Source: Squalus acanthias
Taxonomy: Eukaryota
Assembly (NCBI GenBank): GCA_030390025.1
Contig: JASTWF010000033.1
Span: 5,830,001-5,894,000 of the forward strand
Direction of reading: 5' to 3'
Length of the DNA: 64,000 nucleotides
Part shown: positions 1-64,000 of the stretch, one piece after another
How positions within the stretch are numbered: position 1 is the stretch's first letter
Layout of the letters: the number at the start of each line of letters is the position of its first letter
The notes under the pieces: generated by a model
Seen by the model: the letters and a program-made list of their open reading frames with translations, nothing else
The model's database searches: none
Told to the model about the DNA's origin: nothing
Translations under genes and position numbers: made by a program

Positions 1-491
1 TGCTCCCATTCGCTTTAATTCTGTTGCTCAACGCTCTGACAGTCAGACACATTTTTGTGGCCAGTCGGGTCCGTAAGGGACTGAGGGGTGAGAGCAAGGG
101 AGAGAATGGCAGAGACCCAGAGATGGAGAGCAGAAGGAAGTCTGTGATTTTACTCTTCACCATATCCGGCAGCTTCATACTGCTGTGGCTGGTATCTGTT
201 TTAGTTTTCTTATATTCAACCATTACAGGAACCATTTATTACACTGATTCATTATTTAACTTTCAACGAGTCGGATTTATGCTGCGGAATTTAAGTTGCT
301 GCACAAACACATTTATTTATGGGGTGACCCAGTCCAAGTTCAGAGAGCAGGTGAAGAGGGCGGTGAAATATCCGCTTACCACAATTATTCAATTCATTAA
401 TAATCAGAAACAACTAAGTGCAGCCCAAAGGCGGATCCCAGTGCTTCCAGGCCAGGAATGTAAAATTCAGCCCCAGACTGCCATCCACTGA
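1..491 (+). CDS. 3' half (TM5-TM7 and C-tail) of a class A GPCR, GPR139/GPR142-like; 5' part lies outside the window
   Basis: Open frame PFALILLLNALTVRHI (TM5), basic ICL3 ending RRKS, TM6 VILLFTISGSFILLWL, TM7 SCCTNTFIYG (NPxxY variant), helix 8 KFREQV; stop TGA 489-491. Confidence 0.8.
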   Translation, partial: LPFALILLLNALTVRHIFVASRVRKGLRGESKGENGRDPEMESRRKSVILLFTISGSFILLWLVSVLVFLYSTITGTIYYTDSLFNFQRVGFMLRNLSCCTNTFIYGVTQSKFREQVKRAVKYPLTTIIQFINNQKQLSAAQRRIPVLPGQECKIQPQTAIH

Positions 492-764
492 ATTACACCA
501 GCAATCGCTGGAGATCTGAAGATACAGCCAGCGGCGGGGCGAGCACTGTGTTTAGGACTCGGCACTGTTTCTGACTGACATTTCCCACGTTGTCTTTCGG
601 GACAGGACCACTAGTTCACTGCTTTCACTCTGAGCTCTTCTGTAAAGAGTCCCTTCAGCGATTGAGGGCAGCAATTCATTCGCAGCTTCCACAGTAAGAG
701 CCTGGTCAATAGGTAGGCAGACAGAGCGGAGCTGAGCTGCAGTTCAGAGGATTATATTTCCTGG

Positions 765-1230
765 AATATACAGCACACAAACAGGCCATTCGGCCCAATC
801 AGTCTGTGCTGGTGTTTATGCTCCAGACCAGTCTCCTCTCATTGCATCTAACTCATCTCAGCCGCTCAGAATATCTTTCTATTCCTCTTTCTAGCATTTA
901 CTCATCATGTTTGATTCTGAAAGTATCTAAAGTATTTTGCTCAACCACTTCCTGTGCGAGTATGTTCCAAATTCTAACCACTCTCTGAGTAAAGAAATTC
1001 CTCCTTATTTCCCTATTGAATTTATTAGTAACTATCTTGTATTTATGACCCCAAGTGTTGCATTCTCCCACAAGTGGAAACATTCTCTCCACATCTACCC
1101 TGTCCAACCCATTCATAATTTAAAGATCTCTATCAGGCCTCATCAAACTCCTCTCTCTTCTATAGCAGAAAGGTCCAACCTGTTCAATCTTTACCAATAG
1201 CTGCAATCTTTCAGTTCTGGTGCCATCCAA
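765..1230 (-). mobile_element. Old CR1 LINE 3' fragment
   Basis: ORF 898-1116 (-) GLDRVDVERMFPLVGE..RNFFTQRVVRIWN matches the CR1 ORF2 C-terminus; tail-like ggccattcggccc near 785. Confidence 0.8.
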
Positions 1231-1279
1231 CTAAATATTTGTAAGACCGAAGCTATTGGCCCCCTTCACAAAGTCCGTT

Positions 1280-1745
1280 GCCTAGCCATCGACTCCATCC
1301 CTCTCCTTAGCACCAGTTTGCAGTTTGCAACCTTGGTGTAGTATTTGACCACGGGATGAACTTGCGGCCGGATATTCACTCCATCACCAGGACGGCTTAC
1401 TTCCACCTCCGTAACATCGCCAAACTTCGCCCCTGCCTCTGCTCATCTGCTGCTCAAACCATCATCCATGCCTTTGTTAGCTCTAGACTTGATAACACCA
1501 ACTCTCTCCTGGCCGGATTCCCATCTCCCACCCTGCATAACATTAGCTCATCCAAAGCTGTGCTGCCCGTCACCTAACCCACACCAAATCCCGGTAAACC
1601 ACCACCCCTGTGCTCGCTGACCGACAGTGACTCCCGATCCGGCAATGCCTCCATTTTAAAATTATCATCCTTGCTTTCAAATCCCTACATGGCCTCGCCC
1701 TCCCTACCTCTGCAAGCTCCACCAGCCCCTCAACACTCCCGAGAG
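1280..1745 (+). mobile_element. Degenerate L2-clade LINE fragment (ORF2 C-terminal region)
   Basis: AYFHLRNIAKLRPCL..IHAFVSSRLD..NSLLAG is a typical L2 ORF2 motif. Confidence 0.75.
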
Positions 1746-1789
1746 TACCTGTGCCGGCTGTTTGGTACAGCTGTCCAATTAATAACACT

Positions 1790-3250
1790 CCTCTGCTCTT
1801 TCCCCAGTTTTTTTCTTTATCTCAACTATTTTTCCAAATCCCCTTTGAAAGTTACTATTGAATCTGCTTCCACCACCCTTTCAGGCAGCACATTCCAGAT
1901 CACAACAACTCGCTGTGTAAAACAAAATCCTCCTCATGTTGTCTTGGGTTCTTTTGCCAATCACATTAAATCTGTGTCATCTGGTTACCGACCCCACTAC
2001 CACTGGAAACAGTTGCTCTTCAATTACTCTATTAAATCTATTTAGGCTTTTGAACACCTCTATCAAATCTCCTCTTAAACGTCTCTGCTCTAATCAGAAC
2101 AACCCCAGCTTCTCCAGTCTCTCCACATAACTGAAGTCCCTTGTCTCTGGTACCATTCTAGTAAATCTCTTCTGCACACGCTCCAAGGCCTTGACATTAT
2201 CCTAAAGTGTGGTGTCCAGAATTGGACACAATGCTCCTGCTGAAACCTAATCAGTGCTTTATAATGTTTTCGCATAACTTCCTTGCTTTTGTACTCTACT
2301 GCTTATTAATTAAGCGAAGGATCCCTTATGCTTTATTAACATACTTCTCAAATTGTCCGGCCGCATTCAAAGATTAGTGTACATACATTCCTAGGTCCCT
2401 CTGTTCCTGCACTCCCCTTATAGTTACACCATTGAGATCAGATTGCCTCTTCTCATTTTTCACTTCACAATTCTCTGTGATCAATAGAATCTGACAAGTG
2501 TCTGCCTAATTGAATCAGAGTTCGGGCTATGCTGTAAGCAAAGGGATTGGATTCGGAAAGAAACGCCATCAGAGAAGTGTAGGATCATGCCAGGGCCTAA
2601 TCTGAAGCTCTCAGACCCTCCAGCCTGAGGAACAGTTTATAAGGGTAAACACCCAGCCAAATTTTCTTGGCATTTAGTGTCTTGCTTTCGGTTCCAATTA
2701 TATTTTATTCTGCTAATGCAAAATATGCCAGTAAACTGAGTAAGGAGATAACTTTATATGCAGGAATGAGGGTCAGTTAGAAGGTGTTGCATGAATGACT
2801 TTTTAACCGAAGGTCAGCCATGATCGTATTGAATGGTGGAGCAGGATCGAAGGGCCGAATGGCCTACTCCTGCTCCTATTTCTTATGTTCTCTTGTTGAC
2901 CAGTCAGTCTACGTCCTGCTGAAGTCTGTGACTATCCTCCTCATTGTGTGCTACATTTCCGAGTTTCGATGCCCTGTATACCCAACTCTAGGTCATTAAA
3001 ATATATCAAAGAGAGCACTGGTCCTAACAGCGACCCCTGGGGAACACCACTGTGTACTTCCCTCCAGTCTGAAAAACAACCCGTCACCACTACTCTCTGC
3101 TTTCTGACACTTGGCCAATTTGGTATCCATGATGCCCTGTCCCATTAATCACATGGACTACAATTTTATGACCAGGTATGTCATGTGGTACTTTGTCAAA
3201 CGCCTTTTGAAAGCCCATATACACAGCATCAACCGCACTACCCTCATGAT
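1790..3250 (-). mobile_element. Degenerate CR1 fragments, interrupted at about 2513-2893 by a plus-strand insert that ends in a CR1-type tail
   Basis: HCVQFWTPHFR (2090-2275 -); antisense of GVPQGS near 3030-3050; tail tcagccatgatcgtattgaatgg..ggccgaatggcctactcctgctcct at about 2814-2890. Confidence 0.65.
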
Positions 3251-3711
3251 GTTTCTAGTGTCCTACCAAAGTGCATCGCCTCGCATTCATCGATGTTAAA
3301 GTTCACTTGTCACTTAACTGCGCAGTCTGTGTGTTTTCCAATGTCTATTCTGAGATGTCATGTAGAGAAATGTCTTTTCAATATTTGAAGCAAAGCATCA
3401 GTGAATTGAATAAAAAACAATAATAATTAATAAAGGCAGCCATCTAAAACTGTGTGTGGTTTTGGAATTTTATCAGAAAATCTGAGGATTTATTGCAGAG
3501 TAAACTCCTGGCTTGTCACTTTGTACCACTGCTTTTCGAAGAAGTTGGTGAAGATATTATTTATTTCAAATAACAGAACTGCTCTCCACTTTCCTTCAGC
3601 CTCACTTTGTGACTTTCGATATATGCATCGAACATCGTAAACTCCTCCTCACCCCACCTAATATCCTCAGCTCCTCCCCACCCCATCTAATATCCTCAGC
3701 TCCTCCCCACC

Positions 3712-6700
3712 CATAGATACACAGATACATAGAAGATAGGAGCAGGAGTAGGCCATTCGGCCCCTCGAGCCTGCTCCGCCATTCGATGAGATCATGGCTG
3801 ATCATCTAAACTCAGTACCCTGTACCTGCCTTCTCCCCATATCCCTTGATACCTTTAGCTTTAAGAAATATATCTAACTCATCCTTGAATATATTTAATG
3901 ACTTCGCCTCAACTACCTTCTGTGGTAGAGAATTCCACAGGTTCACCACTCTCTGGGTGAAGAAATTCTTCCTAATTTCTGTCCTAAATGGTTTACCCGT
4001 TATCCGTAGATTATGACCCCTGGTTCTGGACTCTCCGACCATCGGGAACATTCTTCCTGCATCTAGTTTGTCCAGACCTGTCAGAATTTTATATGTTTCG
4101 ATGAGATCCCCTCTCATTCTTCTATACTCCAGTGAGTATAAGCCCAATCGACCCAATCTCTCCTCATATGTCATTCCTGCCATCCCAGGTATCAGCCTTG
4201 TGAATCTTCGCTGGACTCCTTCCATGGCAAGAACATCCTTCCTCAGATAAGGCGACCAAAACTGCACACAGTAGTCAAGGTGTGGTCTCACCAAGGCCCT
4301 GTACAACTGCAGCAGGACATCCCTGTTCCTATACTCAAACCCTTTCGCTATGAAGGCCAACATACCATTTGCCTTCTTCACCGCCTGCTGCACCTGCATG
4401 CTTACTTTCAGCGACTGGTGCACAAGGACACCCAGGTCTCGTTGCACTTCCCCTTCTCCCAATCTATTGCCATTCAGATAATAATCTGCCTTTCTGTTTT
4501 TGACACCAAAGTGGATAACCTCGCACTTATCCACGTTATATTGCATCTGCCACGCTTCTGCCCACTCACCCAACCTGTCCAGATCATCCTGGAGTTTCTC
4601 GCTATCCTCCTCGCTGCACACACTCCCACCCAGCTTTGTGTCATCTGCAAACTTGGAGATATTACATTTAATTCCCTTATCTAGATCATTAATGTATATT
4701 GTGAATAGCTGGGGTCCAAGGACCGATCCCTGCGGTACCCCACTAGTCACTGCTTGCCACTCAGAAAAAGACCCATTAATTCCTACTCTCTGCTTTCTGT
4801 CCGCCAACCAGTTCTCTATCCAAGTCAATACCTTGCCCCCAATCCCATGTGCCTTAACTTTACCCGCTAATCTCTTATGCGGGACCTTATCGAAAGCCTT
4901 TTGAAAGTCCAAATACACCACATCTACTTGTTCTCCCTTATCTATTTTCCCAGTTACATCCTCAAAAAATTCCAGTAGATTAGTCAAGCACGATTTACCT
5001 TTTGTAAATCCATGTTGACTTTGTCCGATCCTGTCACTGTTTTTCAAATGCTCAGCTATTACATCCTTTATAATGGACTCTAGCATTTTCCCCACTACCG
5101 ATGTCAGGTCTGTAATTCCCCGCTTTCTCTCTACCACCCTTTTTGAATAGTGGGGTAACATTAGCTACCCTCCAATCCATGGGTACAGTTCCAGATTCCA
5201 TCGAATGTTGGAAGATGATCAGCAATGCATCTACTATTTCTAGGGCCACTTCCTTAAGTACCCTAGGATGTAGATTATCAGGCCCTGGGGATTTATCGGC
5301 CTTCAATACCGTCAATTTCCCTAACACCATTTCCCTGCAAATACTGATTTCTTTCAGTTCCTCCCTTTCATCAGACCGTATGTTCTCCAACATCTCTGGG
5401 AGGTTATTTGTGTCCTCCTTTGTGAAGACAGAACCAAAATATGCATTTAATTGGGCTGCCATTTCTTTGTTCCCCATTATAACTTCCCCCGCTTCTGACT
5501 GCAAGAGACCTACACTTGATTTCACTAATCTTTTTCTCTTCACATATCTATAAAAGCTCTTACAGTCAGTTTTTATGTTCCCAGCAAGCTTACTTTCATA
5601 TTCTATTTTCCCCTTCTTAATTAATCCCTTTGTCCTCCTTTGTTGAATCCTAAACTGCTCCCAATCCTCAGGGCTACCGCTTTTTCTGACCAATTTATAT
5701 GCCGTCTCCTTGGATCTTATGCTATCCCTAATTTCCCTTGTTAGCCACGGTTGAGTCACCCTTTTTGTTTTATTATTATGCCACACTGGGATGTACAAAT
5801 TCTGTAGTTAATCCATGCAGTCTTTGAATGTTTGCCATTGCCTATCCACCGTCAACCCCTTGAGTGACATTCCCCAATCAATCCTACCCAATTCGCGCCT
5901 CATATCATCGTATTTTCCTTTATTTAAATTCAGGACCCTAGTCTCTGATTGAACTACTTCACTCTCCATCCTAATGAAGAATTCTATCATATTATGATCA
6001 CTCTGACCCAAGGGGCCTCGTACAACAAGATTGCTAATTAATCCTTTCTCGTTGCATAATACCCAGTCTAAGATGGCCTGATCTCTGGTTGGTTCCTTGA
6101 CATATTGTTCCAGAAAACCATCCCGCAAACATTCTAGGAATTCCTCCTCCACAGTATTTTTACTAATTTGGTTAGCCCAATCTATATGTAAATTAAAGTC
6201 ACCCATGATGACTGCTGTGCCCTTACTGCATGCTTCTCTAATTTCCCTTTTAATGCCGTCCCCAACCTCCGTATTACTGTTTGGAGGTCTATATACCACT
6301 CCCACTAACGTTTTCTGCCCCTTGTTATTTCTCAGTTCTACCCATACAGATTCCGCATCATCAGAGCTAATATCCTTCCTTTCAATTGTGTTAATCCCCT
6401 CTTTAACCAGCAATGCTACCCCACCTCCCTTTCTTTTTTGCCTATCTTTCCTAAATATTGAATAACCCTGGATGTTGAGTTCCCAGCCTTGGCCGCCCTG
6501 GAGCCATGTTTCTGTAATCCCAATCAAATCGTATTCATTTATCTCTATTTGCGCCGCTAATTCATCCACCTTGTTCCGAATGCTCCTTGCATTAAGACAC
6601 AAAGCCTTCAGGCTTGTTTTTTTAACGCTCTCAGACCTATATGAATTATTATTTACTGTGACCATGTTTGATTTAAACCGTTGAGTACTTTGCCTTCTAC

Positions 6701-7056
6701 TTTTGTTTTTCTCCTTCCTGTCTTTAGCTTTTATCCTTATTACCCTTTCCTCTGTCTCCCTGCTGAGGTTCCCAACCCCCTGCCACTTTAGTTTAAACCC
6801 TCCCCAACAGCACTAGCAAACAATCCCCCAAGGACATCGGTCCCGGCCCTGCCAGGTGCAGACCGTCCCGTTTGTACTGGTCCCACCTCCCCCAGAACCG
6901 GTTCCAATGTCCAAGGAATTTGAATCCCTCCCCCTTGCACCATTCCTCTAGCCACGTATTCATTTGAAATATCATCCTATTTCTACTCTGACGAGCACGT
7001 GGCACTGGTAGCAATCCTGAGATTACTACCTTTGAGGTCCTCTTTTTTAATTTACC
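3712..7056 (-). mobile_element. Young CR1 LINE, 5'-truncated within ORF1, inserted near the edge of the 29-bp satellite
   Basis: APE endonuclease (GITETW, GDFN, SDHN) and RT (GVPQGS, FADD); short tandem tail at 3712; satellite units on both sides. Confidence 0.95.
3812..6797 (-). pseudogene. CR1 ORF2 (APE endonuclease + reverse transcriptase), disrupted
   Basis: ORFs 5808-6665, 5052-5798 and 3812-5161; premature stop at 5808 and an 8-bp deletion near 5109 relative to the sister copy at 34213-38537. Confidence 0.9.
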
Positions 7057-10000
7057 CCACCTATAATCCTCAGAACCTCCTCACCCCATCTAATATCCTC
7101 AGCTCCTCCCCACCCCACCTAATAACCTCAGCTCCTCCCCACCCCACCTGATATCATCAGCTCCTCCACACCCCATCGAATATCCTCAGCTCCTTCCCAC
7201 CCCACCTAATATCCACAGCTCCCCCCCACACCACCTAATATCCTCTGCTCCTCCCCACCCCACCTAATATCCTCAGGTCATTCCCAACCCACCTAATATC
7301 CTCAGCTCCTCCGCACCCAACCTAATATCCTCAGCTCCTCCACACCCCATCTAATATCCTCAGCTTCTCCCCACCCCACCTAATATCCTCAGCTCCTCCC
7401 CACCCCACCGAATAACCTCAGCTCCGCCCCACCCCACCTAATGTCCTCAACTCCTCCCCACCCAACATAATTTCCTCAGCTCCTCCCCACCTCACCAAAT
7501 ATCCTCAGCTCCTCCCCACCCCAGCTAATATCCTCAGCTCCTCCCCACCACAGCTAATATCCTCAGCCCCTCCCCACCCCACCTAATATCCTCAGCTCCA
7601 CCCCACCACACCTAATATCCTCAGCTCCTCCACAACACACCTAATATCCTCAGCTCCTCCCCACCCAAACTAAAATCTCAGCTCCTCCCCACGCCACCTA
7701 ATATCGTCAGCTCCTCCCCACCCCATCTAATATCCTCAGCTCCTCCCCACCCGATCTAAAACCCTCAGCTCCTCCCCACCCACCTAATATCCTCAGCTCC
7801 TCCCCACCCCACCTAATATCCTCAGCTCCTCCCCACCCTACCTAATATCCTCAGCCCCTCCCCACTCCACAAAATATCCTCAGCTCCTCCCCACCCCACC
7901 AAATATCCTCAGCTCCTCCCCACCTCACCTAATATCCTCAGCTCCTGCCCACCCCACCTAATATTCTCAGCTCCTCCACACCCCACCTAATATCCTCAGC
8001 TCCTCCCCACCCCACCTAATATCCTCAGCTCCTCCACACCCCACCTAATATCCTCAGCTCCTTCCCACCTGACCTAATATCCTCAGCTCATCCCCACCTG
8101 AACTAATATACTCTGCACCACCCCACCCCACCTAATATCCTCAGCTCCTCCCCACCCCACCTAATATCCACAGCTCCTCCCCACCCCACCTAAAATCCTC
8201 AGTTCCTCGCCTCCCCACCTAATATCCTCAGCTCCTCCCCACCCCAACTAATATCCTCAGCTCCTCCCTACACCACCTGGTATCCTCAACTCCTCCACAA
8301 CCCACCTAATATCCTCAACTCTTCCCCACCCCTACTAATATCCTCAGCTCCTCCCCACCCCACCTAATATCCTCAGCTCCTCCCCACCCCTATTAATATC
8401 ATCAGCTCCTCCCCACCCCACCTAATATCATCAGCTCCTCCCCACCCCACCTAATATCGTCAGCTCCCCCGCAGCCCACCTAATATCCCCAGCTCATCCC
8501 CACCTCACCTAATATCCTCAGCTCCTCCCCAGCCCACCTAATATCCTCAGCTCCACCAAACCCACCTAATATACTCAGCTCCTACCCACCCCACCTAAAA
8601 TCCTCAGTTCCTCGCCACCCCAACTAATATCCTCAGCACCTCCCCACCCCACCTGGTATCCTCATCTCCTCCCCAACCCACCTAATAATCCTCAGCTCCT
8701 CCCCACCTCACCTAATATCCTCAGCTCCTCCCCACCTCACCTAATATCCTCAGCTCCTCCCCACCCCTATTAATATCCTCAGCTCCTCCCCAACCCACCT
8801 AATATCCTCAGCTCCACTAAACGCACCTAAAATCCTCAGCTCCACCCAACCCAGCTAATATCCTCAGCTCCTCCCCACCCCACCTAATATCCTCAGCTCC
8901 TCCGCACCTCACCTAATATCCTCAGCTCCTCCCCACCTCACCTAATATCCTCAGCTCCTCCCCACCTCCCCTAATATCCTCAGCTCCTCCCCACCTCACC
9001 TAATATCCTCAGCTCCTCCCCACCCCTATTAATATCCTCAGCTCCTCCCCAACCCACCTAATATCCTCAGCTTCACTAAACGCACCTAAAATCCTCAGTT
9101 CCTCCCCACCCCACCTAATATCCTCAGCTCCTCCCCACCTCACCTAATATCCTCAGCTCCTCCCCACCTCACCTAATATCCTCAGCTCCTCCCCACCCCA
9201 CCTAATATCCTCAGCTCCTCCCCACCCCACCTAATATCCTCAGCTCCACCAAACCCACCTAATATACTAAGCTCCTCCCCACCCAACCTAAAATCCTCAG
9301 TTCCTCGCCACCCCAACTAATATCCTCAGCTCCTCCCCACCCCACCTGGTATCCTCATCTCCTCCCCAACCCACCTAATATGTTTAGCTCCTCTCCAACC
9401 CATCTAAAATCCTCAGCTCCTCCCCACCCCTATTAATATCCTCAGCTCCTCCCCACCCATCCTAATATCCTCAGCTCCACCCGAACCCAGCTAATATCCT
9501 TAGCTCCTCCCCACCCCACTAATATCCTCAGCTCCACTAAACGCACCTAATATCCTCAGCGACTCTCCACCACACCTAATATCCTCAGCTCCTCCGCACC
9601 CCATCTAATATCCTCAGGTCCCATCCACCCCACCTAATATCCTCAGCTCCCCCCCACCCCACCTAATATCCTCAGCTCCTCCCCACCCCACATAATATCC
9701 TCAGCTCCTCCCAACCCCACCTAATATCCTCTGCACCTCCCCACCCCACCTAATATCCTCAGCTCCTCCCCACCCCACCTGTCATAAATCGCAAGTAACA
9801 ACTCAGGAAGTACTACTGGGTGGCCAGCTGGGGCGCCGTCCAGGGAGTATAAATACTCAGGCATGGGCCCACCTTGGGTAGAGACAATCTGGAAACAGGA
9901 AGCTCATGACTGCTAACTAGACCTCCATGTTTTGTTACAAGTTGATTAAAGCCTTGCTTTATGTTCAAGTGCGTAGTGAGTCTTTATTACGTCACCACCT

Positions 10001-12605
10001 AATATCCTCAGCTCCTCCCCACCCCACCTAATATCCTCAGCTCCCTCCCCACCCCCCCTAATATCCTCAGCTCCCCCGCAGCCCACCTAATATCCCCAGC
10101 TCATCCCCACCTCACCTAATATCCTCAGCTCCTCACCATCCCACCTAATATCCTCAGCTCCACCCCACCCCACCTAAAATCCTCAGTTCCTCGCCTCCCC
10201 ACCTAATATCCTCAGCTCCTCCCCACCCCACCTGGTATCCTCAGCTCCTCCCCAACTCACCTAATATCCTCAGCTCCTCCCCACCCCACCTAATAAACCT
10301 CAGCTCCTCCCCACCTCACCTAATATCCTCAGCTCCTCCCCACCTCACCTAATCTCCTCAGCTCCTCCCCACCCCACCTAATATCCTCAGCACCACCAAA
10401 CCCACCTAATATACTCAGCCCCTCCCCACCCCACCTAAAATCCTCAGTTCCTCGCCACCCCAACTAATATCCTCAGCTCCTCCCCAACCCATCTAATATA
10501 TTCAGCTCCTCCCCACCCCTATTAATATCCTCAGCTCCTCCCCAACCCACCTAATATCCTCAACTCCTCCCCAGCCACCCTAATATCCTCAGCTCCACCC
10601 AACCCAGCTAATATCCTCAGCTCCTCCCCACCCCACTAATATCCTCAGCTCCACTAAACGCACCTAAAATCCTCAGTTCCTCCCCAGCCCACCTAATATC
10701 CGCAGCTCCTCCCCACCCCACCTAATATTCTCAGCTTAACCAACCCCTACTAATATCCTCAGTTCCTCCCCACCCCACTAATATCCTCAGCTCCTCCCCA
10801 CCTCACCTAATATCCTCAGCTCCTCCCCAACTCACCTAATATCCTCAGCTCCACCCCACCAAACCTAATATCCTCAGCTCGTCCCCACGCCACCTACTAT
10901 CCTCAGCGACTCTCCACCACACCTAATATCCTCAGGTCCCATCCACCCCACCTAATATCCTCAGCTCCCCCCCACCCACCTAATATCCTCAGCTCCTCTC
11001 CACCCCACTTAATATCCTCAGCACCTCTCCACCCCACCTAATATCCTCAGCTCCTCCCAACCCCACCTAATATCCTCTGCACCTCCCAACCCCACCTAAT
11101 ATGCTCAGCTCCTCCCCACCCCACCTAATATCCTCAGCTCCCTCCCCTCACCCCTAATATCCTCCGCTCCCCCGCAGCCCACCTAATATCCCCAGCCCAT
11201 CCCCACCTCACCTAATATCCTCAGCTCCTCACCATCCCACCTAATATCCTCAGCTCCACCCCACCCCACCTAAAATCCTCAGTTCCTCGCCTCCCCACCT
11301 AATATCCTCAGCTCCTCCCCATCCCAACTAATATCCTCAGCTCCTCACCACCACACCTAATATCCTCAGCTGCTCCCCACCCCACCTAATATCCTCAGCT
11401 CCTCCCCACCCCACTAATATCCTCAGCTCCACTAAACCCACCTAAAATCCTCAGTTCCTCCCCACCCCACCTAATATCCTCAGCTCCTCCCCACCCCACC
11501 TAATATTCTCAGCTTAACCAACCCCTACTAATATCCTCAGCTCCTCCCCACCCCACCTAATATTCTCAGCTTAACCAACCCCTACTAATATCCTCAGCTC
11601 CTCCCCACCTCACCTAATATCCTCAGCTCCTCCCCCCCCAACTACTATCCTCAGCTCCTCCCCACCCCACCTAATATCCTCAGCTCCTCCCCACCTCACC
11701 TAATATCCTCAGCTCCTCACCATCCCACCTAATATCCTCAGCTCCTCCCCACCCCACCTAATATCCTCAGCTCCTCCCCACCTCACCTAATATCCTCAGC
11801 TCCTCCCCACCCCACCTGGCATCCTCAGCTCCTCCCCAACCCACCTAATATCCTTAGCTCCTCCCCACCCCTACTAATATCCTCAGCTCCTCCCCACCCC
11901 ACTAATATCCTCAGCTCCTCCCCACCCCTACTAATATCCTCAGCTCCTCCCCAACCCACCTAATATCCTTAGCTCCTCCCCACCCCTACTAATATCCTCA
12001 GTTCCTCCCCAACCCAACTAATATCCTCAGCTCCTCCCCACCCCACCTAAAATCCTCAGCTCTTCCCCACCCCACCTAAAATCCTCAGCTCTTCCCCACC
12101 CCACCTAATATCCTCAGCTCCTCCCCACCTCACCTAATATCCTCAGCTCCTCCCCACCTCACCTAATATCCTAAGCTCCTCCCCACCCCACCTAATATCC
12201 TCAGTTCCTCCCCAACCCACCTAATATCCTCAGCTCCTCCCCACCCCACCTAAAATCCTCAGCTCTTCCCCACCCCACCTAATATCCTCAGCTCCTCCCC
12301 ACCTCACCTAATATCCTCAGCTCCTCCCCACCTCACCTAATATCCTAAGCTCCTCCCCACAACACCTAATATCCTCAGCTCCTCCCCACCCCACCTACTA
12401 TCCTCAGCTCCTCTCCTCCCCACCTAATATCCTCAGCTCCTCCCCACACCACCTAATATCCTCAGCTCCTCCCCACCCCGCCTAATATCCTCAGCTCCTC
12501 CCCACTCCACCTAATATCCTCAGCTCCTCCACACGACACCTAATATCCTCAGCTCCTCCCCACCCCAACTAATATCGCCAGCTGCTCCCAATTCCACCTA
12601 ATATC
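7055..12605. repeat. 29-bp tandem satellite, consensus CCTAATATCCTCAGCTCCTCCCCACCCCA (2-3 further units at 3642-3711)
   Basis: 29-bp period read directly (e.g. 7981 and 8010); extreme C/G strand skew; variant blocks recur near 8461, 10071 and 11168. Confidence 0.97.
9780..9994 (+). mobile_element. Solo LTR (215 bp) inside the satellite
   Basis: TG...CA termini, 5-bp TSD CCACC (9775-9779 and 9995-9999), internal TATAAATA and ATTAAA. Confidence 0.85.
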
Positions 12606-13622
12606 TGAAGAGATCGCAAAGTCTCTGTTTGAAGAATGGACTCCGTTGAAAATATTTTGTGGACTTTATTGGATTTTTCTGAGGTTATTTTCCCTGTGAT
12701 GGGATCACCCTGTGTTACTATGTGGAAAACTGGTTTGTTAAATCTCCAGAGAACACATGGCAGATGGCTGTGACAAAACAACTGTCAGTCATCCAGATTA
12801 TGGAAAAGCTCTTCTCACTTCTATCTCAGAAGAGAAGCAGAACAATGAACCCACTGGCCTAGCCAGCCGGAGAGTAGCCCGTTTTGCCCAACACAAAGAC
12901 CGAGAGATGTCCCAGACTTAGGGCCATTAGTCCAATCACGGAATTCTCATGGGTCTGAGGATAACCCATCAATGATTAAGCACCGTAGTGCTTAGAAACA
13001 AAATGATTTTAAAGATTGGCTGGATAGATAGGTGTAGCGAGACTCGTATAAAGATAGACCCTTTCCCACCATTCTCTCTCTCTCTCGCTCTCGCTGCACC
13101 AAGATCGACATAACAAGAAGACCAGAGGAAGAAACAGCTACCCCCGACCGCGTGTGGGGGTAAGCATGATCTCGAGTGTCCCAAGCCGGTAACAAGAGGG
13201 CTTAGAGTTTTTCTCAGAAGTGAAGCTTTTGGGCTATTCCGAGGGTGAGAGCTTTGTTAGTTTCAGCCAAGCGAAGGGGCTTATGCGACTGGGTAATTCG
13301 TTGTTAGGGGTGGAATTAGAGTCCACCATAGCAACAAGGGAATTACTGCTTGTCATAGTCCTCAGTTTTGTACTGTATGTTTGTTGTTTGTAACCTGGAT
13401 TTTGTTCTCCATAGAGACAGTGATTTCGTTAAGTAGTGCACGTTTTAGCCAGTGTATGTTAGACCAAATAAATATAAGTTTGATTTTTCGCTGAAGCATT
13501 CCTGTCCGTGACTTATTTAATTTACACTCTGAATAATAATTTCAGGGTATAGAACTTTCGTAAGGCGGGGGCGATTCGAACCGTCCATCTAGCAATTGGG
13601 CTAGGATCAAAAACCACTTACA
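12606..13622 (+). repeat. 5' LTR of the ERV
   Basis: TGAAG...TTACA; homologous to 23963-25007; AATAAA near 13467. Confidence 0.9.
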
Positions 13623-13627
13623 TCTCT

Positions 13628-13645
13628 TGGTGACCGCGGCAGGAC
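13628..13645 (+). promoter_or_regulatory. Primer binding site, tRNA-Arg(UCG)
   Basis: TGGTGACCGCGGCAGGAC, 5 nt after the LTR; 17/18 complementary to the recalled vertebrate tRNA-Arg(UCG) 3' end GTCCTGCCGCGGTCGCCA. Confidence 0.8.
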
Positions 13646-13671
13646 CTGGGTTACAGGAGAGTAAATCAGTC

Positions 13672-15351
13672 ATGGACAGCGCTTCTGGTGAAAGATCCCA
13701 AATGGAGGAAAGGATTTCTTCATATGAGTTTAAGAAGGTTAACGTCACTAAGAAGTGGCTGCCAGGCTTGTTGCGGTCTGAGCGTCCGGTGGACGCAGCG
13801 GCAGAATGGACGGAGGGCCAGGAGCATAGGCGCAGCATTGAAAAGGCGATATGGCTCGTCTGTCTACAAAGACAAGTCCAACTGCTGGATAAGCAGGTTG
13901 CTAAGTTAGAGGCAGAGCTCAGGGAGTCCGAGGCACAGTCAGACGCAAGGGCTGTAGTAGGGAGCTGGTTATGCACGGAGCTAAGGGATGAGAAGCAGAG
14001 AAGAATAAGCCAGGAGGAAACCTTCCGTAAGCATAAGGAGTTCCTGCAATGCCAGGTAACTGAGGCAAAGGGGAACGAGAGGGTGGTTAGGGAGGAGAAC
14101 GCTCGCTTTTCGAGTGAGGTAAAGGTGCTGGGAGAGCAGTTGAAGGATATTCAGGTGGCATACAGAGTCGCCAGCACTAGAGGGTTTGATATGGGTAATC
14201 ATGGTCCTGGCCAGGAGCAGATCCGGAATTTGACCGATGCTCTATCTAAGGCCAAAGGGATGGTCTGCTTGGTAGCTCCGGGAATGGCCCGGGTAGATGA
14301 TGAAGAGCAGGAGGGAGGTAAGGAGGACTGTGAGGTAGAGGAGGACGCTCGACCACCGCCCGAAGTGCCGGGACCAGGACCCATGTGCCCTGTCCGGCAG
14401 CAGAAATACGGTGCGCCCGTAGACGGTCAAGAGCAAGGAGCACTGCAGAGTGACTTCGTGGTCCCGTATACGACCCCCCAGCTGCGGGCAATGGTCTCTA
14501 ACCTGACCAAACTGACCAGCAAAGGGGACCCATCTCTCCATTTTACAGATGTGGAGCAGGTGGGGGGGGATCAATAATTGTAACCAAGCTGAGACAGACA
14601 AATTACTATTATTTTCCCTGGATAGTAGGTTGTACCAGTCGCTCTCAGCGGGTAGCAAGAGGGGGCAGGGTACGTTAGAGTGGATAAAGGATGACATCCT
14701 AGAGGCTATGGACCTCAATGATGGAAGTCCCTTCTCCCGAGTGGAAAGGACACTGCAGTCAGCTGGGGAGACACCGCAGGCTTTCGCGGACAGGCTTTGG
14801 CCCGTCTACCGGAGTGCCTGTGCGGGGGTGCCCGACCGGGCGCAGCTGCAGGGGGAGCCTAGGGCTCATTGGCTGAGGACCCTGGTGGCGAACAGCCTGC
14901 CCAGAATCAAGGCCAAAGCAGAGGGTGGTGCGATTCCAGGGATCCCCAGACCACAGAAGAGAGGGTGATCCGGCAGTTAACTCTCTCTTTTAAGAATGGT
15001 AGGGCTGAGGATGACAAACCAAAGGGCAGAGTACACGAGTTAAAGCCTAGTGGAGGCAACGTTAGAAGAGAGTGGCGCCAGGGAGGGGGTAGCTCAGAGA
15101 AGAAGCAGGGTTGTTATGGGTGTGGGATTAAAGGGCACTGGAGGAAAGACTGCCCAGTCTCTGACAAAAGGAGCGGGAAAGGGGATCCTCCAGCGCCAGT
15201 GCAGAAAGCCGCAGCTGTGGCAGGAAGTAGCACTGATCTGTTCGCGGTATTAGTGGCTGTTCTCCGTGCAGTGTTTCCGGCAGGGCAGGGTAGGGTGGAC
15301 ACGGCAGCGGGCAGCGTACTCCCATCCGCCCCGAACAATCCCGACCGATGA
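13672..15351 (+). pseudogene. gag: gag (N-terminal coiled coil, capsid-like region, one CCHC zinc knuckle), two frameshifts
   Basis: ORFs 13627-14577, 14549-14968 and 14869-15351; CYGCGIKGHWRKDC; frameshift at the G run near 14562-14569. Confidence 0.85.
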
Positions 15352-18300
15352 CTGGGGGCTTCTCAGCCCGTTTACCTGTGCCCACTAAGATATGATGCTT
15401 TGAAGAGACCGTGCGTGAAGATGGGGATGGAGAAGGTGCAAGGGACCTATCTGCTGGACACTGGAGCTTCAAGCACCATTGTCTATGCGGATAACCCGAC
15501 CACATCACCTCTATCGAGCGGTGTCCCTCATAACTTAATAGGGATCACCGGGAACGGACAGGCTGGGTCTTTCTCCATCCCGCTAGCCATCGATCTGGGT
15601 ACACTCCATACGGAGTGGAAATGTGTCCTGATGCGGTGGGAGCGGGAGGCAATAGGCATTTTGGGGGCAGACTTCATACTGGCCCACAAGATATTAGTGG
15701 ATTTCCGGAATCACTGTCCTTGGGAGGCAGTATGCTGGGGAAAGGAGAAGGAGGTGGTAGTTATACCAGGGAAGCAATGCAAGGGAACCGTGTGTACGAT
15801 GAAGCCCAAGGGTAGTTATGACTTTGAACCTTTGGTCACTTCTACCCCGGCGGAGTACAGAGCGGATGTGTGAGCCAACCTCGCGGCATTCGCTACACAC
15901 AAGCACGACTGTGTGAGGGTAATAGGGGTGGAGGTCAGAGTAGACAGAGACCCCATGGCCCGACCACAGAAACAGTACAACTTCCCCAGAGAGGCAGAGG
16001 TGGATTTAGAGATGGCATTGTGATCACTGGTTGAGCAGGGTGTGTTGAGACCCATAGCGACCCATGTGAACTCTCCGATTTGGCCGGTTAGGAAACTGGA
16101 CAATTCGTGGAGAGCCACTGTGGACTATCGGGTTCTTAACAAGAACATCCCAGCCTGTGCCCCCACCATTACAGCCGTAGCCGACCTGATCGGGAGTATC
16201 CCGGCATCCGCGAAAACATTCACGGTGCTGGACATTTCGAACGGATTCTGGTCTATCCCTCTCAAAAGTGAGGACCAGTATAAATTTACGTTCACTTTCA
16301 AGGGTCAGCAGTACACATGGACGTGCCTTCCCCAAGGGTTTCATAACAACCCTTCTATTTTCCACCAATATATGGCCAACTGTTTAAAAGGTTTCAGTAC
16401 ACCACAGCGGCTTGTACAGTACGTGGACGATCTGCTTTTGTTCTCCAACGAGGAGGAGTTACATGGCCCCCTGCTGGCTGAGCTGCTGAGTCTGTTAAAG
16501 GAAGCTGGGTTCAAGGTTAATCCCAAGAAAGCACAGATCCGCCAGCAGGACGTAAAATTCCCCAGGCTGACCATACGTGCTGGGGAGAGGGCGATCGATA
16601 AGGTGAAAAGGAAGGCGGTACAGGAGCTACCTGCCCTGACCACGATAACGGGGGTAAGATCCCTCTTGGGACTCACAGGGTTATGCAGGGATTTCATAGA
16701 GGACTATGCCGCTATGGCAGCTCCTCTACTCCGGCTCCTTCACAAGGGAGTGGACTGGGAGTGGGATGAGGACTGCAGGGCAGCTTTTAGTCGTCTGTAG
16801 AGAGATCTGCAGACCGCACAGGCTTTAGGAGCGATTGATGGGGGAAAGGAGTTATTTTTGGAGGTAGCTGCCACAGGGGACAGTTTGAGCGCAGTGCTGC
16901 TCCAGGAGCGGCATGGCAAGCTGAGTCCTGTGGTATACTCATCAAGAATCCTCACAGATGTAGAGAGTGGGTACTCCAATTGTGAGAGGCACCGGCTTGC
17001 CACACATTGGGCCGTGAGGAGATCACAAATCTTCACGGGGGCGTCCCCGGTAACTCTCTTAACCCATCATTAGCCCAGTCAGATGCTTCTGGATGGGAGG
17101 ATAAAGGACGGCATGGTGAGCAGTGCACGCATTGCTCGCTGGACTTTATTGCTCTCTCAAACGAATTTGAGTGTGAAAGGCCTCTGTGAGCCCAAGCTCG
17201 CCTCAAGTTTGATCTACCCAGGGGTGGCCCACAAATGTTCTGTTGAATGGGTATGGGACGTAAACATAGGGTTTCGGGCTGGGATCCATGTAGACGGGTC
17301 CAGTACAGTGGTGGCAGGTGAGCAACTCACTGGATGCGGGATTTTTGACCCAAGGGCAGGCATTGCCAAGGCCATTAATCTCCCGAGCACCATGAGTGCC
17401 CAGCACTCTGAACTGTCGGCGGTGGTGTATGTGGTTACTCACCCCGAAGTGTACCCTACGGCCTATACTATTTGCTCGGACAGCATGTTCACTTGCAATT
17501 CGTGTACAGAATATTTAGCCATTTGGTCTCGTCGTGGGTTCACATCTGCAGACGGGAAACCCCTAGCAACAAAGCCATTGTTGCAACAGATCATAACATT
17601 GATAGGAACCCAGGGGGATTTCTATATCCACAAATTTAAGGCCCATTCAAAGGCGGAACCCCGTGCGGAGGGCAATCAGCAGGCCAACGTGATGACCAAA
17701 AAGGGTGCTCGAACGGGCACGTTTTGGGATCTATATGGGTCGAGTCAGGTAGCAGCGATCAGAGACAGAGGTGGGGCCCAAGGGAGTGCAGGGTGGAGCA
17801 TTGGCCCCGGACCTAAAGATGGTCCAGGCACGGGATCCCGTCCTAAAGACTGTTCTGGAGACGCTGGCTAAGGGAGATAAGGTAGAGGGTCCATACGGAG
17901 TGGCAGGTATTACGGAAAGGAAGGGATGGTTTTCAGAGGGGAACAGTGGGCAGTTCCGCAGCAGCACCGGAGAGAATTCCTTCAGTTGGCCGACGAGGGT
18001 CCAGGAGGTGGGCACCCCGGGCCGGAGACCACCTGGCAACGGGTGGAACAGGCAGGGTGGTGGCCGCAACTGAGGGAGGACGTCCGCGACTTCTGCGCGG
18101 ATTGCTTGGTGTGTGCTGCAAACAACCCTGAGCCCCAAAAAAGGAAGGTATCCATGGGACACACTAGGAGAGTGGAGGGACCATGGCAATCCATACAGGT
18201 CGATTATATCGGACCGCTGCCTACCACACAGGGGGGTTACAAGTACTGCCTGGTCCTGGTGGATGTGTTCTCTCAATGGGTAGAAGCCTTCCCATGCCGA

Positions 18301-19250
18301 ACAGCCACAGCTTTGTGCACCGCAAGGATTCTAGTGAGAGAAGTGTTCTCCAGGTGGGGGCTACCACGGTATGTGGAGTCCGATCAGGGGATTCACTTCA
18401 CATGTGTGTCATGCAGGCGACTCTGAAGATGCTCGGTATAGAGGGTAAATGGCACGTCGCACACAACCCGCAGTCATCGGGGATTGTGGAGCGGATGAAT
18501 AGGACCATCAAGGAAAGGTTATGGAAGGAGACGGGAGACTCGCCTAGACAATGGGCGGAGGTCTTGACGTTAGTTCTGATGGGGGTCCGAGCCAGCCCGT
18601 CTAGAAGCACAGGGTATTCCCCACATGAGCTCGTGACTGGCAGGGTCATGAGGACGCCCAGCCATGTACTGGCCCCGGTTCTCACGGAAGGTCAGTTGAG
18701 AGAGGTGAACCGGGACAGGTTTGTTAAGAATTTGTTTGAGCATCTCAGACAGATCCATTGGCAGGCTGCCAGTAACATGCGGAAGCAACATCGTAGAAAT
18801 CGTTTATTGCTTGAGCCTCAGAGGCACCACGAGTGGAAGGTCGGAGATCAAGTAATGGTTAGAAACTTCGCCAGGGTAGGGACTTTTGAACCGCTATACA
18901 TGGGACTGTACAGTATCATGGATAGGGCTAGTCCGATGGTATATGCGATCAAAATGCCTCGACGCACTAAGTGGTTCCTTATCAATCAGTGCAAGATTTT
19001 CAACCCTGGGGAAAGAGCTGATAAGAGGAGGAAACAGCAGGGAGTGGTGAGCTGCGCTACAGGTGTGGGTCTCCTGCCCATAATCTGGGACTGTGGGGAG
19101 CCCACAGAGGGACCAGTCGTTCCGCCTGTAGGGGCAGCAGTGAGAAGGTGTGCCAGGATCCCACGGCCGAGGGTGCCGTGGACGCCTCCTTACACACCAT
19201 TGAACGAAGGAAGCAGGAGTCGTAATAGGCCCAGGGTCGAGGAGACCTAG
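15352..19250 (+). pseudogene. pol: pro-pol: protease, RT, tether/first RNase H, second RNase H, integrase; stops and frameshifts
   Basis: LLDTGAS; PIWPVRK..LDISNGFWSIP..LPQGF..YVDDLL; VVYSSRILT..YSNCE; VDGSS..SAQHSEL..SDS..KAHS..GNQQA; GGHPG..CADC, QVDYIGPLP, ESDQG, SSGIVERMNRTIK. Confidence 0.9.
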
Positions 19251-19364
19251 TGTGGCCACCCGGAGACGTGTGCCGCTGTACATAACTGCTTTCTCTCCTG
19301 TCTGTTGCCTTAACTTGTCTGTATAGTTTGGAATTACATGTATGCTGTGGATACCAAATGTAAT

Positions 19365-20981
19365 CATAGAAACATAGAAGATAGGAGCAGGAATAGGCCA
19401 TTCGGCCCCTCGAGCCTGCTCCGCCATTCAATACGATCATGGCTGATCATCCAAACTCAGTACCCTGTCCCTGCTTTCTCCCCATATCCCTTGATCCCTT
19501 TAGCCTTAAGAAATATATCTAACTCCTTCTTGAATATATTTAATGAATTGGCCTCTACTGCCTTCTTTAGTAGAGATTTCCAAAGGTTCACCAATCTCTG
19601 GGTGAAGAAATCCCTCCTCATTTCTGTCCTAAATGGCTTACCCCTTATGCTTAGACTTTGACCCCTGGTTCTGGACTCCCCGACCATCGGGAAAATCCTT
19701 CCTGCATCTAGTCTGTCCAGTCCTTTCAGAATGTTATAAGTTTCAATGAGATCCCCTCTCATTCTTCTAAACTCCAGCGAGTATAAGCCCAATCGACCCA
19801 GTCTCTCCTCATACGTCATTCCTGTCGTCCCAGGTATTAGTCTGGTGAATCTTCGCTGAACTCCCTCCATGGCAATAACATCCTTCCTCAGATAAGGCGA
19901 CCAAAACTGCACACAATACTCAAGATGTGGTCTCACCAAGGCCCTGTACAACTGCAGCAAGACATCCTTGTTCCTGTACTCGAACCCTCTCGCTACGAAG
20001 GCCAATATACTATTTGCCTTCTTACCCGCCTGCTGCACCTGCATGCTTACCTTCAGCGACTGGTGCACAAGGACACCCAGGTCACGTTCCACTTCACCTT
20101 CGCCTAATCTATTGCTGTTCAGATAATAATCTGCCTTCCTGTTTTTGACACCAAATTGGATAACCTCGCATTTATCCACGTTATATTTCATCTGCCTTGC
20201 TTCTGCCCAATCACCCAATTTGTCCAAATCATCCTGGAGTTTCTCGGCATCCTCCTCACAGCACACACACCCGCCCAGCTTTGTGTCATCTGCAAACTTG
20301 GAGATATTACATCTAGTTCCCTTGTCTAGATCATTAATATATATTGTGAATAACTGGGATCCAAGGACCGATCCCTGCGGTACCCCACTAGGCCCTGCCT
20401 GCCACTCGGAAAAAGACCCGTTTATTCCAACTCTTTGCTTTCTGTCTGCCAACCAGTTCTCTATCCAAGTCAATACCTTGCCCCCAATCCCATGTGCCTT
20501 AACTTTACACGCTATTCTCTTATGCGGGACCTTATTGAAAGCCTTTTCAAAGTCCAAATACAGCACATCCACTGCTTCTCCCTTATCTATTCTACCAGTT
20601 ACATCCTCAACAAATTCCAGTAGATTGGTCAAGCACGATTTACCTTTTGTAAATCCATGTTGACTTTGTCCGATCCTGTCACTGTTTTCCAAGTGCTCTG
20701 CTATTACATCTTTTATAATGGACTCTAGTATTTTCCACACTACCGATGTCAGGCTTACCGGTCTGTAATTCCCCACTTTCTCTCTACCACCCTTTTTGAA
20801 TAGTGGGTTAACATTAGCTACCCTCCAATCCATGGATACAGTTGCAGATTCCATCGAATGTTGGAAGATGATCAGCATTGCATCTACTATTTCTAGGGCC
20901 ACTTCCTTCAGTACCCTAGGATGTAGATTATCAGGCCCTGGGGATATATCGGCCTTCAATCCAACCAATTTCTTTCAGTTC
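19365..20981 (-). mobile_element. 5'-truncated CR1 LINE inserted between ERV pol and env
   Basis: 503-aa RT ORF 19457-20968; tail at 19365; AATC at both junctions. Confidence 0.95.
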
Positions 20982-21056
20982 AATCGTGTGTCGCTGCGTC
21001 TGGAAAGGTGAGGCATCACCCAAGGACAACGTTGCATTCTGTGTGTTTTTCAGGGA

Positions 21057-22351
21057 ATGCCTACGAAAAAGATGAAGTCAGCCATTGTAGTCCTGAGCGT
21101 CATGATTGAAGCCAGCGAGAGTCACAGGGGCGACACCGAGGAATCGGATGTCTTCGGCTGCACCGGTGGAGATGGACCGACCGTGACCACTGGAGGTGGC
21201 TCGAAGGATGGGGCGAGCGTCTATCTCCACGAGGGAAGATGGCCTGGATGGCTGGGGTCGAATTCCACCCGGTATTCCAGCCAAGAGAAGATCACCTATG
21301 GTGAAGCGTCCATCCCATGCCCGAGAATAGGGGTTACCACCTCCCGGGTAAGGGTAACAGAGGGTAAACGGGTGTGCCTTAGCTGTAGGGGACACATTCC
21401 ACTGGGAAGGTGGTGGCGGCTCAGGAAACTGAGCGTGGATACAGGGGACCAGACAGCTGACTGGGAAAGACTGAGTAATGACACGTACCGGACGATCACA
21501 GGTTCTCAGCGGGGAGTGAATGTGTGTTGGGATAAGTGTTGGGAATCTGAGGAAGGGATATATGTGTGTTTGTGTGGGTCGGAAAAGATCTGTCCAGCGG
21601 TTGTGTCGATTGCGTTTAGCAGGTGATGGCAGGACGCCGGGGGTTGGATCAGTTGGGATCAGAGTGTGTACTACTGTGTGATCCCAAATCCCAAAACCCC
21701 CGTACACCATCAACGCCACAGAGCTCATCTCATACACCAAGAAGCCCCCGTCCAGAGCCCCGACGGTACAGACGACTGTCGATGGGTGTCCCACTACCAC
21801 CAGGGGTCCAGGGAATGGGTTGGTGTTAATCCCTACTGACAAAGTGTTGTTTCAGAACGTGCTCTACACCGTGGCAGCCGTGACCCTGAACCTGACTGAA
21901 GTCCACCTGCCTGTGTGGTGTCCAAGGAAGACGGAGAAGCTTTATGAAGCTCTGTTAAAAGCGATGTTTCAGGAATTTTTTGAACTGGACCATGGAAATG
22001 TAGAGAAAGAAGAGCTTTATAATCTGAATGTTGGGGATAGTGTGGGGTCCCGGAGGCAGAGAAGAGGGACCTGGAACAATTCCTTTTCTGCCAGAACATC
22101 TCACTGAGTTAATAAAGACCGTTGAACTCTCCCAGAAACATTTTTACACTTTGGAGCAAAAGACAGTAGAAGTGGGGGAGGAGATCAAGGGGATTGTCTC
22201 ACCACCATGGTGGGACATCGGTCTGAGTATAGAGATTCCTCCCTGGATCCGCATCTCTTCCCATGCATTAGTTATCATACAATTGTTGATTGTAAGCTAC
22301 TTGTTCTACACCAGCTGCAGGCGATGGAGACAGATGCTCCGAGCGCGGTGA
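21057..22351 (+). pseudogene. env: env: signal peptide, Ig-like domain, Pro/Thr stalk, furin site RRQRR, internally deleted fusion subunit, heptad/MPER/TM
   Basis: ORFs 21057-21626, 21820-22107 and 22028-22351; splice-acceptor-like tttttcag at 21046-21053; PPWWD and TM HALVIIQLLIVSYLFY; homologous to the env at 53100-62876 (-). Confidence 0.8.
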
Positions 22352-22662
22352 CAAGGGGTGTTAGATTGATCCGGAAAGGTGTAATTGATTTATGTTGATG
22401 ATGGTTTCTCCCTGCAAAAACTTGTAATGTACCAAGGTTCTGTAAGCAAGTGTATAGTATTCTGGTTATAGGTTTACACTCTGTACTGTGTGATGTGCGC
22501 TGTTGTATTTTTGTAATGCGTTACCACCTGTCAATGCTGTACTGTGTGATGTGCGCTGTTGTATTTTTGTAATGTGTTACCACCTGTCAATGCTGTACTG
22601 TGTGATGTGCGCTGTTGCATTTTTGTAATGTGTTACCACCTGTCAATGCTGTACTGTGTGAT

Positions 22663-23163
22663 AAAAATGAGAAGTCGCACAACACCAGGTTATAGTCCAA
22701 CAGATTTATTTAATTTTACAAGCTTTCGGAGCTGTTCGCTCCTTCCTCAGGTAGAGTAGCAGTGAGAGAATCTCCCAGAATTCACAATATAAACACAGAA
22801 AAAATCTATTCAAATCTTTCCCAACATCAAAGACACACTAAGAGCACAGCCAAGACAATGAGATGTGTCCCAGGGGGTCCAACGTGTCAAAACACCTGCT
22901 GGCTGCATATCCTGTCAATTTGTGTTGGTTCTTGTGTTAGTCTTTTTAAAAAAAATACACCTGGAAAGACCGGCCATGATGTCAAGTCACGTTCTGTATC
23001 GTGACATGAACCCGATATCGCTACTCTACTGCTACTCTACCTGAGGAAGGAGCGAACAGCTCCGAAAGCTTGTAAAATCAAATAAATCTGTTGGACTATA
23101 ACCTGGTGTTGTGCGACTTCTCATTTTTGTCCACCCCAGTCCAACGCCTGCATCTCCACATCA
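22663..23163 (+). mobile_element. Fold-back non-autonomous Penelope-type element with two inverted hammerhead motifs
   Basis: About 100-bp inverted arms, extra 3' tail of about 30 nt on the right arm, 13-bp duplication TGTACTGTGTGAT. Confidence 0.8.
23038..23074 (+). ncRNA. Minimal type I hammerhead ribozyme motif (inverted copy near 22717-22753)
   Basis: TAC-CTGAGGA-A-GGAGC-gaaca-GCTCC-GAAA-GC-TT-GTA: CUGANGA and GAAA core, stem II, palindromic AGCU stem III, stem I UAC/GUA. Confidence 0.7.
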
Positions 23164-23962
23164 TGTACTGTGTGATGTACGCTGTTGTATTTTTGTAATG
23201 CGTTACCACCTGTCAATGCTGTACTGTGTGATGTTCGCTGTTGTATTTTTGTAATGTGTTACCACCTGTCAATGCTGTACTGTGTGATGTGCGCTGTTGT
23301 ATTTTTGTAATGTGTTACCACCTGTCAATGCTGTACTGTGTGATGTGTGCTGTTGTATTTTTGTAATGTGTTACCACCTGTCAATGCTGTACTCTGTGAT
23401 GTGCGCTGCTGTATTTTTGTAATGTGTTACCACCTGTCAATGCTGTACTGTGTGATGTGCGCTGTTGTATTTTTGTAATTTGTTACCACCTGTCAATGCT
23501 GTACTGTGTGATGTGCGCTATTGTATTTTTGTAATGTGTTACCACCTGTCAATGCTGTACTGTGTGATGTGCGCTGTTGTATTTTTGTAATGTGTTACCA
23601 CCTGTCAATGCTGTACTGGGCGATGTGTGCTGTTGTGTTATTGTAATGTGTTACCACCTGTCAATGCTGTACTGTGTGATGTGCGCGGTGACCTTTTGGT
23701 AACGTCCTGTGGATCTTATTAATGTTCTGTATTTTGACTTGAAGTTTGTCGGTGGGAATTGGAACCCAGCCATTTGAATGTGTTCAGAAGCCGTTTCGCT
23801 TATGTTTCGACTCGGTAGAAGGGAACTATGACACGCAGTAAGGGGGTACGGTTCTGGGGTTAAAATGTAAAATGAGGGAAACAGCTTCACTTGTGGGAGA
23901 CTTTGGCCTTTGCTCTCTCACCGAGTGATGCTTTGTGGAAAGAAAAGCATCAAACGGGGGAC

Positions 23963-24428
23963 TGCAGTGATCGCAAAGTCTCTGTTTGAAGAATGGACAC
24001 AGTCGAGAATATTTTGTGGATATTATGGGATTTTACTGAGGGTATTTTCCCTGTGATGGGCTCACCTGGGCAGATATGTGAAAAAGTGGTTTGTTAAAAC
24101 TCCAGAGAATGCATGGCAGTTGGCTGTGAGAAAAGAACTGTCAGTCATCCAGATTATGCAAAAGCACTTCTCACCTCCATCTCAGAAGAGAAGCAGAACA
24201 ATGAACCCACTGGCCTAGCCAGCCGGAGAGGAGCCAATTTTTCCCAACACAAAGACCGAAATATATCCCAGACTTAGGGCCATCAGTACAAACACGGAGT
24301 ACACATGGGTCTGAGGCTGACCCCATCACTGATTAAGCACCGGGGTGCTTAGAAACAAAAGGATTTTAAAGATTGGCGGGAAAGATAGGGGTAGCAAGAC
24401 TCCAATAAAGATAGATCCTTTCCCTCTA

Positions 24429-24464
<36 letters not shown>

Positions 24465-25007
24465 CCCAACAAGATCGACCTAACAAGAAGTACCAGAGGA
24501 AGAAACAGCTAAGCGGAGCGATCGAGACGGACTGTGTGTGGGGCTAAGCATGATCTCGAGTGTCCCAAGCCGGTAACCAGAGGGCTCAGAGTTTTTCTCA
24601 AAAGTGAGGCTTTTGGGCTATTCTGAGGGTCATAGCTTCCTTTTGTTCAGCCAGGCGAAAGGGCCTTATGCGACTGAGTAATTTGTTGGTAGGGGTGGAA
24701 TGAGAGTCCACCATAGCAACAAGGGAATTGCTGCTTGTCATAGTCCTCAGTTTTGTACTGTATGTATCTTGTTTGTAAGCTGGATTTTATTCTCCACAGA
24801 GTCAGTAATTTCGTTTAGTAGTGCATGTTTTAGTCAGTGTATGTTAGACCAAATAAATATAAGTTTGATCTTTCACTGAAAGATTCCTGTCCGTGGCTTA
24901 TTTCATTTACACTCTGAATAATAATTCCCGGGTATAGAACTTTCGTAAGGCGGGGGCGATTCGAACCGTCCATCTAGCAATTGGGCTAGGATCAAAAACA
25001 ACTTACA
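23963..25007 (+). repeat. 3' LTR of the ERV, preceded by a purine tract (aaacggggga)
   Basis: TGCAG...TTACA; homologous to but visibly diverged from the 5' LTR. Confidence 0.9.
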
Positions 25008-26632
25008 TAGGGAAAAGGTGTTAGGGAAATTGATGGTATTGAAGGCCGATAAATCCCCAGGGCCTGATAATCTACATCATAGGGTATGTAAGGAAGTGGC
25101 CCAAGAAATAGTAGATGCATTGCTGGTCATCTTCCAAAATTCTATCGTCTCTGGAACAGATCCCATGCATTGGAGGATAGCTAATGTAACCCCACTATTT
25201 AAAAAAGGTGGTCCAGAGAAAACGGGGAAATATAGACCGGTAAGTCTGACATCGGTAGTGGGAAAAATGCTAGAGTCCATTATAAAAGATGTAATAGCAG
25301 AGCACTTGGAAAACAGTGAAAGGATCGGACAAATTCAACATGGATTTACAAATGGTATATCATGCTTGACTAATCTACTGGAATTTTTTGAGGATGAAAC
25401 TGGTAGAATAGATAAGGGAGAACCAGTGGATGTGGTGTATTTTGACTTTCAGAAGGCTTTCGATAAGGTCCCGCATAAGAGATTAGCAAGCACATTTAAA
25501 GCACATGGGATTGGGGGTAAGGTACTGCCTTGGATAGAAAACTGGTTGGCAGACAGGAGGCAAAGAGTTGGAATAAACGGATCTTTTTACAAGTGGCAGG
25601 CAGTGACTAGTGGGGTACCGCAGGGATCGGTCCTTGGACCCCAGCTATTCACAATACATATAAATGAACTGGACAAGGGAACTAGTTGTAATATCTCCAA
25701 GTTTGTAGACGACATAAAGCTGGGTGGGTGTGTGTGCTGTGAGGAGGATGCAGATAAACTCCAGTATGATGTGGACTGGTTGGGTGATTGGGTAGATGCA
25801 TGGCAAATGCAGTATAATGTGGATAAATGCGAGGTTATCCAATTCAGTGGCAAAAACAGGAAGGCAGATTATTATCTGAACGGCAATAGATTGGGAAAAG
25901 GGGAAGTGCAACGAGACCTGGGAGTCCTTGTGCACCAGTCACTGAAGGTAAGCATGCAGGTGCAGCAGGCGGTTAAGAAGGCAAATGGTATGTTGGCCTT
26001 CATAGCGAGACGATTCGAGTACAGGAACAAGGATGTCTTGCTGCAGTTGTACAGGGCCTTGGTGAGACCACACCTTGAGTATTGTGTGCAGTTCTGGTCG
26101 CCTTATCTGAGGAAGGATGTTCTTGCCATGTTGGGAGTGTTGCGAAGATTCACCAGACTGATACCTGGGATGGCAGGAATGACATATGAGGAGAGATTGG
26201 GTCGATTAGGCTTATATTCGCTAGAGTTTAGAGAATGAGACGGGATTTCATTGAAACGTATACAATTCCAACAGGACTAGACAGACTAGATGCAGGAAGG
26301 ATGTTCCCGATGGCGGGGGAGTCCAGAACTTGGGGTCACAGACGAAGGATAAGGGGTAAGCCATTTTGGACTGAGATGAGGAGGAATTTCTTCCTCCAGA
26401 GAGTGGTGAACCTGTGGAATTCTCTACCACAGAAGGTAGTAGAAGTCAATTCATTAAATATATTCAAGAAGGAGCTAGATATATTTCTTAAGGCTAAAGG
26501 AATCAAGGGATATGGGGAGAAAGCAGGGACAGGGTACTGAATTTGGATGATCAGCCATGATCTCATTAAATGGCGGAGCAGGCTCGAGGGGCCGAATGGC
26601 CTACTCCTGCTCCTAACTTCTATGTGTCTATG
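25008..26632 (+). mobile_element. CR1 LINE 3' half (RT), beginning flush with the ERV 3' LTR
   Basis: ORFs 25018-26238 and 26235-26540; CR1 tail. Confidence 0.95.
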
Positions 26633-26633
26633 A

Positions 26634-26885
26634 AACTGAGAACAGGGGAAGTAAGGGGAACACGGTAACTGTTTAAATAGAAACAGAGAACAGGGGGAGT
26701 AAGGGAAACACGGTAACTGTTTAGTTAGATATAGCGGACAGGACGATTATGGGGAACACAACAACTGTTTAAATAGAAATAGAGGACTGGGAAATTTAGC
26801 GGAACACAGTGACTGTTTATTTGGAAATAGAGAATGGGGAAGAAAGAGGGACACGGTAACTTTTCAATTAGAAATAGAGGACAGA
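26634..26885. repeat. Degenerate tandem repeat of about 48-53 bp, about 5 units
   Basis: Recurring agaacagggg..gggaacacggtaactgttta..tagaaa. Confidence 0.7.
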
Positions 26886-28748
26886 AATAGGTGTCTTCAA
26901 ATATCCTAATATAGACTGGGATAGAAATCGTGTAAAGGGCAGAGAAGGGAACCAATTTCTGAAGTGTGTTCAGGAGAACTTTCTTGATTGGTATGTTTCC
27001 GGCCCAACGAGGAATGGGAGTTTGCTAAATCTGGTTCTGGGGGGATGAGGTGGGTCAAGTGGAGCAATTTCTGTAGGGGAACATTTAGGGAACAGTGATC
27101 ATAGAATCATAAGGTTTAGATTAGCTATTAAAAAAGGACAGGGAGCAATCTAGAGTAAAAATAGTTATTTGGAGGAAGGCCAATTTCAGTGGTTTGAGAA
27201 CTGATCTGGCCTGGGTAAATTGGAATCAAAGATTGGCAGGCAAAACTGAAATTGATCAAGGGGCTGCCTTTAAAGAGGAGATGGTTTGGGTACTGCCGAG
27301 GTACTTTCCCACAAGGGGGAACGGTAGGGCAACAAAAGCCAGAGCTCCCTGGATGATGAAAGAGATAGAGAATAAGATGAAGGAGGAAAAGGGGGAGTAT
27401 GACAGATGTCTGATTGAGAATACAAGTGAGAACCATGCTGAATATAGAAAGTTCAGAGTTGAAGTGAAAAAGGAAATAAGAGGGGAAAAGAGAGTAGGAG
27501 AATAGACTGACAGCTAACATGAAATGCAATCCAAAAGTCTTGTATATGCATATAAATAATAAACGGGTAGTAAGAGGAGGGGTAGGACCGTTTAGGGACC
27601 AAAAGGGAGACCTACGCATGGAAGCAGAGGGCATGGCTGAGGTACTAAATGAATACTCTGCATCTGTCTTTACCAAGGAAGGAATTCTGCCAAAGTCATA
27701 ATAAATGAGGAGGTAGATCAGATACTGGATGGGATAAAAATAGGTAAAGAGGAGGTAGTAGAATGGCTGGCAGAACTTAAAGTAGATAAGTCACCAGGAC
27801 GGGATGGGATGCATTCTAGGATGCGGAGGGAGGTAATGGTGGAAATTGCGGAGGTACTGGCCGTAATCTTCCAATCCTCTTTAGATACAGGGGTGATGCC
27901 AGAGGAAAGGAGAATTGCAAATGTTACACCCTTGTTCAAAAAAAGGCTGGGAGGATAAACCCAGCAACCACAGACCAGCCAGTTTATCCCCGATAGTGGG
28001 GAAGCTTTTAGCAACGATAATCCGGGACATAAGTAACAGTCACTTGGACAAGTGTGGATTAACTATGGAAATACTGCACGGATTTGAGAAAGGCAAATCA
28101 TGTTTAATGAACTTGAGTAGTTTTTTGATGAGGTAACAGAGAGTGTTGATGAGGGCAATGCGGTTGATGTGGTGTACATGAACATGAGACCAGCGTCGAC
28201 AGCGGGGGAGGAGGAGCCTTTCTTTCTTTCTCTCTCCCACAGAGCGGTCGGCAGCGGGGAAGGAGGGGCGGACCTGGTTGGAGCGGCAGAGGCCTGAGGT
28301 GAGTCATTAAAGGGAGGCCCGAGGCTCAGGTAGGCCTCAGACCAGCGTCGACAGCAGGGTAGGAGGAGCCTTTCTTTCTTTCTCTCTCCCACAGAGCGGT
28401 CGGCAGCGGGGAAGGAGGGGCGGACCTGGTTGGAGCGGCAGAGGCCTGAGGTGAGTCATTAAACTCACCTACGTGGCCTTTTTCCCCAGCGGGGAAAGAG
28501 CTTCGCGGGCTTTTTCAAAGGCAGGGGGCGGGGCCAATTCATTGGTACCCGTATATAGGTGGAGCTGTTGCTAAACCCGAGACAATACACTAGTAGTGAC
28601 TCCCACCCTCCCACCTCCTCTAACCTTTAGGGGTAGAGGGAATTTAAAAGGTAGGTTCGATTTTATATTTTGTTTTCAGGGACTTAACTCCTGGACCTAA
28701 GATAAATAAGTTTAAATTTTAGTAATAAAGTAACATAAGGGTTAAGTC

Positions 28749-29693
28749 ATGACAGGAAGTCTCGGACCCGTTTCATGCTCCTCCTGTGCCATGTGGGAAA
28801 CCAGGGACACTTCCAGTGTCCCTGACAACTACGTGTGCGGGAAGTGTGTCCAGCTGCAGCTCCTGACAGCCCGCATGGCGGTGCTGGAGCTGCGTGTGGA
28901 CTCACTCTGGAGCATGCACGATGCCGAGAACTCGGTGAATCGCTCATTTAGTGAGTTGTCCACACCGCAGGTAAAGGCTAGGACAGACAGTGAATGGGTG
29001 ACCAAGAAGCAGGGCAATATCAGGAAGGTAGTGCAGGAGTCCCCTGTGGTCATCTCCCTCCAAAACAGGTATGCCGCTTTGGATACTGTTGGGGGAGATG
29101 GCCTACCAGGGGAAGGCACTAGCAGCCAGGTTCATGGCACCATGGCTGGCTCTGCTGCACAGCAGGGCGGGAAAAAGAGTGGTAGGGCTATAGTGATAGG
29201 GGACTCAATTGTAAGGGGAATAGACAGGAGTTTCTGTGGCCGCAACCGAGATTCCAGGATGGTATGCTGCCTCCCTGGTGCAAGGGTCAAGGATGTCTCG
29301 GAGCGGCTGCAGAACATTCTGAAGAGGGAGGGTGAACAGCCAGCTGTCGTGGTGCATGTAGGTACCAACGATATAGGTAAAAAGCGGGAAGAGGTCCTAC
29401 AAGCAGAATTTAGGGAGCTAGGAGCTAAATTAAAAAGTAGGACCTCTAAGGTAGTAATCTCTGGATTGCTACCAGGGCCACGTGCTAATCAGAATAGAGA
29501 GAACAGGATAGTGAGATTGAATACGTGGCTTGAGCAGTGGTGCAGGAGGGAGGGATTCAAATTCCTGAGGCATTGGAACCAGTTCTGGGGGAAGTGGGAC
29601 CTGTACAAAAGGGACGGTCTGCACTTGGGCAGGACTGGAACCGATGTCCTCGGGGTAATATTTGCTAAAGCAGTTCGGGAGGATTTAAACTAA
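28749..29693 (+). CDS. CR1 ORF1p: CxxC..CxxC zinc finger, leucine zipper, SGNH/GDSL esterase
   Basis: CSSC..CGKC; IVIGDSIVRG, HVGTND, DGLHL; intact 314 aa. Confidence 0.9.
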   Translation: MTGSLGPVSCSSCAMWETRDTSSVPDNYVCGKCVQLQLLTARMAVLELRVDSLWSMHDAENSVNRSFSELSTPQVKARTDSEWVTKKQGNIRKVVQESPVVISLQNRYAALDTVGGDGLPGEGTSSQVHGTMAGSAAQQGGKKSGRAIVIGDSIVRGIDRSFCGRNRDSRMVCCLPGARVKDVSERLQNILKREGEQPAVVVHVGTNDIGKKREEVLQAEFRELGAKLKSRTSKVVISGLLPGPRANQNRENRIVRLNTWLEQWCRREGFKFLRHWNQFWGKWDLYKRDGLHLGRTGTDVLGVIFAKAVREDLN

Positions 29694-32642
29694 TATGGCA
29701 GGGGAATGGGAACCTATGTAGCGAAACAGGGGGAAGTAATATGCAGTCAGAAACAAATGTTAGAAGGGTGAGAAACAATAGGGGAAGGCCGAGTAAACAA
29801 AGGCAAGAAACACAAAGGGCCATAGTAAATCATAAGTCTAAAAGGACAAAGGATGTTAATAAAACAAGCCTAAAGGCTCTGTGTCTTAATGCAAGGAGTA
29901 TCCGTAATAAGGTGAATGAATTGACTGTGCAAATAGATGTTAACGGATACGATGTGATTGGGATTACAGAGACGTGGCTCCAGAACAATCAAGGCTGGGA
30001 ACTGAACATCCAGGGGTATTCAACATTCAGAAAGGATAGAATAAAAGGAAAAGGGGGTGGGGTAGCATTGCTGGTTAAAGAGGAGATTAATGCAATAGCT
30101 AGGAAGGACATCAGCTTGGAGTATGTGGAATCAATATGGGTTGAGCTGCAGAACACCAAAGGGCAGAAAACGTTAGTGGGAGTTGTGTACAGACCTCCAA
30201 ACAGCAGTAGTGAGGTGGGGGAGGGTATGAAACAGGAAATCAGAGGTGCGTGCAAAAAAGGCACGGCAGTTATCATGGGTGACTTTAATAAGCATATAGA
30301 TTGGGCTACTCAAACTGGAAGCAATACGGTGGAGGAGGATTTCCTGGAGTGTTTAAGGGATGGTTTCCTAAACCAATATGTTGAGGAACCAACTCGAGGG
30401 GAGGCCATCCTGGACTGGGTGTTGTGTAATGAGGAGGGACTAATCAGCAATCTTGTGGTACGAGGCCCCCTGGGGAAGAGTGACCATAGTATGGTGGAGT
30501 TCTACATTAGGATGGAGAAGGAAACAGTTAAGTCAGAGACCATGGTCCAGAACTTAAATAAGGGCAACTTTGAGGGTATGAGGCGTGAATTGGTGAGGTT
30601 AAATTGGCAAGCGATATTTAAGGGGCTATCAGTGGAAGGGCAATGGCAGACATTTAGAGATCGCATGGATGAACTACAACAATTGTACATCTCGGTCTGG
30701 CGTAAAAATAAAAAAGGGAAGGTGGCTCAACCATGGCTAACAAGGGAAATCAGGGATAGTATTAAAACCAAGGAAGTTGCATACAAATTGGCCAGAAGTA
30801 GCAGCAAACCCGGGGACTGGGAGAACTTCAAAACTCAGCAGAGGAGGACGAAGGGTTTGATTAGGGCAGGGAAAATAAAATATGAAAGGAAGCTTGCAGA
30901 GAACATTAAAATGGACTGCAAAAGCTTCTATAAATATGTAAAAAGAAAGAGGTTAGTAAAAACAAACGTAGGTCCCCTGCAGTCGGAAACAGGGGAAGTC
31001 GTAATGGGGAACAAGGAAATGGCAGATCAATTGAACAAGTACTTTGGTTCGGTGTTTACTGTGGAGGACACACACAACCTGCCGGAAATAAAAGGGGTCA
31101 GAGGATCTGGTAAGAGGGAGGAGCTGAGGGAAATCCTTATTAGTCGGGAAAAGGTATTGGGGAAATTGATGGGACTGAAGGCTGAAAAATCCCCGGGGCC
31201 TGATGGTCTGCATCCCAGAGTACTTAAGGAGATGGCCTTGGAAATAGTGGATGCATTGACGATCATTTTCCAACATTCCTTAGACTCTGGATCAGTTCCG
31301 ATGGAGTGGAGGGAGGGAGAAAGCAGGGAATTATAGACCGGTCAGCCTGACATCGGTCGTGGGTAAAATGATGGAAGCAATTATTAAAGATGTCATAACA
31401 GACCATTTGGAAAGTGGCGACATGATATGTCCAAGTCAGCATGGATTTGTGAAAGGGAAATCATGCTTGACAAATCTTCTGGAATTTTTTGAGGATGTTT
31501 CCAATCGGGTGGACAGGGGGGAACCAGTAGATGTGGTGTATTTGGACTTTCAGAAGGCCTTCGACAAGGTCCCACACAAGAGATTGGTGAGCAAAGTTAA
31601 AGCACATGGGATTGGGGGTAATGTGTTGACGTGGATTGAGAACTGGTTGGCACACAGGAAACAAAGAGTAGGAGTAAATAGGTACTTTTCAGAATGGCAG
31701 GCAGTGACCAGCGGGGTACCGCAGGGTTCGGTGCTGGGACCCCAGCTGTTTACATTATATATTAATGATTTGGACGAAGGGATTAAATGTAATATCTCCA
31801 AATTTGCGGATGACACTAAATTGGGAGGCAGTGTGAACAATGAGGAGGATGCTAGGAGGCTACAGAGTGACTTGGACAGGTTGGGTGAATGGGCAAATGT
31901 ATGGCAGATGAAGTACAATGTGGATAAATGTGAGGTTATCCACTTTGGTGGTAAAAATAGAGAGGCGGACTATTACCTGAATGGTGGCAGATTAGGGAAA
32001 GGGGACGTGCAACGAGACCTGGGCGTCATGGTACATCAGTCACTGAAGGTGGGAATGCAAGTGCAGCAGGCAGTCAAGAAAGCAAACGGAATGATGGCCT
32101 TCATAGCAAGGGGATTTGAGTACAGGAGTAGGGAGGTGATGCTACAGTTGTACAGGGCCTTGGTGAGGCCACACCTGGAGTATTGTGCGCAGTTTTGGTC
32201 TCCTAACTTAAGGAAGGACATTCTTGCTATTGAGGGAGTGCAGCGAAGGTTCACTAGATTGATTCCTGGGATGGCCGGATTGACATATCAAGAAAGATTG
32301 GGTCAACTGAACTTGTATCCTCTGGAGTTCAGAAGAATGAGGGGGGATCTTATAGAGACATTTAAAATCCTGACTGGTTTAGACAAATTAGATGCGGGCA
32401 GAATGTTCCCAATGGTAGGGAAAACTAGAACCAGGGGTCACAGTTTAAGGATTAAGGGGAAGCCATTTAGGACTGAGCTGAGGAGAAACTTCTTCACCCA
32501 GAGAGTGGTGAATCTATGGAATTCTCTTCCACAGAAGGTTGTTGAGGCCAGTTCGCTAAATATATTCAAAAGGGAGTTAGATATAACACTCACAACTAAG
32601 GGGATCAAGGGGTATGGCGAGAAAGCAGGAATGGGGTACTGA
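29684..32642 (+). pseudogene. CR1 ORF2 (APE + RT) with a frameshifting deletion near 31310
   Basis: ORFs 29741-31336 and 31359-32642; VANVTPLFKK motif missing at the break. Confidence 0.9.
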
Positions 32643-32851
32643 GGTAGCATGTTCAGCCATGAACGCATTGAATGGCGGTGCAGGCTCGAAGGACCGAATG
32701 GTCTACTCCTGTACCTATTTTCTATGTTTCTATGTTTCTAAAAAGGCTTTTGATAAAGTGCCAGATAATAGGATTGCCAGAAAAGTTGAAGCCCATGGAA
32801 TAAAAGGAACAGTGGCAGCATGGTACGAAATTGGCAATGTGACAGGAAACA

Positions 32852-33621
32852 TCTGGGCCAGAAATACGGCTCTTGTCAGGTGAGTACGCGCTGTGTACTC
32901 ACCCGTAAGGCCACCTGAAGTGCCGGTTTCACGCATGCACTGCGCACGCGCTGCAAACCGGAACTTCCGTTCCCCTGAGAAAGGGGTTCAGAAGTCGAAC
33001 GTGTGCACGGGAGAGGCAGCGAACACGCAGCGAACTTCGGGTTTTTTTTCAGCTTTCTCCATGAAGGTAAGTATGGAGAAGCTGCACATTTAAAAAGGAG
33101 ATGCAAGGCCTGTTTTTAACAAGGTAAGTGGTTAATTAAGTACAATTTAAACATTTTTTCAACAGGTTTATGTTTTTTACATACTTTAAAGAAAGGAAAG
33201 TTTATTTTTAGCACCGTTAAAAAGTGTAATTAATTTTTTCAAAAATTTGAACTTTTGTTTAAAGTAGTTCATTTATGTAATTTATAGTTATTTTAAAAAT
33301 GTGATGTAGTTTTTTTAATTTATTTGAAGTTTAAGTGTGGTTTTGGGGCCGATCTCTATTCATAGATTTGACAGGTCTTCCAGTGAAATCGAGGAATGAA
33401 AATTCCCTGCTAGGATTGGCTCTCCATGGCCCACGTGATCCCAGGGGACGCTTCGAACTAACTGCGCCCCTGGGATACGCGAGCACTGCGCGCCGGCAGC
33501 TGCAGGAGGCCCAGGACCCGAATGCCTCGTGGGCCCGAAGCTCAACGGCAGGCACGGTAGGTAAGTACGCGCGCAATGCTTGCTCCCACAGGAAGCCGGA
33601 GAGCCGAATTTCTGGCCCAGA
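32852..33621. mobile_element. Non-autonomous DNA transposon (MITE-like) with 21-bp TIRs
   Basis: TCTGGGCCAGAAATACGGCTC / GAGCCGAATTTCTGGCCCAGA (20/21 match); interrupts the old CR1; no transposase. Confidence 0.8.
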
Positions 33622-36600
33622 GAGTAGTGGTGAGCGGTTGTTTTTCAGGGCACAATTTCAAAATTTACAGATGAAACAAAACTTGGAAGTATAGTGAACA
33701 GTGTGGAGGATAGTGATGGACTTCAAGAAGATACAGACATGCTGACTGAATTGCTGGACACCTGGCAGATGAAATTTAACGCAGAAAAGTGCGAATGATA
33801 CATTTCGGTAGGAAGAATGTAAAGAGGCAATATAAACTAAAGGGTGCAATTCTGAAGGGGGTGCATGAACAGAGCATCCTGGGGGTATATGTGCACAAAT
33901 CGTTGAAGGTGGCAGGGTAGGTTGAGAAAGCGGGATCCTGGGCTTCATAAATAGAGGCAAAGAGTAGAAAAGCATGGAAGTTATGATGAACCTTTACAAA
34001 ACACTATTTCGGTCTCAACTGCAGCATTGTGTCCAATTCATGGCACCGCACTTTAGGAAGGGTGTGAAGACCTCAGTGAGGATGCTGAAAAGATTTACAA
34101 GAATGGTTCCAGTTATGAGGGACTTCAGTTACATGGATAGACTGGAGAAGCTGAGGTTGTTCTCCTTAAGGCAGTGAAGTTTGAAAGGAGATTTGATAGA
34201 GGTGTTCAAAATCATAGAAACATAGAAACATAGAGGATAGGAGCAGGAGTAGGCCATTCGGCCCCTCGAGCCCGCTCCGCCATTCGATGAGATCATGGCT
34301 GATCATCTAAACTCAGTACCCTGTACCTGCCTTCTCCCCATATCCCTTGATACCTTTAGCTTTAAGAAATATATCTAACTCATCCTTGAATATATTTAGT
34401 GACTTCGCCTCAACTACCTTCTGTGGTAGAGAATTCCACAGGTTCACCACTCTCTGGATGAAGAAATTCTTCCTCATTTCAGTCCTAAATGGTTTACCCG
34501 TTATCCGTAGATTATGACCCCTGGTTCTGGACTCTCCGACCATCGGGAACATTCTTCCTGCATCTAGTTTGTCCAGACCTGTCAGAATGTTATATGTATC
34601 GATGAGATCCCCTCTCATTCGTCTATACTCCAGTGAGTATAAGCCCAATCGACCCAATCTCTCCTCATATGTCATTCCTGCCATCCCAGGTATCAGCCTT
34701 GTGAATCTTCGCTGAACTCCTTCCATGGCAAGAACATCCTTCCTCAGATAAGGCGACCAAAACTGCACACAGTACTCAAGGTGTGGTCTCACCAAGGCCC
34801 TGTACAACTGAAGCAGGACATCCCTGTTCCTATACTCAAACCCTTTCACTATGAAGGCCAACATACCATTTGCCTTCTTCACCGCCTGCTGCACCTGCAT
34901 GCTTACTTTCAGCGACTGGTGCACAAGGACACCCAGGTCTCGTTGCACTTCCCCTTCTCCCAATCTATTGCCACTCAGATAATAGTCTGCCTTTCTGTTT
35001 TTGACACCAAAGTGGATAACCTCGCACTTATTCACGTTATATTGCATCTGCCACGCTTCTGCCCACTCACCCAACCTGTCCAGATCATCCTGGAGTTTCT
35101 CGCTATCCTCCTCGCTGCACACACTCCCAACCAGCTTTGTGTCATCTGCAAACTTGGAGATATTACATTTAATTCCCTTATCTAGATCATTAATGTATAT
35201 TGTGAATAGCTGGGGTCCAAGGACCGATCCCTGCGGTACCCCACTAGTCACTGCTTGCCACTCGGAAAAAGACCCATTAATTCCTGCTCTCTGCTTTCTG
35301 TCCGCCAACCAGTTCTCTATCCAAGTCAATACCTTGCCCCCAATCCCATGTGCCTTAACTTTACCCGCTAATCTCTTATGCGGGACCTTATCGAAAGCCT
35401 TTTGAAAGTCCAAATACACCACATCTACTGGTTCTCCCTTATCTATTTGCCCAGTTACATCCTCAAAAAATTCCAGTAGATTCGTCAAGCACGATTTACC
35501 TTTTGTAAATCCATGTTGACTTTGTCCGATCCTGTCACTGTTTTTCAAATGCTCAGCTATTACATCCTTTATAATGGACTCTAGCATTTTCCCCACTACC
35601 GATGTCAGGCTTACCGGTCTGTAATTCCCCGCTTTCTCTCTACCACCCTTTTTGAATAGTGGGGTAACATTGGCTACCCTCCAATCCATGGGTACAGTTC
35701 CAGATTCCATCGAATGTTGGAAGATGATCAGCAATGCATCTACTATTTCTAGGGCCACTTCCTTAAGTACCCTAGGATGTACATTATCAGGCCCTGGGGA
35801 TTTATCGGCCTTCAATACCGTCAATTTCCCTAACACCATTTCCCTGCAAATACTGATTTCTTTCAGTTCCTCCCTTTCATCAGACTGTATGTTCTCCAAC
35901 ATCTCTGGGAGGTTATTTGTGTCCTCCTTTGTGAAGACAGAAACAAAATATGCATTTAATTGGGCTGCCATTTCTTTGATCCCCATTATAACTTCCCCCG
36001 CTTCTGACTGCAAGGGACCTACACTTGATTTCACTAATCTTTTTCTCTTCACTTATCTATAAAAGCTCTTACAGTCAGTTTTTATGTTCCCAGCAAGCTT
36101 ACTTTCATATTCTATTTTCCCCTTCTTAATTAATCCCTTTGTCCTCCTTTGTTGAATCCTAAACTGCTCCCAATCCTCAGGGCTACCGCATTTTCTGACC
36201 AATTTATATGCCGTCTCCTTGGATCTTATGCTATCCCTAATTTCCCTTGTTAGCCACGGTTGAGTCGCCCTTTTTGTTTTATTCTTATGCCACACTGGGA
36301 TGTACAAATTCTGTAGTTCATCCATGCAGTCTTTGAATGTTTGCCATTGCCTATCCACCGTCAACCCCTTGAGTGACATTCCCCAATCAATCCTACCCAA
36401 TTTGCGCCTCATGCCATCGTAGTTTCCTTTATTTAAATTCAGGACCCTAGTCTCTGATTCAACTACTTCACTCTCCATCCTAATGAAGAATTCTATCATA
36501 TTATGATCGCTCTGACCCAAGGGGCTTCGTACAACAAGATTGCTAATTAATCCTTTCTCGTTGCATAATACCCAGTCTAAGATTGCCTGATCTCTGGTTG

Positions 36601-36644
36601 GTTCCTCGACATATTGTTCCAGAAAACCATCTCGTAAACATTCT

Positions 36645-36791
36645 GTGGAGATGCCGGCGTTGGACTGGGGTGGACAAAAATGAGAAGTCGCACAACACCA
36701 GGTTATTGTCCAACAGATTTATTAAATTTTACTTGTAAAATTAAATAAATCTGTTGGACTATAACCTGGTGTTGTGCGACTTCTCATTTTT
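36645..36791 (-). mobile_element. Minimal 147-bp fold-back Penelope-type insertion in CR1 ORF2
   Basis: 11-bp TSD GTAAACATTCT (36634-36644 and 36792-36802); absent from the sister CR1 copy near 6125. Confidence 0.85.
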
Positions 36792-37454
36792 GTAAACATT
36801 CTAGGAATTCCTCCTCCACGGTATTTTTACTAATTTGGTTAGCCCAATCTATATGTAAATTAAAGTCACCCATGATGACTGCTGTGCCCTTACTGCATGC
36901 TTCTCTAATTTCCCTTTTAATGCCGTCCCCAACCTCCGTATTGCTGTTTGGAGGTCTATATACCACTCCCACTAACGTTTTCTGCCCCTTGTTATTTCTC
37001 AGTTCTACCCATACAGATTCCACATCATCAGAGCTAATATCCTTCCTTTCAATTGTGTTAATCCCCTCTTTAACCAGCAATGCTACCCCACCTCCCTTTC
37101 TTTTTTGCCTATATTTCCTAAATATTGAATAACCCTGCATGTTGAGTTCCCAGCCTTGGCCACCCTGGAGCCATGTTTCTGTAATCCCAATCAAATCGTA
37201 TTCATTTACCTCTATTTGTGCAGCTAATGCATCCACCTTGTTCCGAATGCTCCTTGCATTAAGACACAAAGCCTTCAGGCTTGTTTTTTTAACGCTCTCA
37301 GACCTATATGAATTATTATTTACTGTGACCATGTTTGATTAAAACCGTTGAGTTCTTTGCCTTCTACTTTTGTTTTTCTCCTTCCTGTCTTTAGCTTTTA
37401 TACTTATTTCCCTTTCCTCTGTCTCCCTGCTCAGGTTCCCAACCCCATGCCACT

Positions 37455-38396
37455 TTAGTTTAAACCCTCCCCAACAGCACTAGCAAACACTCCCCCTAGG
37501 ACATCGGTCCCGGCCCTGCCCAGGTGCAGACCGTCCCGTTTGTACTGGTCCCACCTCCCCCAGAACCGGTTCCAATGTCCAAGGAATTTGAATCCCTCCC
37601 CCTTGCACCATTCTTCTAGCCACGTATTCATTTGAAATATCCTCCTATTTCTACTCTGACTAGCATGTGGCACTGGTAGCAATCCTGAGATTACTACCTT
37701 TGAAGTCCTCTTTTTTAATTTACCTCCTAACTCCCTATATTCTGCTTTAAGGACCTCATCCCGTTGTTTACCTATATCGTTGATGCCTATGTGCACCACG
37801 ACAACTGGCTGTTCGCCCACCCCCTCCAAAGTGTTCTGTAGCCGCTCCGAGACGTCCTTGACCCTTGCACCAGGGAGCCAACACACCATCCTGGAGTCTC
37901 GATTGCGGCCGCAGAAACGCCTATCTATTCCCCTTACAATTGAATCCCCTATCACTATAGCTCTTCCACACTTTTTCCTCCCAGCCTGTGCAGCAGAGCC
38001 ACCCATGGTGCCAGGAAGTTGGCTGCTGCCGCCTTCCCCTGATAAGTCATCCCCCCCAACAGCATCCAAAGTGTTTGAGAGGGGAATGGCCACAGGGGAC
38101 CCCTGTACTACCTGCCTGCACCTCTTACTCTGCCTGGTGGTCACCCATTCACTTCCTGCCTGTACACCCTTTACCTGCGTTGTGACCAACTCGCTAAACG
38201 TGTTATTCACGACGTTCTCAGCGTCGCGAATGCTCCAATATGCATCCAGCCGCAGCTCCAGCGCCGCAATGCTGTCCGTCAGTAGCTGCAGCTGGATACA
38301 TTTCCCACACACATGGTCGTCAGGGACACAGGAAGTGTCCCTGATTTCCCACATATTGCAGGAGGAGCATATCACGGCGCCGAGCTCTCCTGACAT
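37455..38396 (-). CDS. CR1 ORF1p (zinc finger, zipper, SGNH esterase)
   Basis: CSSC..CGKC, GDSIVRG, DGLHL; 313 aa. Confidence 0.9.
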   Translation of the reverse strand: MSGELGAVICSSCNMWEIRDTSCVPDDHVCGKCIQLQLLTDSIAALELRLDAYWSIRDAENVVNNTFSELVTTQVKGVQAGSEWVTTRQSKRCRQVVQGSPVAIPLSNTLDAVGGDDLSGEGGSSQLPGTMGGSAAQAGRKKCGRAIVIGDSIVRGIDRRFCGRNRDSRMVCWLPGARVKDVSERLQNTLEGVGEQPVVVVHIGINDIGKQRDEVLKAEYRELGGKLKKRTSKVVISGLLPVPHASQSRNRRIFQMNTWLEEWCKGEGFKFLGHWNRFWGRWDQYKRDGLHLGRAGTDVLGGVFASAVGEGLN

Positions 38397-38899
38397 GACT
38401 TACCCTTTAATTAATTAATTAAAATTAAACTCATTGAATCCCACCAATTTCACTTCAATTAAATGATATACTCAAGGGCCCTTGCTTAACAGCAGTCTCC
38501 GCTAAACCACAGAGACCCTAGAAACTATAAACCACAGAATCATGAGGTGTATAGTCAGAGTAGAGAGAGCGAAACTGTTCCCATTGGCGGAAGGGTCGCG
38601 AACCAGAGGACACAGCTTTAAGGTGATTGGCAGAAGAACCAAAGACGACATTTGGAAAAAAAAATGATGCAACGAGTGGTTCTCATCTGGAATGCCCTGC
38701 CTGAAAAGGTGGTGGAGACAGATTCAATCGTGGCTTTCAAAAGGGAATTGGATAAGTACGTGAAGTAAAATTATCAGGGCTATGGGGACAGGGAAGTGGA
38801 GTGGGACTAGTTGAAGTTCTCTTGCAGAGAGCTGGCACGGGCCCGACGGGCCGAATGGCCTCCTTCTATGCGGTAAATTTATATAATTTTATTATTGAC

Positions 38900-39031
38900 C
38901 TTTGCAATGGAATAGCACTTTAAAATGGAATAGATCTTTTCAATATAATAGCACTTTGCAATGGAATAGCAATTTGCAATATAATAGTCCTTTGCAATGG
39001 ACTAGCACTTTGCAGTATAATTGCGCTTTGC
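38900..39031. repeat. 18-bp tandem repeat, about 7 units
   Basis: CTTTGCAATGGAATAGCA with TGGAAT and TATAAT variants. Confidence 0.8.
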
Positions 39032-40068
39032 GGTGGACTGTGATTTTAAATGGGCTCCACTTGTGTTGCAGGATGGGGTCCCGCCCCGCTGCTTTGTGCC
39101 ATTGTCTGGAGCCGCTCACAGGCTGCGCTGCTGCTCACACATAACCAGGCAGGCAGCACATGGTGCAGGGAGGAAGGAAGGAAGGAATGGCGGCTGCAGC
39201 TCGCCAGCTTGGCTCCTGTGTGTGTGTGAGTGTGGAGCTCAGGACCAAAAGGGGCTGGGGCATTGGAGGGGGTGAAATGCATGTAGGGGGTGATTGATGC
39301 CCCAAGAGATGGGCATGGAGGGAGGGTGAAAAGAAGCAAATAAAATCAAGAATAAATAATAATAATAACATATGTTCTTTACTTCTGTAAATGAAATGTC
39401 TGCATTCTGTGATTTGAGTGGAGTGGAATAAAATGAATGGAAAGATCTCACAGCAGCTTTTGCTCTGAAAACACTCGACAAACATTCTCCAATAGAGCCC
39501 AGTCCAGAAAAATCATCAAATGGATTATTCTGAAAATAATAATAAAATAAATATAATATATATATACTTTGTTTTTACAAAATTCTTGTCTTGTCTTAGT
39601 TGGGTTGGGAATTAAAGGGAGAGTAAAGTCCCACAGCAGGATATGCAAACATTCCACGATAAAGTCCAGTCAAGAAAAAAATCAAATGGCTTGTTGTATA
39701 TATGTAGCTTTGATTTTTACAAGTCTTGAAAGAAAGGCAAAGTAAGATCCCACAGCAGTGCGGTCTGGAATGAAATCAGTATGATCTAATGGTGTATACT
39801 TTCTGTTTTTTTCAGACAACAGATGCAGTACCAATGCACACGGCAGATAAATTGAACACAGACAAGCCCTGCATACACACCAGCTTTTGCTGTCTGTCTC
39901 TCTCTCTCACACACACACACACAAACACAGGCCAGCCTGCAAAATTGCCACACAATGAAAGAAAGCTCTGCTGTGTTTGGCAGTTTAAAAGTAAAAAAAC
40001 ACTTTTCAGTATCTTATCTCTTCATTTTGCGGCCTACTGAATTAGGCTTTATATTCTGCATCAAGAGC

Positions 40069-40300
40069 AAAATACTGCGGATGCTGGAAATCTGAAATTA
40101 AAACAGAAAATGCTGCAAATACTCAGCAGGTCAGGCAGCATCTGTGGAGAGAGAGATAAACAGAATTAATTCAGCTCGATGACCTTTCGTCAGATTCTGA
40201 TCACAGGTCATCGAACTGAAACGTTAACTATGTTTCTCACTCTCTCCACAGACTCCGCCTGAGCTGTTGAGTATTTACAGCATTTCTGTTTTGATTTCTA
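40069..40300. mobile_element. Short palindromic repeat with two decayed hammerhead-like cores (paralogous copy near 50392-50645)
   Basis: Inverted arms around ttcagctcgatgacctttcgtcag / ctgatcacaggtcatcgaactgaaacgttaac. Confidence 0.6.
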
Positions 40301-40366
40301 TTCTGCCTGTTGTCTTAATTTCATGTGTCTCTCTCATTGCCTGCCTGCCTTGTCTTGATTTGAGTG

Positions 40367-41141
40367 TGATGATGCGGAGATGCCGGTGTTGGAAGGGGTG
40401 GACAAAAGTGAGAAGTCGCACAACACCAGGTTATAGTCCAACAGTTTTGTTTGAAATCACAAACTTTCGGAGCAGCTGCCCCTTCGTCAGGTGAAGTGAA
40501 GGAATACGAATCGGCAAAGCATATATAGACAGAGAACAATGCCTGTGTAGCGTACAATGTCAGACGACTACAGTTAATCTATCTGACTGCCTATCATCAC
40601 ACCTCGGCAGAGAAACAATCAGGTCAGTCAGGAAGGCACCACATCAAAGACATAGCAAGATACAACTGAGACAATGAGGTGGGGTCACAGGGGGTCTAAT
40701 GTGTCAAATGCTGCAGTCTGTATGGAAAACCATAAACTTTAAAATTTTTACTCGAGTCGTCGTTGGCTTGTGACAGATGTAATTTCCAGTAAAAAAAGGT
40801 AAAAATGTTAAAGTTTATGGTTTTCCATATAGACTGCATTTGACACATTAGACCCACTGTGACCCCACCTCATTGTCTCAGTTGTATCTTGCTATGTCTT
40901 TGATGTGGTGCCTTCCATGCTGACCTGCTTGTTTCTCTGCCGAGGTGTGATGATAGGCAGTCAGATAGATTAACTGTAGTCGTCTGAGATTGTACGCTAC
41001 ACAGGCATTGTTCTCTGTCTATATATGCTTTGCCGATTCGTTATCCTTCACTTCACCTGACGAAGGGACAGCAGCTCCGAAAGCTTGTGATTTCAAATAA
41101 AGCTGTTGGACTATAACCTGGTGTTTTGCGACTTCTCACTT
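40367..41141 (-). mobile_element. Long fold-back Penelope-type element (arms of about 350 bp) with hammerhead motifs
   Basis: About 40401-40751 is inverted at about 40790-41144; TSD TTGATTTGAGTG; empty paralogous site near 50310-50335. Confidence 0.85.
41053..41088 (+). ncRNA. Hammerhead ribozyme motif (inverted copy near 40457-40494)
   Basis: TCAC-CTGACGA-A-GGGAC..GCTCC-GAAA-GC-TT-GTGA; stem I UCAC/GUGA; stem II imperfect in this arm. Confidence 0.6.
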
Positions 41142-42639
41142 TTGATTTGAGTGGAGTGGAATAAAAAGAATGCAAAGATCCCAGAGCAGCTTTTATTGTC
41201 AGACAGTCCACAAAGACATTTTTCAGTATCTCACTGACTGACTGTCTGTCTTGAAGTAAAGTGAAGTGAAATAAAGTACAATAAAGTGATACACAACAGC
41301 ATTACATTTGAACAAGGCAAGAATGAAATCAACAGGGTTTAATACAACAACAGCAGATAATAAGACAGCCGACCACATCTCACACAAACACAAGCTTTTG
41401 CCCTCTCTCTCTCTCTCTCTCGCTCACACACACACACACACACACACAGCCTGTCCAGCCTGGAGAATGATGACGGCCATGTTGGAAAATTGAAACCAAA
41501 TATACACTTTTCTGTATCTTATCTTTTCACTTTGTGGCCTAAAGAAGCAAGCTTTCTATTCTGCATCTTGCCTTTTGATTTCATGTCTCGCCCTCTCACT
41601 GGCTATCTGTCTGTCTGTCTCTCACTCACACACTCTCCCTCCCATCCAGTGCGAAATAAAACTTAGTGACATGACACACAGATTCTGACATTTGCAGAAA
41701 CACACACACACAGACTCTGCAATTTGTAGAAACTCACACTCACACACACATACAGACACACACACACAGACTCTGCAATTTGCAGAAACTCACACTCACA
41801 CACACACACAGACACGCTCACACAGACTCTGCAATTTGCAGAAACTCACACTCACACACACACATCCAATTTGAAAGGGGTGCAGCCTGGAGTGTCTATT
41901 TTTGATGATGGTCCCTTCCTGGCTGTGCGTCCATGTTTGATGAGGACAATCCAACAGGAAGAAGTGAAGCCGAGGCCCCAGAAATCCGGGTCCCCGAGAC
42001 GAAATGAAAGCCCGGGAGTTGAAAAGAAGTAAATACAATCAGGAATAAATAATATATATACTTTACTTCTGTTAATTAAATGTCTGCCTGTCTGTGGTTT
42101 GCCTGAAGTGTAATAAAATGAATGGAAAGATCGCACAGCAGGTTTTGCTCTGTAAACATCCCAAGGACATTCCCCAATAAAGCCCAGTTCAGAAAAAAAT
42201 CAAATGGATTATTCTGAAAATAATTTTAAAAATATAATATTGTTGAGGCTGCCGCGAAACACGAATGGAGGCTGAATCCATATGTGGAAAACAAGAAACT
42301 TTAATTCACTGCATGGCACACAAAATAGCTGAGAAAGCTGCTCCCAGAATTCACTGGAAAAACCCTGAAGACCCGCCCACTCCTGTTTTAAAGGTAAGGT
42401 TCACCGATATATTGTCCACAGACGGAAAAGTGGGTTATGCCCGTTTAGGTGGCGATACGCCACACAGCTCCCCCCAGAATCCGCTTAGGATGTGTGGACG
42501 AGACGGTGCGGCGGTCTGATGGGCCAGCCGGAGCGGCTCTTGTAGGACGCCGGTGGACGTGGAACGGCCGGGTGTGGAGCAGCGGGGTGAACCGGCTTGA
42601 GGGCAGGTCGGCCGCATGGTGGTGGACGAGCTTAAGGGA

Positions 42640-45620
42640 CTTGCTCACCGGGCTCCGAGTGTGCTGGCTTGAGTCAGTCAACCGACACTTTTTCGATCCT
42701 GTTGCCCACTTGCAGGGTGAAAAATTTGTCCCCAGCCTGTAGCACCTTGTAGGGCCCGTCGTACGGGGGTTGGAGGGGTCCACGGACGAAAACAAACCGT
42801 GCCTGGTGCAGGCTTAGTGGGACGTGTGAGGTGGATTCGCCATGTCGGGCAATGGGCAACGGGGCGAACTGCAGCGCCGGTGAGGCGAAGTCGTGGTGTT
42901 GCTGGTCGGCTGACCAGGGTGTCGTGGCGGTGGGCAGGAACTCGCCGGGTACGTGCAGCGGCTGACCTTACATGAGCTCTGCTGCCGATGCGTGGAGGTC
43001 TTCTTTAACCATGGTGCGCAGGCCGAAGAGGACCCACGGAAGTCGGTCGGTCCAGGCGCCGTCTTGGATGCTGGCTCGAAGAGATGCCTTCAATGATCTG
43101 TGGAACTGCTCACACAGTCCGTTGGCTTGGGGGTGGTATGCTGTGGTGCGGTGAATGGTCACCCCGAGATTGCGTGCAACAGCGGTCCAGAGTTCAGAGG
43201 TAAATTGCGGACCTCTGTCCGACGTCATGTCGGAAGGGACGCCGAACCGTGCGACCCAGGTGCTGACGAAGGCTCTGGCGATGTCGGCGGTGGTGGTAGA
43301 GGTCAGTGGAATTGCCTCAGGCCAGCGTGTGGTGCGGTCAACGATGGTCAGCAAGTGCGTGTGGCCTTGCGACGGCGGCAGGGGCCCGACGATGTCCATG
43401 TAGATGTGGTCGAATCTCCGCGAGGGGACGGTAAACTCGTCGAGGGGTGCTTTGGTGTGTTGCTGTACCTTGGCCCGTTGGCAGGCTAGGCAGCAGTTGG
43501 CCCAAGTACGCACATCCTTGCGAAGGCCGCACCAGACGAAGCGGTTGGCTACCAATTTGATGGATGCGCGGGCACCGGAGTGGGAGAGGTTGTGGAGAAT
43601 GTCGAATACCCGGCGGCGCCAGGACGCTGGGACGACGGGCCGAGGTTGACATAGGGATATGTCGCACTTGACCATGACTGCGGTCGGGCCACAGGCGACG
43701 TCGGCCAGGCGTAGCCCGGGTAGGTTGGTGGGTGCAGAGAGCAGATCAGGGTCGGTGATCTGGTCTGCTGCGAGTTGAGCGTAGTCGACTGCTAGGTGTG
43801 CGGCGTAGATGGCGGGGCGGGAGAGTCAGTCGGCTACCACATTGTCTCGGCCGGAGATGTGTTGGATGTCCGTGGTGAACTCGGACACTGCCGCGAGCTG
43901 GCGCTGCTGCCTGGCAGACCAGGGGTCGGTTGTCTTTGCCATTGCGAATGTCAGGGGCTTGTGGTCGACAAACGCCGTGAAGGGCTGGCCGTCAAGCAAA
44001 AACTGGAACTGGCGGACCGCAAGGAAAAGCGCGAGGAGCTCGCGGTCAAAGGTGCTGTACTTGACCTCCGGGGGGCGTAGTTGGCGGCTGAAGAAGGCAA
44101 GTGGTTGCCAGGCACCGTCGACCCATTGCTCATACATGGCGCCGACCGCGTGGTCGGAGGCGTCCGTGGTGAGCGCTACCCTGGCATTGGTCCGTGGGTG
44201 CGCGAGCAGGGTGGCCGTTGGCGAGCGCGGTCTTGGAGGAGTCGTAGTCGGCTGACGCGTCTGCCGTCCATTCGACTGCCATCTTGCCGCTCCTGCCCCA
44301 GAGGGCTTCATACAGGGTCCTCATGAGGAACGCCGCTTTGGGGATGAAGCTGTCATGAAATTCACCATCCCAAGGAACTCCTGGAGGCCTTTGATGGTGG
44401 TGGGGCAGGGAAATTGTTGGACGGCCTGCACCTTGGTAGGCAGGGGAATGGCCCCAGCATGGGTGATGTGGTGGCCGAGGAAGTCGATCTTGTCCAGGTC
44501 GAACTGGCATTTGGCTGGGCTGAGGATGAGCCCGTGTTTGCTGAGCCGCCCAAACAGGATGCGGAGGTGTTCCAGGTGTTCCTGCTTGGAGGAACTGCCT
44601 ACCAGGATGTCGTCCAGGTAGACGAACAGGAACATCAGGTCCCGAAGGACCGAGTCCATGAGCCGTTGGAATGCCTGGGCCGCGTTTTTGAGGCCGAAGG
44701 GCATCCGCAGGAACTCGAACAGGCCGAAGGGGGTGATTACGGCCATCTTGGGGACGTCCGCGGGGTGGATGGGGACTTGGTGGTAGCCGCGCACCAGGTC
44801 GACCTTGGAAAACACTGAGCGGCTGGCCAGTCTAGCCGAGAAGTCCTGAATGTGCGGCACGGGGTACCGATCAGGGGTGGTGGCGTAATTGAGGCGGCGG
44901 TAATCCCCGCAGGGGCGCCAACCTCCGCCTGGTTTGGGGGCGATGTGGAGTGGGGAGGCCCAGGGACTGTTGGAGCGGCGGATGATGCCGAGCTGTTCCA
45001 TGGTGGCAAACTTGGTCCGCGCGATCTCCAGTTTGGCTGGGTCCAGCCTGCGGGCGTGGGCGTACACTGGGGGGCCTGTGGTGGGGATGAAGTGTTCCAC
45101 CCAGTGTTTGGCGGCCACCGCGGAGACGGTCGGATTGGTAAGGGCCGGGAATTCGGCCAGGAGTGCCGAGTAGTCATCCATGGCCAGGGCGTGGCACTGT
45201 GACGCCATGTCGGCGGGTTGACGGGGGGCCATGGCGCCCAGGATGGGGGACATGGTGTTCATGTCCACGAGGCGGTGACAAGGGATGTCTACCAGTAGGC
45301 CGTGGGTGCACAGGAAATCTGCGCTGATGAGAGGGGAGAGCACCTTGGCAGTGATGAACTCCCATCAGTAGCGGGGACCAGCGAGGGCGAGGGTGACTGT
45401 CCGGGTGCCATACGTCCGGATTTCCGAGCCGTTAGCAGCAGCAAGCGCCGGTCCTCGTACGCCCTTTTGGATGTCGAGGGAGGAGGCCGCGATGATGCTG
45501 TGCTGAGCCCTAGTGTCGCACAGGAACCAGCGGCCGGTTTTGTCATTCGTGACGTACAGCAGGGAGCTAGCGTGTCCCACGGCCTTCGTGGGGGCTTGTA
45601 CGGGGGCGGACTTCAAAGTG
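42640..45620 (-). pseudogene. pol: Gypsy pol (PR-RT-RH-IN), frameshifted
   Basis: ORFs 45365-45616, 44321-45343, 43826-44311, 42968-43675 and 42674-42859 (PYDGPYKV GPY/F motif). Confidence 0.9.
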
Positions 45621-46306
45621 CAGGGAGGTGTGCACCGTTGTGCCCTGGCGCCGAACCGTGCGTGGTAGTAAAAGTGGCCCAGGTTAGTGGGGCGCGAAGG
45701 CCACGTGGGCCTGGTGGTTTATCCTTGTGGCCGCGTGGTGAAGGTGAGGGGCGCGCCCAGGCATTGGCTGCCAGGTCCGGAGTGACGTCGCGGCTGGAGT
45801 GAGCGGACAGCAGCTTGTCGGCCTCATCGGCCAGGGCTTCCAGGTGCGTGAGGCCGGATGCCACGATCGCTGGGCGGATGCTGAGAGGGAGCTGGCGGAT
45901 GAACAGCATGCGGAAGAGGGATCTGGGTGGGCTCTCGTCGGTGAGGGAGTGCATGTGGGAGAGGAGGTCTGACGGTGAGGCATCACCGAGGCCTGGAAGG
46001 TCGAGGAGGTGGCAGTTTCGCTGATATGCCGAGGCCGTAATTTTTTTAAGGAGCGCTGCCTTGAGATGTGCATAATTGCCTTCCTCTGGTTGGTTCTGCA
46101 GCGCTGTCCAAACCTTCGAAACTGTGGCGCTACCGAGTGATGTGATGAGGTAGTCATACTGCGTCCCATCTGTGGTGGTGTTTCACAGCCGGAAGCGGGA
46201 TTTAGCTTGGAGAAACCAGGCTTAGGGCTGGTTTTCCCAAAACTCAGGCAGTTTCACAGAAACTGCGTTCATGTCCGCCATTGCAGTGCTCGAAATACGT
46301 TCTGAG

Positions 46307-46320
46307 CGTCGGGGTCACCA
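46307..46320 (-). promoter_or_regulatory. Primer binding site, tRNA-Trp
   Basis: TGGTGACCCCGACG, 1 nt inside the 5' LTR boundary; matches the well-known Trp PBS. Confidence 0.85.
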
Positions 46321-47438
46321 ATGTTGAGGCTGCCGCGAAACACGAATTAAGACTGAATCCATGTGTGGAAAACAAAGGCTTTTTAATACAACTGCATGGT
46401 CCAAAATGGCTGAACAGACTGCTCCCAGAATTCTCTGGAAAAACCCTGAGGCCATGACCACTCCTTTTCTCCTGCCTTAAAGGCAAGGAGCCTTAAAGGC
46501 AAGTTGCCCGATATTTTGTCCACGGACGGAAAAGTGGATAATGCCCGTTTAGGTGGCGATCCGCCACAATTTGATATTTAACTGGACTTTATTTAACAGG
46601 GGAATGTTTGTTGAGTGTTTCATGGCATTTCCTGTAGTGGGATTTTACTCTCCCCTTCAGCCCAACCCAAACAAGATATTTGTAAAACAAAAGTATGTAT
46701 AAAATATTTTAAATTATTTTCAGAATAATCCATTTGATTTTTTTCTGAACTGGGCTTTATTGGGGAATGTGCTTGTGATGTTTTCAGAGCAAAACATGCT
46801 GTGAGATCTTTCCATTCATTTTATTACATTCCAGGCAAACCACAGACAGGCAGACATTTAGTTCACAGAAGTAAAGTATATATATTATTCTTTATTCCTG
46901 ATTGTATTTACTTCTTTTCACCCTCCCGGGACTTCATTTCCTCTCGGGGACCCGGATTTCTGGGGCCTCGGCTTCACTTCTTCCTGTTTGATTGTCCTCA
47001 TCAAACATGGCCGCACAGCCAGGAAGGAACATCATCAAAAATTGACACTCCAGGCTGAACCCCTTTCAAAATAAATGTGTGTGTGTGAGTGTGAGTTTCT
47101 GCAAATTGCAGTGTCTGTGTGAGTGTGTGTGTCGTGTTCCGGTAAATTTTAGTTCAATGTGGTTAGGAGGGAGACTGTGGGAGTGACAGACAGCCAGACA
47201 GTCAGTGAGAGCGAGAGAGACATGAAATAAAAAGGCAAGTAGCAAAATAGAAAGCCTGTTTCTGTAGGCCACAAAGTGAAATGATAAGATACTGAAAGTC
47301 TCTGTTTGGTTATAATCTTCCAACATGGCAGTCATCCCTCTGCAGGCTGGCCAGGCTGTGAGTGTGTGTGTGGGAGAGAGAGAGAGGGCAAAAGCGGGTG
47401 TTTGTGTGAGATGTGGTCTGCTGCCTTATTACCTGCTG

Positions 47439-47625
47439 AGAAGTCGCACATCACCAGGTTATAGCCCAACAGATTTATTTAAAAATACGAGAATTCGGAG
47501 CTGTTACCTTTACCTGACGAAGGGGCAACAGCTCCGAAAGCTCGTAAATTTGTTGGACCATAACCTGGTGTTGTGCGACTTCTCATTTTTGTCCACCCCA
47601 GTCCAATATCGGCATATATGCATCA
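47439..47625 (+). mobile_element. Fold-back Penelope-type insertion with a hammerhead at about 47508-47547
   Basis: 13-bp TSD TTATTACCTGCTG; TTTAC-CTGACGA-A-GGGGC-aaca-GCTCC-GAAA-GC-TC-GTAAA. Confidence 0.85.
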
Positions 47626-47656
47626 TTATTACCTGCTGTTGTGGTATTAAACCATA

Positions 47657-50131
47657 CATAGATCCATAGATACATAGATACATAGAAGAGTACAGCACAG
47701 TACAGGCCCTTCGGCCCTCGATGTTGTGCCGAGCTTTGTCCGAGACCAAGATCAAGCTATCACACTCCCTATCACTCTGGTGTGCTCCATGTGCTTATCC
47801 AATAACCGCTTGAAAGTTCCTAAAGTGTCCGACTCCACTGTCACAGCAGGCAGTCCATTCCACACCCCAACCACTCTCTGAGTAAAGAATCTACCTCGGA
47901 CATCCCTTCTATATCTCCCCCCATGCACCTTATAGTTATGCCCCCTTGTAACAGCTGCCTCTACCCGAGGAAATAGTCTCTGAACATCCACTCTATCTAT
48001 CCCCCTCATCATCTTATAAACCTCTATTAAGTCGCCTCTCATCCTCCTCCGCTCTAAAGAGAAAAGCCCCAACTCCCTCAATCTTTCCTCATAAGACCTC
48101 CCCCCCAAACCAGGCAGCATCCTGGTAAATCTCCTTTGCACTCTTTCCAATGCTTCCACGTCCTTCCTATAGTGAGGTGACCAGAACTGCACACAATATT
48201 CCAAATGTGGTCTCACCAAGGTCCTGTACAGTTGCAGCATAACCTCACGGTTCTTAAACTCAAACCCTCTGTTAATAAACGCCAACACACCATAGGCCTT
48301 CCTTACTGCTCTATCCACTTGAGTGGCAACCTTCAGAGATCTGTGGATATGAACCCCCAGATCCCTCTGCTCCTCCACGTTCCTCAGAACCCTGCCGTTG
48401 ACCCTGTAATCCTTATTCAAATTTGCCCTACCAAAATGAATCACCTCGCACTTATCAGGGTTAAATTCCATCTGATATTTTTCGGCCCAGCTCTGCATCC
48501 TATCAATGTCTCTTTGCAGCCTACAACTGCCCTCCACCTCATCCACTACTCCACCAATCTTGGTGTCATCAGCAAATTTACTGATCCACCCTTCAGTCCC
48601 CTCCTCCAAGTCATTGATAAAAATCACAAACAGCAGAGGACCCAGCACCGACCCCTGTGGCACACCGCTGGTAACTGGTCTCCAGTCCGAAAATGTTCCA
48701 TCCACCACCACCCTCTGCCTTCTATGAGTTAGCCAGTTACTTATCCAATCGGCCAAATTTCCCTCTATCCCACAACTCCTTACTTTCTTCATGAGACGAC
48801 CATGGGGATCCTTATCAAACGCCTTACTAAAATCCATGTATACGACATCAACTGCTCTACCTTCATCTACACACTTAGTTACCTCCTCAAAGAATTCAAT
48901 CAAATTTGTTAGGCAAGACTTACCTTTCACGAATCCGTGTTGACTATCCCTGATTAAGTTGCCCCTTTCCAAATGGTCATAAATCCTATCCCTCAGGACC
49001 TTTTCCATTATCTTACCAACCACCGAAGTAAGACTAACCGGCCTATAATTACCAGGGTCATTCCTATTTCCTTTCTTGAAGAGAGGAACAACATTCGCCA
49101 CTCTCCAGTCCTCTGGCACCATCCCCGTGGACAGTGAGGACCCAAAGATCAAAGCCAGAGGCTCTGCAATCTCCTCCCTTGCCTCCCAAAGAATCCTAGG
49201 ATATATCCCATCTGGCCCAGGGGACTTATCGACCCTCAGGTTCTTCAAAATTGCTAAAACATCTTCCCTCAGAACATCTACCACCTCCAGCCTATCCACC
49301 TTTTTCACACTCTCATCCTCAAGAACATGGCCCCTCTCCTCGGTGAACACTGACGAAAAGTACTCATTCATCACCTCTCCTATCTCTTCTGACTCCATGC
49401 ACAAGTTCCCACTACTGTCCTTGACCGGCCCTACCCTCACCCTGGTCATTCTTTTATTTCTCACATAAGAGTAAGAAGCCTTGGGGTTTTTCTTGATCCG
49501 ACCCGCCAAGGACTTCTCATGCCCCCTCCTAGCTCTCCTAAGCTCTTTTTTTAGCTCATTCCTTGCTACCTTGTACCCCTCAATCGACCCAACTGAACCT
49601 TGTTTTCTCATCCTTACATACGCTTCCTTTTTCCTCTTGACTAGACATTCAACCTCTTTTGTGAACCATGGTTCTCTCACTCGGCCATTTCCTCCCTGCC
49701 TGCCAGGGACATACCTATCAAGGACACACAGTAATTGCTCCATGAAAAAGCTCCACTTATCGTTTGTGCCTTTCCCTGATAGTTTCTGTTCCCATCTTAT
49801 ACTCCCTAATTCTTGCCTAATCGCATCATAATTACCCCTCCCCCAATTATAAACCCTGCCCTGCCGTATGGCCCTATCCCTCTCCATTGCAATAGTGAAA
49901 GTTACCGAATTGTGGTCACTATCTCCAAAGTGCTCTCCCACATACAAATCAAACACTTACCAAATCCAACGTGGCCCCACCCTCTTGTCGGCCTATCCAC
50001 ATATTGTGTCAGGAAAGCCTCCTGCACACACTGTGCAAAAACTATCCCATCCGAACTGTTTGACCTATAAAGGTTCCAATCAATATTTGGAAAGTTGAAG
50101 TCACCCATGACAACTATTCTGTGACCTCCAC
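47657..50131 (-). mobile_element. 5'-truncated CR1 LINE of a distinct subfamily
   Basis: 734-aa ORF 47752-49956 (end of APE + RT); different 3' UTR; TSD ACCATA. Confidence 0.93.
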
Positions 50132-50799
50132 ACCATATTGATTTTATTCTGGCCTGGTCCACATGTAATGCTGTTGTGTATCACTTCCTTGCACTTTATT
50201 TAATTTCACTTCACTTCAAGACAGACAATAAGTCAGTGAGATATTAAAAAATGTCTTTTTGGACTGTCTGACAATAAAAGCTGCTCTGGGATCTTCGCAT
50301 TCTCTTTATTCCACTCTACTCAAATCAAGACAAGGCAGGCAGGCTGGCAGGCAGTGAGAGAGACATATGAAATCAAGACAACATGCAGAATAGAAATAAA
50401 AACAGAAAATGCTGGAAATACTCAGTATGTTAGGCAGCATCAGTGGAGATACAGAGAAACAGAGTAAATGTTTCAGCTCGATGACCCTTTGTCAGAACCA
50501 TGCCAGAATCTGACAAAAGGTAATCGAGCTGAAACATTAACTCTGTTTATCTATCTCTCCACAGATGCTGCCTTACCTGCTGAATATTTCCAGCATTTTC
50601 TGTTTTTATTTCAGATTTCACACATCCACAGCATTTGCTTTTGATGCAGAATAGAAAGCCTGATTCTGTAGGCCACAAAATGAAAAGATAAAATATTGAA
50701 AACTGTGTTTGCTTTTACGCTGCCAAACAGAGCAGAGCAATGATAGATATCAACTTTCTTTCGTTGCTGACAGTGATTTGTGGCAATTTTGCAGGCTGG

Positions 50800-50838
<39 letters not shown>

Positions 50839-51995
50839 CACACACAGACAGCAAAAGCTGGTGTGTTTGCAGGGCTTGTCTGTGTTCAAGTTATCTGCCT
50901 TGTGCATTGCTACTGCATCTCATTCTGAAAAAAAGCAGAAAGTTAACTTCATTAGATCATATAGATTTAATTCCAGAATGCACTGTTGTGGGAACTTACT
51001 TTACCTTTCTTTCAAGAATTTTGTAAAAAGCAAATTTACATATATATATCAAACCATTTGATATTTTTCTGGACTGGACTTTATAGGGGATTGTTTGCGA
51101 AGTTTTTCATGGCATATCCTGCTGTGGGATCTTACTCTCCCCTTCATCCCAAACCAAACAAGTGAAGACTTTTGTAAATTATTTTCAGAATAATACATTT
51201 GATTTCTGAACTGGTTTTATTGGGGAATGTGCTTGGGATGTTTTCAGACCAAAAGCTGCTGTCCAATCATACCATTCATTTTATTACACTCCAGGCAAAT
51301 CACAGACAGGCAGACATTTAATTAACAGCAGTCAAGTATATATTATTATTATTTATTACTGATTGTATTTATTTCTTTTCACCCTCCCGGGCTTTCATTA
51401 CCTCTCAGGGACCCAGATTTCTGGGGCCTCGGCTTCACTTCTTCCTGTTTGATTGTCCTCATCCAACATGGACGCACAGGCAGGAAGGGACATCATCAAA
51501 AATAGACACTCCCAGGCTGCACCCCTTTCAAAATGGAAGTGTGAGTGTCTGTTTCTGCAAATTGCAGAGTCTGTGTGAGTGCGTCTGTATTTGTGTGGGT
51601 GTCTGTGTGTCTGCAAATTTCAAAGTGTGTGGAGTGTGTGTCATGTTACCTTAAATTTTAGTTCAATGTGGTTGGGAGGGAGACTGTGTGAGTGGCAGAC
51701 AGACAGTCAGTGAGAGCGAGAGAGACATGAAATCAAAAGGCACGTTGCAGAATAGAAAGCCTGTTTCTGTAGGCCACAAAATGAAAAGATAAGATACTGA
51801 AAAGTGTATTTTTGGTGTTAATCTTCCAACACGGAAGTCATCCCTCTGCAGGCTGGCCAGGCTGTGTGTGTGAGTGTGTGTGTGAGAGAGAGAGAGAGAG
51901 AGAAGGCAATAGCTGGAGTTTGTGTGAGATGTTGTCTGCTGTCTTATTAACTGCTGTTTTTGTATTAAACCCTGTTGATTTCATTCTGGCCTGGT

Positions 51996-52327
51996 CATAG
52001 AAACATAGAAGATAGGAGCAGGAGTAGGCCATTCGGCCCCTCGAGCCTGTTCCGCCATTTACTGAGATCATGGCTGCTTATCCAAATTCAGTACCCTGTC
52101 CCTGCTTTCTCCCCATATCCCTTGCTCCCCTTAGCCTTAAGAAATATATCTAAATCCTTCTTGAATATATTTAATGAATTGACCTCAACTGTCTTCTGTG
52201 GTTGAGAATTCTACAGTTTCACCACTCTCTGGGTGAAGAAATTCCTCCTCATCTCATTCCTAAATGGCTTACCCCTTATCTTTAGACTGTGAGCCCTGGT
52301 TCTGGACTCCACTGCCATTGGGAACAT
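51996..52327 (-). mobile_element. CR1 3' fragment
   Basis: CR1 tail plus the GYGEKAGTGY-type C-terminus on the minus strand. Confidence 0.88.
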
Positions 52328-52353
52328 CATAAGTTAGATACAGAGTAAATCTC

Positions 52354-52997
52354 TGTTGTGGAGTATTTGAAACCAACACTCGACGCAAGGTTTTCAGATC
52401 GATAATCAAGTCGTTTTTATTGCACCAGTGGGGAGACAGCCTACTCTGTCTTAGCCAGACTTCTCCAAATTGTTACAGCAAACACTACATTTTTATAAAT
52501 TACAATATATTGTCCAGCTCATGCAAAATTCCTTCCTGCCACCTGATTGGACCTTAGCCCGCATGCATCTTCACTGATTGGTTGCCTATGCCACTTTCCA
52601 TTAAAGTACCGCCTTTATTATCAGAGAAGTATATGTCGGTTATCCCACAAGCTGTTGCACCTATGACCTTTGTTTATGCCAGATGGGGTCTCACCAACAT
52701 TGTACTTCTGACTCATTGTCCTGCTTTCCTGTCTGTCTGGGTCTCTTTACTTCCAACTCATTGTTTTACTTTCCTGTCACAACAGAACTTACATCCTCTA
52801 GGCCTCTTAAGGTTCAACGTTATACAGTTTGAAGTCATCAGTCATTCATAATCGACATGTCATTCTTAGGTTATCTCAACTGCCAGTTCAGCAACTTAGA
52901 AAAAGCTTACTACTGCAAAGACCTATTAGATTATTGTCTTTATTACACCATTCAGTGAAACTGCCAGCGATGTCAATTTAAAACTTTCCCCACTGTA
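52354..52997 (-). repeat. Putative 3' LTR of the second ERV
   Basis: Follows the PPT; on the minus strand two CCAAT boxes, then TATAAAA, then AATAAA, ending CAACA; partner LTR not in the window, so boundaries are inferred. Confidence 0.65.
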
Positions 52998-55527
52998 ATC
53001 CCCCCTTTTGGTACTTGGCCCTTGCCCAAGTTAAACCACATGTATAAGCATCGCTGTGTCTCCTGCCCCATGCGGTGATCAGTCGCTGGTTCGGGAGGCC
53101 CTGCATATCCATCATGTTTAGAGCAAACTTGTGTTTTCCAACTCTTTCCGACTCGCTTTAGCTCTTTGTTTGTTCTGTTTCTTTTTACAAGCGGTGCATG
53201 CTGCCATTCCCTATCCTATAGCCATGACTAGCTGTACTATCACTAATATTTGAGAAATGATGCAGATCCTTGGTTGTATGTAGACATTCATTCCTCAATC
53301 CCACAGCTTCTCATACCACGGGACTTCCTGTAGCTCTACCTCTATGTCCCTTTCTCGTTCCCCAAGATTCCTGTGCAACACTATGTATTGTTTCACCATC
53401 TTACTTAAATCCTCTTTCATTTCTTCCAGATTCTCTTGCAGGCCGGGTATTGGGGCCCCTAACGGATCTTCATAATTGACCAACTCATCCCTTAGACTAT
53501 CTGGCACATTTAGTTTTATCTCCTCCCTTGAATGTACATACACCAATCTGGTGTGTCCAATTGTCACAGGGATCTTTGCATAAAGCAGAAGTTAGGCATT
53601 GTGATTGCACATACAAGGTTACTATATTGGTACTCAGTCTCTGTGATGGCTATAGAATACTCCCCTTCACCTCTATATCCCGAGCGGGTGTGATGGTGAT
53701 CAACATGTGATAATTCGAACACACACCCCTCTGTATTATTATAGCCGCACTCATCCTTATGGCCTTCTCCTACCGGATGTCGACATATTGTAAGCGTGCC
53801 TTTCCCGTGGCATCTGTTTAGGGGGACTCCTCTCATAGTACCATTCTTTCTTTTGGCATAGGTATCAAATGGATAGCATTGTAGGTATGTCTCACCCCTC
53901 ACTTTGCCTATGCTTGTTACCTGGTATTGTGGGTATGGAGTCGTGTCTAGTCCCACCACTGGTATCAGGAGTACCATGCCTATCATTGCTGTCACTTCTG
54001 CTTTACATTTTTGTATCACCGGATATACTCTGGTCATCTCATTGAGGGTACAAGCACTCCGAGGGCCTGGATTCTGGCTCATACCATAGTGCTGTGTGCT
54101 GTTAATCCAGTCTGGTACCTTGCCTCGCTGTATCTGTGCCAGATTGTGTTTTAACTGTCCGGTGATCCATTGGTCATAGGCATGACACAAGCCTTCTCCC
54201 TATCTCGTCTTTTGCCTGTTCCTCATCTCTATTGTTTAGTTTGTTGATAACGCTGGCATGGTCCTCTATAACCTTGATTCACTCGAGTAATTTCCTTATC
54301 GTATGTCCTCCCAACTCTGATCCTTGTCGAACCAAACCAGTTTCCTTCTCTAAAATCTGTTGCAATACCCTTTGTAGTCGTTCCACACGACTCTGGACAC
54401 CTTGAATATCTAGGGCATTAATGAATGATGTCCCCGTGTTTATTCCCGTGAGTATATCGATTCCTAAGCTCATCTTAATCCTTTGTTGGAATGCAGCATG
54501 TCCCCTGAATCTAGTGGCCCCTGTCGCATTAGCAGCTTGGCTAATTACATTCTTTATCATATGTGCATACAATTCTCTAGTTTTAGTGAACCTTTCACAC
54601 TATCCTGGCCATTGTAACATGGTTCAGTTTATTAGTACCGGTACAATTTTGTGTCTCACGTTATCATACAATTGTTCTCTGTCAGTAAATAATACTGGTA
54701 CATTCATAGGTCCAGGTTTCATATCTGGACATTGTAGCATCCTTGGTTTGCATGTCTCTTCTTTCTCTGTATTGGGAGCTGTGGATGAGTCTCCGACTGC
54801 GATTGTTCCATTAAAACATGGTGCTTCCTCATCATGTAACACGGTGGCATAGTGGTTAGCACTGGTGCCTCACAGCGTCAGAGACCCGGGTTCGAATCTG
54901 ACCTCGGGTGACTGTCTGTGTGGAGTTTGCAAATTCTCCCTGTGTCTGCGTGGGTTTCCTCCGGGTGCTCCGGTTTCCTCCCACAGTCCAAAAATTTGTG
55001 GGTTAGGTTGATTTGGCTATGATAAATTGACCCTTAGTGTTAGGGGGGATTAAATATGTGGGGTTATGGGGATAGGATGGGATATACATAGATACATAGA
55101 AGATAGGAGCAGGAGTAGGCCATCCGGCGCTTCGAGCCTGCTCCGCCATTTAATGAGATCATGGCTGATCCTCCAATTCAGTATCCCGTCCCCGCCTTCT
55201 CTCCGTAACCCTTAACCCCTTTTGCCTGTAGAAATACATCTAATTCCCTCTTAAATATATTTAATGAGCTGGCGTACACTGCCCTCTGTGGCAATGAGTT
55301 CCACAGGTTCACCACCCTCTGAGTGAAGAAATTCCCCCTCATTTCTGTCCTAAATGGTTTAGCCCTTATCCTTAAATTATGTCCTCTAGTTCTGTTCTCA
55401 CCCGCCAAGGGAAACATTCCTTCTGCATCTAGTCTGTCTAGACCTGTCATAATTTTATACACTTCTATGAGGTCCCCTCTCAATCTTCTAAACTCCAGTG
55501 TGTACATCCCTAAACTACATAGTCTCT

Positions 55528-58500
55528 CATAGATACATAGATACATAGAAGATAGGAGCAGGAGTAGGCCATCCGGCCCTTCGAGCCTGCTCCGCCATTT
55601 AATGAGATCATGGCTGATCCTTCAATTCAGTATCCCGTCCCCGCCTTCTCTCCGTAACCCTTAACCCCTTTTGCCTGTAGAAATATATCTAATTCCCTCT
55701 TAAATATATTTAATGAGCTGGCGTACACTGCCCTCTGTGGCAATGAGTTCCACAGGTTCACCACTCTCTGAGTGAAGAAATTCCCCCTCATTTCTGTCCT
55801 AAATGGTTTAGCCCTTATCCTTAAATTATGTCCTCTAGTTCTGTTCTCACCCGCCAAGGGAAACATTCCTTCTGCATCTAATCTGTCTAGACCTGTCAGA
55901 ATTTTATACACTTCTATGAGGTCCCCTCTCAATCTTCTAAACTCCAGTGTGTACATCCCTAAACTACATAGTCTCTCCTCATAGGTCAATCCCGCCATTC
56001 CTGGTATCAGCCTGGTGAATCGCCGCTGCACCCCCTCCATGGCAAGAACATCTTTCCTCAGATGAGGCGACCAAAACTGTACACAGTACTCGAGGTGTGG
56101 TCTCACCAGTGCCCTGTACAGCTGCAGCAAGGTATCCCTGTTCCTGTATTCCAACCCTTTTGCTATGAAGGCCAGCATACCGTTTGCCTTCTTGACCGCC
56201 TGTTGCACCTGCATGCTCGCCTTCAGTGACTGGTGTACAAGAACACCCAGGTCTCTCTGTACTTCCCCCTCTCCCAATTTATTGCCATTTAAATAATAAT
56301 TTGCCCTCCCGTTCCTGCACCCAAGGTGGATAACTTCGCACTTGTCCACATTATAGTGCATCTGCCATTTATCCGCCCAATCACCCAGTCTGTCCAAATC
56401 GCTCTGGAGCTTCCTGGTCTCCTCCTCTGAGCCCACCCCCCCTCCTAGTTTAGTGTCGTCTGCAAATTTGGAAATGCTGCATTCGACTCCCTGATCCAGG
56501 TCATTAATATAAATTGTGAACAGCTGGGGACCCAGGACAGATCCCTGTGGTACCCCACTTGTTACTGCCTGCCATTCAGAAAATGAGCCGTTTATTCCAA
56601 CTCTCTGTTTTCTATCTGACAGCCAGTTCTCTATCCACGTCAATACTTTCCCCTTTATCCCATGAGCTTCAATTTTCCATGCTAATCTTTTATGTGGGAC
56701 CTTATCGAAGGCCTTTTGGAAGTCCAGGTACACCACATCTACTGGCTCTCCCCCATCTATTTTACCAGTTACTCCCTCAAAAAATTCCAATAGATTAGTC
56801 AAGCACGATTTACCCTTTGTAAATCCATGTTGACTCTGTCCTATCCTGTCCCCATTTGCTAAGTGCTCGGCTATTTCATCCTTAATGATGGACTCCAGCA
56901 TTTTGCCCACAACTGATGTAAGGCTTACAGGTCTGTAATTACCTGCTTTTTCCCTACCCCCCTTTTTGAATAGTGGGGTAACGTTAGCTACCCTCCAATC
57001 CATGGGCACTGTTCCCGAGTCTAATGAATTCTGAAAAATCATGCTTAGTGCATCCGCTATCTCTAGGGCCACCTCCTTCAGTACCCTAGGATGCATGTTA
57101 TCAGGCCCTGGGGATTTGTCCGCCTTCAATCCCTTTAGCTTCCTTAACACCATATCCTTAGAGATATTGATTTGCGTCAGTTCCTCCTTTGCCAATGTCC
57201 CTATTTTTCCCGATATCCCAGGGAGGTTTTTTGTGTCTTCCTTCGTAAAGACTGACCCAAAGTATGCATTTAGTTGGTCTGCCATTTCCTTATTTCCCAT
57301 TATATATTCCCCCGTATCTGACTGCAATGGACCAACTTTGGTTTTCACCAGTCTTTTCCTCTTGATATACTTATAAAAGCTTTTGGAGTTAGTTTTTATA
57401 TTTTCCGCCAGCTTGCTTTCGTAAGCTATTTTGCCCTTCTTGATTAAGCCCTTTGCCCTCCTTTGCTTTATCTTAAACTGTTCCCAATCTTCCGCTCTGG
57501 CGCGTTTTTTGGCTATTTTATACGCCCTATCTTTGGATTTTATGCTGTCTCTAATTTCCCCTGTTATCCACGGTTGAGTCACCTTTTTAGATTTCCTTTT
57601 ATGCCAGATTGGTATAAACAATTTTTGCAATTTTGTCATTCTATCTTTAAATGCTTGCCATTGTTTATCTACCTCCAGTCCTCCCAGGAACGTTGTCCAA
57701 TCAGACCTACTCAGTTCCCGTCTAATGGCATCATAATTCCCCTTGTTTAAATTCAGGACCTGAGTCTCTGAGTCAATTTCTTCGCTCTCCATTTCGAGTG
57801 AGAAATCGATCATGTTATGATCGCTCTGACCCAAGGGTCCCCGTACAACAAGATTACTAATTAGTCCCTTCTCATTGCACAGTACCCAGTCCAATATAGC
57901 CTGTTCCCGAGTTGGTTCCTCGACATATTGATCCAGATAACCATCCCTTAAACACTCAAGGAATTCCTCCTCCTCATTATTTTTACTGATTAGGCTAGTC
58001 CAATCTATATGTAAGTTAAAGTCACCTATGATGACAACTGTGCTCTTATTGCACGCTTCTCTAATTTCCCTCGTGATGCCCTCCCCAACCTCTATTTTAC
58101 TATTTGGAGGCCTATATACCACTCCTATTAATGTTTTTCGCCCCTCGCTATTTCTTAGCTCCACCCATATAGATTCTGTATTAACTGAGTTAATATCCTT
58201 CCTTTCAATTGCATTTATCCCCTCTTTTACCAGCAATGCTACCCCTCCTCCCTTTCTTTTTTGTCGATCCTTCCTAAATACTGAATACCCCTGTATGTTA
58301 AGCTCCCAGCCCTGCTCACCCTGCAACCATGTTTCCGTAATCCCAATTAGATCATAATTATTAACCTCTATTTCCACAGCTAATTCATCTACCTTGTTCC
58401 TGATGCTTCTCGCATTAAGGTATAAAACCCTCAGGCTTTTTTTATGCTCACATTTTTTATGAATTAGTTTGGCCCTTTGTTTTTTGTTCCTCTCCTTTTT

Positions 58501-58776
58501 ACCATTTATTTCTGTCTGCCTTTCACTTTCCTCTATTTCACTACATGGGTTTCTAGCCCCCTGCCATACTAGTTTAAATGCTCCCGAACTGCTTTATCAA
58601 AATTTACCCCGAGAACCTCAGTTCCATCTTTGCACAGGTGTAGACCGTCCCTTTTGTATAGGTCACACCTACCACAAAACTGGTCCCAATGCCTCAAAAA
58701 TTTAAAACCCTCCCTCTTACACCACTGCTCAAGCCACGTATTTAGCCTAACTATCCTGTTCTCTGTACTCTTACTA
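55528..58776 (-). mobile_element. Inner CR1 of the same subfamily, 5'-truncated in ORF1
   Basis: Own tail at 55528; near-identical to the outer copy. Confidence 0.9.
55627..58578 (-). CDS. Uninterrupted CR1 ORF2 (APE + RT); no AUG upstream of the endonuclease
   Basis: The 916-aa track ORF starts at a GTG; the frame stays open 67 more codons up to TTTAAAC at the ORF1 end. Confidence 0.88.
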   Translation of the reverse strand, partial: FKLVWQGARNPCSEIEESERQTEINGKKERNKKQRAKLIHKKCEHKKSLRVLYLNARSIRNKVDELAVEIEVNNYDLIGITETWLQGEQGWELNIQGYSVFRKDRQKRKGGGVALLVKEGINAIERKDINSVNTESIWVELRNSEGRKTLIGVVYRPPNSKIEVGEGITREIREACNKSTVVIIGDFNLHIDWTSLISKNNEEEEFLECLRDGYLDQYVEEPTREQAILDWVLCNEKGLISNLVVRGPLGQSDHNMIDFSLEMESEEIDSETQVLNLNKGNYDAIRRELSRSDWTTFLGGLEVDKQWQAFKDRMTKLQKLFIPIWHKRKSKKVTQPWITGEIRDSIKSKDRAYKIAKKRARAEDWEQFKIKQRRAKGLIKKGKIAYESKLAENIKTNSKSFYKYIKRKRLVKTKVGPLQSDTGEYIMGNKEMADQLNAYFGSVFTKEDTKNLPGISGKIGTLAKEELTQINISKDMVLRKLKGLKADKSPGPDNMHPRVLKEVALEIADALSMIFQNSLDSGTVPMDWRVANVTPLFKKGGREKAGNYRPVSLTSVVGKMLESIIKDEIAEHLANGDRIGQSQHGFTKGKSCLTNLLEFFEGVTGKIDGGEPVDVVYLDFQKAFDKVPHKRLAWKIEAHGIKGKVLTWIENWLSDRKQRVGINGSFSEWQAVTSGVPQGSVLGPQLFTIYINDLDQGVECSISKFADDTKLGGGVGSEEETRKLQSDLDRLGDWADKWQMHYNVDKCEVIHLGCRNGRANYYLNGNKLGEGEVQRDLGVLVHQSLKASMQVQQAVKKANGMLAFIAKGLEYRNRDTLLQLYRALVRPHLEYCVQFWSPHLRKDVLAMEGVQRRFTRLIPGMAGLTYEERLCSLGMYTLEFRRLRGDLIEVYKILTGLDRLDAEGMFPLAGENRTRGHNLRIRAKPFRTEMRGNFFTQRVVNLWNSLPQRAVYASSLNIFKRELDIFLQAKGVKGYGEKAGTGY

Positions 58777-61700
58777 TCTCGCCATTCCTGGTATCAGCCT
58801 GGTGAATCGCCGCTGCACCCCCTCCATGGCAAGAACATCTTTCCTCAGATGAGGCGACCAAAACTGTACACAGTACTCGAGGTGTGGTCTCACCAGTGCC
58901 CTGTACAGCTGCAGCAAGGTATCCCTGTTCCTGTATTCCAACCCTTTTGCTATGAAGGCCAGCATACCGTTTGCCTTCTTGATCGCCTGTTGCACCTGCA
59001 TGCTCGCCTTCAGTCACTGGTGTACAAGAACACCCAGGTCTCTCTGTACTTCCCCCTCTCCCAATTTATTGCCATTTAAATAATAATTTGCCCTCCCGTT
59101 CCTGCACCCAAGGTGGATAACTTCGCACTTGTCCACATTATAGTGCATCTGCCATTTATCCGCCCAATCACCCAGTCTGTCCAAATCGCTCTGGAGCTTC
59201 CTGGTCTCCTCCTCTGAGCCCACCCCCCCTCCTAGTTTAGTGTCGTCTGCAAATTTGGAAATGCTGCATCCGACTCCCTGATCCAGGTCATTAATGTAAA
59301 TTGTGAACAGCTGGGGACCCAGGACAGATCCCTGTGGTACCCCACTTGTTACTGCCTGCCATTCAGAAAATGAGCCGTTTATTCCAACTCTCTGTTTTCT
59401 ATCTGACAGCCAGTTCTCTATCCACGTCAATACTTTCCCCTTTATCCCATGAGCTTCAATTTTCCCTGCTAATCTTTTATGTGGGACCTTATCGAAGGCC
59501 TTTTGGAAGTCCAGGTACACCACATCTACTGGCTCTCCTCCATCTATTTTACCAGTTACTCCCTCAAAAAATTCCAATAGATTAGTCAAGCACGATTTAC
59601 CCTTTGTAAATCCATGTTGACTCTGTCCTATCCTGTCCCCATTTGCTAAGTGCTCCGCTATTTCATCCTTAATGATGGACTCCAGCATTTTGCCCACAAC
59701 TGATGTAAGGCTTACAGGTCTGTAATTACCTGCTTTTTCCCTACCCCCCTTTTTGAATAGTGGGGTAACGTTAGCTACCCTCCAATCCATGGGCACTGTT
59801 CCCGAGTCTAATGAATTCTGAAAAATCATACTTAGTGCATCCGCTATCTCTAGGGCCACCTCCTTCAGCACCCTAGGATGCATGTTATCAGGCCCTGGGG
59901 ATTTGTCCGCCTTCAATCCCTTTAGCTTCCTTAACACCATATCCTTAGAGATATTGACTTGCGTCAGTTCCTCCTTTGCAAATGTCCCTATTTTTCCCGA
60001 TATCCCAGGGAGGTTTTTTGTGTCTTCCTTCGTAAAGACTGACCCAAAGTATGCATTTAGTTGGTCTGCCATTTCCTTATTTCCGTTATATATTCCCCCG
60101 TATCTGACTGCAATGGGCCAACTTTGGTTTTCACCAGTCTTTTCCTCTTGATATACTTATAAAAGCTTTTGGAGTTAGTTTTTATATTTTCCGCCAGCTT
60201 GCTTTCGTAAGCTATTTTGCCCCTCTTGATTAAGCCCTTTGTCCTCCTTTGCTCTATCTTAAACTGTTCCCAATCTTCCGCTCTGGCGCTTTTTTTGGCT
60301 ATTTTATACGCCCTATCTTTGGATTTTATGCTGTCTCTAATTTCCCCTGTTATCCACGGTTGAGTCACCTTTTTAGATTTCCTTTTATGCCAGATTGGTA
60401 TAAACAATTTTTGCAATTTTGTCATTCTATCTTTAAATGCTTGCCATTGTTTATCTACCTCCAGTCCTCCCAGGAACGTTGTCCAATCAGACCTACTCAG
60501 TCCCGTCTAATGGCATCATAATTCCCCTTGTTTAAATTCAGGACCTTAGTATCTGAGTCAATTTCTTCGCTCTCCATTTCGAGTGAGAAATCGATCATGT
60601 TATGATCGCTCTGACCCAAGGGTCCCCGTACAACAAGATTACTAATTAGTCCCTTCTCATTGCACAGTACCCAGTCCAATATAGCCTGTTCCCGAGTTGG
60701 TTCCTCGACATATTGATCCAGATAACCATCCCTTAAACACTCAAGGAATTCCTCCTCCTCATTATTTTTACTGATTAGGCTATTCCAATCTATATGTAAG
60801 TTAAAGTCACCTATGATGACAGCTGTGCTCTTATTGCACGCTTCTCTAATTTCCCTCGTGATGCCCTCCCCAACCTCTATTTTACTATTTGGAGGCCTAT
60901 ATACCACTCCTATTAATGTTTTTCGCCCCTCGCTATTTCTTAGCTCCACCCATATAGATTCTGTACTAACTGAGTTAATATCCTTCCTTTCAATTGCATT
61001 TATCCCTTCTTTTACCAGCAATGCTACCCCTCCTCCCTTTCTTTTTTGTCGATCCTTCCTAAATACTGAATACCCCTGTATGTTAAGCTCCCAGCCCTGC
61101 TCACCCTGCAACCATGTTTCCGTAATCCCAATTAGATCATAATTATTAACCTCTATTTCCACAGCTAATTCATCTACCTTGTTCCTGATGCTTCTCGCAT
61201 TAAGGTATAAAACCCTCAGGCTTTTTTTATGCTCACATTTTTTATGAATTAGTTTGGCCCTTTGTTTTTTGTTCCTCACTCTTTTACCATTTATTTCTGT
61301 CTGCCTTTCACTTTCCTCTATTTCACTACATAGGTTTCTAGCCCCCTGCCATACTAGTTTAAATGCTCCCGAACTGCTTTATCAAAAATTACCCCGAGAA
61401 CATCAGTTCCATCTTTGCACAGGTGTAGACCGTCCCTTTTGTATAGGTCACACCTACCACAAAACTGGTTCCAATGCCTCAAAAATTTAAAACCCTCCCT
61501 CTTACACCACTGCTCAAGCCACGTATTTAGCCTAACTATCCTGTTCTCTGTACTCTTACTAGCACGTGGCACTGGTAGTAATCCAGAGATTACTACCTTC
61601 GAGGTCCTACTTTTTAGCTTGGCTCCTAACTCCCTAAATTCTACTTGTAGGACCTCTTCCCTTTTTTTAGCTACGTCGTTGGTACCAACATGTATCACGA

Positions 61701-62238
61701 CAACTGGCTGTTCCCCCTCCCCCTCCAGAATGTTCTGCACCCGCGCCGAGACATCCTTGACCCTTGCACCAGGGAGGCAACATACCATCCTGGAGTCTCG
61801 GTCGCGACCACAGAAACCCCTATCTATTCCCCTTACAATCGAATCCCCTATTACTATAGCCCTGCCACTCTTTTTCCCTCCCTTCTTTGCAACAGAGCCA
61901 GTCATGCTGCCATGAGCCTGGCTGCTGGTGCCTTCCCCCGATGAGTCATCCCCCCCGACAACAGCACCTAAGGCGGTGAACCTGTTGCTAAGGGAGACAA
62001 CCCCAGGGGATTTCTGCACTACCTTCCTGCCCTTGCTCTGCCTTTTGGTCACCCATGTACTATCTACGCTGGCCTTAACCTGCGGTGTGACCAACTCACT
62101 AAATGTGTTATCCACAACCCTCTCAGAATCGTGGATGCTCCAAAGTGAGTCCATCCGCAGCTCAAGAGCCACCACCCTCCTTAAATGCTGTTCACCTGGG
62201 AGCTTCCCACCTGGTCCGCTTCCGGTCTCGTCTCTCCG

Positions 62239-62619
62239 GACACTGGCCTCTGCAAAAAAAAGCCCGCGAAAGTGAGTTTAAATACTCACTGTGCTGCTGC
62301 TCTCTCCGCTCCCGACACTGGCCTCTGCAAAAAAAAGCCCGCGAAAGTGAGTTTAAATACTCACTGTGCTGCTGCTCTCTCCGCTCCCGACACTGGCCTC
62401 TGCAAAAAAAGCCCGCGAAAGTGAGTTTAACTACTCACTGTGCTGCTGCTCTCTCCGCTCCCGACACTGGCCTCTGCAAAAAAAGCCCGCGAAAGTGAGT
62501 TTAAATACTCACTGTGCTGCTGCTCTCTCCGCTCCCGACACTGGCCTCTGCAAAAAAAGCCCGCGAAAGTGAGTTTAAATACTCACTGTGCTGCTGCTCT
62601 CTCCGCTCCCGACACTGGC
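62239..62619 (-). repeat. Five 74-75-bp monomers forming the CR1 5' UTR
   Basis: Starts at 62239, 62314, 62389, 62463, 62537 and 62611; each contains the hairpin AGTGAGT-ttaaat-ACTCACT. Confidence 0.92.
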
Positions 62620-62899
62620 ATATGTTAGGGGGAATTAACTACGTGGGGTTACGGGGGTAGGGTGGGATATGTGTACTGTGGGGATTAAAGCAGGGACAGG
62701 GTACTGGATTTGGATGATCAGCCATGATCGTATTGAATGGCGGAGCAGGCTCGACGGGCCGAATGGCCTACTCCTGCTCCTAGATTCTATGTTTCTATGT
62801 ACTTGTCGTGTAATGTGGGGTGTCCCTTCGCTTATTTCGTGAGGCATACGATTCCCAGCAGTAATCCCACCTTCATGGTGAAGTTTCCCTGTAAATTAA

Positions 62900-64000
62900 G
62901 CAGAAGCCTGGTCGTCAGCAGAGGTTAGTTTATCTCTGGTGTTTATTCCATTGATCCTGTGGGATTTAAGGTCAGATGGGTTATTGCTGTATCGTTTATA
63001 ATTGAGTCCAATGTTTCCATCTCTCTTTACCCTCATATCTATACATGCACACATGTCGCTGGTCATGATAACCTCAAATGGTCCAGTCCATCTTTGTGAG
63101 AATCCCGATCTCTCTGGCAATATTTTAACAAATACCTGCTCGCCCACCTTGGGTAGGGGCTCCGAGGCCCCCTGCTTTTGATATTTTTATCTCTGATGTC
63201 TTGTTCTTTAACTTCTTGTTTGAGCTCCTTCAATTGATTATCCAATGTTTGTACGCATTTCCTAATTTTATCTTTTAAGGGTCCTAGTCCCTCACTGCCA
63301 GATGCTACTCCTTCCGGCAGACGCATGGCTCGTCCAGTCATGAGTTCATATGGTGTCAGTCCGGTCACCCTGTTTGGGGTGGCTCTCAGTCTCATCAGGG
63401 TACACGGAAGGACATCCACCCATCCCTGTCCGGTTTCGGCTATGGCCTTGCTTAAGGCTGTTTTCAGGTTCTGTTCATTCGCTCTACCATGCCTGAGCTT
63501 TGCGGATGATAGGGTATATAGAACTTCTGTCTTACTCCTAGTAACTTACAAGTTTCTTTCATTACCTTTCCCGTAAAGTGGGTACCTTGATCTGAATCTA
63601 TTTACAACGGGACCCCACATCTCGGTATCACGGTCGTATGCAAATATTCGGGCCACAGTCTGAGCACTACAGTCTTTGGTGGGGAATGCTTCCACCCACC
63701 TTGTAAACTGGTCTATGATCACTAAACAGTATTTCTTCCCTCTACTGTTATTCTACCAACTGCTATTGGTGTAGGCATCTCTGTGTCCTGCCGCTGCTCT
63801 TGCTGCCTGATCAGCTAACATATTTCCTTTTTGTTGCTCGCTCACTATCTTGCAGTGTGCCTTTATTTTAATCACTGCTACCTCGTCTGCTCCTTTTACC
63901 GCTTCTACTCGGTGTCTCACTACTTCCTCCTGCTGTATTTCTCCTCCTCTGGAGGTTACATATCCTCTCCTATTCATATAACCATGTACTACCCCAAACA
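62900..64000 (-). pseudogene. pol: pol 3' part (RNase H, integrase) of the second ERV; integrase HHCC region apparently deleted
   Basis: ORFs 63753-63977, 63063-63419 and 62896-63147; YCLVIIDQFTRWVEAFPT near 63680-63735. Confidence 0.82.

What the first reader, a model, noticed from the sequence alone, without database searches (positions are those of the whole stretch)
22663..47625. Non-coding fold-back retroelement family carrying hammerhead ribozymes
Seen: four independent insertions (22663-23163, 36645-36791, 40367-41141, 47439-47625) share one architecture: inverted arms, one with an extra tail of about 30 nt (..ccaccccagtccaacgccggcatctccacatca), 11-13-bp TSDs and no ORF. Three contain CUGANGA-A-stem II-GAAA-GC-UH, with stem I covarying between copies (UAC/GUA, UCAC/GUGA, UUUAC/GUAAA) and a palindromic AGCU stem III. 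The bodies of the 22.7-kb and 40.4-kb copies are related but diverged. Known: Penelope-like elements carry minimal hammerheads in pseudo-LTRs, with inverted 5' copies and short tails. Inference: a non-autonomous, retrozyme-like family that self-cleaves, probably as a dimer, and was recently mobile because it interrupts a young CR1.
Basis: partly seen in the sequence, partly recalled or inferred. Interest (0 to 1): 0.78.

Follow-up and report, generated by a model that had tools for sequence, protein, structure and literature searches.

The report
Head-to-head Penelope retrotransposon stubs
These four mirror-image insertions are real, but one still carries the last ten codons of a Penelope-type jumping-gene protein, so they are most likely shortened back-to-back copies of an ordinary protein-coding element in a probable shark genome, in a layout already published, rather than a separate self-cutting RNA family.

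Summary
Observation confirmed: four insertions with exact 13/11/12/13-bp duplications, inverted arms, a one-sided 31-42-nt tail, and five minimal hammerhead motifs in three of them. The unique body of the 22.7-kb copy is the longer, tail-less arm read on the minus strand, and it begins with the last ten codons of a protein (DIGFMSRYRT-stop). In all 4 runs laid, contigs leave the window there and continue in frame; the result matches the C-terminus of RT + GIY-YIG proteins of Penelope-like elements (PLEs) with a Neptune/Nematis-type linker, whose named relatives are mostly from sharks. An inverted 5'-truncated copy, a 30-40-bp tail, a duplication and a pLTR hammerhead are the published signature of PLE insertions. 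The hammerheads lie on opposite strands and are predicted to be buried in the arm duplex, so these copies are not retrozymes. Likely mechanism: both nicked target strands prime reverse transcription at two nearby RNA sites. One arm (36.7 kb) ends exactly at the predicted ribozyme cut; one case only. The scan has reported this pattern before (731 notes, at least 49 genomes). No genome was available; cleavage is untested.

The parts
22650..22662 (+). E1 left target-site duplication (13 bp), inside a 56-bp minisatellite
22663..23019 (-). E1 tail-less arm: 5'-truncated PLE copy = ORF end + 3' UTR + hammerhead + terminus
22987..23019 (-). Last 10 codons and stop of a PLE RT/GIY-YIG ORF (DIGFMSRYRT*)
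22715..22755 (-). Minimal type I hammerhead, C3 at 22750, predicted cut between 22720 and 22719
23020..23027 (.). E1 private head-to-head junction (short duplication or filler); depth of laid contigs collapses here
23028..23163 (+). E1 tailed arm (start between 23020 and 23028); hammerhead C3 at 23041, predicted cut before 23072; tail 23129-23163
23164..23176 (+). E1 right target-site duplication
36634..36644 (+). E2 left target-site duplication (11 bp), in the endonuclease region of CR1 ORF2
36645..36732 (-). E2 tailed arm; tail 36645-36675; its inner end is the first base after the predicted hammerhead cut; no hammerhead core
36733..36791 (+). E2 tail-less arm; inner end 0-3 nt before the predicted cut
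36792..36802 (+). E2 right target-site duplication
40355..40366 (+). E3 left target-site duplication (12 bp)
40367..40798 (-). E3 tailed arm (second subfamily); tail 40367-40405; hammerhead C3 at 40490; the unpaired centre 40752-40798 belongs to this arm
40799..41141 (+). E3 tail-less arm; hammerhead C3 at 41057 with a stem II mismatch
41142..41153 (+). E3 right target-site duplication
47426..47438 (+). E4 left target-site duplication (13 bp)
47439..47508 (-). E4 tail-less arm, truncated inside stem II; decayed half hammerhead
47503..47625 (+). E4 tailed arm (start uncertain, about 47502-47509); hammerhead C3 at 47514, predicted cut before 47544; tail 47584-47625
47626..47638 (+). E4 right target-site duplication

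Best explanation
The four elements are insertions with two head-to-head arms, a one-sided tail and 11-13-bp duplications, one of them ends in the last ten codons of a Penelope-type protein, and they are most likely dead, 5'-truncated copies of protein-coding Penelope-like retrotransposons (Neptune/Nematis type), likely made when both nicked target strands prime reverse transcription on the element's RNA. Shown: boundaries, duplications, empty sites, arm orientation, the ORF end in E1 and its in-frame continuation in public runs, the hammerhead motif in the terminal repeat. Inferred: the GIY-YIG endonuclease makes a staggered cut 11-13 bp apart; one 3' end primes at the distal start site (giving the tail) and the other at a site 31-42 nt upstream (giving the tail-less arm); both cDNAs stop early and are joined at their inner ends with a few bases of overlap or filler; gap filling gives the duplication. 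The hammerhead is inherited from the parent's pseudo-LTR and would act, if at all, in the parent's tandem transcript, as a dimer or with protein help, not in these palindromes. Confidence 0.88 for the identity; about 0.6 for two-ended priming.
For: E1's body aligns to E3's only on the minus strand, so it is the tail-less arm. Contigs of 4 runs cover 22663-23019 and depth collapses at the junction: X1 from 1.29e6 (22987-22990) to 1.3e4 (23027-23030), X5 from 0.92e6 to 3.5e3. Loose ends behind 23018-23023 agree in all 4 runs (listed contigs X1 3+8, X5 4+9, X6 2+1+2, X8 2+1+3; 34 rows not shown); read by eye in element sense most give F-R-T-H-E-D-G-L-N-R in frame before the window's DIGFMSRYRT*. 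P0215 ends in the same residues (8 of 8 over DIGFMSRY) and P0159 (643 aa, Heptranchias perlo, RT motifs + CX2-5CxxC linker) ends almost identically. A matrix from 41 such C-termini ranks -23019 first of 90,727 eight-mers, 22.6 bits against 16.6 next (the motif span was chosen after seeing the target). Metagenome loci found through the hammerhead motif alone show the same order, ORF end - UTR - hammerhead - terminus (L010, stop-to-core 208 nt against 236 in E1; L011, 752 nt). The layout is described as typical of PLEs (PMC8557442 passages; PMC3846280 passages: inverted pLTR, 31-bp tail, 9-10-bp TSD). A purified PLE protein cleaves and extends both strands and starts at two sites that bound the tail (PMC11167929). 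In E1 each arm holds sequence that the other lacks (tail; about 250 nt upstream), which simple fold-back copying cannot give. Common variants in the hammerhead fall at N7 (22746), loop II (22733-22735) and outer stem I (22754-22755), none in the core or stem II, as expected if the motif is conserved in parent elements.
Against: No intact PLE ORF is in the window (tblastn of 9 proteins, best E 0.025, on a LINE RT) and no genome was held, so no full element with this terminus was seen in one piece. Only 10 codons lie in the window and loose ends show at most 30 letters; one listed row (X6, 23023) departs from the frame after a few codons. E3 and E4 stop short of an ORF, so their parents are unseen. 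E1's asymmetry could come from a later deletion at the centre of a longer palindrome. PMC3846280 favours self-priming on an antisense template for such junctions.
Confidence: 0.88

Rival explanations
1. The fold-back units are a non-autonomous family in their own right: the whole palindrome is transcribed, processed by its hammerheads and re-inserted by a PLE protein in trans.
For: No complete ORF in any copy. Non-autonomous PLE derivatives exist (PMC8557442 passage on Chlamys; bioRxiv 2026.07.22.740005). E3 has about 90 nt more UTR than E1 and no ORF end. Contigs from two runs guessed to be RNA cover E1, though that does not show independent transcription.
Against: All four junctions and lengths differ; the 15 joints listed (56 more not shown) scatter over many positions; contigs bridging E1's own junction are scarce. 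E1 ends in ORF codons. Hammerheads face opposite ways, so they cannot release a unit-length RNA; minimum-energy folds bury the core fully in E1 and E3 and partly in E4. E2 has no core.
Confidence: 0.07
2. The copies are truncated PLE insertions, but the inverted arm arises by fold-back or self-priming of one cDNA (or of an antisense template), not by priming from both target strands.
For: PMC3846280 reads palindromes at inverted junctions as self-priming. E2 is an almost perfect hairpin with a 2-nt centre, and arms within an element are always of the same subfamily. E1's two arms share a stem I variant that is the minority form in 3 of 4 runs (22754), which fits fold-back as well as one RNA read twice.
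Against: In E1 the tail-less arm reaches about 250 nt further upstream than the tailed arm. Tail-less arms all stop within 0-7 nt of one anchor, tailed arms 38-44 nt past it, matching two start sites better than a copy that stops short by chance.
Confidence: 0.3
3. They are MITEs or fold-back DNA transposons moved by a DDE transposase.
For: Short, non-coding-looking, with inverted ends and a duplication.
Against: The inverted repeat is not flush with both ends (31-42-nt one-sided tail), the duplication length varies (11-13), inner ends vary, and E1 holds a retroelement ORF end. None of 28 window ORFs scanned in Pfam hit a DNA transposase; the one integrase hit (42968-43825) lies beside an RT.
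Confidence: 0.02

Closest known systems
Endonuclease-bearing Penelope-like elements with inverted 5'-truncated copy and tail (PMC8557442 Fig. 2 legend; Pen2/Pen2a of Adineta vaga, PMC3846280)
   Same: Head-to-head inverted copy, 30-40-bp tail on one end, target-site duplication, heavy 5' truncation, hammerhead in the pLTR, ORF ending in a GIY-YIG domain.
   Different: These copies are very short (147-775 bp), both arms are truncated, duplications are 11-13 bp against 8-10 bp in the Adineta cases read, and no direct (partial-tandem) pLTR is present.
Neptune/Nematis-type PLE proteins of sharks in public databases (P0159 Heptranchias perlo; P0060 Rhincodon typus; P0008 unnamed, 881 aa)
   Same: Same C-terminal residues as E1's frame and its continuation; RT motifs GTAMG and RYIDD; CX2-5CxxC linker.
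Minimal type I hammerheads of metazoan PLEs (PMC4209133)
   Same: CUGANGA, extra base before stem II, G10.1-C11.1 pair, 3-5-bp stem I, palindromic remnant of stem III; that paper also notes pairs 100-700 bp apart on opposite strands.
   Different: Stem II is 5 bp here against 7-8 bp in the Schistosoma families; shark copies were not mentioned in the two parts read.
Non-LTR retrozymes of animals (PMC7229834; bioRxiv 10.64898/2026.07.22.740005)
   Same: Type I hammerhead related to PLE pLTRs; long duplications when present.
   Different: Retrozymes are head-to-tail tandem repeats with same-strand hammerheads that release monomers and circles; these are single head-to-head insertions, one with ORF codons and one without a hammerhead core.
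PAc, Poseidon element of the green anole (PMC11167929)
   Same: Tail bounded by two reverse-transcription start sites; both strands cleaved and extended in vitro; hammerhead near the terminus.
   Different: PAc is Penelope/Poseidon clade and its ORF starts inside the hammerhead; here the core has no ATG at that place. PAc's hammerhead was dispensable for insertion and no RNA ends were found at its cut site.

Membership tests
EN+ Penelope-like elements | Terminal repeat lies directly downstream of an ORF ending in a GIY-YIG domain | tested here: met
   E1 holds the last 10 codons; in-frame continuation in 4 of 4 runs; matches C-termini of RT + EN proteins; same order in L010 and L011. Shown for the E1/E2 subfamily only.
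EN+ Penelope-like elements | An intact RT + GIY-YIG ORF with this terminus in the same genome | not testable with these tools
   No genome held; none in the window.
EN+ Penelope-like elements | Inverted 5'-truncated copy at the 5' end | tested here: met
   4 of 4 elements.
EN+ Penelope-like elements | 30-40-bp tail at one end only | tested here: met
   35, 31, 39, 42 nt.
EN+ Penelope-like elements | Target-site duplication with a single copy at the empty site | tested here: met
   13, 11, 12, 13 bp; empty sites spanned in sister repeats for E2, E3, E4.
EN+ Penelope-like elements | Minimal type I hammerhead in the pLTR | tested here: met
   5 cores, 4 pass the descriptor, 0.05 expected; limited covariation.
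Neptune/Nematis clades | CX2-5CxxC linker between RT and EN | tested here: met
   Present in L011's ORF and in 6 of 6 long relatives examined; definition from PMC8557442. Seen in relatives, not in the window.
Neptune/Nematis clades | Placement in an RT phylogeny | not tested
   No tree was built; no reference clade sequences were held as usable proteins.
Non-LTR retrozymes | Head-to-tail tandem units with at least two same-strand hammerheads | tested here: not met
   Single insertions; hammerheads on opposite strands; no tandem array of these units.
Non-LTR retrozymes | No coding sequence | tested here: not met
   E1 carries ORF codons; E2-E4 carry none.
Non-LTR retrozymes | Self-cleavage and circular RNA | not testable with these tools
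   Only contigs were offered; they cannot show RNA ends or circles.
MITE / DDE transposon | Terminal inverted repeats flush with both ends and a fixed duplication length | tested here: not met
   One-sided tail; 11-13-bp duplications.
MITE / DDE transposon | Association with a DDE transposase | tested here: not met
   0 of 28 window ORFs scanned hit a transposase; the body links to a PLE ORF instead.

The most novel reading that the evidence does not exclude
These stubs record the unresolved step of Penelope integration: a protein dimer primes from both nicked target strands at two fixed sites of one RNA, and a share of the cDNAs run off at the hammerhead cut, so that the inner ends (exactly so in the 36.7-kb copy) are genomic proof that the minimal ribozyme cleaves in vivo during the cycle, although it was dispensable in vitro.
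Probability: 0.3. Interest if true: 0.6.

Novelty: new member of a known kind. Interest (0 to 1): 0.25.

Why it matters
As a family it is ordinary: a very abundant Penelope-like element in a probable shark genome, leaving insertions in a published layout. It matters for annotation, since such stubs can pass for MITEs, microRNA hairpins (Rfam's best matches here) or retrozymes. Its value is as test material: how PLEs make inverted ends and what their hammerhead does are open questions, and a count of inner and outer arm ends over thousands of copies would test two-ended priming and in vivo cleavage directly. Four copies cannot settle this.

Tried and rejected
Whole-genome search: no genome held. 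Rfam at E<=1: 11 matches, none a hammerhead; the top ones are microRNA models matching the palindromes, all below gathering score. Exact terminal 26-mer: 0 in viral contigs, 0 in metagenome contigs. Hammerhead motif: 0 in viral contigs; 20 loci in metagenomes, of which I kept 3 (L008, L010, L011; L008 and L011 are one family) and set aside 17 as chance or unrelated, judged by eye from flanks and BLAST; L008 was left out of the alignments as a duplicate of L011 over the motif. An idea that the FDTLDP block shared by E1 and E3 is the ORF end was dropped: it lies about 100 nt downstream of the real stop. My first recalled label 'Poseidon-type' was dropped for Neptune/Nematis-type after the linker was seen. 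A full profile of 45 EN domains did not detect the 10-codon remnant significantly (E 1.4, second rank). Pfam found nothing in L011's ORF and GIY-YIG above cut-off in only 1 of 8 relatives scanned (P0021). A direct protein search with the E1 frame was not possible (too short, stops). Monomer folding z-scores are weak (-2.1 to +0.3) and are no evidence of activity. Coverage in runs X6 and X8 was not taken as expression (RNA status is a guess, contigs only). Search of earlier findings by sequence returned nothing. A CR1 target preference is not seen here: 1 of 4 copies is in CR1, 2 in another repeat, 1 in a minisatellite. Supplement searches for the C-terminal motif found nothing. Supplements of the bioRxiv preprint were not seen and may list shark families.
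Full report
Setting. The window is repeat-dense vertebrate-type DNA: several CR1 LINE copies with a GDSL-type ORF1, LTR-type elements and minisatellites. No whole genome was held. I call the four elements E1 (22663-23163), E2 (36645-36791), E3 (40367-41141) and E4 (47439-47625).

The observation. Sister copies of the host repeats run across the empty sites of E2 (4 copies), E4 (2) and E3 (1, gapped). The arms are inverted, with 104/105, 55/57, 329/342 and 53/60 identical pairs. Measured from one anchor, tail-less arms stop after 7, 7, 5 and 0 nt and tailed arms after 42, 38, 44 and 42 nt, so the tail is 35, 31, 39 and 42 nt. The CR1 that E2 interrupts is 97.6% identical to a sister over 3354 nt, with ORF1 open and one stop in ORF2 at the empty site.

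The hammerheads. Five cores exist, two in E1, two in E3, one in E4, none in E2. Four pass a descriptor that found 0.05 per shuffled window in 100 shuffles; the fifth has a stem II mismatch. Rfam reports none. On 7 aligned motifs, 2 of 10 pairs show compensatory change, only one of them among the window copies, so the covariation is real but thin. A second line comes from contigs laid on E1: within the motif, listed common variants fall at N7, in loop II and at the outer stem I, none in the catalytic core or stem II, and the 22754 variant, the majority form in 3 of 4 runs, lengthens stem I to 4 bp (only contigs 85% alike and differences above 5% are listed). A homodimer fold of E1's motif pairs the AGCU palindrome between strands, as proposed for minimal PLE hammerheads (PMC4209133, parts 1-2 of 4 read). 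In the inserted palindromes, however, the two motifs lie on opposite strands and the predicted fold buries them in the arm duplex, fully in E1 and E3 and partly in E4.

What the body is. E1's body aligns to E3's only on the minus strand (score 81 against 22.7 +/- 3.3), so it is the long, tail-less arm, and the tailed arm is the short one. Contigs from 4 runs (of 24 listed) cover all of 22663-23019; 12,074 and 10,409 contigs were laid from the two DNA runs, and summed depth falls about a hundredfold or more at 23020-23030. That is E1's private junction. Just there, loose ends in all 4 runs continue with the same sequence. Read by eye in element sense, most give F-R-T-H-E-D-G-L-N-R in frame before the window's own DIGFMSRYRT and stop (22987-23019); one listed row departs after a few codons.

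The protein. A metagenome scan with the hammerhead motif alone gave 20 loci, 3 of them true relatives. L010 shows an ORF end of the same kind, 208 nt of UTR (236 in E1), the hammerhead and a terminus 79-82% like the window's; L011 shows a 177-residue GIY-YIG-type frame with a CX2-5CxxC linker, then UTR and hammerhead; L008 carries PLE-type RT sequence in inverted orientation. Searches from L011's frame returned RT + endonuclease proteins. P0215 ends in FRTHEDGLNRDIGFMSRYM; P0159 (Heptranchias perlo) and P0008 (881 aa) have RT motifs, the linker and nearly the same end. Named hits are mostly sharks, and P0060 is from the whale shark, so the host is probably a shark (inference). A matrix from 41 C-termini ranks E1's frame first of 90,727 eight-mers (span chosen after seeing the target), whereas a whole-domain profile gave only E 1.4. 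The linker marks Neptune and Nematis among C-terminal-EN clades (PMC8557442 passages); I built no tree. E2 shares E1's terminus (60/60 and 95% over 88-89 nt). E3 and E4 are other subfamilies and stop before any ORF; E3's unpaired centre belongs to its tailed arm (1 of 1000 shuffles).

How it likely works. The published layout of PLE insertions is a 5'-truncated copy, an adjacent inverted truncated copy and a 30-40-bp tail at one end (PMC8557442 passages; PMC3846280 passages). A purified PLE protein cleaves and extends both target strands and starts at two RNA sites that bound the tail; its hammerhead needs the protein and is dispensable for insertion (PMC11167929, parts 1-2 of 4). Joining these gives the model I favour: staggered cut, one strand primed at the distal site, the other at the proximal site, early stop of both cDNAs, head-to-head joining. 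E1 supports it, because each arm has sequence that the other lacks; a later central deletion is the alternative. E1's arms share a minority variant, which fits one template but does not separate two-ended priming from fold-back. PMC3846280 prefers self-priming on an antisense template, and PMC11167929 saw no strand difference in start sites. I found no paper stating the two-ended model for PLEs: 'Penelope + twin priming + inverted' listed 2 papers, neither on PLEs by title and neither read; one search listed none by title; passages of PMC11167929 do not make the link. The library lacks most subscription papers, so this is not proof of absence.

One odd detail. E2's tailed arm begins at exactly the first base after the predicted cut, and its other arm 0-3 nt before it. 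Of 8 arms, 5 end within about 55 nt around the ribozyme and 3 extend far upstream. My rough estimate is that one exact hit among 8 short arms has a 5-10% chance; none of the 15 joints listed sits at the cut (56 not shown). It is a lead only.

Comparison and membership. It works like, and by every feature testable here is, an EN+ PLE insertion. It is not a non-LTR retrozyme, which is defined by head-to-tail repeats with same-strand hammerheads (PMC7229834 passages; bioRxiv 10.64898/2026.07.22.740005, parts 1-3 of 5; its supplements not seen), nor a MITE.

Earlier notes of the scan. A word search found 731 findings in at least 49 genomes and 813 fitting notes in this genome. The ones shown already read such palindromes as PLE stubs, several with two-ended priming and inner ends at an RNA start or ribozyme cut; one prefers fold-back. 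They are unchecked and not independent support. I noted the E2 cut-site match before reading them; the shared-variant check and the wording 'two-ended' come from them.

Verdict. Real feature, new member of a known kind, interest 0.25. The mechanistic reading is testable with a genome-wide count and would deserve about 0.6 if shown.

Noticed in passing
window 39320-42240, 46300-47450 and 50130-52000: Three copies of an unnamed repeat of roughly 2-3 kb (77-92% alike in pieces) with no long ORF listed. E3 and E4 are both inserted in copies of it, at homologous places about 200-250 nt apart. Could be chance or a target preference.
   Followed up: partly
window 40095-40300 and 50386-50616: Inside that repeat lies another imperfect palindrome of about 205 nt (81% self-complementary) with a CUGANGA on the minus strand but no intact GAAA-UH; possibly an older fold-back of a different hammerhead-bearing family. 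No duplication of 7 bp or more was found at its edges.
   Followed up: partly
window 13500-19400 (+): A broken LTR-type or retrovirus-like element: gag-like frame with a CCHC knuckle, protease-like motif, RT (PF00078), a spacer and RNase H (PF00075), integrase-like frames, split by several stops or frameshifts. Class not determined.
   Followed up: no
window 42968-46250 (-): GC-rich LTR-retrotransposon-like remnant with RT and integrase domains.
   Followed up: no
window 7054-12605: A 29-bp minisatellite of about 191 copies with extreme GC skew, starting where a CR1 copy (3712-7056) ends; 2.4 copies of the same unit lie at 3642-3712 on the other side, so the CR1 seems to sit inside the array.
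   Followed up: no
window 22481-23686: E1 is inserted in a 56-bp minisatellite (3.2 units left, 9.3 right); the register restarts 13 bp back, consistent with a true duplication.
   Followed up: yes
L010 540-1005: A truncated PLE end with hammerhead and shark-like terminus sits between stretches that look bacterial, in a marine metagenome contig; probably a chimeric assembly.
   Followed up: no
proteins P0018, P0225, P0231, P0232: Shark gene models (cytochrome P450, septin, XRCC5, PPP1R12A isoforms) include pieces of this element's endonuclease domain, by annotation error or exonisation.
   Followed up: no
window 22824-22891, 40641-40708, 40839-40906: A 68-nt block in the 3' UTR is about 79% identical between the E1 and E3 subfamilies while its surroundings have diverged; it may be a cis element.
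   Followed up: partly

Follow-up and report, generated by a model that had tools for sequence, protein, structure and literature searches.

CR1 LINEs of the esterase type very probably produce an ORF1-ORF2 fusion through programmed -1 frameshifting where ORF1 ends, as judged from the sequence of several element copies in a window of 64,000 nucleotides (the whole stretch of Squalus acanthias DNA that was analysed: contig JASTWF010000033.1, positions 5,830,001 to 5,894,000) and of their relatives. Retrovirus-style frameshifting into ORF2 had been proposed in the initial annotation, and the proposal is supported by codon constraint and by the lack of an AUG in several lineages; the slip itself we infer. 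Because the heptamer is fixed, the residues it encodes are conserved and ORF2 lies one base back, often without a start codon, ORF2 is likely to be reached by a -1 slip, and the junction is likely to be a real, conserved -1 frameshift site. What is likely to be new is the presence of a probable -1 site in a major group of vertebrate LINEs; the recoding mechanism itself is known.

The majority of ribosomes would stop at the TAA or TAG that ends ORF1 and release ORF1p (~315 aa), and a few, slipping from U_UUA_AAC to UUU_AAA, would continue via a basic linker into ORF2. The product would be an esterase-endonuclease-RT fusion of ~1,300 aa, and the slip rate would set a low ratio of ORF2p to ORF1p, as for gag-pol. 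Since jawed vertebrates share this 10-nt signal, the question of how a LINE ORF2 is translated becomes testable with a single reporter pair. Frameshifting would also tell where CR1 ORF2p really begins, a matter of relevance to annotation and to CR1 retrotransposition assays, and the junction may be a frameshift site that does not depend on classical RNA structure. In the chicken genome, CR1 is described as the most abundant repeat (PMC11835228).

CR1 copies and their junctions in the window

The window contains several CR1-type LINE copies. The plus-strand copy, of subfamily A, has an ORF1 (28749..29693) that consists of a cysteine-rich N-terminus, a helical segment and an SGNH esterase, with matches to Pfam Lipase_GDSL_2 (E 3e-13) and to PDB 4C1B (E 1.6e-32), which we take to be the esterase ORF1 of zebrafish ZfL2-1. 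The closest named ORF1 homologues belong to sharks and rays, with a match of 74% to a sawshark protein, and in an esterase tree the ORF1s of the window group with those of birds, lizards and turtles, away from the L2-type ORF1s of teleosts. ORF2 encodes an APE-type endonuclease and a reverse transcriptase (RT) without RNase H or integrase, the 3′ UTR is short with a stem-loop and tandem octamer repeats, and 5′ truncation is frequent. Judged by these ORF domains, the 3′ UTR and the esterase tree, the element fits the esterase-type CR1 group. The CR1_7 subgroup described by Metcalfe and Casane in 2014 (PMC4120745), with type IV ORF1 (zinc finger/leucine zipper plus esterase), is alike in having two ORFs, a cysteine-rich and SGNH esterase ORF1, an endonuclease-RT ORF2, vertebrate hosts and a short 3′ UTR terminating in octamer repeats; in the available text of that paper the words "frameshift" and "overlap" do not occur.

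TTTAAAC followed directly by TAA or TAG occurs five times within the window, at 29684 on the plus strand and at 6797, 37464, 58578 and 61363 on the minus strand; shuffled sequences contain 0.26 on average, and none of 100 shuffles reached five. The five junctions named in the initial annotation are therefore borne out by exact count, and so is their arrangement: in all five the heptamer is phased as T_TTA_AAC, encoding the final Leu-Asn of ORF1 ahead of the stop, and ORF2 (endonuclease and RT) lies in the -1 frame relative to the SGNH esterase ORF1. The -1 frame is closed at its 5′ side by a stop, put at about six codons upstream of the heptamer beforehand and found at six codons in all five copies, so that a start inside ORF1 is shut out for ORF2. 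As had been noted, four copies keep this frame open from the heptamer onwards, in each case as far as the endonuclease, and the 37464 copy stops at codon 41. The ORF2 starts listed originally hold in part: those offset by 57 and 132 nt are ATG codons, but the 201-nt start of the 58578 copy and the 84-nt start of the 61363 copy are GTG.

In the subfamily A copy the heptamer forms the final two codons of ORF1 (29684..29690), the TAA stop adjoins it (29691..29693), a run of G occupies positions +11 to +14 past it (29701..29704) and the upstream -1-frame stop is at 29666..29668; ORF2 (29684..32642) comprises a 65-codon linker, endonuclease and RT, with a frame break near 31284-31336. The other copies are on the minus strand. 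Two belong to subfamily B and carry the heptamer with TAA: at 6788..6797 ORF2 is open for 329 codons with its first ATG at codon 44, and at 37455..37464 ORF1 is open (38399-37455) ahead of the interrupted -1 frame. The remaining two belong to subfamily C and carry the heptamer with TAG: the copy at 58569..58578 is 5′-truncated, with an ORF1 remnant of 198 nt and an intact ORF2 of 983 codons from the heptamer (55627..58578), and the copy at 61354..61363 has most of ORF1 upstream and an ORF2 stop at codon 288. In both subfamily C copies the first in-frame ATG is codon 255, past the NARS, ETW, GDFN and SDH motifs of the endonuclease.

The spacing of the upstream stop was also observed more widely: in all nine vertebrate representatives a -1-frame stop lies exactly six codons before the heptamer, as TAA, TAG or TGA and over differing ORF1 residues. 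It may be selected as a trap for premature -1 slips.

Conservation of the junction

CR1 is very abundant in the 3.7-Gb genome, where a search with one ORF1 query gave 59,085 first-look candidates. Protein searches with three different ORF1s, together with unselected stretches, yielded 88 junctions anchored on the ORF1 end, among which 83 have the exact heptamer and stop and the remaining five are mutated, truncated or old copies; one ORF1 query included Leu-Asn, and the set it produced was selected for residues, not for codons. In 500 kb of unselected DNA the exact junction is present in five of six cases. A second set, anchored on the motif (n = 88), allowed the endonuclease to be located in 68 copies, in the -1 frame in 60 and with that frame open in 56 of the 60; the eight others look like copy-specific indels. 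Frames intact from heptamer to ORF2 stop span 975-999 codons and occur in four subfamilies.

The nucleotides of the junction are conserved beyond what the protein needs. Codons were aligned for ten lineage representatives, eight from this genome and two from metagenome contigs, with ORF1 identities of 33-92%. All ten have TTA-AAC, and only three of the 34 invariant amino-acid columns use a single codon, two of the three being TTA and AAC; the other eight invariant leucine columns all vary in codon, and TTA accounts for 20 of 143 other leucine codons. Free synonymous variation of Leu-Asn, which the initial annotation had set beforehand as one of the results that would count against frameshifting, is absent from the ten. 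The lineages are related and counts across representatives are not independent; since the eight shark lineages alone have 16 single-codon columns among 71 invariant ones, the distant elements carry the weight of the test. The base preceding TTA is T in nine of nine vertebrate representatives, in codons for Asp, Gly, His or Ala. Consistently, residues that have no codon ending in T (E, Q, K, M or W) precede the terminal Leu-Asn in 1/79, 0/46 and 0/84 LN-ending ORF1s (three protein sets that share a few members), compared with 49/79 one position earlier; this test is no more than supportive, because such residues are seldom present at positions -6 and -7 either (3/79 and 4/79).

Two protein searches recovered 179 proteins, 105 of which reach the last helix; 88 of these 105 are of vertebrate type (score over 100), with labels that include sharks, rays, chimaera, coelacanth, sturgeon, frogs, turtles and lizards. 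LN is the terminus in 75 of the 88 vertebrate-type homologues reaching the last helix; the other 13 comprise six truncated proteins, four variants and three proteins that continue in the -1 frame. Where 6-13 residues have been inserted before LN, it is still terminal. Among bird-type ORF1s LN is terminal in 84 of 89. The D-G-x-H esterase motif is kept in 24 of these 84 LN-ending bird-type proteins and missing from 60 (within the P0305-P0419 range), and catalysis therefore appears to be dispensable in many avian CR1s. Teleost L2-type esterases terminate two residues earlier without LN, and the heptamer is absent from teleost L2-type relatives among the loci examined; therefore, the signal belongs to the CR1 side of the esterase family.

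Farther afield, 46 of 105 distant ORF1 representatives end in LN and 11 in GN (background 0.36% and 0.22%), with ~40 of the 105 endings having no heptamer assignment and FF endings left out of the counts on account of their uncertain phase. The GN endings follow Gln in nine cases and Ser or Ala in two, all compatible at the protein level with G_GGA_AAC, and one clade has x-Lys-Asn near the end, which at the protein level fits A_AAA_AAC. The GN and KN endings would thereby fit other classic slippery heptamers. A quick tree of 90 rows, chosen because their esterase domain was usable, joins SGN and SKN endings as sisters with 99% support and has no endings of these types in the L2-type clade. At the nucleotide level, three elements from outside this genome have ORF2 in the -1 frame: L031 has T_TTA_AAC_TAG and no ATG ahead of the endonuclease, and of two metagenome elements L032 has G_TTA_AAC_TAG and L033 has G_TTA_AAC ten codons before the ORF1 stop. 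Scans of viral, prokaryote-genome and plasmid DNA for amniote or GN/KN-type elements were blank or gave matches in which the junction was missing.

Some database entries deserve comment in their own right. Two ray gene models (P0032, P0136) have ORF1 continuous into the -1-frame linker and ORF2; they are probably indel copies or corrected models, not evidence of frameshifting. Two proteins labelled as SGNH hydrolases of Pseudomonas and Proteus (P0008, P0169) and a 741-bp contig of an Aeromonas assembly (L214) resemble contamination by cartilaginous-fish CR1.

Routes to ORF2

Most of what is known about the translation of ORF2 from bicistronic LINE mRNA comes from a few models and is explained by reinitiation; for L1 and SART1, reinitiation or stop-start coupling applies, and human L1 ORF2 reportedly needs no frameshift and is still made when its AUG is lost. 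The L1, SART1 and ZfL2-1 elements resemble CR1 in having a bicistronic mRNA with a downstream ORF2 and, in the L2 case, a homologous esterase, but the L2-type relatives on the ZfL2-1 side lack the terminal LN and its heptamer. The main alternative to frameshifting is termination-reinitiation in the manner of L1, independent of AUG if need be, with TTTAAAC-stop as the termination/reinitiation signal and with ORF1p and ORF2p made separately. Weighed against the start codons and linkers of the elements, this explanation is improbable.

One test is provided by subfamily C. All 150 scored genome matches are identical over the first 68 codons, which are free of methionine, and ~112 of the 150 (by hand count) have the full frame of 988 codons; the subfamily is young. 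Its intact copies have their first AUG at codon 255, and therefore it is a working element without an AUG for an ORF2 that contains the endonuclease. A suspicion that subfamily C is an ORF1-less variant, raised by the first ten loci all being cut near the junction, was rejected because 20 further copies have scattered truncation points and eight of them have an intact ORF1.

Across the lineages, the linker between heptamer and endonuclease (32-77 codons) is basic, variable and poorly alignable. In 11 of 11 representatives it is stop-free solely in the -1 frame, the other frames having 1-12 stops; shuffled linkers stay open in 0.4-21% of cases, depending on the representative. An in-frame ATG is present in the linker of eight of the 11 (A, B, D1, D2, E, F, I and J), which reinitiation could use, but its position wanders from codon 16 to codon 58, and lineages G and H, like subfamily C, have no AUG ahead of the endonuclease. 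No in-frame AUG overlaps the ORF1 stop or lies close to it, as SART1-like coupling would have it; in A and C the ATG closest to the stop lies in another frame, and no conserved near-cognate start codon was found past the stop. The direct adjacency of stop and heptamer, the absence of the heptamer from teleost L2-type relatives and the standing of reinitiation as the usual explanation for LINE ORF2 are all points in its favour, but it leaves unexplained the strict -1 phase, the opening of the frame exactly at the heptamer, the apparent exchange among three classic heptamer types and the L033 heptamer that precedes its stop by ten codons. Lineages with an ATG in the linker might use both frameshifting and reinitiation.

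Reinitiation also gains from the outcome of the search for a frameshift stimulator. As in canonical -1 signals, an X_XXY_YYZ heptamer is in phase with the upstream ORF and the downstream ORF is open in the -1 frame from it, but no stem-loop or pseudoknot 5-9 nt downstream was found by local folds, Rfam or a long-range duplex search. Local folds of 60 and 100 nt in ten representatives gave z-scores of -1.94 to +1.36 with no common helix, and so agree with the initial annotation, which had seen no convincing conserved structure downstream; Rfam has no match at the junction, and no conserved long-range partner or duplex was found. Efficient -1 frameshifting usually involves a stimulator, and the missing stimulator is the weak point of the case for frameshifting. 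Candidate stimulators are the stop codon next to the heptamer and the G-run: G occupies +11 to +14 in all ten vertebrate representatives (related lineages) against a background of 1% per position, but the run is 3 nt closer in L032 and absent from L033. A G-quadruplex was rejected as a general feature (G4Hunter-type scores of 0.84-1.6, with one placed by the fold model in only two of ten), as was pairing of the G-rich segment with the 3′ UTR in the manner of BYDV: such pairing ranks first or second in three B/C copies but only midway down the ranking in A and F, with cognate pairs no better than swapped ones.

Two other explanations fit the data poorly. That Leu-Asn is a protein constraint on the C-terminus of the esterase, with inherited codons and a -1 phase frozen by accident, is very unlikely and largely refuted: the common ancestry of the vertebrate copies and the many single-codon columns of the shark representatives speak for it, but L2-type esterases end two residues sooner without LN, LN outlasts the catalytic motif in birds and moves with the end of the ORF, other leucine codons vary freely, and the constraint offers no route to the ORF2 of subfamily C. 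Hardly any probability attaches to a joining of ORF1 and ORF2 in RNA (by splicing, editing or polymerase slippage) or to a separate ORF2 transcript: joining would likewise give AUG-less ORF2s a start codon, but contigs of four runs, tentatively taken to be RNA, that match 29200-30400 have no joint or indel at the junction and are colinear where they bridge it (a weak argument), the heptamer contains no long homopolymer, and a separate transcript of subfamily C would still lack an AUG.

A programmed -1 frameshift has precedent outside CR1. U_UUA_AAC, G_GGA_AAC and A_AAA_AAC are listed among the most shift-prone heptamers, with U_UUA_AAC as the site of the coronavirus IBV and a G_UU(A) type in equine arteritis virus (PMC5009743). 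The viral sites and retroviral gag-pol share with CR1 the heptamers, their phase and a structural gene upstream of a polymerase in the -1 frame; they differ in that no 3′ pseudoknot or stem-loop was detected in CR1, and in that CR1 is a LINE and encodes no protease (by Pfam) to cut the fusion. A stop immediately 3′ of the heptamer is also present in RSV and BYDV. Among non-LTR elements, the Dictyostelium elements TRE5-A and TRE3-A are said to need -1 frameshifting to express ORF2 (PMC5911963); they too are of APE type, but belong to another lineage and host, and the legend that makes the statement gives neither heptamer nor experiment, whereas CR1 has a canonical, codon-constrained heptamer. 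Frameshifting has been invoked for HeT-A gag (PMC5009743), and +1 frameshifting or reinitiation for Paramecium non-LTR elements (PMC5405496). A literature search found no paper linking CR1 to frameshifting, although the 1997 papers on chicken and turtle CR1 and Repbase notes may mention an overlap; term look-up in the available text of PMC11835228, PMC8665684, PMC13405545 and PMC5006619 gave nothing on CR1 frameshifting, and the accessible part of a 2016 frameshifting review has no mention of "CR1".

A broader proposal has about an even chance of being correct. An ancient branch of CR1, including distant relatives as well as the transposons that dominate in sharks, turtles and birds, would have adopted retrovirus-like polymerase expression, swapping -1 heptamers among U_UUA_AAC, G_UUA_AAC, G_GGA_AAC and A_AAA_AAC without local RNA structure; the stop and the G-run, possibly bound by protein, would be a new type of stimulator, and an uncleaved esterase-endonuclease-RT fusion would carry out retrotransposition.

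Other features of the window

The 3′ UTR of the CR1 copies (~32640-32740 on the plus strand, and the corresponding stretch of the 6797, 37464 and 58578 copies) folds into a stem-loop of 8 bp plus 5 bp that precedes the octamer repeats, and subfamilies A, B/C and F differ in it by compensatory changes; it is likely, we infer, to be the recognition site of the RT. Other retroelements are present as well. At 16024-17871 on the plus strand, RT is followed by RNase H in a fragmented pol of the LTR-retroelement type. Further retroelements have RT frames at 47752-49956 and 44321-45364 on the minus strand; one is 734 aa long and resembles the CR1 reference at only 66%, and one lies in a region of 57-63% GC. 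The region 6000-12000 has an extreme C skew (GC skew of -0.6 to -0.84) and is probably a tandem repeat tract.

Follow-up and report, generated by a model that had tools for sequence, protein, structure and literature searches.

An intact CR1 ORF2 with no start codon ahead of its endonuclease and a conserved candidate -1 frameshift site at the junction with ORF1

The window, as we term the whole stretch of 64,000 nt that was analysed, is repeat-rich cartilaginous-fish DNA, and the best named homologues of its CR1 ORF1 are shark and ray proteins. It contains five CR1 ORF1/ORF2 junctions that belong to three subfamilies: A (58.6 and 61.4 kb), B (29.7 kb) and C (6.8 and 37.5 kb). These elements are built as canonical vertebrate CR1s: ORF2 encodes an APE endonuclease followed by a reverse transcriptase (Pfam), ORF1 is of the esterase type with an N-terminal Cys motif and a coiled coil (the N-terminus is deleted in the subfamily A copies and was taken from the 28.7-kb and 37.5-kb copies), and the 3' end is an 8-nt tandem repeat without poly(A). 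The same ORF1 Cys motif, coiled coil and SGNH esterase, and the same APE and RT domains in ORF2, are described for canonical vertebrate CR1 (subgroup 7 in PMC4120745; Canonical-CR1 in PMC13343379), and the passages of these papers on the group mention neither frameshifting nor a missing start codon. The following features of subfamily A were mapped:

55627-58593, minus strand: ORF2 frame with linker, APE endonuclease and reverse transcriptase, 988 codons from stop to stop (Pfam Exo_endo_phos at 60-259, RVT_1 at 546-756)
58569-58781, minus strand: last 70 codons of ORF1 (end of the esterase), 58-kb copy
58594-58599, minus strand: two stops closing the ORF2 frame upstream
58572-58578, minus strand: U_UUA_AAC heptamer, encoding the final Leu-Asn of ORF1; candidate site of a -1 shift
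58569-58571, minus strand: ORF1 stop TAG, directly 3' of the heptamer
58553-58567, minus strand: out-of-frame mini-ORF of 4 codons, its ATG one base past the stop (58567)
58557-58561, minus strand: G-tract whose first base lies 11 nt past the heptamer; candidate 3' element
58420-58578, minus strand: 53 codons without ATG, from the heptamer to endonuclease motif I
58405-58419, minus strand: endonuclease motif I (LNARS), aligning to residues 13-17 of the L1 endonuclease in the N-terminal strand (E 0.15, weak alone)
57811-57813, minus strand: first in-frame ATG, codon 261, directly after SDHN
61354-62170, minus strand: 61-kb copy, ORF1 encoding an SGNH esterase without its N-terminus, and junction with the heptamer at 61363-61357

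The two subfamily A copies are 98.85% identical over 2,782 nt and therefore count as one observation. Only the 58-kb copy has an intact ORF2, its ORF1 being 5'-truncated at about 58781; the 61-kb copy carries two frameshifts in ORF2 and lacks the N-terminus of ORF1. The 58-kb copy (about 58781-55541) is nested at RT codon 868 of the 61-kb copy (55084-62619, minus strand) in the same orientation, and its insertion site shows a small target deletion and a 4-base microhomology with no clear duplication. The 5' end of the 61-kb copy (62234-62619) is made of 5.2 copies of a 74-bp tandem repeat, each unit carrying on the sense strand a small palindrome, with one arm similar to a splice donor, and a pyrimidine-tract motif similar to an acceptor. 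Several shark CR1 consensus sequences from the literature likewise have donor-like motifs in their 5' regions.

In the 58-kb copy, ORF1 ends as ...H L N stop on T_TTA_AAC TAG while the -1 frame reads FKLVWQG... and meets no stop up to YLNARS (58419). The first-pass annotation had described an ORF2 frame open from the heptamer through a basic linker into the APE domain with no ATG, and such a frame was indeed found, open over 988 codons. This frame overlaps the sense codons of ORF1 by only 22 nt, in which there is no ATG; turtle CR1 likewise has a 22-bp overlap of the two ORFs. The linker core is 28% Lys+Arg and its only near-cognate codons in this copy are ATA (twice), ATT and CTG. Motif I, whose Asn is needed for L1 mobility, follows the linker. 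As annotated, the first Met comes after SDHN; it lies at codon 261, past the last endonuclease motif, so that initiation there would produce a protein devoid of the whole endonuclease (Pfam 60-259). The ATG found just after the ORF1 stop is out of frame as stated: it lies in the third frame, opens only 4 codons and is a by-product of the ORF2 codons for Val-Trp; the 6.8/37.5-kb subfamily lacks it. The second copy has the same junction as the 58-kb copy, as had been noted. The lack of Met over 53 codons has a probability of 0.27 at the Met frequency of ORF2 itself and is not rare in itself.

An in-frame ATG could have been present in the subfamily consensus and lost locally. As a stand-in for a genome-wide consensus, we used the majority contig of run X10 (an RNA run by guess), one of 4 sequencing runs out of 24 compared with 61050-62200. 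This 421-nt contig (mean word depth 468) spans 61051-61471, that is the junction, the linker and the start of the endonuclease; it differs from the window once, at 61280, and the difference creates no ATG. At this position X5 and the raw X23 RNA reads agree with X10 in all covering records; run X21 contributed 15 partial reads only.

The frame thus read without ATG was analysed for selection. Comparison of the endonuclease of the 58-kb copy with those of subfamilies B and C gave dN/dS values of 0.16/1.67 and 0.09/0.79, respectively, which indicates that the domain is under purifying selection (dN/dS about 0.1). In the linker, dN/dS was about 0.7-1.2, that is no constraint at the protein level, and synonymous sites differ by 28-41% among A, B and C. 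The probability of obtaining an open linker by shuffling was 0.03, 0.01, 0.01 and 0.32 in the four lineages compared. As ORF2 is selected, as its first Met follows the endonuclease and as the majority sequence has no ATG, initiation at AUG is excluded for subfamily A ORF2; the view that AUG reinitiation cannot yield a full ORF2p here thus holds both locally and in the majority. The same annotation took the start-less ORF2 as support for frameshifting or non-AUG initiation. This is supported, but the missing ATG by itself picks neither, because the frame and the open linker would be the same under frameshifting as under non-AUG or stop-coupled initiation. The choice between them rests on conservation of the heptamer.

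The junctions of the two other subfamilies were compared with a distant relative, L001, a metagenome locus:

29684-29743, plus strand: subfamily B, heptamer, TAA, linker ATG at codon 20
6663-6797, minus strand: subfamily C, heptamer, TAA, linker ATG at codon 45
37330-37464, minus strand: second copy of subfamily C, same junction, decayed, stop at linker codon 42

The linker ATGs had been said to be at non-equivalent positions, and codon 20 in B and codon 45 in C do occupy different alignment columns. In L001, the same heptamer and stop are followed by an open linker of 34 codons, and the first Met comes after motif I; its ORF1 is 36% identical and synonymous sites are saturated. Of the 19 metagenome loci matched, 6 of which were viewed, one (L001) is a CR1 of vertebrate type; a search of viral contigs for relatives gave no match, and 7 weak prokaryotic matches in GTDB were left out of the analysis. 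Two CR1 ORF1 proteins, P0008 and P0335, are filed as Pseudomonas and Klebsiella SGNH hydrolases and are probably vertebrate contamination in bacterial assemblies.

The heptamer and the presence of a stop directly after it are identical at the 6/6 junctions analysed here. In the portion of the PMC13343379 supplement holding published consensus sequences, 18 of the 23 matches to heptamer plus stop are ORF1 ends, followed by TAG (11), TAA (6) or TGA (1). The hosts, as read from abbreviated names, are elephant shark, catshark, dogfish, sawfish, stingray, bowfin, halosaur, coelacanth, frog, bearded dragon, alligator and crocodile, and the junctions were judged by eye in the first 400 nt of each consensus. 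Variant strings were found at no ORF1 end in the same material (0/7 matches for the AAT variant and 0/30 for six other variants). When upstream anchors were used instead, 8 of the 21 places listed out of 30 lie in an ORF1 end and all 8 carry the heptamer. As they come from motif searches on error-rich consensus text, these counts are no unbiased census. No synonymous variant of the heptamer was found at a junction, either among those analysed or in the consensus searches.

Conservation was also apparent in proteins. Among ORF1 homologues reaching the last helix, 134/149 end in LN, including coelacanth, tortoise, turtle, tegu/lizard and many bird records. Of the 15 others, nine belong to a single divergent group, mostly from catfish, that we take for L2-type, and three more result from read-through or indels. 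The residue ahead of LN is variable (G, T, S, A, Y, D, C, F), a T-ending codon being available for it in 49/50 and 85/85 cases, and the position preceding that residue is Glu or Gln in 28/50. Fused gene models from stingray (P0032, P0121) and crane (P0347) read FKL and stay open to the endonuclease; FKL in one frame and LN-stop in the other force TTTAAA(C/T) plus a stop. The constancy of the heptamer contrasts with the Leu columns of the esterase half, where only 1/12 invariant ones keep one codon across the four lineages; all three invariant Asn columns (3/3) keep one codon, which weakens the AAC part of this local codon control. In the window as in L001, a stop (TAA, TAG or TGA) interrupts the ORF2 frame precisely 6 codons ahead of the heptamer (6/6 junctions analysed); it was dropped as a universal feature since the crane model stays open further upstream. 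The longer fused homologues were rejected as true fusions, being only indel or gene-model fusions, and no natural family fused in frame was found (4 matches among 8,000 scored candidates). Five ORF2 records of bird/reptile type (P0141, P0149, P0168, P0176, P0250; host inferred from P0347 and P0357) begin at a Met just after endonuclease motif I and are probably N-terminally truncated annotations.

Combined, these results make programmed -1 frameshifting yielding an ORF1p-ORF2p fusion the probable mode of ORF2 expression. An X_XXY_YYZ heptamer is present in the correct phase, the second ORF lies in the -1 frame, and the site is conserved beyond what protein coding demands. Ribosomes would translate ORF1 (zinc-finger/coiled-coil region and SGNH esterase) and most would stop after Leu-Asn; a minority would slip back by one base on U_UUA_AAC and read on through the basic linker. 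We infer that this slippage occurs and that its rate is modest. The product would be an ORF1p-linker-endonuclease-RT fusion of about 1,300 residues, similar to Gag-Pol, and the linker ATGs seen in other subfamilies would merely happen to encode internal Met residues. For mammalian ribosomes, U_UUA_AAC is named as one of the most shifty heptamers (PMC5009743). As in retroviral gag-pol and coronavirus-type systems, the heptamer is of the X_XXY_YYZ form and the enzyme ORF in the -1 frame has no start of its own (PMC5009743); unlike in those systems, no pseudoknot was detected, the stop is immediate, a G-tract stands at +11 and there is no protease to cut the fusion.

The sequence downstream of the heptamer was examined for a stimulator. 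Folding z-scores ranged from -1.4 to +1.0 and no Rfam match was obtained, hence no stimulatory fold was detected, and neither a stable hairpin nor a pseudoknot was found 5-9 nt downstream, pseudoknots being covered without direct modelling. A hairpin shared by the shark elements (-6.2 kcal/mol) has no compensatory change and is missing in L001, and searches for G-quadruplexes, long-range pairing and downstream folding gave nothing common to all lineages. The G-tract begins 7 nt after the stop in 6/6 junctions analysed (its first G is mutated in one) and, judged by eye, 4-7 nt after the stop in most of the consensus junctions of the PMC13343379 supplement, a set rich in deletions. Within the tract, third codon positions are kept at G, suggesting a signal acting at the RNA level. 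In the predicted fold of ORF1p, the last helix of the esterase ends at the shift site. PRRSV frameshifting is driven by a protein-bound motif 11 nt 3' of the site, a spacing that the +11 G-tract resembles, and a stop just 3' of the shift site matters in one umbravirus (PMC5009743). The most likely stimulator is the neighbouring stop combined with the G-tract at +11, a weak hairpin, or both, rather than a classical pseudoknot.

Several observations count against frameshifting: the lack of a stimulatory structure, the occurrence of TAATG (an ORF2-frame ATG overlapping the stop) at 3/18 consensus junctions, one in catshark and two in dogfish (PMC13343379 supplement), the Met codons of the linker, present somewhere in the linker of many relatives, the unconstrained linker protein, and the search that yielded no natural family fused in frame. 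The impaired activity of human L1 upon engineered fusion of ORF1 to ORF2 was also counted against a fusion.

The main alternative, which we consider improbable, is termination-coupled reinitiation of the SART1/human L1 type, in which ribosomes restart at a -1-frame codon overlapping the stop, a non-AUG codon being tolerated, and make ORF2p as a separate protein. The frame and the open linker would be no different under this model, which would use ATG at the three TAATG junctions and finds codons one mismatch from ATG at the overlap in the other two subfamilies of the window (ATA and AAG) and at two consensus junctions. It is also the accepted model for bicistronic LINEs, in the sections of PMC2881922 and PMC3708506 concerned. 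SART1, with its UAAUG, and human L1 make ORF2 from a bicistronic RNA in dependence on ORF1 translation (PMC2881922, PMC3708506, PMC5009743), and the frame relation in CR1 is the same as in SART1; whereas these two keep an AUG, subfamily A has none and displays a conserved slippery heptamer instead. No UAAUG-type ATG overlaps the ORF1 stop in the ORF2 frame at the six junctions analysed (0/6), the overlap codon being GTA in subfamily A and GAA in L001, and TAG, the stop at 11/18 consensus junctions, cannot form an overlapping ATG. In the 61-kb copy, whose sequence there is that of the majority, the 120 nt upstream contain no UGGGA of the calicivirus type. Nor does reinitiation explain why the slippery heptamer should be invariant where the stop varies. 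Frameshifting and reinitiation could both operate, in different lineages.

Internal initiation at a near-cognate codon of the linker (GTG at codon 29 in the majority, or CTG at codon 49), through an IRES or rescanning, is very unlikely. Codon 29 is GTG in the 61-kb copy and in the 29.7-kb subfamily but GAG in the intact 58-kb copy, and the CTG at the start of the endonuclease is shared by subfamilies A and C, whereas L001 has neither codon. An IRES has been discussed for LINE ORF2 in parts of PMC3894237; no structure was found here, and both the heptamer and a frame open all the way back to it would be left unexplained.

A spliced or slipped transcript joining an upstream start to ORF2 is still harder to credit. 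The donor-like and acceptor-like motifs of the 74-bp 5' repeat could be used for such a joint, but the repeat unit has no ATG, the linker is purine-rich and its only AG with a pyrimidine tract sits inside motif I. Neither an intron-ended joint nor a junction indel is among the variants listed for X23 (read depth of about 90 at the junction), X5 and X10, a listing of 40 of 231 variant rows, without 478 loose ends, at a reporting threshold of 8%, which leaves aside joints below 8% or with exons beyond 61050-62200. Equally hard to credit is that subfamily A lost a start codon still seen as a linker ATG in B and C, and that other CR1s mobilise it in trans, given its 988 open codons under selection, copies as close as those of the window, the lack of ATG in L001 as well and the non-homology of the linker ATGs of B and C.

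Programmed -1 frameshifting is not a new mechanism for non-LTR elements, since TRE5-A and TRE3-A of Dictyostelium, APE-type elements of another clade with another ORF1, are stated to need it for ORF2 (PMC5911963). Our literature search found no account of it for CR1; the founding CR1 papers, outside the reach of the search, may propose it. The sections covered of PMC4120745, PMC3708506, PMC4255032, PMC3905857, PMC8665684, PMC4316615, PMC2881922, PMC2734521, PMC5633606, PMC8535693, PMC11835228, PMC3894237 and PMC13343379 hold no statement of frameshifting at a CR1 junction, and CR1 is not mentioned in the first 300,000 characters of PMC5009743, on frameshifting (the scope was the same for PMC11835228). 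The supplements of PMC8665684 and PMC4120745 contain no junction sequences. Chicken CR1 ORF2p is given as about 95 kDa in a passage of PMC2734521.

PMC3894237 calls the translation of LINE ORF2 an open and important question, and CR1-group elements, according to the portion of PMC13343379 used, dominate most vertebrate genomes and make up 22-34% in sharks and rays. With a start-less yet selected ORF2 beside an invariant slippery site, the question can be put to the test by means of a short reporter insert. If it takes place, frameshifting would set the ORF1p:ORF2p ratio and, by way of the ORF1 coiled coil, keep the enzyme tethered to the RNP; ORF2 annotations, and the way CR1 assay constructs are designed, would have to be corrected, and a widespread chromosomal -1 frameshift signal without a pseudoknot would be added to those known. 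More tentatively, and with some doubt, all esterase-type CR1s of jawed vertebrates, from chimaeras to birds, might make ORF2p in no other form than a Gag-Pol-like fusion; the -1 frameshift behind it would need no structure and would be driven by the stop next to the site and a protein-binding G-tract 11 nt downstream. The binder would be a host protein recognizing G runs or ORF1p itself, the latter giving feedback control, and CR1 ORF2 proteins that start at an internal Met in databases would then be truncated.

Other repeats are present in the window. A 5.5-kb satellite (7054-12605; 191 copies of a 29-bp unit) abuts a truncated CR1 ORF1, and 2.4 copies of the same unit lie at the other end of this CR1 copy (3642-3712). 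Decayed pieces resembling LTR retrotransposons or retroviruses occur at 13564-19250 (plus strand) and at 42968-46253, 53564-54199 and 62900-64000 (minus strand); their decayed ORFs, judged by eye, are gag-, protease-, RT-, integrase- and possibly envelope-like.
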